Notes: a model not told the origin generated them from the sequence alone. A stretch of 37,179 bases of DNA from Deinococcales bacterium (GCA_043778225.1 JAYWGM010000023.1:1-37179), one strand, 5' to 3'. Counted from the stretch's first letter, positions 1-37,179 are shown. A program made the numbers and translations.

Positions 1-97
1 GATTAAACCAATTGCCATGGAAAAGGAATTGCGCTTTGCAATTCGTGAAGGTGGACGGACAGTTGGGGCTGGCGTTGTTACAGAAATTCTTGAGTAA
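1..97 (+). CDS. tuf: Elongation factor Tu, 3' end (partial)
   Basis: Frame from nt 2 reads [31 protein letters not shown], the canonical EF-Tu C-terminus; lies upstream of rpmG-secE-nusG. Confidence 0.97.
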
Positions 98-113
98 ATT
101 ACAGCTTTGTTTT

Positions 114-146
114 GGAGTGGGGATTATCCCTGCTCCTTTTCATTTT
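114..146 (+). terminator. Intrinsic terminator after tuf
   Basis: GGAGTGGGGA...TCCCTGCTCC stem (two G-U pairs) followed by TTTTCATTTT. Confidence 0.75.
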
Positions 147-252
147 GATACTATTAGCCCTGTGCAAATCCCAATAGATGTAGTACAATCTCAAAGCCCG
201 TTAGTCGGGGATTACCTCGGCACACCCCATATGGGGGAGGGAAGGAGTTATT

Positions 253-420
253 ATGGCAAAAGATGGACCACGAATTATCATCAAAATGATGTCATCCGCC
301 GGCACTGGTTTCTTTTATGCTTCCGAGAAAAACCGTCGTAACACAACGGCTAAGCTCGAGCTTAAAAAGTACGATCCAATTGCCCGTAAGCACGTTACTT
401 TCAAAGAACAAAAGATTTAA
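253..420 (+). CDS. rpmG: 50S ribosomal protein L33 (Cys-free form)
   Basis: Not in the ORF track; translates [63 protein letters not shown] upstream. Confidence 0.97.
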
Positions 421-422
421 TC

Positions 423-614
423 ATGATCAATTACTTCCGCGAAGCGTGGGAGGAACTGAAACGTGTTTCTTGGCCAACTCGAGAAGAGGTGCTTCAGGGT
501 ACACAGACGGTTTTGCTCTTTTTGTTGATCATGACGCTGATTTTCTGGGCAATGGATGCAATTTTCCGCACCGCTCTGACCAACGGCTTATTTCGTTTGG
601 CATCGGGAGGCTGA
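423..614 (+). CDS. secE: Preprotein translocase subunit SecE
   Basis: ELKRVSWPTREE motif plus one TM helix; between rpmG and nusG. Confidence 0.95.
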   Translation: MINYFREAWEELKRVSWPTREEVLQGTQTVLLFLLIMTLIFWAMDAIFRTALTNGLFRLASGG

Positions 615-616
615 GT

Positions 617-1213
617 ATGGCGATTGAGTGGTACTCGGTTCACACTTATGTTGGGCAAGAAGACAAGGTATCCACCAATGTTGAGCAACGGGCTCGAGCT
701 TTGGGGATGTTTGGCACAAAGATTTTTCAAGTCTTGATTCCGACCGAAGAAAGCACCGAAGCGGGCAAAGTGGGTAAGGACGGCAAGAAAATTGTCGAGC
801 GCAAAAAAACCTATCAAGGGTATGTCTTTGTGCAAATGGATGTCGTTGACCCAGAAGAGCCAGATAAACTCAATGAAGCCTGGGAAACAGTGCGCGGTAC
901 GGCTGGTGTAACTGGTTTTGTTGGCACAAAAAACCCACAGCGTCCAACCGATTTGTTCCCGTTGACGATGGATGAAGTCAATAATCTCTTAAAGCAAGTC
1001 GGGATTATTGAACAAGTCAAAGCCAAAAAAGTCACCGTCAAAGCCAGCTTCAAGGAAGGCGATCAGGTCAAAGTGGTCTCTGGTCCGTTCTCGGATTTTA
1101 CGGGTGTGGTTTCGGAAGTCAATTTGGAGCGCAGCAAACTTAAAGTCTTGGTCAATATCTTTGGGCGTGAAACCCCAGTTGAACTCGAGTTTGCCCAAGT
1201 TGCAAGAAGTTAA
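617..1213 (+). CDS. nusG: Transcription termination/antitermination factor NusG
   Basis: WYSVHTYVGQE N-terminus, GVTGFVG, KOW domain ending NIFGRETPVELEFAQV; start moved to ATG 617 after SD GGAGG. Confidence 0.97.
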   Translation: MAIEWYSVHTYVGQEDKVSTNVEQRARALGMFGTKIFQVLIPTEESTEAGKVGKDGKKIVERKKTYQGYVFVQMDVVDPEEPDKLNEAWETVRGTAGVTGFVGTKNPQRPTDLFPLTMDEVNNLLKQVGIIEQVKAKKVTVKASFKEGDQVKVVSGPFSDFTGVVSEVNLERSKLKVLVNIFGRETPVELEFAQVARS

Positions 1214-1271
1214 TTTTAGATTCAAACGAGCCGCTAGAAACTACTGGCTCGAGCAACACTTCGCGTTAAGC

Positions 1272-1325
1272 ACCCATGTCCGAGATTTCAGACTCGAGTA
1301 GCGGGGAGCGAAGGAGGACAATATG
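1272..1325 (+). promoter_or_regulatory. Probable L1-binding autoregulatory leader of rplK-rplA
   Basis: TGTCC upstream can pair with GGACA at the SD; GGGGAG segment inside; position matches known L11-L1 operon leaders. Confidence 0.4.
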
Positions 1326-1757
1326 GCAAAGAAAGTAACAGGTTTCGTGAAGCTCCAGCTTCCAGCAGGCAAAGCCACGCCAGCCCCACCGGTCGGTCCG
1401 GCACTGGGTCAGCATGGTGCAAACATCATGCAGTTCTGCAAAGATTTTAATGCAGCCACCGCCAATCAGGGCGACGCGATTATCCCAGTCGAAATTACGA
1501 TTTACGCTGACCGCAGCTTTACCCTTGTGTACAAGACCCCGCCGATGAGCTACCTGATTCGTAAAGCCTCGGGGATTGCTAAGGGTTCGGGCGCACCCAA
1601 CAAAAATAAAGTTGGTAAACTCCAATGGGCGCAAGTCCTCGAGATTGCCAAGACCAAAATGCCAGACCTGACGGCTGCCAGCATTGATGCGGCTGCCGAA
1701 ACCGTGGCTGGAACGGCTCGTAGCATGGGCGTGACGATCGAAGGGAGACCATTATGA
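1323..1757 (+). CDS. rplK: 50S ribosomal protein L11
   Basis: [30 protein letters not shown]. Confidence 0.98.
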
Positions 1758-2443
1758 GCGGCAAGCGTTATAAGTTACTGACTGCCAAAGTGGACTCGAC
1801 CAAAAACTACGAAGCATCCGAAGCGACTGTCTTGGTCAAAACCCTCGCCAGTGCCAAGTTTGACGAAACCGTCGAGGTTCATGTCCGTCTTGGTATTGAC
1901 CCACGCAAATCCGACCAGAATGTGCGCGGCACGGTTGCTTTGCCACACGGCACAGGTCGGACAGTTCGGGTGCTTGCTTTGACCAAAGGTGATGGCATTC
2001 CAGCTGCCGAAGCGGCTGGGGCTGACTTTGTTGGCAGTGACGAGTTAATCGCTAAAATTCTTGATGGTTGGCTGGACTTTGATGCGGTCGTTGCTACGCC
2101 AGACATGATGGCAGCAATTGGCTCAAAACTTGGTCGTATCCTCGGTCCTCGTGGTTTGTTGCCAAACCCAAAGAGCGGTACAGTCGGTACAAACATCGGT
2201 GATTTGGTCAAGAGCCTTAAAGCTGGTCAAATCGAATTCCGCAACGATAAAACTGGCGTGGTTCATGCGCCAATCGGCAAGGCATCGTTTGACGCTACAA
2301 AGCTCGAGGAAAACCTCAAAGCCTTTCAAACTGCTTTAGAAGCCGCCAAACCAAGCACTGCCAAAGGCGCATTTGTCAAAAGCCTCTACTTGACTACGAC
2401 CATGGGTCCGAGTGTCAAAGTTGCCACAACCGTTGTTCGCTAA
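1754..2443 (+). CDS. rplA: 50S ribosomal protein L1
   Basis: [48 protein letters not shown]. Confidence 0.98.
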
Positions 2444-2454
2444 GTAACAGCACC

Positions 2455-2486
2455 AAAAGGACGAGGCTCGAGCTTCGTCCTTTTTT
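2455..2486 (+). terminator. Intrinsic terminator after rplA (CTCGAG at the apex)
   Basis: AAAAGGACGAGGC-TCGA-GCTTCGTCC followed by TTTTTT. Confidence 0.85.
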
Positions 2487-2488
2487 GT

Positions 2489-2546
2489 GGCAGCGTATAC
2501 TGCCTTTTATGGCGGCGTATACTGGGCGGCGTATACTGCCTTTATG
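2489..2546 (+). repeat. Three tandem copies of GGCRGCGTATACTG, each with a TATACT -10 box
   Basis: Copies start at 2489, 2511 and 2525. Confidence 0.85.
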
Positions 2547-3155
2547 TTTTTGCTTGACTTGTTGCTGGCGTTTGTTGCCTTTCAAATCCTGATTCGCGTC
2601 TGGTTTCGGCTTTTTCCACAACCGATTCCTTATGGCTGGTCGTGGCTGCTCGAGAATCCATGGCGCAAGGTCTACCGCAATCCAGAACGTACCGCCGACC
2701 AATGTGGCATCCAAAAAACCGATACCGTCCTCGAGATTGGTTGTGGCTCAGGCTTATTTACTCGAGCCTTGGCTTTGCGCTGTGCCAAACTGATTGTCCA
2801 AGACATCGAGCCGCGTTATGTGCAAGAAGCCAAAGCCAAAACCCAAGATTTAAGCCATCTTGAATTTATCAGCACAGATGCCTGCAAGCTCGAGCTAAGC
2901 GCTGTGGCAGACGTGATTGTCTTGATTTCGGTGCTGCCAGAAATCCCTAACCCAGTGCTGGCGCTCGAGCAGTGCCGCAAAGCCCTCAAACCAAATGGGC
3001 ATATGATTATCAGCCAAGAATTGTTTGAACCCGAGTATGTTCCTTCAAGCCAAATAGACGAATGGGCAAAAGCCGCAGGGCTAAAAGTGGTCAGTCATCA
3101 AGGGAATTTTTTGGTCTACCTGAATCGCTATGATAAAATTGCCAATGGAGATTAA
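2544..3155 (+). CDS. Class I SAM-dependent methyltransferase with N-terminal TM/signal segment
   Basis: VLEIGCGSG motif I; TATACT-N6-ATG supports a leaderless start at 2544. Confidence 0.85.
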   Translation: MFLLDLLLAFVAFQILIRVWFRLFPQPIPYGWSWLLENPWRKVYRNPERTADQCGIQKTDTVLEIGCGSGLFTRALALRCAKLIVQDIEPRYVQEAKAKTQDLSHLEFISTDACKLELSAVADVIVLISVLPEIPNPVLALEQCRKALKPNGHMIISQELFEPEYVPSSQIDEWAKAAGLKVVSHQGNFLVYLNRYDKIANGD

Positions 3156-3600
3156 AACCGACGACCTGACCGATGCTCGAGTTGCAGAATTTCTCGAGCA
3201 GCACATAAAAGATATGCGCTCAGTCTCGCCACCCGAAAGTAAGCACGCGCTTGACTTGGCTGGGCTCAAACACCCGAGCATCACTTTTTGGACAGCTTGG
3301 GAGGATGAAACCTTGGTTGGGACTGCCGCGATTAAAGAACTCGAGCCGACTCACGGCGAAATTAAATCAATGCGAACCAATCCAGCTTATCGTGGTCGAG
3401 GTATTGGCTCGAGCCTGCTGACATACCTGATGAATCAAGCCAAAGCTCGAGGCTACCAGCGCTTGAGTTTAGAAACGGGGGCAATGCCATTTTTTGCCCC
3501 CGCTAGAAATTTATATGCTAGGCATGGATTTGTTGTCTGTGAGCCGTTTGCAGATTATAATGCAGACCCTAACAGTGTTTTTATGACCATAAAACCATAA
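3145..3600 (+). CDS. GNAT family N-acetyltransferase
   Basis: GEIKSMRT, YRGRGIG, LSLETG, LYARHGF; TAAAAT-N5-ATG. Confidence 0.9.
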   Translation: MEIKTDDLTDARVAEFLEQHIKDMRSVSPPESKHALDLAGLKHPSITFWTAWEDETLVGTAAIKELEPTHGEIKSMRTNPAYRGRGIGSSLLTYLMNQAKARGYQRLSLETGAMPFFAPARNLYARHGFVVCEPFADYNADPNSVFMTIKP

Positions 3601-3678
3601 GCCGTCAAACTCGCCAGATGTTTCAAAACCAGTGCTACCTTATCTAATGTTATACTGCGCCCATCCGGAGGTACACAT

Positions 3679-4923
3679 ATGGCTGTTCGTACATTAGGCA
3701 TGATTCTCGCAGGGGGTCAAGGCTCGAGGCTTGCTCCTTTAACATCTAAGCGTTCCAAACCAGCAGTCCCGTTTGGTGCAAAGTACCGCATTATTGACTT
3801 TGCGATTAACAATTTTATCAACTCCGAGATTTACAGCATTTATGTGCTGACCCAGTACAAAGCCCAATCCTTGACCGAACATATTCAGCGTGGTTGGCGA
3901 TTTGGTTCGTTCTTATCTGATTACTTTATTACCCTTGTTCCCGCCCAACAATACCGCTTCGAGGAGCTTGGCGCGGTTTGGTATCGTGGCACTGCTGATG
4001 CGATTTGGCAAAATATGCACCTGATCGAAAACTATAAAGCCGACTGCATTGCTATTTTTAGTGGCGACCATATTTATAAAATGAACGTAGACCACATGAT
4101 TCAAGAACATATGGATTCTCGAGCCGATGTCAGCATTGCGGCTTTTCCTGTGCCACTCGAGGAAGCCAGTCGTTTTGGGGTACTTGGGGTGGATGACCGC
4201 AGCCGAATTACCGAATTCCAAGAAAAACCAAAAAATCCATTCCCAATGCCCGGAAAGCCCGACATGGCACTCGCCAGCATGGGCAATTATATTTTTAGCC
4301 GTAAAGCCCTCGAGGATTTACTCGATTTAGATGCTCGAGACGACAACTCGAGCAAGGACTTTGGCAAGGACGTGCTGCCACGTGGTCTGCGCGATGGCTA
4401 TCATTTACACGCTTACGATTTTTTCAAGAACCCAATTCCTGGCACAGACCGCCCAAATACGTATTGGAAAGATGTTGGAACACTGGATGCCTACCACGAA
4501 GCCAGCATGGAACTGATTTCGGTCAATCCAGAATTTGATTTGTACAACCCTGAATGGCCACTGCGTACCGTCAACGCCGATAGTCCCCCCGCCAAGTTTG
4601 TCCACGAATCTGGCGACCGCACCGGACGCGCCCTCAACAGCCTTGTGGCTGGTGGTGTAATTATTTCTGGTGGCACAGTGCGAGATTCGGTGCTTTTTCG
4701 CCGCGCTCGAGTCAATTCGTATTCTTTGGTGCATCGCAGCGTACTGTTTGATGAAGTCGAAGTTGGGCGCAACTGCATTATTCAAAATGCAATTCTTGAC
4801 AAAGACGTAATCGTGCCATCTGGAACAAAAATTGGGGTCAATCTCGAGGAAGACCGTGCCAGAGGCTTTAAGATTACTGATAAAGGTGTGGTTATCGTTC
4901 CTAAAGGCTATAGGTTTGAGTAA
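3679..4923 (+). CDS. glgC: Glucose-1-phosphate adenylyltransferase
   Basis: [51 protein letters not shown]. Confidence 0.97.
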
Positions 4924-5308
4924 AAAATTCTTCTGTCCAATAGTTGTGCGGTTTTCTGACCTTGATATGCTGGGTCATGTCAATAATGCAGTCTTTTTTT
5001 CGTACACCGAATTTGCGCGGCTCGAGTTCTTTGGGCATCTTGGGATTACCGACCAAGCCTTTCCAAGTTGTTTACTGGCTCGAGTTGTGGCGAACCATCT
5101 AAAAGCTGTTCATTACGGCGATGTTGTGCTGATTACAACTTGGGTCTCGAGAGTGGGGCATAAAAGTTTTGCTGTAAACCACGAGGTTTTTGCCAATCAG
5201 ATTCTTTGTGCGACTTTTCAGACGGTACTGGTTTGGTACGACCACGACAGCAAAAGCAGTTTGCCTGTGCCAGATGCGGCAAGGGCAAAATTGCTCGAGT
5301 ATGCTTAG
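4916..5308 (+). CDS. Acyl-CoA thioesterase (4HBT/YbgC hot-dog family)
   Basis: [17 protein letters not shown] motif; probable TTG start overlapping the glgC end. Confidence 0.85.
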
Positions 5309-5475
5309 AGACAAAAAGTAGTTCAAGGCTACGGCATTCGGCTACTCATTTTTAATCCAGAACTCGAGGTGATAACGGCAGGGCATTAAGTTCTAGCATT
5401 CCATTTGCGAACCTAAGCGATTTTCAAAAAGCCATAACCACAACTGACGTTATATAGGTTCGTAATACCAAAATT

Positions 5476-5509
5476 AGAAAAGCGCAACCCAAAACGGGTT
5501 GCGCTTTCT
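5476..5509. terminator. Terminator for amt (likely bidirectional)
   Basis: AAAGCGCAACCC-AAAAC-GGGTTGCGCTTT hairpin between convergent genes. Confidence 0.85.
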
Positions 5510-5522
5510 CCCGAGTTAGAAT

Positions 5523-6968
5523 TTAATCGCCAGCCACCGCTTTTGAGACTGGAACACTCAAGGTCACACTCGAGCCAATCGAACCCGTACCAAGGGTCAC
5601 ACCATATTCGCCGCCATGGTAGCCGGATTCGCCGTGGTCGGCAAGGTCAAGCCCTTGTTCTTCGTCGCGGCTGTCTGGGCGCAGTCCCATGACGGCTTTT
5701 AAGGCATACATCAGCACCGCAGTACCAACGGCTGCCACAACCACTGCAAAGCCCACACCACCGAGTTGCTTGAGCATCTGTTCGCCGTTACCCTCGAGTA
5801 AACCACTGCCGAGGCTGTTGATGCTTTTTTGAGCAAACACACCCGTCAAAAGCGCACCTGTAATTCCGCCGATACCATGGCAAGCAAAAACATCTAAGGA
5901 ATCATCAAGGTTTAAGCGGTTTTTGATTTGAATTGCACCAAAAGAAACGGCTGCTGCAATTGCCCCAATAGCGATACTTGCCATTGGACCAACAAAACCA
6001 GCCGCAGGAGTAATAGCCACCAAGCCCACCACTGCACCTGTAGCAGCACCAACCGCACTGACGTGACCAGTCTTAACAATCTCGAGGATGCTCCAGATGA
6101 CCATGGCTGTGGCTGCTGCAATATGAGTAACCATAAAGGCATTGGTTGCGAGGCTACCGCCAGCCGCGACTGCACTGCCGCCGTTAAAGCCAAACCAGCC
6201 AAACCAGAGTAAGCCAGCCCCAAGAAGCACAAACGGAACATTGTGCGGTGCCATTGCAACCCGCCCAAAGCCACGGCGTGGTCCAAGAATCATGGCAGCG
6301 ACCAGTGCCGAAACACCAGCCGTGATATGAACTACTGTGCCACCAGCAAAGTCGAGTGCGCCCCACTTAAACAAGAAGCCATCCGGCGACCAAACAGCGT
6401 GGCAAACTGGCACATAGACCACCAAAAGCCATAGGGCAATAAAAACCAAGTAGGTCTTAAATTTCATGCGCTCGATAATCGCACCGCTAATTAAAGCTGG
6501 AGTAATAATCGCAAACATCATTTGGAAAATCATAAACAAGCTGTTTGGGATGGTTGGCGCAGTTGGATACGCCGATAAACCATCTATGCCATTCATAAAA
6601 GCATATTGGAAGCTACCAAGGATACCAGGAATAAAGTTCGGGTCTTTGTCGTGGGTAAAAGCAAGGCTAAAACCAATCGTAACCCAAAGAATCGTGACCA
6701 CGCCAAGTGCGATATAAGACATCATCATCGTGTTGAGCGAATTTTTAGAGCGCACCAAGCCACCATAGAAAAACGCCAAGCCCGGAGTCATCAGCATCAC
6801 CAATGCCGTTGAAACCAACAGCCAAGCGGTGTCGCCAGTATCGGCTGCCCAAGGTGCGGCTTCCTGCGCCAGTGCAAGACTCGAGAATCCCAAAAGCATC
6901 GGCAGTACGAGTTTCCACATCGGCGTTACGAGTTTCCACATCGGCGTTATTCGTTTCCAGTTTTTCAT
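5523..6968 (-). CDS. amtB: Ammonium transporter Amt
   Basis: DTAWLLVSTALVMLMTPGLAFFYGG, DFAGGTVVH, WFGWFGFN, DDSLDVFACHG; SD AAGGGGG before ATG 6968. Confidence 0.96.
   Translation of the reverse strand: MKNWKRITPMWKLVTPMWKLVLPMLLGFSSLALAQEAAPWAADTGDTAWLLVSTALVMLMTPGLAFFYGGLVRSKNSLNTMMMSYIALGVVTILWVTIGFSLAFTHDKDPNFIPGILGSFQYAFMNGIDGLSAYPTAPTIPNSLFMIFQMMFAIITPALISGAIIERMKFKTYLVFIALWLLVVYVPVCHAVWSPDGFLFKWGALDFAGGTVVHITAGVSALVAAMILGPRRGFGRVAMAPHNVPFVLLGAGLLWFGWFGFNGGSAVAAGGSLATNAFMVTHIAAATAMVIWSILEIVKTGHVSAVGAATGAVVGLVAITPAAGFVGPMASIAIGAIAAAVSFGAIQIKNRLNLDDSLDVFACHGIGGITGALLTGVFAQKSINSLGSGLLEGNGEQMLKQLGGVGFAVVVAAVGTAVLMYALKAVMGLRPDSRDEEQGLDLADHGESGYHGGEYGVTLGTGSIGSSVTLSVPVSKAVAGD
6906..6947. 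repeat. Exact 21-bp in-frame tandem duplication in the amt signal peptide
   Basis: TACGAGTTTCCACATCGGCGT x2, giving TPMWKLV twice. Confidence 0.95.
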
Positions 6969-7127
6969 GTATGCCCCCTTGATGCGCCAAAAGCGCGGCT
7001 GAATGGCGGAAGTATAAACAGCAATTTGCAAACTGTCAAGATAAAGCAGTCTATTTGAACAAAATTACTTTACATTTAGGCATACTTGATTAAGACTAGG
7101 GGTAATGTGTCGAGATGTTGTGTCAAA

Positions 7128-7147
7128 TGTACAATAAAAGTTGTACA
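7128..7147. promoter_or_regulatory. Candidate operator palindrome between divergent amt and PII
   Basis: TGTACAA-N6-TTGTACA perfect inverted repeat. Confidence 0.5.
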
Positions 7148-7233
7148 CTCTGCAAAACTGAATTCAACTAGCATCTGCTCGAGTTCAGGCGGTAAACTTC
7201 TCAGGCACACCGCAAAATTTTAGGAGGAAGTCC

Positions 7234-7584
7234 ATGAAATTAATTGTTGCAATTATCCGCCCCGAGAAACTCGATGATGTCAAAGCTGAGTTGTTCAAAG
7301 AAGAGGTGACTGGTCTGACCATTTCTCGAGTCTCTGGTCATGGTGGCGAAAAAGAACACCTTGAGACCTACCGAGGTCGCCCCTTGGTTTTTGAATTCCA
7401 CGAAAAAGTTCGTCTCGAGATTGCCGTCTCTGAGCCATTTGTCGAACGCACCGTCCAAGCCATTGTCCGCAGCGCTCGCAGTGGCGCGGTTGGCGACGGA
7501 AAAATCTTTGTCCAGCCACTCGAGCGCGTGATACGAATCCGCACTGGTGAATCGGACAACGCCGCCCTAACCCCTGTGAGCTAA
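7234..7584 (+). CDS. glnK: Nitrogen regulatory protein P-II (GlnK/GlnB)
   Basis: MKLIVAIIRPEKL, TYRG T-loop, GDGKIFV, RIRTGE; SD AGGAGG. Confidence 0.93.
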   Translation: MKLIVAIIRPEKLDDVKAELFKEEVTGLTISRVSGHGGEKEHLETYRGRPLVFEFHEKVRLEIAVSEPFVERTVQAIVRSARSGAVGDGKIFVQPLERVIRIRTGESDNAALTPVS

Positions 7585-7587
7585 AAG

Positions 7588-7702
7588 CAGGGTTAAAAGT
7601 AGAAAAGTAAAAAAGGTTAAAAGTAAATGCACATCACTTTTAACCTTTTAACCTTTTAACCTTTTAACCTTGCCCTTGCCCTTTAACCCTGCCCTTCGCC
7701 CT
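7588..7702. repeat. Inverted array of octamer repeats between convergent genes
   Basis: GGTTAAAA-like x4 (7591-7622) facing TTTTAACC x4 (7638-7669), then TTGCCC-like units. Confidence 0.85.
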
Positions 7703-8059
7703 TTACATCTTCCCTTCTGAACGCAGTGCAGCCAGGGTTTCGGCACGGTCTGGGATTCTGGGAGTTTCGGGCTGCATTGATTTTTGCTTAGCTAGGGTGT
7801 TCTCGAGTTCTCGGATGCGTTTGTTCATGCGGCGCATTTGGGTCGAGCGACGCACAATGCTTGGCATGGTTAAAAGTAAACCGTACAATAAACCGGTTAA
7901 AAAGCTCAGCAAAATCACCAGACTGACTGGACTCGAGAAACGCCCAAGAATCCATGTCTCGAGAGTCACAAAGACACTGGCATTGTTGAGGTGAACCACA
8001 GCCAAGTAGATGCCACCGAGGATGAGGAGCGCGACTTGAAGGTATTGCAAGGCTTTCAT
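7703..8059 (-). CDS. LapA (DUF1049)-like membrane protein
   Basis: TM-NNxxVxV-(P)-TM-coiled-coil architecture; TACAAT-N7-ATG leaderless start. Confidence 0.7.
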   Translation of the reverse strand: MKALQYLQVALLILGGIYLAVVHLNNASVFVTLETWILGRFSSPVSLVILLSFLTGLLYGLLLTMPSIVRRSTQMRRMNKRIRELENTLAKQKSMQPETPRIPDRAETLAALRSEGKM

Positions 8060-8084
8060 TGCTGCTATTGTAGTATAAATTGTG

Positions 8085-8177
8085 ATGAAAAGATTGCTGA
8101 TGGTGCTGTTGGGTGTTTTAGCGCTTGGCTCGGCTCGAGCCGAAGCGTATTTTAGATTGGGCTTAAATTTTCGGTAA
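8085..8177 (+). CDS. 30-aa putative secreted peptide or OMP remnant
   Basis: MKRLLMVLLGVLALGSARA|EAYFRLGLNFR*: Sec signal with AxA cleavage site; TAGTAT box 8 nt upstream. Confidence 0.55.
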   Translation: MKRLLMVLLGVLALGSARAEAYFRLGLNFR

Positions 8178-8180
8178 ATC

Positions 8181-8690
8181 ATGAAGGTTTTAGGGTCAAA
8201 CAGCCTTTTGGCTCGAGTCAATCGTTTACTTAGAGCCATGCGTCTCGAGTTTGCTAAGCCTGACGACGCTTGGGCTGCCTCATACCTCAGTATTTTTGAA
8301 TACCGTGTCTATGCCAAGATGGATGCTCGAGACCGCGAACACGCGGTTCGGGTAGCGCAAAGGTTGTTGCGACTCAAGCCCGACTCGAGCCAAATTCTGA
8401 TTCGGGCAGCCCTGTTGCACGATTGCGGCAAACAAGTTCGGGCATACCGTTGGCGTGAACGCATCTGGGCGGGTTTACAAACCATTCCAAAACTCGATTT
8501 TGACCAAGCGATGCGAAAAAAAACGCCTTTAACCGCGCTCGAAGTTCGGGCATTACATCCACAACTTGGCGCAATGCTGATTCGGTCGGCTGGAGGCGAG
8601 GCTCGAGTTGCCGAGATTGTCGAACGCCACCATTTGCCTTTGGATGATGCCGATGCAGCTTGGATTCACGCCGTAGATGAACTCGAGTAG
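8181..8690 (+). CDS. HD-domain metal-dependent phosphohydrolase
   Basis: REHAVRV, LLHDCGK, HPQLGA, HH, terminal D. Confidence 0.85.
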   Translation: MKVLGSNSLLARVNRLLRAMRLEFAKPDDAWAASYLSIFEYRVYAKMDARDREHAVRVAQRLLRLKPDSSQILIRAALLHDCGKQVRAYRWRERIWAGLQTIPKLDFDQAMRKKTPLTALEVRALHPQLGAMLIRSAGGEARVAEIVERHHLPLDDADAAWIHAVDELE

Positions 8691-8699
8691 ACTCAAGTC

Positions 8700-9809
8700 G
8701 TGATTCCACATTTGTATCTTCATGTGCCATTTTGTCCGAGTATTTGTCCTTATTGCGATTTTCACGTTCTCGAGCGGCGTTCGGGCTTGGTCGAAGGCTA
8801 TTTAGCCGAACTCGAGCGCGATGCTGAACAACTTGTGGCTCGACACGGCGCGTATCCACTCGAGACGCTCTATATTGGCGGTGGCACACCGTCTTTTTTG
8901 CGCGACCACGAACTCGAGCAGTTGTGTCGCACGATCAAAAAACATTTTGGCTGGGCAAGCCTTGAAGCCACACTCGAGGTCAATCCGGGAACGGTCAGTG
9001 TGGCTCGAGCGCAGCACTGGAAAGACTTGGGTATCACTCGGGTCAGCCTTGGCTTGCAGAGTACCCAAGACGCTGTCCTCAAATTTTTGGGGCGCACCCA
9101 CAGCGCCGCCCAAGCGCTCGAGGCTTTGCAGATTTTACAAGCGACTGGGTTTGCGGTCAGTGCCGATTTAATCACGGCTGTACCAAACCAAGACTTGGCT
9201 TTGGATATTGCGACCCTTGGGCAGTTGGGCATCAGGCATATTTCGTGTTATACCTTAACAATTGAAGAAGGCACACCGTTTTATAAACAAGGAATTCAAG
9301 TTTCTGAAGAAGCCGAAACCCACGCCCTCGAGTTAGCCGAACCGATGTTAAAGCAGTACGGCTTGGAGCGCTACGAAGTTTCTAATCATGCCAAAGCTGG
9401 CGCGGAATCTAAGCACAACACCGCCTACTGGCAAAATAAATTTTATTATGGACTGGGCGCTGGAGCAGCCGGACATTATCCGTATGTTTCGGACAACCAT
9501 GTGGCGATGCGCCGTACCAATCCATTTTTGCATCAGTGGCTTTTGGGCGAACGCGGCACAGAAGAACTGATTTCTCGAGCCGAGTTTATCACCGATGCGC
9601 TTTTTAATGGTTTGCGGTTGCGCCAAGGGGTGGACATCACCGACATCTCGAGACGGGCTGGACTGGATGCCAAAGTGCATTTTGCCGCCGCTTTTGCGCG
9701 TTGTGAAAATAAGCAGTGGCTCGAGTGGGATAGTAACACGGTGCGTTGTACCCAAGCTGGATGGTGGGTCTTAAATCGTGTGGTCTCGGAGTTTTTACTC
9801 GATTCTTAG
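8700..9809 (+). CDS. hemW: Radical SAM heme chaperone HemW
   Basis: YLHVPFCPSICPYCDF, GGGTPS, YEVSN, HNTAYW; TAGACT-N6-GTG. Confidence 0.9.
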   Translation: MIPHLYLHVPFCPSICPYCDFHVLERRSGLVEGYLAELERDAEQLVARHGAYPLETLYIGGGTPSFLRDHELEQLCRTIKKHFGWASLEATLEVNPGTVSVARAQHWKDLGITRVSLGLQSTQDAVLKFLGRTHSAAQALEALQILQATGFAVSADLITAVPNQDLALDIATLGQLGIRHISCYTLTIEEGTPFYKQGIQVSEEAETHALELAEPMLKQYGLERYEVSNHAKAGAESKHNTAYWQNKFYYGLGAGAAGHYPYVSDNHVAMRRTNPFLHQWLLGERGTEELISRAEFITDALFNGLRLRQGVDITDISRRAGLDAKVHFAAAFARCENKQWLEWDSNTVRCTQAGWWVLNRVVSEFLLDS

Positions 9810-10790
9810 GGTCTGGCGCAGTTCTTGCCCTTTGTGCCAAAGTAAAAGCTGAACACTTTCGCCGATTTTTTTGCGACGGATGATGCGATGATAATCGCGC
9901 AGCGTCTCGACTTTTTCTCCATCGAGTTCTAGTAAGCGCGTTTGGCTGTGTGGCTCGAGTTTAATGCCAGCTTTTTCAAGCGCACCACCTTTTTTAACTA
10001 AAATCACTTCCAGACCTTCTTGGCTTTGCGAAACACGCAAGCCAGCACTTGGCAAATCGAGTTTTGCACCTTTTTTAAGTTGCTCGAGCCACGGCGCTAA
10101 ACCAAAGAGCGGCACAAGAAACGAAACGCGGCTGGTGGCATCTTGGGTATAGCCGATTCCTACACCAATCACTTGCCCCGCAAAGTTCAGGACTGCTCCA
10201 CCAGAATCTCCAGGGTGAATCGGCACATTCGAGAGCATCAGGCGGGTAGGAATTAGTAAGTCCTCGTTTTGCAAATAGCCTTGGACTGCCCCATAACGCG
10301 GCTGGATAAAATCGTTGCCACTGTTGCCAACTTCAACGATTGGGTCGTTGATTTTGGCTTCTTGTTCGGTTTCGAGCGCTAAAAACTCGAGTTGACGCGG
10401 ACTTTGGACTTGAATCATGGCTAAATCCCGAGACTCATCCCAGCCGACCACCCGAGCCGGCAGCAATTCTTGTTTGGTGGTTAAGACCTCGAGTTTATCA
10501 ATGCCTTCGACCGCATGATAGGCAGTTAAAGCATAGCCATCTTTGGAAATCAAAAAGCCACTGGCGCGACCAGTACGGCTGTAATAAAAACGGTCATCCT
10601 TGGAAACCTGCAATGAGCGCAGTTGCAGCATCGCTGGGCGAGCGGCGACAAACGCGCCTTGCAGCAAAGTCTCGAGTTCGGTGCTGGGGCGTGGCTTAAA
10701 AACGACTTCTGGCGTGGCTCGAGACGAAAACCACAGTGTCAGCCCAAGCAAAACCACAGGCAGTGACCAAATCGCTTTTGAAAACAGCAC
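9795..10790 (-). CDS. S1C/HtrA-like serine protease with C-terminal PDZ
   Basis: SGFLI, TAYHAV, DLAMI, PGDSGG triad; membrane anchor; SD GGGAG. Confidence 0.88.
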   Translation of the reverse strand: MLFSKAIWSLPVVLLGLTLWFSSRATPEVVFKPRPSTELETLLQGAFVAARPAMLQLRSLQVSKDDRFYYSRTGRASGFLISKDGYALTAYHAVEGIDKLEVLTTKQELLPARVVGWDESRDLAMIQVQSPRQLEFLALETEQEAKINDPIVEVGNSGNDFIQPRYGAVQGYLQNEDLLIPTRLMLSNVPIHPGDSGGAVLNFAGQVIGVGIGYTQDATSRVSFLVPLFGLAPWLEQLKKGAKLDLPSAGLRVSQSQEGLEVILVKKGGALEKAGIKLEPHSQTRLLELDGEKVETLRDYHRIIRRKKIGESVQLLLWHKGQELRQTLRIE

Positions 10791-10914
10791 GCTTCTCCCT
10801 TTGGAGTTAGAATTGACTGGCTTTCACTTTGTGGGCAGAATCGTTTTCCAACTTAAAAATGGGACTCACCGCTTTGGGACATGGGTCAAAACAGGGCAGA
10901 CATGGGGGTTCGAC

Positions 10915-11895
10915 TTATGAATCCATCTTGTATCCCATGGCTTGTTGCACCATCTCAATCACTTTGGCTTGGGCAAGCGGGTTGGTGCTGTCGGTGGGTG
11001 CGCCAAAGGCAAGGGCAACTTCGCCATTGGCAACGGCGGCAAAATGCTCGAGCAGAAGCTGATAACGATTGGCTTGGATGGTTTTTTCGGTTACGCCGTT
11101 CAAAATTAACGTACCGATTTCTTGGCTTGGATGGACAAATTGCGGTAGCTCGAGCCTACCTTTTGAGCCGACAATCTCGAGGTGCTGGCGGTCTGGTAAA
11201 GCGATTGAGCATTCAAAGACCGCTTGGGCTTTTTCAAACTCGAGAATCGCACTGGTGGTCAGGTCAGAATACTCCGCCGGCACGGTCACACCGCCAACAA
11301 AAGCGCGAGCGCTGGCGGCTTTGGGTTGTTCGCCCAAAAGCAGTAGCGTGGCATTGATGCAGTAGCCACCAAGGTCGTAGAGTGCGCCACCGCCATAAGA
11401 GCGAACCCAACGAATGTTGTTTGGGTTCTCGAGCATAAAAGAAAAACTTGAACGAATAAGCCGAATTTCGCCCAGAACACCACTTTTGATAATCTCGAGG
11501 GCGCGAGTAAACTGCGGATGATGGCGGTACATAAAGCCTTCCATGGCAAGCAGATTCTTGGCTTTGGCTGCCTCGAGAATGGTTTGTACCTCGCTTGGAT
11601 TTAAGCCCATTGGTTTTTCAACATAGACGTGTTTGCCAGCTTCGATGGCTTTTATCGCCCATGGCAAATGCAGATGGTTGGGCAGTGGAATATAAACCGC
11701 ATCAATATCGGATTCGAGCAAGCCCTGATAGCTTGTAACTAATCCAACCTCGAGTTCTTGGGCTTGAATTTGGGCTTTGGCTTGGTCGCTCGAGCCAATG
11801 GCAACACATTCAATATGCTGGGCGGCGTGCATTGCTGGGATGACTTTTTGATTAATGTGGGCTGCACCGAGGACTCCAAAGCGTATGGTTTTCAT
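10915..11895 (-). CDS. Gfo/Idh/MocA family oxidoreductase
   Basis: FGVLGAAHI, AGKHVYVEKP, GGGALYDLGGY; TAGAAT-N7-ATG at 11895. Confidence 0.92.
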   Translation of the reverse strand: MKTIRFGVLGAAHINQKVIPAMHAAQHIECVAIGSSDQAKAQIQAQELEVGLVTSYQGLLESDIDAVYIPLPNHLHLPWAIKAIEAGKHVYVEKPMGLNPSEVQTILEAAKAKNLLAMEGFMYRHHPQFTRALEIIKSGVLGEIRLIRSSFSFMLENPNNIRWVRSYGGGALYDLGGYCINATLLLLGEQPKAASARAFVGGVTVPAEYSDLTTSAILEFEKAQAVFECSIALPDRQHLEIVGSKGRLELPQFVHPSQEIGTLILNGVTEKTIQANRYQLLLEHFAAVANGEVALAFGAPTDSTNPLAQAKVIEMVQQAMGYKMDS

Positions 11896-11935
11896 AAGGC
11901 TTATTCTAGCAAAGAAACGATTGAGGTATTGTCGC

Positions 11936-11970
11936 AAAGAAAAAGCCGATTGCAGGCAACAATCGGCTTC
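11936..11970 (-). terminator. Intrinsic terminator
   Basis: AAGCCGATTG-N7-CAATCGGCTT with U-tail on the minus strand. Confidence 0.8.
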
Positions 11971-11986
11971 TCGAGAACTGGTGTTT

Positions 11987-12406
11987 TTAGGCTGACCGGG
12001 ACGTGACCAGACTTAAACGTTTGGCTCTTGTCCAAAGGTAGAGCATCAAAGCCCCGCCAAGGATTGAACAAACCGCAATCACATTGCGAATAAATTCAAT
12101 CGTTTTGACTTGGTAAGGATAAATCCCCTTTTGCTTTAAGTAGGTATTGTCAATCAGTTGTGCGCCTTTTTCGCCAGTGCCTTGCATATAGGCTTGAGCG
12201 GGTAAGGCAAGAAATTTTTGCGGGCTGCCAATGTAGATATTGCTTTGACTATCGCCAAATAATTCGGCGGCTTCGAGTTTTTCTGCCAATTGAGCATAAA
12301 TCGAACCGCGCAATAAGAGGCTCGAGGCAAGCAAACTACCAAGCAGCAAGACCCCAGCCAGAATTGCCAGCACAAAAAAAGTAGTCTTAAAGCGAACCAA
12401 TTTCAT
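11987..12406 (-). CDS. Hypothetical membrane protein (2 TM)
   Basis: 139-aa ORF with SD AAGGGA, two hydrophobic segments, directly downstream of yceI. Confidence 0.7.
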   Translation of the reverse strand: MKLVRFKTTFFVLAILAGVLLLGSLLASSLLLRGSIYAQLAEKLEAAELFGDSQSNIYIGSPQKFLALPAQAYMQGTGEKGAQLIDNTYLKQKGIYPYQVKTIEFIRNVIAVCSILGGALMLYLWTRAKRLSLVTSRSA

Positions 12407-12429
12407 TATTTCCCTTGAGAACGTGTGTA

Positions 12430-13032
12430 TTATTTGTTGGTGGCAATGGTTTTTAGGGTAATGACAATCGTTTCTGAAACCCGTCCAGCCGCAATGCTCG
12501 GATGACTGACCTTGTAATCCGAAAGTTTAACTGGAAATTTGGCATTGACCGCCAAGGAATCGCCAGCGATACGAGCCGAAGCCGTGGCAGCATTGGCATT
12601 GGTGACTTTGATCGTTGCCACAGTAATCAAGGCTTTGGTGACACCGTTCATGGTTAAACTGCCTGTGATACGGTAATTGTTGTCACGCATCCACTGGACT
12701 CGGGTGGCTTCAAATTTAATTTCAGGGTTCTTATCAAAATTAAACCAAGCTGGGGTTCGCATATCTTTGTTGCGTTGCTCGACACCAGTATCCAGTGTTG
12801 CACCATCCACAGTAATTGTGCCGGTACCAGTTTTGGCTTCACGGTCAAAATTAAATGTGCCTTTAATTTTGCTGGTACGCGCCGTAAAATTCTCAACATC
12901 GGTTTCTGATTCGGCAATCGCAATGTTTAAGTTATCGCGCTCGACCACTTTCCAGACTTCGGTTGCGCCTCGAGCGCTCATTAGTGTGCTGAGTGCCAAT
13001 GCCCCAAATGCCAATAAAACTTGCTTTTTCAT
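12430..13032 (-). CDS. YceI family lipid/polyisoprenoid-binding protein
   Basis: Signal peptide; LDTGVEQRNKDMR..WFNFDKNPEIKF, GSLTMNGVTK; SD GGAGG. Confidence 0.9.
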   Translation of the reverse strand: MKKQVLLAFGALALSTLMSARGATEVWKVVERDNLNIAIAESETDVENFTARTSKIKGTFNFDREAKTGTGTITVDGATLDTGVEQRNKDMRTPAWFNFDKNPEIKFEATRVQWMRDNNYRITGSLTMNGVTKALITVATIKVTNANAATASARIAGDSLAVNAKFPVKLSDYKVSHPSIAAGRVSETIVITLKTIATNK

Positions 13033-13203
13033 AAAGACCTCCTAAAATTTACAAAACGATAGTCGCCTAAAAACCAGACTGCTACAGTTTTCAACAGAAA
13101 CGACCGACAGTCAGAGTATGCCACACAACCGCATTATTTTGGTGAACAGTCCAATCTCCTCGGCTCGAGATGTTAAACTGGCAATGCTCCAAAAGGACAA
13201 TCT

Positions 13204-13770
13204 ATGAGTGATTATATTCCAGACGGCTACACCCTCACGCCCTACCTCTCCGAGACACGCCAAACCGAATTTTTAGCAGCCGGACAAGCCATCGAAAGCG
13301 GCAAGTCGTATATGGCAGTGGTCGAAACCAACAAAGGGCGCATGGTTCTCGAGTTATACGCCAGCCAAACTCCAAAAACCGTCAACAATTTTGTTTGGTT
13401 GGCGCGTCATCATTACTTTGATGGGATTGTTTTTCATCGGGTTCTCGAGGGTTTTATGGCACAGACTGGCGATCCATCTGGCTCTGGGCGCGGTGGACCT
13501 GGCTACAAATTTGGCGACGAGTTTAACCCCGAACTGCGCCACCGTGGTAAAGGCATCCTGAGCATGGCAAACGCTGGACCGGGTACAAATGGCAGCCAGT
13601 TTTTTATGCTTTTTGCTGACCAACCGCATTTGGATGGTAAGCACAGTGTTTTTGGTAAAGTTGTCGAGGGCTTGGATGTGCTGGATAAACTGCAACGCAT
13701 TGACCCAAGCCGCCCGAGCTTTGGCACAACCCCAGACAGCATGACCAAAGTCTATATTGTCCAAAAATAA
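13204..13770 (+). CDS. Cyclophilin-type peptidyl-prolyl cis-trans isomerase
   Basis: [42 protein letters not shown]. Confidence 0.96.
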
Positions 13771-13784
13771 CATGGGTTGTCTTG

Positions 13785-13813
13785 AATCCCCAATAAATTG
13801 GGGATTTTTGTTT
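13785..13813 (+). terminator. Intrinsic terminator
   Basis: AATCCCCAA-TAAA-TTGGGGATT then T-rich tail. Confidence 0.75.
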
Positions 13814-13900
13814 GAAAATTTCCTCGAGAAACCCCCATTTGGCGGTTTATCTACCTCGATGTGAGGGTTTGTATGATATTCTCTTTGTGGGGAGGGTAGA

Positions 13901-15811
13901 ATGCAGAATTTAAGCAAAAGTAAAGCTGAGCTTATAGGCACGAACCTGAGCTTTGAATACAATAAAATTCGCACTGTTGCAATTCAGCAGTTTTCTCAAG
14001 CTGGTGCAATGGCACTGCAAATAACCAATCTAAAAGCCGCCGCCGTTTGCTGGATTTCAGGCGGAGCGATTGACCTGTTAAGTACCCAAGGTCTAGGACA
14101 GCACTTACTTTCTCGTTTGCCGCCTCGAGATTTAACTTGGTTTATGCCAAAAGCACCGTGCAGCAGTACTGACCAAGCGGTGCTTAGCCCCATTCAAGGT
14201 TTTCTGGGTATCAGTGGCTACCAATTTGTGCTGAGTTTACCGATTTACGCCTACTCGGGCGAAGTCATGGGGGCAATGCTGCTTTTAGACACCAAGCAAG
14301 TCAGCCCAACCGCCGAACAACTCGAGTTGCTCACCAATCTAATCAGCATGGTCATGGTTGGTATAGATGCCACTCGAGAATTGAAATACTATCAAGCAAC
14401 CCAACCAGAATTAACCAAACTTGTCAATCAGTTACCCTTAATTTTTTTACGAACCAACCAATTTGGGCAGCTTGACTTTATTGGCGGTGGTGCATTTACC
14501 CAATGGCAAACCCAAGGAATTCTTTCCAAAAATAAAAATTTTGTCGGCGATGAAGTTTTTGCACGTAAAGTTTATTCGCCAGCCCTCCAAGAAGCCATTC
14601 GCCAAGCCATGCAGGGACAAACCGTTCACACCATCCTCGAGTGGCGCGACCAGACGCTCAGCACTTTGGTACGTCCGATAGACCCCGAGCATCCAGCCCA
14701 AGGTGTTTTGGGGGTTGGTTTGGACATCACCCAATTACCGAGTGCCAAAAAACTAGACGATTATCGAATTCTTGAGAATGCTGTACAAAACAGCAATGAA
14801 CTGATTTTAATTACCGATGCCCAAATCGAATTGCCGGGTCCGCAAATTACTTTTGCCAATTTAGCGCTCTTAAAACAGACTGGCTACGAAATAGCCGAAC
14901 TACTTGGTCAAACCCCTCGGATGTTACAAGGCGCACAGACCAACCGCACCATGCTTGCTGAGTTAAAACTGGCGCTCAAAAGCGGACAGCCATTTCGCGG
15001 ACAAACCACCAATTACCGCAAAAATGGCAGCACCTATATGGTTGAATGGGACATCAGCCCAGTGTTGGATGAGACTGGTCAGATTACCCATTTTTTAAGT
15101 ATTCAGCGCGATATTTCTGAGCGGATTAAGCTCGAGCGATTGCTCGAAGACCTGAGAAACAGCTTGGATGGCAAGCGAGACAGTCAACTAGCCGTTGAGC
15201 AAATCGAAACCCAGCTTGCCACGATTCAAGCTCAACTCAAAAATGGTCAGATGCAGGGGCATCTCGAGAATTTAGGTGGGGCTGTCATTTTACTACAGAT
15301 GCTTTCGGTGGCACATTCGAGTGGTGCGATTCATTTTGAGCGGGCTGATACCCACCAGTATAGTGGCACACTTTATTTGCTAGACGGACGAATTGTATCG
15401 GTCGAACACCCAAATCTGAGTGGAAAAGCAGCCGTTATGGATTTATTGCAACTCGAGCGAGGCAGTTTTTTATTGGACACCCATGCAACACCCAAAGAAC
15501 GCCGTTTTGACCTTGACCCAACGGCTTTATCGCTTGAATTGGCTCGAGACCAAGATGAATTGCTCGAGCAGCAACGCCAGGTGCTACAAAATAAAGAAGC
15601 CAACACAGACCAAAGCAATGTTCTGGTTTTGCCACACCTAGATGCCGCCACCAGTTTTATGCGTGGGGTCGGCGGCGAAAGCTATTTTACTGCCAGTTTT
15701 GAAACACAAACAGGTTGGACGGACAAAAAACTGGTGCTGCGTGGCAGAGGCTTTATGTTGGTGGTGCTTGAAGGTGGCTTGGCAAATTTACCCCAAGGCA
15801 TCAAAACATAA
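13901..15811 (+). CDS. GAF-PAS-PAS sensor with C-terminal DUF4388 (PatA-N)-like domain
   Basis: GAF-like LPI..GEVMGAMLLLD; PAS/PAC ITDA..ITFAN..TGY..LGQTPRMLQG..NYRKNGS..IQRDISER; GxL..LLQML..SG..GTLYLLDGRIV..GSF. Confidence 0.75.
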   Translation: MQNLSKSKAELIGTNLSFEYNKIRTVAIQQFSQAGAMALQITNLKAAAVCWISGGAIDLLSTQGLGQHLLSRLPPRDLTWFMPKAPCSSTDQAVLSPIQGFLGISGYQFVLSLPIYAYSGEVMGAMLLLDTKQVSPTAEQLELLTNLISMVMVGIDATRELKYYQATQPELTKLVNQLPLIFLRTNQFGQLDFIGGGAFTQWQTQGILSKNKNFVGDEVFARKVYSPALQEAIRQAMQGQTVHTILEWRDQTLSTLVRPIDPEHPAQGVLGVGLDITQLPSAKKLDDYRILENAVQNSNELILITDAQIELPGPQITFANLALLKQTGYEIAELLGQTPRMLQGAQTNRTMLAELKLALKSGQPFRGQTTNYRKNGSTYMVEWDISPVLDETGQITHFLSIQRDISERIKLERLLEDLRNSLDGKRDSQLAVEQIETQLATIQAQLKNGQMQGHLENLGGAVILLQMLSVAHSSGAIHFERADTHQYSGTLYLLDGRIVSVEHPNLSGKAAVMDLLQLERGSFLLDTHATPKERRFDLDPTALSLELARDQDELLEQQRQVLQNKEANTDQSNVLVLPHLDAATSFMRGVGGESYFTASFETQTGWTDKKLVLRGRGFMLVVLEGGLANLPQGIKT

Positions 15812-15845
15812 GTAAAGCTAAATTACTTTGAACCAATTCTCAGCA

Positions 15846-15871
15846 GAGCAGACCCCTGTGTCTGCCCCTAC
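15846..15871 (-). repeat. GTAG-type REP-like palindrome
   Basis: Minus strand reads GTAGGGGCAGACACAGGGGTCTGCTC. Confidence 0.6.
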
Positions 15872-15991
15872 ACGTAATTTCTTCGTATTGATACCTCATA
15901 AATCTGCATTCCCACTTAACTTTTTTCTGCTCGAGTATGCCCAAGCCATCCAAACGTATTTTGCCTTACATTAAATTTCAACTCGAGCTAA

Positions 15992-16010
15992 TACAATCCG
16001 TCCAGACGGT
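15992..16010 (+). promoter_or_regulatory. -10 box and probable TetR operator
   Basis: TACAAT followed by palindrome CCGTC-CA-GACGG immediately before the tetR ATG. Confidence 0.7.
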
Positions 16011-16553
16011 ATGAGAATAAATAACCCCCAAGAAACTCGAGAAAAGCTACTCCAAGCGGCTGCCCTTGTGATTCTCGAGCGCGGCGCAAACAGCCTAACA
16101 CTCGAGAATGTGGCGGCTGCCGCCAAAATCAGCAAAGGCGGACTGCTGCATCATTTTCCCAACAAAGAAGCCCTTTTGGGCGGCTTAATGGAGCAACTGA
16201 TTGGCGCTTTTGAAGATTGTGTGACTCGAGAACTGAACAACGAACCGAACACGGCTGGGCGTTGGCTTCGAGCCTATATCCGCGCCACTTTTTCGCCCAG
16301 CCCCGAAGAACAAGCCCTGACAACTGCGCTTGCCAGCCTAATCAGCAGCCAGCCCAATTTATTAAGCACCCTAAAAACCAGTTTTGATTTTGTTGAGCGC
16401 AGTATCGTGGCTGATGGCTTACCACTGGCTCGAGCTACCGCCATTCGGCTTGCCTGCGATGGACTGTGGTTTAGCGAACTGAGCGGCATGATTGAACTGC
16501 AAGCAATTGAACGCCAAGCCTTGCTCGAGGAACTGCTGGAGTTGGCAAAATGA
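16011..16553 (+). CDS. TetR/AcrR family regulator
   Basis: HTH LTLENVAAAAKISKGGLLHHFPNKEALL; RLACDGLW C-terminal motif. Confidence 0.93.
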   Translation: MRINNPQETREKLLQAAALVILERGANSLTLENVAAAAKISKGGLLHHFPNKEALLGGLMEQLIGAFEDCVTRELNNEPNTAGRWLRAYIRATFSPSPEEQALTTALASLISSQPNLLSTLKTSFDFVERSIVADGLPLARATAIRLACDGLWFSELSGMIELQAIERQALLEELLELAK

Positions 16554-17782
16554 GCCAAAATTGGAAACCACGTTTTTTTAGCATCTGGATTGGACAAGCC
16601 TTATCTTTAATCGGCAGCGCCCTGACTCAATTTGTGCTGCTCTGGTGGATTACCAAAACCACCGAATCCGCCAGTGCCTTGGCTATTGCTGGGGTGATGG
16701 GCTTACTGCCACAGGCTATTCTTGGACCACTGGGCGGCACATTGGCAGACCGATTAAACCGCCGGCACATCATGATTGCAGCCGACAGCATCAGCGCGAT
16801 GGCGATGATCATCATGGTTTATTTGTTCTCGAGTAACCAAATTGCCTTGTGGCACATTTACAGCCTGATGTTCCTGCGCTCGAGTATGCAAGCCTTCCAA
16901 AGCCCAGCCGCCGCCGCCAGCACCAGTTTACTTGTGCCACCAGATTGGCTGCCACGGGTGGCTGGCATGAACCAAGCCATGCAGGGCATCATGACGATTG
17001 CGGCTGCACCACTTGGCGCGTTGGCACTGGCGTTTTTGCCATTTCAAGGTGCATTGATGATTGATGTCGTGACGGCGGTGTTGGGCATTGTGCCACTTTT
17101 AATTTACACCATTCCGCAAACCAAGCGGCTCGAGACCGAAAAAACCAGTGTCTGGACAGATTTTAAGGAAGGGTTAGGTTATGTGACGCAACGCCGAGGT
17201 TTACTGATGTTGTACGGCTTATTGGGCTTGGTGGTTCTCACGGTCATGCCGACCTTTGCCCTCACGCCGCTTTTGGTCAAGCAACATTTTGGTGGTGGAG
17301 TCAACGAAGTCGCCATCATGGAGGGACTGGCTGGTATTGGGATGATTGCTGGCGGGGTCTTTATCAGCATCTTTCCGCTGTTCAAAAAACGCATTGTGAC
17401 CTTACTTATTTCGTTTGCTATTTCGTGCGGCACAGTTGCCCTGACTGCTCTTGCACCAAGCAATGGCTTATGGCTGGCGACCATTTGGTGGACGTTAAGC
17501 GGTATCACATTTTCGACTGGTAATGCCCCGATGATGGCAATTATTCAGACCAGTGTGCCAAACCAAATTCAAGGGCGGGTTTTATCTTTAATGAACACCG
17601 TCATGGGCTTGGCTGGACCAATTGGTTTAGCCATCGCTGGACCACTGGGCGACGCGATTGGTGTGCGTGGCGTGTTTATTGTTGGCGGCACGCTCTCGGC
17701 AATTGTTTGTGCTTTGGGCTTTTTCTCGAGCCACTTAATGGGTATCGAAAGCCCGACTGAAAAACTCGAGCCACAAGGATAA
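16550..17782 (+). CDS. MFS efflux transporter (Mef/DHA3-like)
   Basis: IWIGQALSLIGSALTQF, GTLADRLNRR, QGRVLS; about 12 TM; ATGA overlap with tetR. Confidence 0.9.
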   Translation: MSQNWKPRFFSIWIGQALSLIGSALTQFVLLWWITKTTESASALAIAGVMGLLPQAILGPLGGTLADRLNRRHIMIAADSISAMAMIIMVYLFSSNQIALWHIYSLMFLRSSMQAFQSPAAAASTSLLVPPDWLPRVAGMNQAMQGIMTIAAAPLGALALAFLPFQGALMIDVVTAVLGIVPLLIYTIPQTKRLETEKTSVWTDFKEGLGYVTQRRGLLMLYGLLGLVVLTVMPTFALTPLLVKQHFGGGVNEVAIMEGLAGIGMIAGGVFISIFPLFKKRIVTLLISFAISCGTVALTALAPSNGLWLATIWWTLSGITFSTGNAPMMAIIQTSVPNQIQGRVLSLMNTVMGLAGPIGLAIAGPLGDAIGVRGVFIVGGTLSAIVCALGFFSSHLMGIESPTEKLEPQG

Positions 17783-17785
17783 AAT

Positions 17786-18934
17786 ATGACCCAGCGAATT
17801 GAACTTTTGGATGTGCTGCGCGGCTTTGCAATTCTTGGCACACTCGGCACAAATATCTGGTTATTTGCCAATGGTGGCAACCTAGCGGCGTTCTTTGGCA
17901 GCAGCGCTTATCAAAGCCAACTCGAGTATGTTCTACAGCAAGCGACCCTCTTTTTTGCCAACGGTAAGTTTTTGGGGATGCTGACGATTTTATTTGGGGT
18001 TGGTTTAGAATTGCAGTACCAAAGTGCGAAAAAACGTGGCAAAGCTTTTTTACCAGCTTATTTGTGGCGCTCGGTCTTGCTGCTTTTGGATGGCTTGCTG
18101 CATTTTGTGCTGATTCTCGAGTTTGATATTTTGATGGGCTATGCGGTCACGGCAATGCTGGTGGCGTTTATTGTGACCAAGGGCGAACGTGTTATGCAGT
18201 TTGCTATGGTCGTGGCAGGTGGAATTCATCTGTTGCTGGTCGGAGGCATCACGCTGCTTTTGGTACTGACCCCACGCACAGAACTCGAGCGTTCACTGGG
18301 CGACCTTAGCCAAATCACGCAGGTATACCTTAATGGTTCGTATTTTGAGGGCGTTCTGTACCGCCTCAACAATTTTAGTTCTTTGCGGCTCGAGCCAATT
18401 TTTGTGATTCCAATGGGCGTGGCGCTGTTTTTATGGGGTGTGCGTCTGATGCGCCAAGGTGCATTTACGCCTCAAGGCTCGAGCCTCACCAACATGATGA
18501 TGTACTGGGGTTTAGGGCTGGGCATACCGCTCAATCTGCTGGCACTTCATCCCGAACTGAACTTAGATTTTGCGGCTCGGTACTTATTTGCCCCAATTCA
18601 AGCGGCTGGTTATCTTGGTCTGATTGCTTTAGCCCTACGAAATGGCTGGCTGAAAACCATAGGCTCGAGCATCGCACGGGTCGGACGGATGGCACTCAGT
18701 AACTATATGCTCCAAGGTGTCTTGGCATCAATCCTTTTTTATGGCTGGGGATTTGGTTTGGCACGTCAGCCAAATGCCTATCTTGCTTTCATGGCGTGGC
18801 TTGGAATCAGCCTAACCTTGATTGTCTTCTCGAGCCTGTGGTTAAGAAATTTTAAGCAAGGACCATTTGAAACCATCTGGAAAATTTTAAGCGAAATGCC
18901 ATTCAAGAAATCAATCAAAGCCCAAGTGCCTTAA
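17786..18934 (+). CDS. DUF418 (YeiB-like) membrane protein
   Basis: RIELLDVLRGFAILG, LFGVG, DILMGYA, GRMALSNY, QGPFE. Confidence 0.9.
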   Translation: MTQRIELLDVLRGFAILGTLGTNIWLFANGGNLAAFFGSSAYQSQLEYVLQQATLFFANGKFLGMLTILFGVGLELQYQSAKKRGKAFLPAYLWRSVLLLLDGLLHFVLILEFDILMGYAVTAMLVAFIVTKGERVMQFAMVVAGGIHLLLVGGITLLLVLTPRTELERSLGDLSQITQVYLNGSYFEGVLYRLNNFSSLRLEPIFVIPMGVALFLWGVRLMRQGAFTPQGSSLTNMMMYWGLGLGIPLNLLALHPELNLDFAARYLFAPIQAAGYLGLIALALRNGWLKTIGSSIARVGRMALSNYMLQGVLASILFYGWGFGLARQPNAYLAFMAWLGISLTLIVFSSLWLRNFKQGPFETIWKILSEMPFKKSIKAQVP

Positions 18935-19331
18935 TCCCAAGTTTGGCAAGTTCGATGTCCTCGGACTCGGGCAACCCACTGACCCCAACTGCGCCAACAC
19001 AGACTCCGTCCACAAAAATCGGTAAACCGCCACCCCAGCCGATGTAGCGCGAATCGCCAAAGTTGCGTAAATCAAAACCATCGGTTGGGTGTCTGGCGGC
19101 TTGCCCAATATCGCGGCTTGGGCGGCGTTCTCGAGCGGCGGTAAAGGCTTTATTTTGAGCGATTAAAATACTGGGCAGTGGCGCACCTGCGATTCGTACC
19201 AAAGCCAATAATTCGCCATGGGAATCGGTGACCGTTACAACTGCGCTTTTTTGGCGTTGCTCGAGTTCGAGTTGAATTGCGGCAATGATTTTTTGTGCCT
19301 CGAGATGCCCTAGATTTAAGGTATTTTGCAT
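18915..19331 (-). CDS. GlcG/HbpS family heme-binding protein
   Basis: VTDSHG, IAQNKAFTA, GGGLPI..GAVGVSG..D; TAGAAT-N5-ATG. Confidence 0.9.
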   Translation of the reverse strand: MQNTLNLGHLEAQKIIAAIQLELEQRQKSAVVTVTDSHGELLALVRIAGAPLPSILIAQNKAFTAARERRPSRDIGQAARHPTDGFDLRNFGDSRYIGWGGGLPIFVDGVCVGAVGVSGLPESEDIELAKLGIKALGL

Positions 19332-19381
19332 CAGCTATTCTACATGACACCCAGCGCCAGTCATAATTACGCAAGCATAAC

Positions 19382-19693
19382 TTAACCATGCCAAGCATAA
19401 TAACCACCTTGGTTATAGGCATGGGTAAAATTGGTTTCGTCAATCCAAGAGAATTTCTCGAGCAGCATGGTTTTGACTTGTTTTTGGGTTAATTCATTGG
19501 CAAAGGCTTTCTCGCACAGGTTATTGGCTAAATGCTGTGCGGCTTGAGCCTCTTTTTCGAGGGCTTGGGCATACTCGAGGCTAATGGTTGGCAGGCGTTC
19601 TTGGATGCGGGGGATAAGTGGCATTCCAAGCCGAGGACCCCAAGTCATGAGTTCGTCATAGGCAGTGTTTAAGTCAGCAGGCTCGAGGGTCAT
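19382..19693 (-). CDS. Hypothetical protein
   Basis: 103-aa ORF, ATGA-coupled to the upstream ORF. Confidence 0.7.
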   Translation of the reverse strand: MTLEPADLNTAYDELMTWGPRLGMPLIPRIQERLPTISLEYAQALEKEAQAAQHLANNLCEKAFANELTQKQVKTMLLEKFSWIDETNFTHAYNQGGYYAWHG

Positions 19694-19914
19694 GGCTTTT
19701 GGTTCTCGATTCTTAAAGGACGTAGATTTGTTTTACCCAAGCGCACTAATTCAGATGGTTGTTTATTGCTGTTTAATTCGGTTAGTAAAACATTAGGGAA
19801 ATCAGCAAAAGGATTGCCCCACCAATGTTCAAGTTTACTATCCCAGACTCGCCAATATCCTTGACCATCGGGTTTCGCTACAAAATGAGTTCTACGTTTT
19901 CCCATGATTATCAT
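19690..19914 (-). CDS. Hypothetical 74-aa protein (native stand-alone gene)
   Basis: MIIMGKRRTHF...; its ATG overlaps the native dehydrogenase TGA (ATGA). Confidence 0.6.
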   Translation of the reverse strand: MIIMGKRRTHFVAKPDGQGYWRVWDSKLEHWWGNPFADFPNVLLTELNSNKQPSELVRLGKTNLRPLRIENQKP

Positions 19915-21117
19915 TCGAGCGCATTCAAACCCGTTAAATCCCGTCCAATAATTAGAGTATGAATGTCGTGCAATAATTAGAGTATGAATGTCGTGCGTGC
20001 CTTCGTAAGTGTCTACCGTCTCGAGGTTGAGCATATGCCGAATAATTGGGTACTCGGTTGTAATCCCATTCCCACCATGCAATTCTCGAGCCAACCGCGC
20101 TCCTTGCAATGCCACGCGCACATTGTTGCGTTTTGCCATAGAAACTTGGGCGTAGTTCATTGTGCCACCATTTTTATGTTCGCCGAGGCGTTTTGCCATC
20201 AGCAGCCCAAGCGTGTGCTGGGTCGCCATCCAAGTCAGTTTGTCTTGTACCAGTTGCCGGGCGGCAATCGGTTTGCCAAAGGTCGTGCGGGTTTTGGTGT
20301 ACTCGAGGGTTTCGGTGTAGACCGCTTCGAGCGCCCCAAGTGCGCCCCACGCAATGCCGTACCGCGCTTGGGTCAGGCAACCGAGCGGCGATTTTAAGCC
20401 GCCAGACTTTGGAAGCAGGTTCTCGAGCGGAATTCGGCAATCCTCGAGGACAATTTCGCCAGTTATACTGGCGCGAAGGCTTTGCTTATTCTTAATTTTT
20501 GGCGTGCTAAAACCCTTGGCTTCTCGAGGCACAATAAAGCCACGAATCGTGTCTGTACCGTTTTCCTCGAGTTTCGCCCAGACTATGGCAATATCGGCAA
20601 TTGGGCTGTTGGTAATCCACATTTTTGAACCATTCAGAATGTACGAATCTCCGTCTTTAACGGCGCGTGTTCGCATTGCGCCGGGGTCAGAACCCCCGTC
20701 AGATTCGGTTAAGCCAAAGCAACCAATCATCTTTCCAGTGGCTAAGTCTGGAAGGTATTTTTTGCGCTGTTCTTCCGAGCCATACACAAAAATTGGGTAC
20801 ATCACCAGACTGCCCTGCACACTGGCACTGGAGCGCACCCCAGAATCTGCCCGCTCGAGTTCATAGCAAATTAAGCCGTAAGCGGTACTCGAGATGCCCG
20901 CCCCACCATATTCTTCGGGAATGGTCGGTCCTAGAAAACCCAGTTCGCCCATTCTCGAGAGCAATTCTCGAGGGAGAATACCTTCGTCCCACCATGCGCC
21001 AACGTGCGGAATGATTTCTTTATCCACAAATTCGCGTGCCAGTGCATGAATATCTTTTTCTTCGGGAGACAGGCTTTCGAGCGCCTTAAAATAATCGAAC
21101 ATACGGTATTTTGACAT
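19911..21117 (-). pseudogene. Acyl-CoA dehydrogenase (glutaryl-CoA dehydrogenase-like), frameshifted near its 3' end
   Basis: CFGLTE..GSDP, GSKMWITN, YEGTHDIHTLI; removing one 25-bp copy restores ...IIGRDLTGLNALE* (393 aa). Confidence 0.8.
19946..19995. repeat. Exact 25-bp tandem duplication
   Basis: CAATAATTAGAGTATGAATGTCGTG x2. Confidence 0.97.
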
Positions 21118-21217
21118 AAGCACTCGAGGATATAACAGGGCTATGGTTCGTTATTTTGATTTGCTTTAGCAATTCTTTCAAAAGTGATTGCGAAAAATTG
21201 CGATACAATAAAAGTAT

Positions 21218-22528
21218 ATGAACCTGAAACACTTTTTGATTTTAGTTGCTATGGCAGTTGGTATTGTTGCTATGGTTGCTTTTTCTATACCTATAATTGC
21301 TGATGTAATCGCGAAGCATTCATCCCGCTTTGAGGTTGTTATTCCGAAAACAGCTTCTAAACCACCCCAACCAGCAAAAACCCGAGATGGGCGTTGGGAA
21401 CAGGATTTAATGTATTTGAAAGCAGAGTTACCTCGCTTGCATATTCGCCCATTCACAAAGACAACAGCCAATGATTTTAATGCTCTAATTGATGCAACGA
21501 TTAAACGAGTTTCGCAATTATCTGAAGATGCTATGACCGTTGAAATTATGCGGATTGTTGCCAGTATCGGTGATGGTCACACAAATTTGCAGCCCCTTGC
21601 CCGATTTCATACTTTTCCAATTTGGTTGTGGTGGTTTCAAAACCAACTATATGTAGTGTATGCAGGTCAAGGCTTTGAATTTTTACTTGGGGCAAAACTC
21701 GAGCGAATCTCAAAATTTTCAGTACCTGAAGCGATAGAAAAAATTAAACCTTTCATCGGTGCGGATTCAACGATTGATCTTGAAACCTCAGCAGCGCGAA
21801 TTTTTATAGTTCCAGAAATACTGCACTTCAGTGGATTGCAACCACTACTAAAAAAAGGAGAGTTTACATTCATACTCTCGGATAAATCGGTCAAAAAGGT
21901 TGTATTGCAGGGCTTAGAACCATCTAAAATAACTTGGCGAGAAAGTTATCAAAATCAGCCTCAATACCTTGTAGATTTTAACAAAACTGTTTGGGTTAAG
22001 CAGCTCAAACAGCACAAAATAGGGTATGTCAAATACAATTCTTGCCGCGATTTTGCTGCTATGGCTGATGCTACCAAACAACTTTCGGAAATGTTGGAAC
22101 AATTTGAAATTGACAGAGTTATCCTTGATTTACGCGGTAATGGCGGAGGTCATTCAGAAGTTATTCGTCCATTGCTGGATATGCTCTTGCAACAACCTCT
22201 GCTGTTTCAGCCAAAACGTTTCTTTGTATTTATTGATAGTGACACTTATTCAAGTGCAATGATGAACGCATTAGATATTCGAGAGCGATTTCCTCACGCA
22301 ACTTTTGTAGGTAACACAACAGGTGGTTCACTTAATTTTTTTGGTGATTCTGATGACTTAATACTGCCTAATTCTAAACTAAAAGTAGTATATTCAACCC
22401 AGCACTTTGAATTATTAACAGGTCATCAAGGTGGACTTTCCCCAGATGTGTTTGTTAAACCAACATTTCAAGACTGGAAATTGGGTCGTGACCCTGTACT
22501 GAACTATGTTATTCAACAAATTAAATAA
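21218..22528 (+). CDS. S41 family peptidase, exported or membrane-anchored
   Basis: DGHT, ILDLRGNGGG, TYSSA, VGNTTGG, LPNS, PDV..DPVL. Confidence 0.85.
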   Translation: MNLKHFLILVAMAVGIVAMVAFSIPIIADVIAKHSSRFEVVIPKTASKPPQPAKTRDGRWEQDLMYLKAELPRLHIRPFTKTTANDFNALIDATIKRVSQLSEDAMTVEIMRIVASIGDGHTNLQPLARFHTFPIWLWWFQNQLYVVYAGQGFEFLLGAKLERISKFSVPEAIEKIKPFIGADSTIDLETSAARIFIVPEILHFSGLQPLLKKGEFTFILSDKSVKKVVLQGLEPSKITWRESYQNQPQYLVDFNKTVWVKQLKQHKIGYVKYNSCRDFAAMADATKQLSEMLEQFEIDRVILDLRGNGGGHSEVIRPLLDMLLQQPLLFQPKRFFVFIDSDTYSSAMMNALDIRERFPHATFVGNTTGGSLNFFGDSDDLILPNSKLKVVYSTQHFELLTGHQGGLSPDVFVKPTFQDWKLGRDPVLNYVIQQIK

Positions 22529-22573
22529 ACAGGTTTTGCGAAATTACTTTTATACATTCGGAATACAATCTGT

Positions 22574-23257
22574 CTATATGGTTAATTCTGGTTTGCCCGA
22601 GTTTTGAAGGTGCTGCTTCATCTGCTGGGCGGCTTTTTCTGGCTCATGGCTGCGAATCGCATCTAAAATTTTTTGATGCTCCAGTGTGCTGGGTGCGCCG
22701 CGTTGCAGAATTTGTGAAGCCAGCAACCCGATAAAATCTGAAACCAGTTGCTCGAGAATCGGGTTGCCACTGGCTCTTGCCACAAGGCGGTGGAAGCGTT
22801 CGTTTTCGTCGTTGTATGGTGCATTTTTGGCGTGATTTTGGTGGCTTTCTTGAATGATTCGGTCAAGGGCTAATAAATCGTCGCGGCTGCGTTTCTTGGC
22901 GGCTTCGGCAGCACTGTGCATCTCGAGAATGGTGCGGATTTCCCAGAGGTGTTTGGGATTGGTGCGTTCTGGGTTTAAGCGGCGCACCTGTAAAAACAGC
23001 AACTCGAGCGGCATATTGGCAACAAATGCGCCTTTACCTTGAAAGACTTCGATAATCCCTAGAGTTTTGAGTTTGGCGAGAGCTTCACGCACGACGCTTC
23101 GGGCAACCCCAAAGTGCTGGCTTAGTTCGGGTTCACTTGGCAGTCGGTCGCTGGGTTTGAGTTGCGAGTCGTTAATCCATTCGCCCATGCGCTCTGCCAC
23201 AATATCGCCGAGGCGTTGTCGGTCGAGTGGTTGGGCTTTTAAGATTGGTAAGCGCAT
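22574..23257 (-). CDS. GntR/FadR family regulator
   Basis: LPSEPELSQHFGVARSVVREAL wHTH; FCD domain FH..ASGN..EH..H. Confidence 0.93.
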   Translation of the reverse strand: MRLPILKAQPLDRQRLGDIVAERMGEWINDSQLKPSDRLPSEPELSQHFGVARSVVREALAKLKTLGIIEVFQGKGAFVANMPLELLFLQVRRLNPERTNPKHLWEIRTILEMHSAAEAAKKRSRDDLLALDRIIQESHQNHAKNAPYNDENERFHRLVARASGNPILEQLVSDFIGLLASQILQRGAPSTLEHQKILDAIRSHEPEKAAQQMKQHLQNSGKPELTI

Positions 23258-23345
23258 GATGAATTTTGTCCTCTAAGACGATGTAATACTGATTTTTCTG
23301 GCAACTTTCTCGAGAATGTGTCTTTTGCAAGGCTTAAAATGTGAC

Positions 23346-23390
23346 TTGACACTCGAACCAAGTCTATCATATCATCAGGTTGTCAGACAA
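23346..23390 (+). promoter_or_regulatory. Sigma70 promoter with FadR-type operator
   Basis: TTGACA (23346)-N18-TATCAT (23370); palindrome TTGTC-A-GACAA at 23380-23390. Confidence 0.65.
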
Positions 23391-23449
23391 GTTAATGGGT
23401 TGGGCAGATTGGTTGCGTTTTCTTCGTGACCAACACATGGAGGTTTCGT

Positions 23450-24652
23450 ATGAAGTATTGGAAAGCATTGGTTGTTGTTTCGGCAGCCCTGACCGTGGGC
23501 ATCAGCGCGGTTGGACAACAAAGCACAATTAAAATTGGGGCAATCACGACCCTGACTGGGCGACTTGCCGAATTTGGTAAGCAACAAAAAGCTGGTTTTG
23601 AACTGGCGGTGCGCGAAATTAATGGGCGTGGCGGCATCAACAAACAAAAAATCGAACTGATTCTCGAGGACAGTGCTTCGGATGTCAATAAAGGCTTGGC
23701 GGCTGCCGAAAAATTGGTCAACGCTGGTGTGGGCGTGGTGCTCAACGAGTATTCCTCAAGCATCGTCAAAGCCCAAGCCCAGTATTTATCGCGCCAAAAA
23801 GTGCCAAATATTGTTGTCTCGAGTTCGGATGAAAGCATCACCAAGCCGGGCTTTGATTATGTTTACCGCATTAACCCACCGACCGATGAGTACGCCAAAA
23901 TCCTGTTTCAAATTTTTGAAGATGTCAACATTAAAAGCGTTGCCATTTTGGCGGGTTCGGGTGCATTTGAAAAAAGTGTGCTGAATAGCGCTATTGACGA
24001 AGGCAAAGCCAAAAACATTGCAATTGTAGCGCAGCAAACCTACGACCGTGGTCTAACCGATTTTCGCCCAATCTTAAACGGCTTTAAGGCAAAATCCCCA
24101 GATGCGATTATGCTGGTTGGCTACCAAGAAGACAGCGTGGCGGTCATGCGCCAAGCCAAAGAAGTTGGCTTAAACCCCAAACTCTTTGCGGGTGGTGCAG
24201 CCGGATTTGCCCTGCCAGAATTTATGACTGGGGCGGGCGATGCCAGCGAATTTGTGGTGACCGCCACAGCTTGGGTGCCTGAAATGAAAACCCCCGGCAA
24301 TCCAAAGCTCTACACCGGTTTAATCACCCAACTTGGTGGACTCGAGCCAACTTATCATGCTGCCCAAGCCCACGCCAGTGTCTTGGTGGCTGCCGAAGCG
24401 ATTAAAAAAGCGGGTACTGCCACCGACCGCGAAGCGATTAACAAAGCGCTGCAAGCCTTGGATTTACAAACCCCTTACGGGCGGGTCAAGTTCGAGAATT
24501 ACTCGGGCTACAAAGGACAAAATCGTTTGGGTATGGTTGCCCAGCAAGTCCAGCGCAACGCTCGAGGCAAACTCGAGTTTGTGCCAGTCTATCCAAAGAG
24601 TTTATTCAATGCCAAGATGCTGTTTCCAACCCCAGCCTGGGAAAAGCGGTAA
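23450..24652 (+). CDS. LIV-family ABC transporter substrate-binding protein 1
   Basis: Signal peptide; IKIGAITTLTG..G..LAVREIN..GG; SD GGAGG. Confidence 0.92.
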   Translation: MKYWKALVVVSAALTVGISAVGQQSTIKIGAITTLTGRLAEFGKQQKAGFELAVREINGRGGINKQKIELILEDSASDVNKGLAAAEKLVNAGVGVVLNEYSSSIVKAQAQYLSRQKVPNIVVSSSDESITKPGFDYVYRINPPTDEYAKILFQIFEDVNIKSVAILAGSGAFEKSVLNSAIDEGKAKNIAIVAQQTYDRGLTDFRPILNGFKAKSPDAIMLVGYQEDSVAVMRQAKEVGLNPKLFAGGAAGFALPEFMTGAGDASEFVVTATAWVPEMKTPGNPKLYTGLITQLGGLEPTYHAAQAHASVLVAAEAIKKAGTATDREAINKALQALDLQTPYGRVKFENYSGYKGQNRLGMVAQQVQRNARGKLEFVPVYPKSLFNAKMLFPTPAWEKR

Positions 24653-24663
24653 AAGTCAAAACC

Positions 24664-24690
24664 GTAGGGGCGAGGCACGCCTCGCCCTAC
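24664..24690 (+). repeat. GTAG-type REP-like palindrome
   Basis: GTAGGGGCGAGGC-AC-GCCTCGCCCTAC between the two binding-protein genes. Confidence 0.75.
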
Positions 24691-24703
24691 CCAAAGGAAA
24701 ATC

Positions 24704-25864
24704 ATGAAAAAAATTCTGAGTATTCTGGCACTTGGTGCAGTTGGTCTGGTCTCGAGCCAAGCCCAAACCGAAACGATTAAAGTTGGCGCAATCACCAGTC
24801 TGACAGGGCGTTTTGCGACCTTTGGTAAAATGCAGAAAGCTGGCTTTAATGTGGCGTTGTCCGAAATCAATGCCAAAGGCGGCATCTTAGGGCGCAAAGT
24901 CGAAATGCTACTCGAGGACGATGCTTCTGACACCAACAAAGCCCTTGCGGCTGCCGAGAAATTGCAAAACGCTGGTGCGCCTCTGATGATTGGGGCATAT
25001 GCCAGTGGCATCACCAAGCCACTCAGTCAGTACGCAGCTCGAGTCAAACTGCCGCTTTTGGTGGCAACCGCCGTGGACGAAACGATCACCAAACCGGGCA
25101 ACGATTATACTTTTCGGGTCAATAACGCCTCGAGTGCCTATTCGGATGCGTTTTTTGAATTATTCGCGCAGTACAAAGGCATCAAAAAATTGGCGCTCTT
25201 AAACTCTAACGATGCTTTTGGTAACAGCATCGCCACCGATGTCGTCCGCATGAGTAAACGCGGCTACACTTTGGCAACTGATAAATACGACACGGGCTTG
25301 ACCGATTTTAGACCGATTCTGAACCGCTTTAAGGCTCAGAACCCCGATGTCGTGATGTTTGCCAGCTACGAAGCCGACAGCATTGCAATTATGCGCCAAG
25401 CCAAAGAAATTGGCTTAAAACCCAATTTTTTCTTTGCTGGTTTTGCAACTGGTTTTGCCCTGCCGAGCTTTCCAAAAAATGCCACCGATGCAGCCGATAA
25501 TATGTTGGTCAGTGTGGCATGGAACGACGATGTGCGTTACCCCGGCGCTCAAGAACTTTATAAGAACCTCAAAGCTGAACTTGGCGAAGAACCCAGTCAA
25601 CACGCGGCTCAATCGTATGCTGCCATGTTAGTGGCTGCCGATGCAATCAAACGGGCTGGCTCAATCACCGACCGCGAAAAAGTTCGTTTGGCACTCGAGA
25701 CTACCCGTATTTCGACTGGCTTTGGTCCTGTGCGCTTCTTGGATTACCGAGGCTTTAACAATCAAAATCCAGTTATTTCAATCATTACCCAGATTCAAAA
25801 AGGTAAACCAATCACAGTTTTTCCAGCGCGAATTGCCGAAGGTACAATTGTTGTACCAAAATAA
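24704..25864 (+). CDS. LIV-family ABC transporter substrate-binding protein 2
   Basis: Paralog of the upstream protein (shared AAAEKL, ITKPG, GLTDFRPILN, MRQAKE). Confidence 0.92.
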   Translation: MKKILSILALGAVGLVSSQAQTETIKVGAITSLTGRFATFGKMQKAGFNVALSEINAKGGILGRKVEMLLEDDASDTNKALAAAEKLQNAGAPLMIGAYASGITKPLSQYAARVKLPLLVATAVDETITKPGNDYTFRVNNASSAYSDAFFELFAQYKGIKKLALLNSNDAFGNSIATDVVRMSKRGYTLATDKYDTGLTDFRPILNRFKAQNPDVVMFASYEADSIAIMRQAKEIGLKPNFFFAGFATGFALPSFPKNATDAADNMLVSVAWNDDVRYPGAQELYKNLKAELGEEPSQHAAQSYAAMLVAADAIKRAGSITDREKVRLALETTRISTGFGPVRFLDYRGFNNQNPVISIITQIQKGKPITVFPARIAEGTIVVPK

Positions 25865-25884
25865 AGTAGCCGTTGCCTTGTTCT

Positions 25885-26003
25885 AAACCCCCTCAGCGAG
25901 CGCCCAAAGCCCGAAGCGACCATGCCCGTGAGGTGCGTGTATATGGTCAAGACAGGTGCTGCTTTAGGGGCAAGAGAGGGGGCGCCGTAGGCGGGGGGAG
26001 TTC
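25885..26003 (+). other. Structured intergenic element (long hairpin plus small hairpin)
   Basis: Nested pairings CCCCCTC/GAGGGGG, GCCCAAAGC/GCTTTAGGGGC, GACCAT/ATGGTC, CC-GTGA-GG apex; then CGCC-GTA-GGCG. Confidence 0.55.
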
Positions 26004-26076
26004 GTGAGAGGTCACGTTTTTTCTGTACAGTCTCGAGACTGAGTTATTGGTATTTTTGCGCTCGAGAAGGGGGTCT

Positions 26077-27000
26077 ATGGAAATTTTTACACAAGGCACA
26101 CAAGCCCTGATAGACGGCTTATTAACAGGTGGGATTTATGCCATGATTGGCGCGGGTCTCAGCCTGATTTTTGGAGTCATGCGGCTGATTAACTTTGGAC
26201 ATGGCGATTTTGTGATTTTGGGGATGTACTCTGCCTTTTTTGCTAATAAAGTAATTGGTTTTGACCCCTATCTAAGTTTAATTTTGGTGCTGCCTTTGGC
26301 GTATGGCTTAGGGTACGCGGTTCACCGCCTGATTTTATCCAAATTGCTCGGCGCGTCGGAGCAAACCACCAAACTTGCTACGCTGGGTTTGGGTTTGGTA
26401 GCGAGCAATTTAATGCTGTTGCAGTTTGGCGCGCAACCCCAGACGGTCTATGCCGATTATGCAACCAATGCCTTTGTGATTCCAATTGGTGGTCTCGAGT
26501 TTCGGATTTCTCAGGCGCGTTTAATTGCGGTTGTGATTACCGCGATTCTCATTTGGGGCTTAAATTGGATGCTCTACCGCACCGAACTTGGGCGGGCAAT
26601 TCGTGCCACCGCTCAGAACCGACTTGGCGCAGAATTACAAGGCGTGGACACCAAAAAAATTTACGCGATTGTCTTTGGGCTTGGTATGGGCTTGGCGGTA
26701 GCGGCGGGTGTGCTTTTAATTCCGTTGTTGTCAGCAACGCCAACGCTTGGCACAACCTTTACCAACAAGGCATTTATTGTCACGATTCTGGGTGGGCTAG
26801 GCAGCCTGCCAGGTGCGATTGGTGGTGGGCTGCTTTTGGGCGTGGTCGAGAGCGTTGGCTCGAGTGTGCTGCCTTTGATTCCAGCCCTGAACAATCATTT
26901 TGGCAGTAATTACCGCGATGCGTACGGTTTGATTATTTTCTTGTTGGTGCTGCTGTTGCGTCCTAATGGTCTGTTCGGCAGGACGGTGAAGCGGGTATGA
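26077..27000 (+). CDS. livH: LIV ABC permease (LivH-like)
   Basis: GLSLIFGVMRLINFGHG, GRAIRATAQN, ILGGLGS. Confidence 0.9.
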   Translation: MEIFTQGTQALIDGLLTGGIYAMIGAGLSLIFGVMRLINFGHGDFVILGMYSAFFANKVIGFDPYLSLILVLPLAYGLGYAVHRLILSKLLGASEQTTKLATLGLGLVASNLMLLQFGAQPQTVYADYATNAFVIPIGGLEFRISQARLIAVVITAILIWGLNWMLYRTELGRAIRATAQNRLGAELQGVDTKKIYAIVFGLGMGLAVAAGVLLIPLLSATPTLGTTFTNKAFIVTILGGLGSLPGAIGGGLLLGVVESVGSSVLPLIPALNNHFGSNYRDAYGLIIFLLVLLLRPNGLFGRTVKRV

Positions 27001-27956
27001 AAAACTGGCATCCGATGTATACCCTTGCGCTGGTGATTGGTATTTTGGCATTGTACCCACTGGTTTTTGGGCAATTTATGAACTTTGGCGTGGCAACCTT
27101 GCTTTTGGCTGGCTTTGCACTTTCGTGGGATATATTGGGCGGTTGGACTGGACAAAATAGCCTTGGTCATGCGGCTTTTTTAGGGGTCGGGGCATACAGC
27201 ATCACGCTTCTTGCCGAACTTGGGGTGCATCCAGCTTTGGGCGCATTGGCTGGTGTGGCGATCTCGAGCCTGCTGGCGTGGGGCTGGGGGGCAATGACTT
27301 TTCGCTTGCGAGGTTCGTACTTTACGTTGTCTACGATTGCAGTTGCCGAAATTATCCGCCTGATTATTTTGAATGAATCCTGGCTAACTGGTGGCGCAGA
27401 AGGTAAGTTTGTGCCAGACTTACCCAAAGTTTTTGGCTTTGATTTGTTTGACCGCAAAACCGAGTATTATATTGTGCTGCTTTTTGTGCTGCTGGTACTG
27501 CTTTTCACCCATTGGATGCGCTACTCGAGAATGGGTTTTTACTTTAAGGCGGTGCGCGAAGACGAAGACGGAGCAATGGCGCTGGGGGTTAATCCCAACA
27601 AAGCCAAACAACTGGCGTTTATTTGCTCGGCGGCTTTTACCGGCTTAGGTGGCGCGATTTATGCGGTCTTTTTACAGGCTTTTGAACCCGAAACATTTTT
27701 ATTGATTGCGATTAGCATTCAAATTGCACTGCTCGCCATCATCGGCGGTCGTGGCACAATTTATGGACCGTTGGTTGGGGCGTTTTTAATTGCTGTGCCA
27801 TCAGAAATTTTTCGCGCTCAACTTAAAGAAGCCAACCTTTTGGTCTACGGTATTCTGATTGTGGTGATTGTGATTTACTTGCCCAAAGGTATTCTTGGGT
27901 CGCTCGAGTATTGGCTGTATCGCAAAAATCATCCGCTCGAGAAAGGAAAAACATGA
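26997..27956 (+). CDS. livM: LIV ABC permease (LivM-like)
   Basis: GWTGQNSLGHAAF, RLRGSYF, AVREDE, IIGGRGT. Confidence 0.9.
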   Translation: MKNWHPMYTLALVIGILALYPLVFGQFMNFGVATLLLAGFALSWDILGGWTGQNSLGHAAFLGVGAYSITLLAELGVHPALGALAGVAISSLLAWGWGAMTFRLRGSYFTLSTIAVAEIIRLIILNESWLTGGAEGKFVPDLPKVFGFDLFDRKTEYYIVLLFVLLVLLFTHWMRYSRMGFYFKAVREDEDGAMALGVNPNKAKQLAFICSAAFTGLGGAIYAVFLQAFEPETFLLIAISIQIALLAIIGGRGTIYGPLVGAFLIAVPSEIFRAQLKEANLLVYGILIVVIVIYLPKGILGSLEYWLYRKNHPLEKGKT

Positions 27957-28678
27957 GCTTACTTAGCGCTCAGCACATTGGGGTGCAATTTGGTGGGGTC
28001 AAGGCGGTGCATGATGTCAGCCTGAGCTTAGAGGCTGGGCAGATTTTGGGTTTAATCGGACCCAATGGTGCGGGTAAAACCACGCTTTTTAATGCCTTGA
28101 CTGGGTTTGTCCCTAAAGCCAGTGGAAAAGTCATGCTTGGAAGCCGCGACATCACCAATACGCCGCCCTACGAATTACCAAAACTTGGTGTGGCACGAAC
28201 TTTTCAGGTCGAACGCCCTTTTGAGGATTTAACCGTCCTCGAGAATGTGATGATTAGTAGCTTCTTAAAGTACGCCCAGCCCAAAGTTGCTAAAGACCAT
28301 GCCCTAGCCATCCTCGAGCAAGTTGGACTTTTGGACCGAGCCAACCAAAAATGCTCTGAGCTAAACTTAGCGCGGCGTAGACGGCTCGAGATTGGCAAAG
28401 CGCTGGCACTTGAGCCAAAAGTGCTGTTTTTAGATGAAGTGATTGCGGGTCTTAACCCACCAGCCCAAGCCGAAATGATTACTTTTGTCAAAAGTCTGGC
28501 AGACAAAGGCATTGGCGTGGTGATGGTCGAACACATCATGCGGGTGATCATGACCCTTTCTGACCGTGTGATTTGTATGGCGTTTGGCGAAAAAATAGCC
28601 GAAGGTACACCGAGCCAAATCGCTCAAAATCCTGTGGTTATAGATGCGTACTTGGGTGGAGGTGACGACGATGACTGA
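27953..28678 (+). CDS. livG: LIV ABC ATP-binding protein (LivG-like)
   Basis: FGGVKAV, GPNGAGKTT, ARTFQ, LDE, VEH, AYLG. Confidence 0.9.
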   Translation: MSLLSAQHIGVQFGGVKAVHDVSLSLEAGQILGLIGPNGAGKTTLFNALTGFVPKASGKVMLGSRDITNTPPYELPKLGVARTFQVERPFEDLTVLENVMISSFLKYAQPKVAKDHALAILEQVGLLDRANQKCSELNLARRRRLEIGKALALEPKVLFLDEVIAGLNPPAQAEMITFVKSLADKGIGVVMVEHIMRVIMTLSDRVICMAFGEKIAEGTPSQIAQNPVVIDAYLGGGDDDD

Positions 28679-29387
28679 AGCCTTGTTGAGTGTCCAAAAT
28701 TTAGACCTTGCTTACGGCGATGTTCAAGTGGTGTTTGGGGTCTCGCTCGAGGTTCATGAGCGCGAACTGGTTGGTTTGGTTGGCGGCAACGGCAGTGGTA
28801 AAAGCACCATTCTACGGGCGGTCTCGGGGATGCTGAAAGCCAAAGCGGGCAGCATGACCTATCAAAAAAGCAGCATCAACGGCATCACACCACACAAATT
28901 AACCGACCTTGGGATAGCCCATGTGCCGATGGGCAGACAACTCTTTGGGGCAATGACGGTCGAAGAAAACCTCGAGATGGGGGCATATTTACCGCGCTGC
29001 AAGCCAAAGCGCAAAGAAAACCTCGAGAAAGTCTATGCTTTTTTTCCGCGCTTACTCGAGAAGCGCAAGCTCTTTGCGGGGGCATTATCGGGTGGCGAAC
29101 AACAGATGATTGCCATAGGACGCGCCCTGATGAGCGAACCCAAGTTACTTTTGATGGACGAACCCAGCCTAGGACTTGCGCCCAAAGTGGTACAGGAAGT
29201 GATGCAGGTGATTGACAGTTTGCGGCAGTTACAATTAACTGTGTTGTTGGTCGAACAAAACGTGCGCCAAGTCTTAAAAGTGACCGACCGCGCCTATGTT
29301 CTCGAGCATGGCAAGTTGATTATTACCGGCAACAGCAAGGATTTATTGCAAAATCCAGAGATTAAAAGGGCGTATCTTGGGCTTTAA
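28671..29387 (+). CDS. livF: LIV ABC ATP-binding protein (LivF-like)
   Basis: GGNGSGKST, LSGGEQQM, DEPSLGLAP, VEQN. Confidence 0.92.
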   Translation: MTEALLSVQNLDLAYGDVQVVFGVSLEVHERELVGLVGGNGSGKSTILRAVSGMLKAKAGSMTYQKSSINGITPHKLTDLGIAHVPMGRQLFGAMTVEENLEMGAYLPRCKPKRKENLEKVYAFFPRLLEKRKLFAGALSGGEQQMIAIGRALMSEPKLLLMDEPSLGLAPKVVQEVMQVIDSLRQLQLTVLLVEQNVRQVLKVTDRAYVLEHGKLIITGNSKDLLQNPEIKRAYLGL

Positions 29388-29388
29388 G

Positions 29389-30741
29389 TTACACATCAGT
29401 GCGGATATAGACCGTTTTTTCCTCGCTGTATGCCTCGAGTGCTTTTGGTCCAAGTTCTCGACCATAACCGCTTTGTTTCATGCCACCAAAAGGTGTGCTG
29501 TAACGCACACTCGAGTTCGAGTTGATTGATAAAACACCACTGTCTATCCCCCTTGCCATGCGAAGAGCGGTGGCGCTGTCCCTTGACCAAATGCTGCCGC
29601 TTAGACCATAAATTGTGCCGTTGGCAAGTTCAATCGCCTCGGCTTCACTCGAGAATGGCATAATCGCCGTCACAGGTCCAAAAATCTCTTGCTGCATGAT
29701 GCGGTCGGTGGCATAAGCTGGTTCGAGAACCCGAGGTGCAAACCAAAATCCTGCGCCACTTGGAGCGCTGCCTAAAATACTGACTTTTGCGCCTTCGATA
29801 AACTGCTCAACTCGAGTGCGGTGCTGGGCGGAAATCAGTGGACCCATGTCCACATCGCCACTTGGGTCGCCGACGCGGTAATTTTTAACGTGTGGCTCGA
29901 GGGCAGCCATAAAATCATCCAAGACATTTTTATGCACCAAAATCCTCGAGCGGGCGCAGCAATCCTGTCCAGAATTTTCAAAAACACTGCTCGGTACGCC
30001 AGCCGCCGCCGCTTCTATATCGGCATCTGCCATGATGATGCTGGCACTTTTACCGCCCAACTCGAGCGTCACCCGTTTGACCTGTAGGGCAGCCCTTGCG
30101 GCAATGTCTTTACCCACGCCCGTGCTGCCGGTAAAGGCAATTTTTGCCACATCTGGATGCTCGACCAATGCCCGACCAGCCTCGAGACCCGTGCCAACCA
30201 CGACATTTAAGACACCTTGGGGCAATCCAGCCTCGAGGACGATTTGCTCGAATAGGATAGCGGTTAATGGGGTCAGTTCGGCGGGTTTTAGCACACAGGT
30301 GTTACCAGCAGCCAAAGCTGGCGCAAGTTTCCAAGAAGCAATCAGCAACGGAAAATTCCACGGGGTAATTAAGCCGACCACGCCAATTGGCTCGAGAAAA
30401 GTCATGGCAATACCGCCAGCCACTGGAATGGTTGCCCCCATGTGGCGCTCGACTGCCCCAGCGTAGTAGCGAAAAACACTGGCGACCGTGCCGATTTCCC
30501 ATCTGGCGTTGCCAATCGGCTTACCACCATTTTTTGACTCGAGCAGGGACAGTTTCTCGAGGCTGGCTTCAATGTGGTTGGCGATGCTGTACAAAATTCT
30601 GGCGCGTTCGGCTGGGGCAACCTTGCGCCAACTTGGAAACGCACTTTTGGCGCGTTGCACGGCTGCATTCACATCAGCCGCCGTGGCGGCGGGGATTTGG
30701 GCAAGGATTTTTTCGGTGGCTGGCTCGAGAACGGTGATCAT
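29389..30741 (-). CDS. NAD(P)-dependent aldehyde dehydrogenase
   Basis: PWNFP, FTGS, LELGGKS, GQDCC, EIFGP, PFGGMKQSG; TAGAAT-N8-ATG. Confidence 0.95.
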   Translation of the reverse strand: MITVLEPATEKILAQIPAATAADVNAAVQRAKSAFPSWRKVAPAERARILYSIANHIEASLEKLSLLESKNGGKPIGNARWEIGTVASVFRYYAGAVERHMGATIPVAGGIAMTFLEPIGVVGLITPWNFPLLIASWKLAPALAAGNTCVLKPAELTPLTAILFEQIVLEAGLPQGVLNVVVGTGLEAGRALVEHPDVAKIAFTGSTGVGKDIAARAALQVKRVTLELGGKSASIIMADADIEAAAAGVPSSVFENSGQDCCARSRILVHKNVLDDFMAALEPHVKNYRVGDPSGDVDMGPLISAQHRTRVEQFIEGAKVSILGSAPSGAGFWFAPRVLEPAYATDRIMQQEIFGPVTAIMPFSSEAEAIELANGTIYGLSGSIWSRDSATALRMARGIDSGVLSINSNSSVRYSTPFGGMKQSGYGRELGPKALEAYSEEKTVYIRTDV

Positions 30742-30757
30742 TGACGGTTATTCTAAA

Positions 30758-32284
30758 TTATTTAATTTCCCATGTGTTGATAAACTCGTCGCCTCGAGCT
30801 TTATAGCTGTAGCCACTCGAGATAGCGTGAATCACATTTTCGTAATGCAGTGGAATCCAAAAAATATCGTTTTGCAAAATTTGGCGCATCGCTTGACTGA
30901 CTAATCTATTGCGCTCGAGTGGATTAAAGTTGCTGGCGGCTGCCAGAATCAGTTTGTCCACTTCTTTGTTGCAGTACCCCGCCCGGTTAAGCGAACCAAA
31001 ACCTTCGGCTGCATTTTTGCACATCGCTTGGGAAACCAAGGTGTTGACCAAATCGCTCGAAGCCCACCCACTGATATAAGCGCTAAATTCGCCACGGTCT
31101 AACTGCGGAAAAAGCACCGTGCGACTGATGGCATTGACTTTGGTTTTGATGCCGATTTTCTCGAGCATTGCGCCAACCGCTTGGGCAATCAGGCTGTCGT
31201 TCTGGTAACGATCGTTGGTGGCATCAAGGCGCAGCCCAAAACCATTGGGGTAGCCGCTTTCGGTCAGTAGCGCCTTTGCTTTCTCGAGGTTGTAGTTTGG
31301 GTTTTTGATACCACGGTCAAAGCCAGCCACATTTGGAGCAACAAATTGTGTGGCTGGGGTGGCATAACCGCCCATGATGCTTTTGACAATTAAATTTTTA
31401 TCGATGGCTCGAGCCACAGCTTCGCGCACTTTGAGATTGCTAAAAGGATTATTGTTTGCGCCAGTCACGGCGGGGCTACTCTGCGGGCTGCGAAGATCCA
31501 TGACCAAATAAATCACACGGTTGCTAGGGGCTTGGGTCACTTCGTAAGCCTTGTTGCTCGAGATACGCGCCACATCTTGCGGTGCAATTTTTTCGATTAG
31601 CTGCACCTGATTAGAAATTAAGGCTGCCACTCGAGCCGCCGGATTAGGGATGTTTTGTAACCGAACCCGCTTTTGACTCGGCACGCCGCCCCAATAGTTG
31701 GCGTTTGCCTCAAGCAATAAGTTATCGCCCGACAGCCAAGAAACAAATTTATACGCCCCCGAGCCAATTGGTTTTTCTGCCCAAGCTGGATTATTCTCGA
31801 CTTGCTTTTTTGAAACCACCAAAATCCCGACCATTTTATTTGGCAGCAGTGGGTCTGGGCGTTCGGTGATGACCTCGAGCGTAAAGTCGCCAATCGCTTT
31901 CAGGCTTTTGATGCTCGAGACACTGCTTCTAAAAGTGCTTTTTGGCTCGTTTTGGGCGCGGTTAATGCTAAAAATCACATCGGCAGCGGTCAGGCTCGAG
32001 CCATCATGAAATTTGGCATCGCGGCGCAGAATAAAAGTCCATTTGTTTGTGCCTTGAGCCGTCCAAAGCTGGGCTATGCCAGCTTGGATTCGTCCGTTGG
32101 AATCGGTTTTTGTAATCGAATCAAAAATATGTTGCTGCCAATTGATTGTGGTGGTCTCGAGTCGTAAAATCGGGTCAAGGGTTGTGGCTGCGCCCTGAAA
32201 ACCGACGGTAAACAAAGGTGTCTGCGCTTGGGCAACCAAGCCAATCACTACAAAAACTGCCAGCGCCATCAAGTATCGTTTCAC
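30758..32284 (-). CDS. Family 5 (DppA/OppA-like) ABC substrate-binding protein, orphan
   Basis: LDP, KFHDG..TAADV.FS, PIGSGAYKF, KVREAVARAIDK. Confidence 0.92.
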   Translation of the reverse strand: MKRYLMALAVFVVIGLVAQAQTPLFTVGFQGAATTLDPILRLETTTINWQQHIFDSITKTDSNGRIQAGIAQLWTAQGTNKWTFILRRDAKFHDGSSLTAADVIFSINRAQNEPKSTFRSSVSSIKSLKAIGDFTLEVITERPDPLLPNKMVGILVVSKKQVENNPAWAEKPIGSGAYKFVSWLSGDNLLLEANANYWGGVPSQKRVRLQNIPNPAARVAALISNQVQLIEKIAPQDVARISSNKAYEVTQAPSNRVIYLVMDLRSPQSSPAVTGANNNPFSNLKVREAVARAIDKNLIVKSIMGGYATPATQFVAPNVAGFDRGIKNPNYNLEKAKALLTESGYPNGFGLRLDATNDRYQNDSLIAQAVGAMLEKIGIKTKVNAISRTVLFPQLDRGEFSAYISGWASSDLVNTLVSQAMCKNAAEGFGSLNRAGYCNKEVDKLILAAASNFNPLERNRLVSQAMRQILQNDIFWIPLHYENVIHAISSGYSYKARGDEFINTWEIK

Positions 32285-32335
32285 GAGCGCGAAGTATGCG
32301 CCACTTTGCGGCTGAATTCAAGTCCAAAAAAGGAC

Positions 32336-32381
32336 TTTCTCCCTTTTTGCCTTTTCACTTTTTCCCCTGCCTTTTTTGCCC
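32336..32381. repeat. Degenerate pyrimidine octamer array
   Basis: TTTCTCCC TTTTTGCC TTTTCACT TTTTCCCC ... TTTTTGCCC. Confidence 0.5.
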
Positions 32382-32433
32382 AGTGTGCAAGCGCCACAAA
32401 ACAGGCTATACTATCCGCCACACCTCGGAGGTG

Positions 32434-33108
32434 ATGACAGTAGCTAAAGACCACAAAATCAACGATCAAATTCGTGTTCGTCAGGTACGTTTAATTGATG
32501 ACGAAGGCGGACAGATCGGTATTATTGACACTCGAGACGCGATGAAAATGGCGACCGAGAAGAATCTGGATTTGGTGATGGTTTCGCCAAATACTGTGCC
32601 GCCCGTCTGCCGTTTGCTCGATTATGGCAAATTTAGGTTTGAGGCACAGCAACAGGAAAAAGAGGCACGCAAGCGAGCCAGAAACCAAGAAGTCAAGTCT
32701 ATTAAACTGCGCGTTAAAATTGGCGATGGCGATTTTGACACCAAGCTCAATCATGTCAAGCGCTTTTTGAAGGATGGACACAAAGTTAAAATTACGATCA
32801 TGTTCCGTGGTCGTGAACGCACCCACCCAGAATTGGGCGAGCGCTTGTTGACTCGAGCCGCCGAAACGCTTGGTGATTATGCCTTGATCGAAAGCCCGCC
32901 GTTGCTGGCTGGCATGGACATGAACATGATGGTTGCGCCAACCCCCAAAGCCGCGACCATGAAGCTCAAAGCCTCAGATGCGCCACCCCCTGAAGATGAT
33001 GACGACAACGATGACGATAGCCCCGAAGCCGAGGCACAAGAAGCCGAAGCCATTGTGCCAGAAACCGTTGTGCCAGAAACTCCAGAAACAGCCCCTCAAA
33101 GCGCTTAG
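32434..33108 (+). CDS. infC: Translation initiation factor IF-3 with acidic C-terminal tail
   Basis: INDQIRVRQVRLI, LDLVMV..PPVCRLLDYGKF, MFRGRE; true start may be GTA 32440. Confidence 0.96.
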   Translation: MTVAKDHKINDQIRVRQVRLIDDEGGQIGIIDTRDAMKMATEKNLDLVMVSPNTVPPVCRLLDYGKFRFEAQQQEKEARKRARNQEVKSIKLRVKIGDGDFDTKLNHVKRFLKDGHKVKITIMFRGRERTHPELGERLLTRAAETLGDYALIESPPLLAGMDMNMMVAPTPKAATMKLKASDAPPPEDDDDNDDDSPEAEAQEAEAIVPETVVPETPETAPQSA

Positions 33109-33119
33109 AAATAGCCCAT

Positions 33120-33147
33120 AAAACGCGCCTTGTGTGGGCGCGTTTTT
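33120..33147. terminator. Bidirectional terminator between infC and pgeF
   Basis: AAAACGCGCCT...GGGCGCGTTTT. Confidence 0.8.
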
Positions 33148-33901
33148 ACTTTTGGCAGATTAAATTCCACATTCGCCCTGTTTGACCATGGTCGCGGCGG
33201 TACGAAAAATAGTCGGTTGCGGTGCTGCATTGCTCGCTTGACCAAATCTGTGGCGGCGGTACTCCCAAGGACTCGAGCAACCACCGATTGGCACTGGCAA
33301 GGTCTAAATGAAATAACCTCGAGCCACTGTCAGAAATGCCTTCTTCTTCTATCAAACGGTTGGTCGGAAAGCCAGCCTCGATAAACTGCTCGAGAACATC
33401 CATCCGTACTGGGTATTGCCCAGCACAGATTCCAGGTCCAATCGCAACCCGCAGATGTTCTGGCTTTGCACCAAGCTGCATCATCTCGAGGATTGTTTTC
33501 TCGAGAATCCGCGTGGCTGTGCCACGCCAACCGCAATGCGCCGCCGCAATCACCCCCGCTTGTCTGTCCTCGAGCAGCACGGGGTAGCAGTCGGCAGTCT
33601 CGATCACCAAGGCAATGTTTTTTTGGTCAGTCACCAGTGCGTCGGCAGCGATTGGTTCGGAGGCTGCCAAAACCGAATCAGCCTGAACCACCAGACTTGA
33701 GTGAATTTGGCGCAACAATGCCACCGAAGCATTTTCTAAACCAAGTGCCGAAAGTGCCAAAGCACGATTCTCGAGAACATGGTTTATTTGGTCGCCAACA
33801 CGATTCGAGAGGTTTAAGCTACTGTACGCCCCAAGGCTTTTTCCGCCATCGCGCTGGCTAAAACCATGGGTGTTCTCGAGGTGGGGACTTTGCAGCCACA
33901 T
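33146..33901 (-). CDS. pgeF: Peptidoglycan editing factor / purine nucleoside phosphorylase (YfiH)
   Basis: HGFSQR.GG.S, QIHS, TADCYPV, AHCGWRG, IGPGI, FSYRR; TAGACT-N6-ATG. Confidence 0.92.
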   Translation of the reverse strand: MWLQSPHLENTHGFSQRDGGKSLGAYSSLNLSNRVGDQINHVLENRALALSALGLENASVALLRQIHSSLVVQADSVLAASEPIAADALVTDQKNIALVIETADCYPVLLEDRQAGVIAAAHCGWRGTATRILEKTILEMMQLGAKPEHLRVAIGPGICAGQYPVRMDVLEQFIEAGFPTNRLIEEEGISDSGSRLFHLDLASANRWLLESLGVPPPQIWSSEQCSTATDYFSYRRDHGQTGRMWNLICQK

Positions 33902-34081
33902 AAGCGCAGTCTAACTCGAGTTTTAGATTTGGCTCTCAGATGACTTGCTTTTTATGTGATTGACAAGTATTTTAGACTTTATGTTTGCAAGCCGTGTGAA
34001 AAATAGCCATCGTTGGTCGCTTAGTTCTGCTAGACTGGGTGCAATGCCTAGTCTAATGATACCAACATGGAGGGGAGAGCC

Positions 34082-35800
34082 ATGACCGAAGTGCAAATCT
34101 CGCCGTTAGCTAAACGACTCGCCGAGGAGAACTCGATTGATTGGCGTAAAATACGGGGTACAGGACCTGAAGGTCGAGTCATTGAACGCGACATCCTGAC
34201 GTATTTAGCCCGAATCATGTCTGGTGAAGCCGATTTACCCGCCGAGCCAGATAAGTCTGAGCCAGCCGGTCCCTCGAGTATGCCAGCCGCCGTACCGGGC
34301 AATGTCGCTAATTTTGCGGCTGCCAGTGCTGGGCTTGCCAAAGAAGGGGTGGATTTAAGTGCTTTAATCGGTGGTTTCCCCGCCGTGGCAGCCACTTCTA
34401 TTTATCAGACCCCACCGCCACCTTTGGATTTTGGTTCGCTCGAGCTAAGTGCGCCCGAAGTTCCTGTGGTTGCTCCGCCTGTGGTTGTTTCACCTCTGGT
34501 CAGTCGCAGCTTTAGCGAAGAACCAGTTTTTGAAATAGATTTTGACGACTTAACCGATGATGAGCCAGAAATTGTTTTTGAGAACCCAACAGTCGAAGCG
34601 GTCATTCCAGAGCCAGCGTGGACAGCCCCAGAACCAGTTGTGCCAGCATGGACAGCCCCAGAGCCAGTCATACCAGCATGGACAGCCCCAGTCATCCCAG
34701 AGCCAGTGATTCCAGAACCAATTGTGCCAGCGTGGACAGCGCCCATGATTCCAGAACCAGTTGTGCCAGCCTGGACTGCCCCTGAACCTGCTGTTCTCGA
34801 GCCAGTTGTGCCAGCATGGACTGCGCCAGTAATCCCTGAGCCAGTTATGCCAGCATGGACTGCGCCAGAACCAGTGGTTGTTCCTGAGCCAGTTTGGACT
34901 CCTGCTGCAAAAATTGAGCCAGCCCTGCCGGTCTGGACAGCCCCGGTTATCCCTCAACCCGTTATTGTTCCCGAACCAGTCTGGATAATGCCAGAAGCCG
35001 CCACACCCGAGCCAGTTCTGCCAGCTATTCCAGTTTGGACAATGCCAGAACCTGTGGCTGTGCCAGAACCTATTTTTGTGCCAGTCCCAGAACATGTGGT
35101 TATGCCAGCCCCCATTCTCGAGCCAGTTATCCCAGAGTCAGTATTTGTTGCACCAGAGCCAGTATTTGTTGCCCCAGAGCCAACTTTTGTTGCACCACCC
35201 GCTTTTGAACCTGTGGTTGTGCCAGTCCCAGAACCTGTGGTTGTGCCAGAAGAATTTGCGCCAATCGCAGTGGTCGTTGCTCCTTTGGCTGCTCCCTCGA
35301 GTTTTAGTATGCCAAGTTCAGGTGTGCTGAACGACTTCTTCCAATTGTTTGTGGCTCGTCGAGAATTTAACCCGCAGCCACTCGAGGCTATTCGCGGGCA
35401 GCTTTCGCTCAGCCTCAACAACCGTGAAATTCCAAGCGAACTCTTTTTGGCTCGAGCCGTTGGACGAGCGCTGCATTTGCTTGAGACTGAACAATTTACC
35501 CTTGCTCGACTCGAGTCCAGTGGTTTACAAGCCTATCAAGTGGTTGGTTTCCAACATGGCTTCCTCGAAGCCTTGCAAGGTCTTTCTCGAGCCACCCAAG
35601 GAACAGCCAATGGATTACTGGTCGTGGATGCCTCGAGACTGGGCGTGGACGATTTGGTCTTGCCAAATGCCTTGGGTGTGCTTGCCCTTGGTCGCCACGG
35701 CAAGCTGACTTTATCGGGCAACTTGCCACCATTACAAAGCACCGAATTTTTGCATAAAGTGGCTGAACTGCTCGAGAATCCGGTTGGGCTGGTGGTTTAA
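34082..35800 (+). CDS. E3-binding (PSBD) domain protein with Pro/Val/Glu-rich repeats
   Basis: ISPLAKRLAEENSID...GTGPEGRVIERDI; central PEPVVPAWTA repeats; SD GGAGG. Confidence 0.85.
   Translation: MTEVQISPLAKRLAEENSIDWRKIRGTGPEGRVIERDILTYLARIMSGEADLPAEPDKSEPAGPSSMPAAVPGNVANFAAASAGLAKEGVDLSALIGGFPAVAATSIYQTPPPPLDFGSLELSAPEVPVVAPPVVVSPLVSRSFSEEPVFEIDFDDLTDDEPEIVFENPTVEAVIPEPAWTAPEPVVPAWTAPEPVIPAWTAPVIPEPVIPEPIVPAWTAPMIPEPVVPAWTAPEPAVLEPVVPAWTAPVIPEPVMPAWTAPEPVVVPEPVWTPAAKIEPALPVWTAPVIPQPVIVPEPVWIMPEAATPEPVLPAIPVWTMPEPVAVPEPIFVPVPEHVVMPAPILEPVIPESVFVAPEPVFVAPEPTFVAPPAFEPVVVPVPEPVVVPEEFAPIAVVVAPLAAPSSFSMPSSGVLNDFFQLFVARREFNPQPLEAIRGQLSLSLNNREIPSELFLARAVGRALHLLETEQFTLARLESSGLQAYQVVGFQHGFLEALQGLSRATQGTANGLLVVDASRLGVDDLVLPNALGVLALGRHGKLTLSGNLPPLQSTEFLHKVAELLENPVGLVV
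34600..35270 (+). repeat. Coding tandem repeats (about 30 bp; PEPV(V/I)PAWTA, then PEPVFVA)
   Basis: Visible in both DNA and protein. Confidence 0.9.
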
Positions 35801-35815
35801 GAAGGAAGAAAAATT

Positions 35816-35850
35816 AAAAGAGGGAAAGCAAGTTGCTTTTCCTCTTTTTT
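35816..35850 (+). terminator. Intrinsic terminator
   Basis: AAAAGAGGGAAAGCAA-G-TTGCTTTTCCTC then TTTTTT. Confidence 0.85.
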
Positions 35851-35915
35851 GTTAAGCGCAATGGCTTAACTAACTTAAAGCAATCTTTCATTTCTCTTTG
35901 CTCTATAATACCTCA

Positions 35916-36656
35916 GTGAGTCGTTACCGTACCCGAAGTGGCATTGTGCTGCGCCGCAAAGCCACCCCAACTGGTGATGTGGTGCTGTCTCTCCTGACTC
36001 CAGAAGGGAAGTTGCGCGGTGTGGCTCGAGCCGGGGCTAAAAATGGTTTGGCGGCGAAAGTTAATCTGTTTCATCATTTGACCGTCCAAGTTTATTTGCG
36101 CCCGGGCAACGACATGGCGCTGCTTTCAGAAATTATTCTCGAGGGCGCACTCGAGCGACTGACCCAGCCCGAGGTTTACCCATACGCCCACTGGTTAGCC
36201 GAACTTGCCGATAAAATGTACCAAGAAGACGACCACGTTGGGCAAGCTGGCTTTGAACTGGTCAGTGGCGGACTGCGCGGCTTAGCGCGGCACGAAGACC
36301 CCAACCGTGTGGCACTGGTGATGGCATGGAAACTACTTGGGGCGCACGGACTTTACCCCAGAGTCTCGAGTTGCCCAGACACAGGACAAACCGATTGTGT
36401 GCGTTTTGATGTGCAGCGCGGCAGCGTCAGCGCCCAATCTGGGTTGCACATCGGCGAAGATGCGATTTGGGAACTGCGCCGTATTCAAGCCGAAACAGTG
36501 CGCGAAATTTTGCTCGAGCCACTGGAAAGCAGCACCCGTCAAGCCCTTTGGCGGATTCTCGAGCCATATATTGGAACGCACGTTGGCAGTATGCAGGCGT
36601 GGGCAGCCATGAAAGAGCAGTTTGAAGGTAAGAAGCTCGAGTTGGTTAGTCAATAA
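35916..36656 (+). CDS. recO: DNA repair protein RecO
   Basis: GIVLRR...GDVVLSLLTPEGKLRGVAR..NLFHH OB-fold; TATAAT-N6-GTG. Confidence 0.9.
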   Translation: MSRYRTRSGIVLRRKATPTGDVVLSLLTPEGKLRGVARAGAKNGLAAKVNLFHHLTVQVYLRPGNDMALLSEIILEGALERLTQPEVYPYAHWLAELADKMYQEDDHVGQAGFELVSGGLRGLARHEDPNRVALVMAWKLLGAHGLYPRVSSCPDTGQTDCVRFDVQRGSVSAQSGLHIGEDAIWELRRIQAETVREILLEPLESSTRQALWRILEPYIGTHVGSMQAWAAMKEQFEGKKLELVSQ

Positions 36657-36677
36657 CTTCTGATTTACACTCGAGCC

Positions 36678-36893
36678 ATGCCCCAAGTTTTAGAAGCCTT
36701 AATCGAAACAAATGGCGAAATTCGCTTACTCGAGCCGATAAAGCTCAGTCACAAACAACGCGCTTTGGTTACAATTCTGGACGAATCCCAACCTCGAGTA
36801 CGTTCAAAGTACGCGGGGGCATTCGCCAGTGGTCAGACTGATACATCGGCTCGAGTGGATGAAGTGCTGGAAGAACTTGGTTTTGCCCAATGA
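36678..36893 (+). CDS. Putative antitoxin (AF2212/DUF104-like)
   Basis: 71 aa; LEALIETNGEIRLLEPIKL..LVTI beta motif; ATGA-coupled to the PIN gene. Confidence 0.7.
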   Translation: MPQVLEALIETNGEIRLLEPIKLSHKQRALVTILDESQPRVRSKYAGAFASGQTDTSARVDEVLEELGFAQ

Positions 36894-37093
36894 TTGTACT
36901 GGATACAAGTGCAGTGTACGCATTTTATGACCGTGATGATGTCTGGCATGGTGCAGTTAAAAGGCTTTTTGACGATGAACTTGGACTGCTGATTATGCCA
37001 GCTTCAATTATTCCAGAACTCGATTACTTGCTTGGTAAACGTCTAGGGCAACTGGCACGAAGTGCGTTTCTCGAAGATCTTATACCAAATTGA
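36890..37093 (+). pseudogene. vapC: PIN-domain (VapC-like) toxin, truncated
   Basis: IVLDTSA..D..H..E N-terminal half only; stop after 67 aa. Confidence 0.75.
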
Positions 37094-37179
37094 GGAAGTT
37101 CGTAGAACTTCCCGACTAAAAGGAGTATCAACAAATATCGTCTTTGACAGGTACGAAGCAATCCGCGTTTTTTGCGGAT
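37082..37179. mobile_element. Probable MITE-like or repeat insertion running off the window edge
   Basis: PIN frame ends abruptly at ATACCAAATTGA; two perfect hairpins within 100 nt. Confidence 0.5.

Follow-up and report, generated by a model that had tools for sequence, protein, structure and literature searches.

CTCGAG Is a Hyper-Iterated Palindrome in the Genomes of an Uncultured Deinococcales Family

Results

It is almost certain that CTCGAG is a real hyper-iterated palindrome, both genome-wide and family-wide, and that a strong directional force acts on the whole DNA word, alike in genes, in every frame, and in spacers. The window, which was the whole stretch of 37,179 nucleotides analysed, corresponded to an entire contig (C23:1-37179) of a Deinococcales genome (G000). 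It carried a field of 219 CTCGAG sites at positions 355..36855, which were spread over its entire length at 5.9 per kb. The first site was located at 355-360 and the last at 36850-36855. The expected number was 4.89 ± 2.10 in 100 dinucleotide-preserving shuffles, the largest of which gave 12. The initial annotation had estimated about 60 sites in the first 10 kb, with a similar density up to the end of the window. Both statements agreed with the counts of 62, 56, 49, and 52 in successive 10-kb stretches. The description of CTCGAG as a highly iterated palindrome also held for the genome, which contained 24,877 sites (6.2 per kb, approximately one per 160 bases). This was 26.7 times the zero-order expectation of 0.23 per kb. 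CTCGAG was the most frequent hexamer, threefold ahead, and all 107 contigs carried at least 3 sites per kb. Other palindromic hexamers were purged almost totally from the same genome. No paper on CTCGAG iteration in these Deinococcales was found in the literature.

The closest named records by ribosomal protein L11 were "Deinococcales bacterium" MAGs (87-92% identity), followed by Deinococcus (81-82%), and the lineage had been placed correctly in the Deinococcota. In the survey across relatives that had been proposed, the trait was present in all 19 genomes, from 5 genera, of a single uncultured family of the Deinococcales, at 4.3-6.8 sites per kb. A weaker excess was observed in some sister families, and Deinococcus-like genomes avoided the word.

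An origin without a dedicated mechanism, in which the excess would be a by-product of codon use, dipeptides, or abundant TCGA, or would stem from a dispersed repeat or from an artefact of assembly or linkers, was refuted and has practically no chance of being correct. Two observations were in its favor. The maximal-order Markov expectation gave an observed/expected ratio of only 1.16; this ratio was uninformative because its pentamers themselves consisted of the CTCGAG motif. In addition, GC-rich relatives such as G022 and G023 favored CTC and GAG codons, and in them CTCGAG reached 2-3 times its zero-order expectation without exceeding the shuffles. However, synonymous-codon shuffles, which preserved each protein and the codon counts of each gene, left most of the excess in place. 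In the window ORFs, the shuffles gave 20.4 ± 3.9 sites (largest of 500, 33) compared to 204 observed, a 10-fold excess. Genome-wide, they gave 2,307-2,433 compared to 22,156 observed, a 9.2-fold excess. The density was the same in ORFs (6.17 per kb) as in the rest of the genome (6.15 per kb), and it was flat across gene starts and stops (5-8 per kb). In DNA devoid of open frames with 100, 60, or 40 codons, the density remained at 5.6, 4.6, and 3.1 sites per kb, respectively, compared to 0.23 for the zero-order expectation. TCGA richness gave no explanation either. Among 36,442 TCGA tetramers, 24,877 (68%) were inside CTCGAG, and the other 11,565 fell short of the roughly 15,700 expected at zero order. 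The flanks of CTCGAG had no information content and appeared random, which meant that the word was not part of a longer repeat. The spread over every contig and the presence of CTCGAG at orthologous positions in MAGs of different records also counted against this origin. Single-letter variants were 13-75 times rarer than the motif in noncoding DNA at all three symmetry-unique positions. This meant that all six positions of CTCGAG count. What is needed is a force on the DNA word itself and not coding constraints. These results upheld the claim of the initial annotation that a dedicated force beyond protein coding was needed, including its proposed tests of codon shuffling, TCGA frequency, and one-mismatch variants.

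The sites occurred in all three reading frames and between genes, as had been claimed. Among the in-gene sites of the 38 window ORFs, 123 of 204 were CTC GAG, which was the commonest class, 40 were nCT CGA Gnn, and 41 were nnC TCG AGn. All three classes were found on the plus strand of nusG (ORF 317-1213, which matched NusG and KOW). CTC GAG, encoding Leu-Glu, was located at 1184..1189 (offset from 317 of 867, divisible by 3), nCT CGA Gnn at 693..698 (offset 376), and nnC TCG AGn at the first site of the window (355..360, offset 38). Eighteen window sites were outside the 38 ORFs taken as genes. Two of them, at 1248 and 1293 (1248..1298), were located in the spacer between the end of nusG (1213) and the start of rplK (1323). 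The final four (36670, 36729, 36793, and 36850; 36670..36855) were inside a short ORF absent from the 100-aa gene list, and the "noncoding" class therefore includes small genes. An intrinsic-terminator hairpin was predicted just 3' of rplA (2451..2489, plus strand). CTCGAG was at its apex (2467-2472), where the initial annotation had placed it, and a T-run followed. The predicted fold had an energy of −21.7 kcal/mol, a z-score of −5.2, and the loop UCGA, and none of 200 shuffles folded as well.

The codons of the motif were examined at Leu-Glu dipeptides. Of 18,909 such dipeptides, 69% were encoded by CTCGAG. Outside the motif, Leu was encoded by CTC in 9% of cases and Glu by GAG in 24%, which predicts only 2.2% (0.093 × 0.237). 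The corresponding odds ratio was near 100. Leu-Glu was also the most over-represented dipeptide (O/E 2.33), whereas Glu-Leu gave 0.97. Compared to 10 non-family outgroup samples, Leu-Glu was present only in G000 at 452 positions and only in the outgroup at 232. In the case of Glu-Leu, the numbers were 153 and 205. This meant that CTCGAG has roughly doubled Leu-Glu in proteins and that the force both fixes codon choice and adds Leu-Glu pairs.

Orthologs were aligned between G000 and a relative (G003), as had been suggested, using 202 pairs with a third-position identity of 57% (one relative, 382 kb of its 4.5 Mb). CTCGAG was kept at 770 of 1,315 sites (58.6%), compared to 28.4% for all hexamers, and sites were also gained. 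At 899 conserved Leu-Glu positions, the probability of the motif in one genome was 0.73 given the motif in the other and 0.33 given its absence. CTC was kept in 72% of cases inside the motif and 34% outside, and GAG in 77% and 44%, respectively. The force preserves existing CTCGAG sites and creates new ones; this substitution pattern cannot separate drive, biased repair, and selection because all three give the same pattern.

The spacing of the sites was close to exponential (coefficient of variation 1.0) and not regular. The counts per kb followed a nearly Poisson distribution (index of dispersion 0.97). Up to lags of 40 kb, the 27 contigs of at least 60 kb showed no autocorrelation past approximately 3 kb. 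HIP1, the iterated palindrome of cyanobacteria, shows a periodic distribution at 10-90 kb according to the available text of Xu et al. 2018 (PMC5861425); our analysis was simpler than theirs, and the contigs were too short for the upper part of that range. At short range, neighboring sites repelled each other. The odds ratio for both of two neighboring Leu-Glu pairs to be the motif rose from 0.09 at 6-12 nt to 0.37 at 12-21 nt and then to 0.76 at 21-30 nt. A gap of 7 was 3-4 times commoner than gaps of 8 or 9 and more than twice as common as gaps of 10 or 11. Two copies of the palindrome can form a 6-bp hairpin, and the 1-nt loop at gap 7 is too small to fold, so hairpin avoidance is the simpler reading of the repulsion. 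At the other extreme, 11 gaps longer than 2 kb were found in the genome compared to 0.1 expected. Nine of the 11 had a GC content of 0.31-0.39. These are recently imported low-GC islands without CTCGAG. The remaining two (GC 0.43 and 0.46) were in ordinary-composition DNA, one of them inside an ORF of 5,180 residues.

These data also bear on selection for a protein-binding word, in which an abundant dimeric nucleoid, chromosome-organizing, or repair protein would keep the density high and even. Selection was proposed for HIP1 by Xu et al., who argued from site conservation in the text available to us (PMC5861425), and the same argument applies to CTCGAG, which was conserved above background. 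The even density in coding and noncoding DNA is consistent with it, and the repulsion could reflect the footprint of a protein or diminishing returns. However, hairpin avoidance accounts more simply for the repulsion and for the excess of gap 7. Near-exponential spacing and Poisson-like counts, with no periodicity at lags up to 40 kb, count against such selection. Sites were also few in highly constrained genes, with one each in rplK and rplA. Odds near 100 at about 25,000 sites would be hard to sustain by a marginal benefit of single sites. We consider this explanation unlikely. Such odds at so many separate sites would fit a drive better than a site-by-site benefit.

In the model of Elhai for HIP, the drive would be methylation-coupled repair. 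A methylase would mark CTCGAG, and repair would resolve mismatches toward the word, either by mismatch repair that uses the mark for strand choice or by short-patch repair. Near-cognates would thereby be ratcheted into sites. In cyanobacteria, HIP1 and every one of the alternate HIPs are accompanied by a methylase of matching specificity (Elhai 2015, PMC4390886). Methylation specific for CTCGAG is known in nature, as with m5C in Halorubrum (PMC8112702). G000 contained at least 22 methylase-like genes. Nine queries covering all four Pfam DNA-methylase classes of the genome were traced, with type I, MmeI-like, and two D12 enzymes lying outside the tracing and enzyme specificity not readable from sequence, and none of the nine was family-wide in the 19 family genomes. 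A TaqI_C-type methylase was found in 3 of 19, D12_t in 3, and three beta-class methylases in 2, 2, and 4. C5_a was restricted to the genus, and C5_b and a Type-ISP-like methylase were sporadic in the family. Neither C5 search gave a match at 1e-20 in G002, G010, G011, or G014. In contrast, D12-class methylases were present in 6 of 6 family genomes examined. Among the methylases compared between G000 and the single-contig relative G013, no common enzyme exceeded 33% identity. The family MAGs were 57-94% complete (G000, 89%), and absence in any single MAG is therefore weak evidence.

Repair and restriction enzymes gave similar results. None of the 19 family genomes yielded Vsr or a member of the XhoI nuclease family (PF04555), and in the order as a whole PF04555 was detected in 7 of 301 genomes. 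At 6 loci in a sister family within this order, XhoI-family nucleases were paired with a beta-class methylase, which had no homologue in G000 beyond 65-74 residues. A word bias of the Dcm/Vsr type was rejected on the absence of Vsr from the 19 genomes and the limited spread of the C5 methylases. XhoI-type restriction-modification was rejected as a carrier on the same searches for nuclease and partner methylase. Judged from gene content, a conserved orphan methylase, Vsr-type repair, and XhoI-type restriction do not appear to be carriers. The methyltransferase coupling suggested by the initial annotation did not find support in these searches. Methylases of the same specificity may diverge greatly, and non-orthologous replacement would be possible. 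However, the observed 6 sites per kb exceeded the approximately 1 per kb predicted by Elhai's mismatch-repair argument, as given in the accessible portion of PMC4390886. Methylation-coupled repair thus seemed somewhat doubtful to us, with a minor but real chance of being correct.

Discussion

CTCGAG shared features with several known words. The DUS of Neisseriaceae and the USS of Pasteurellaceae are non-palindromic words of 9-12 nt that occur about once per kb, often as inverted pairs in terminators. Like CTCGAG, they are lineage-specific, occur along the chromosome on both strands, are seldom found in foreign DNA, and can be explained by a molecular drive in which biased uptake is combined with recombination. 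The classical DUS/USS form was rejected for CTCGAG, a 6-nt palindrome at 6.2 per kb with uninformative flanks. Chi sites, which act with RecBCD or AddAB, are asymmetric and oriented with replication. They resemble CTCGAG in being short, frequent "self" words with a potential to protect a cell's own DNA and to stimulate recombination. CTCGAG is a palindrome; it therefore has no strand skew and cannot be oriented as Chi is. In E. coli, Dcm methylates CCWGG, and the very-short-patch repair enzyme Vsr raises the frequency of its own word. That bias lies at the deamination position, whereas all six positions of CTCGAG were favored. XhoI-type systems recognize the same word as the one enriched here, but restriction normally depletes its site.

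Our preferred explanation, which we offer with low confidence, is that a molecular drive linked to the exchange of DNA among cells of this lineage, through uptake or a Chi-like step, may supply the force. A putative protein that works as a symmetric dimer, either during DNA uptake or in recombination during transformation, would favor DNA that bears CTCGAG. The word would then mark DNA as "self", as DUS/USS or Chi do. Across the whole shared chromosome, alleles carrying CTCGAG would displace those lacking it, and foreign DNA, with about 0.23 sites per kb compared to 6.2, would be disfavored. ComEC and DprA were present; their presence was not discriminating, because 10 and 11 of the 14 control genomes, respectively, also gave matches in these searches. 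In Thermus and Deinococcus, DNA uptake is reportedly sequence-independent, and this counts against an exchange-linked drive, as do the differences of CTCGAG from DUS/USS and Chi. For HIP1, the closest analogue of CTCGAG, a role of this kind has experimental support: natural transformation of Synechococcus PCC 7002 is increased by HIP1 sites, and the authors discuss both uptake and Chi-like effects (bioRxiv 10.1101/2024.09.10.611283). In the same study, the HIP1 effect was methylation-dependent, which also counts against exchange, as no conserved methylase was found among those traced in the CTCGAG family.

Among known systems, HIP1 (GCGATCGC) and the alternate HIPs come closest to CTCGAG. Each is a short, GC-containing palindrome whose abundance lies far above expectation, 15-300-fold for HIP1 (PMC5861425) and 27-fold for CTCGAG here. 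HIP1 and CTCGAG alike occur in genes and spacers, are conserved above background, extend over whole lineages, and are missing from imported DNA. They differ in length (eight letters and six), in phylum, and in density, which is about 1 per kb for the HIPs in the accessible part of PMC4390886 and 6.2 per kb for CTCGAG. DmtA and DmtC are named for HIP1 in the published text at hand, whereas no conserved cognate methylase of CTCGAG was found among the queries traced. Unlike HIP1, CTCGAG was accompanied by a near-total purge of other palindromic hexamers. Since it occurs every 160 bases or so, in genes and spacers and throughout a whole family, CTCGAG represents a denser counterpart of HIP1 in another phylum.

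Abundance of CTCGAG

CTCGAG sites were counted and compared with shuffled sequences. The window (37,179 bases) carried 219 copies, the first at 355 and the last at 36850, and 100 dinucleotide-preserving shuffles gave 4.89 ± 2.10 copies with a maximum of 12. The hand count of about 60 in the first 10 kb, made in the initial annotation, was close to the 62 copies found there. The assembly of the whole genome (G000; 4.03 Mb in 107 contigs, GC 48.7%, 89% complete), in which the window is the entire contig C23, contained 24,877 copies, which corresponded to 6.2 per kb or 26.7 times the zero-order expectation. CTCGAG ranked first among the hexamers by a factor of three, the next ten were mostly overlaps of CTCGAG itself, and every contig had at least 3 copies per kb. 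Under a maximal-order Markov model, the observed/expected ratio was only 1.16, which was uninformative because the pentamers of the model were dominated by the motif itself. The frequency of TCGA had been named as a possible full explanation. The excess survived this test, with 68% of TCGA sites inside CTCGAG and the remaining TCGA below expectation.

All six positions of CTCGAG counted. Outside open reading frames (ORFs), CTCGAG exceeded the zero-order expectation by a factor of 31.8. Variants with one changed base were 13-75 times rarer than the motif, whichever of the three symmetry-unique positions was altered, and those that differed by a transition were the commonest. The composition of the flanks (-10 to -1 and +1 to +10) was near background, so that the unit was the hexamer alone instead of some longer repeat. 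The 8-mer CCTCGAGG was the sole clearly under-represented flanked form (243 copies).

Coding and noncoding DNA

Coding did not account for the CTCGAG excess. ORFs of at least 100 aa, chosen greedily by length, were used as stand-ins for genes and not as an annotation (3,500 ORFs, 3.58 Mb). The density was 6.17 per kb within these ORFs and 6.15 per kb outside, where the outside class took in small genes, such as those at the last four sites of the window. DNA without an open frame of 100, 60 and 40 codons had 5.6, 4.6 and 3.1 copies per kb, respectively. In the ORFs, the frame CTC GAG was counted 13,056 times and the other two frames 4,468 and 4,632 times. Synonymous-codon shuffles, which kept the proteins and the codon counts of each gene, gave 2,307-2,433 copies for the ORFs of the genome (n = 10) compared to 22,156 observed. 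For the 38 Pfam-supported ORFs of the window, they gave 20.4 ± 3.9 copies with a maximum of 33 (n = 500) compared to 204 observed, so the enrichment persisted under the codon-preserving check that the initial annotation had proposed. Of the 18,909 Leu-Glu dipeptides in the genome, 69% were spelled CTCGAG. Away from the motif, Leu was encoded by CTC in 9.3% of cases and Glu by GAG in 23.7%. The explanation of the excess as a by-product or an artefact was excluded.

Spacing of the sites

The gaps between sites were near-exponential (mean 161, median 117, coefficient of variation 1.0), and the sole period was 3. Counts per kb were Poisson-like, with an index of dispersion of 0.97, which was 1.4-1.5 at 5-10 kb. 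No periodicity was found at lags up to 40 kb on the 27 contigs of at least 60 kb, and autocorrelation was gone within about 3 kb. The density was flat at 5-8 per kb over gene starts, stops and spacers. No arrays or tandem structures of CTCGAG were found, and the densest 1-kb windows held 19 sites. Strongly constrained genes were site-poor; rplK and rplA had one CTCGAG each.

Close pairs of sites were depleted. In adjacent Leu-Glu pairs, the odds ratio for both being the motif was 0.09 at 6-12 nt, 0.37 at 12-21, 0.76 at 21-30 and about 1 at 45-60. A gap of 6, which would make GAGCTC, had zero cases. The gap of 7 (CTCGAGNCTCGAG) was found 123 times genome-wide, which was three to four times the numbers at gaps 8 and 9 (30 and 33) and over twice those at gaps 10 and 11 (53 and 49). 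The middle base of the CTCGAGNCTCGAG pairs was random, and the flanks were unique in all pairs but one. A palindrome present twice can pair into a hairpin of 6 bp, for which a loop of 1 nt is too small; therefore, the short-range repulsion was read as hairpin avoidance. We infer that the close-pair depletion reflects this avoidance rather than a protein footprint. A selected protein-binding site was regarded as an unlikely but live alternative.

Palindrome purge and motif-free stretches

CTCGAG was the single, extreme exception in a palindrome-purged genome. Among the 64 palindromic hexamers, 34 reached less than 0.1 of their zero-order expectation and 51 less than 0.3. Only 86 of the 4,032 non-palindromic hexamers were equally rare, and most of those listed contained GGCC. 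GGCC itself had 131 sites in 4 Mb (O/E 0.01), GATC had an O/E of 0.13, and GAGCTC had only 24 sites. The window contained 0 GAGCTC, 2 GGCC and 23 GATC. The many methylase genes of the genome were consistent with heavy restriction traffic.

Motif-free gaps longer than 2 kb numbered 11 in the genome, compared to 0.1 expected. These stretches of 2-5.6 kb were located at C44:57429-63066, C41:55252-59552, C40:7693-11073 and eight more places. Nine of the 11 had a GC of 0.31-0.39 and were probably recently imported islands. The remaining two had a GC of 0.43 and 0.46, which was not suggestive of import. The stretch on C40 carried a methylase gene with a GC of 0.32 and internal stop codons. In viral contigs, triple-site clusters were found in at least 131 stretches. 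The 79 loci of at least 3 kb mostly had a GC of 0.55-0.72, and most also had GAGCTC and GGCC. The signature of the family was present in none of the viral loci among the matches listed.

Distribution across the order

The lineage placement of the initial annotation was correct. The closest named records by L11 identity were 'Deinococcales bacterium' MAGs (92, 89 and 87%), followed by one 'Deinococcaceae bacterium' MAG (84%), Deinococcus species (81-82%) and Thermaceae (73-74%). Public sequencing runs that matched the window DNA were two biofilm metagenome runs of one study, stored as contigs. Among the 31 genomes compared, all 19 genomes of the uncultured family, from five genera, had 4.3-6.8 CTCGAG per kb, and the reversed word GAGCTC was almost missing in most of them. 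Other families of the order had 0.03-2.9 per kb in this set, and the Deinococcus-like family had 128-457 copies in 4.2-4.8 Mb. Observed/synonymous-shuffle ratios outside G000 were obtained from small samples of 19-60 kb per genome (L144-L160 for the genomes outside the family). The ratio was 5.1 for the family member G013. Outside the family, it was 5.4 (G027), 4.0 (G030), 2.1 (G021), 1.8 (G025), 1.7 (G019), 1.0 (G023), 0.69 (G022, Thermus-sized) and 0.26 (G020, Deinococcus-like). Taken together, the densities and these small-sample ratios indicated that the trait was extreme in the family, weaker in other parts of the order and reversed in one family.

Site turnover and effect on proteins

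The genome was compared with 382 kb of the same-genus genome G003 using 202 one-to-one ortholog pairs. Mean aa identity was 84%, and identity at codon positions 1, 2 and 3 was 85%, 92% and 57%. Of 1,315 aligned CTCGAG sites, 770 (58.6%) were kept in G003, compared to 28.4% for all hexamers. At conserved Leu, CTC was retained in 72% inside the motif and 34% outside; at conserved Glu, GAG was retained in 77% and 44%. Where Leu-Glu was conserved in both genomes (n = 899), it was spelled CTCGAG in 73% for G000 and 62% for G003. The probability of the motif in G003 was 0.73 where G000 had it and 0.33 where G000 was without it. The retention and these probabilities indicated that sites were protected and also often gained. 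Such a pattern resembles an equilibrium of site turnover, at a level far from the 2% of neutrality.

The proteins were also affected. Leu-Glu was the most over-represented dipeptide of all in the genome (O/E 2.33), and the value for Glu-Leu was 0.97. In 116 orthologs compared with ten samples from outside the family, some of which were kin and so not independent, 452 Leu-Glu were private to G000 and 232 to the outgroup, while the numbers for Glu-Leu were 153 and 205. CTCGAG spelled 332 of the 452 private Leu-Glu.

Methylases, Vsr and XhoI systems

Methylase genes of four classes were present in the genome: C5 (five full genes), beta-class N4/N6 (about five), D12 (three) and gamma (about nine). 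Among the gamma-class genes were type I M subunits, MmeI-like genes, two Type-ISP-like genes and one of TaqI_C type. For 11 methylases, NCBIfam assigned nothing more specific than a generic name. Nine enzymes were traced through the 31 genomes, where MAGs were 57-94% complete and specificity was not readable from sequence. C5_a was present in seven of the eight genomes of the genus and nowhere else among the 31, and C5_b was sporadic. No C5 methylase matched in either C5 search at 1e-20 in G002, G010, G011 and G014. In the 19 family genomes, the beta-class enzymes f, h and g were found in 2, 2 and 4, D12_t in 3, and close orthologs of the Type-ISP-like enzyme in 4. P0001, a gamma methylase of TaqI_C type with an HTH at its N-terminus, looked promising as a CTCGAG or TCGA enzyme and was rejected because only 3 of the 19 carried it. 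D12-class genes were present in all six family genomes examined. The 285-aa D12 form common to G013, G011, G009 and G014 had no ortholog in G000 (26% identity). Among the methylases compared between G000 and the single-contig relative G013, none above 33% identity was common to both. The motif density inside methylase genes was tried as a residence clock and failed; most genes had 3-7 sites per kb.

Two proteins of about 1,000-1,070 aa, at C99:49951-52971 and C1:34616-37834, combined a methylase domain with a C-terminal specificity domain of the Type ISP kind by Pfam, which detected no nuclease or helicase part in either. The C99 protein also had a Type ISP coupler domain, and relatives carried such proteins sporadically. 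A DdrB-like gene adjoining dprA was located at C89:20114-24828 (L177). Further downstream, 1.3 kb from dprA, lay an ORF of 277 aa without a known family, which overlapped a 380-aa D12-class methylase gene by 4 bases. The ORF had a single CTCGAG, and the two are therefore probably an inserted restriction-modification pair; the methylase, at first a suggestive candidate, was set aside.

Neither Vsr nor the XhoI nuclease family was found in any of the 19 family genomes. Across the order, XhoI-family nucleases occurred in 7 of 301 genomes, and one sister family accounted for five of the seven. At six loci (L172, L173, L174 and L164-L166), five of them in one sister family, the nuclease gene was paired convergently with a beta-class N4/N6 methylase gene. 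In G021:C1 (sister family f4), the nuclease gene was at L172:4897-5835 (+ strand) and the methylase gene at L172:5772-6794 (- strand). G021 holds this XhoI-type pair, yet its CTCGAG was 2.1 times the synonymous shuffles and not depleted. No homologue of the XhoI-linked beta-class methylase was found in G000 beyond a motif stretch of 65-74 residues.

Methylase repertoires differed from one genome to the next, in the manner of restriction systems, whereas the excess of CTCGAG was uniform. The coupling to a methyltransferase proposed in the initial annotation was not borne out, as none of the nine traced enzymes was family-wide among the 31 genomes (MAGs 57-94% complete). A drive by methylation-coupled repair might still operate if non-orthologous enzymes of equal specificity served different family genomes. 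Against it, no carrier was found in the family, and we considered this drive a live but rather unlikely alternative.

Other elements in the window

Two short intergenic elements of about 100 bp (7583-7705 and 15811-15938) shared the core AAGTAAA...TTACTTT. These recurred at 75-83% identity on many contigs of the genome and in same-genus relatives, and no Rfam family matched them. Neither the Rfam scan nor the tRNA scan of the window gave a match, and a search for related loci with the PAS protein as query was also negative. Positions 1-100 hold the last ~30 codons of a gene, whose translated end resembles the C-terminus of elongation factor Tu. The opening 99 bases also begin contig C78, and relatives carry two copies; a duplicated gene probably broke the assembly at this point. 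Two short ORFs after recO (36680-37100), with an ATGA overlap at 36890, look like a putative small toxin-antitoxin pair.

Discussion

A strong, uniform, word-specific directional force acted on the DNA regardless of coding, and imported DNA was spared. No conserved methylase, Vsr or XhoI system accompanying this force was found in the family. A drive would more easily produce a bias with odds near 100 at about 25,000 separate sites than would a marginal benefit conferred site by site. The candidates for such a drive were bias in uptake, in recombination and in repair, and we tentatively favoured a drive that would be tied to DNA exchange. This choice was made because the closest analogue, the highly iterated palindrome HIP1 of cyanobacteria, has experimental support for such a role, because the repair drive found no carrier in the family, and because, with 6.2 sites per kb in the cell's own DNA and 0.23 expected by chance, any fragment of one kilobase would be recognisable as self or foreign. 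ComEC and DprA were present in the genome, which says little for this role. An adjacent pair of ~1,100-aa genes on C104, guessed to be AddAB, encoded RCC1-repeat and FG-GAP proteins. Several points counted against the exchange-linked drive. The uptake words of known systems have more letters, lack symmetry and occur less often, Chi is oriented, and no reader protein for CTCGAG was identified. In addition, the HIP1 effect is methylation-dependent, whereas no conserved methylase was found in the CTCGAG family.

To our knowledge, HIP1 has been unexplained for three decades, and all HIP1 studies rest on one phylum and essentially one word. HIPs were reported to co-occur with matching methylases, and a methylation-dependent mismatch-repair ratchet saturating near one site per kb was proposed (Elhai 2015, PMC4390886). 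HIP1 was reported to be conserved, hence selected, with a periodicity of 10-90 kb (Xu et al. 2018, PMC5861425). It also boosted natural transformation in a largely methylation-dependent manner, for which uptake and Chi-like mechanisms were proposed (Kamoku and Nielsen 2024, bioRxiv 10.1101/2024.09.10.611283). Its abundance correlated with so-called Type IV secretion system proteins, and HIP1 was suggested to serve as an uptake sequence (Rodriguez-Cruz et al. 2026, PMC13756078). For CTCGAG itself, m5C methylation has been described in Halorubrum (PMC8112702), and the word was listed among methylated motifs of hot-spring communities, where abundance was not addressed (bioRxiv 10.64898/2026.06.24.734251). 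In the open-access literature, no publication on CTCGAG hyper-abundance was found among the matches listed, and none named CTCGAG together with a highly iterated palindrome. Open-access papers pairing iterated palindromes with Deinococc- had cyanobacteria as their subject.

The present case differs from HIP1 in the phylum, in the word and in that no conserved cognate methylase was found. A second, independent and stronger case opens the rival HIP explanations to a comparative test, which is aided by same-order relatives that run from avoidance to extreme excess. The graded series of the order (avoidance in Deinococcus-like genomes, no excess in Thermus-like ones, 2-5-fold in three other families and 9-fold here) would be a natural experiment for finding the gene by phylogenetic correlation. 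It is conceivable, if doubtful, that hyper-iterated palindromes are no peculiarity of cyanobacteria and form a general, convergent 'self word' system, in which a putative reader independent of methylases would here drive CTCGAG via DNA exchange. An XhoI site about every 160 bases affects cloning, k-mer binning and gene-finding models for these genomes. Codon-pair usage is dominated by CTCGAG, through which the proteins have gained thousands of Leu-Glu pairs, and the absence of the word flags imported DNA.
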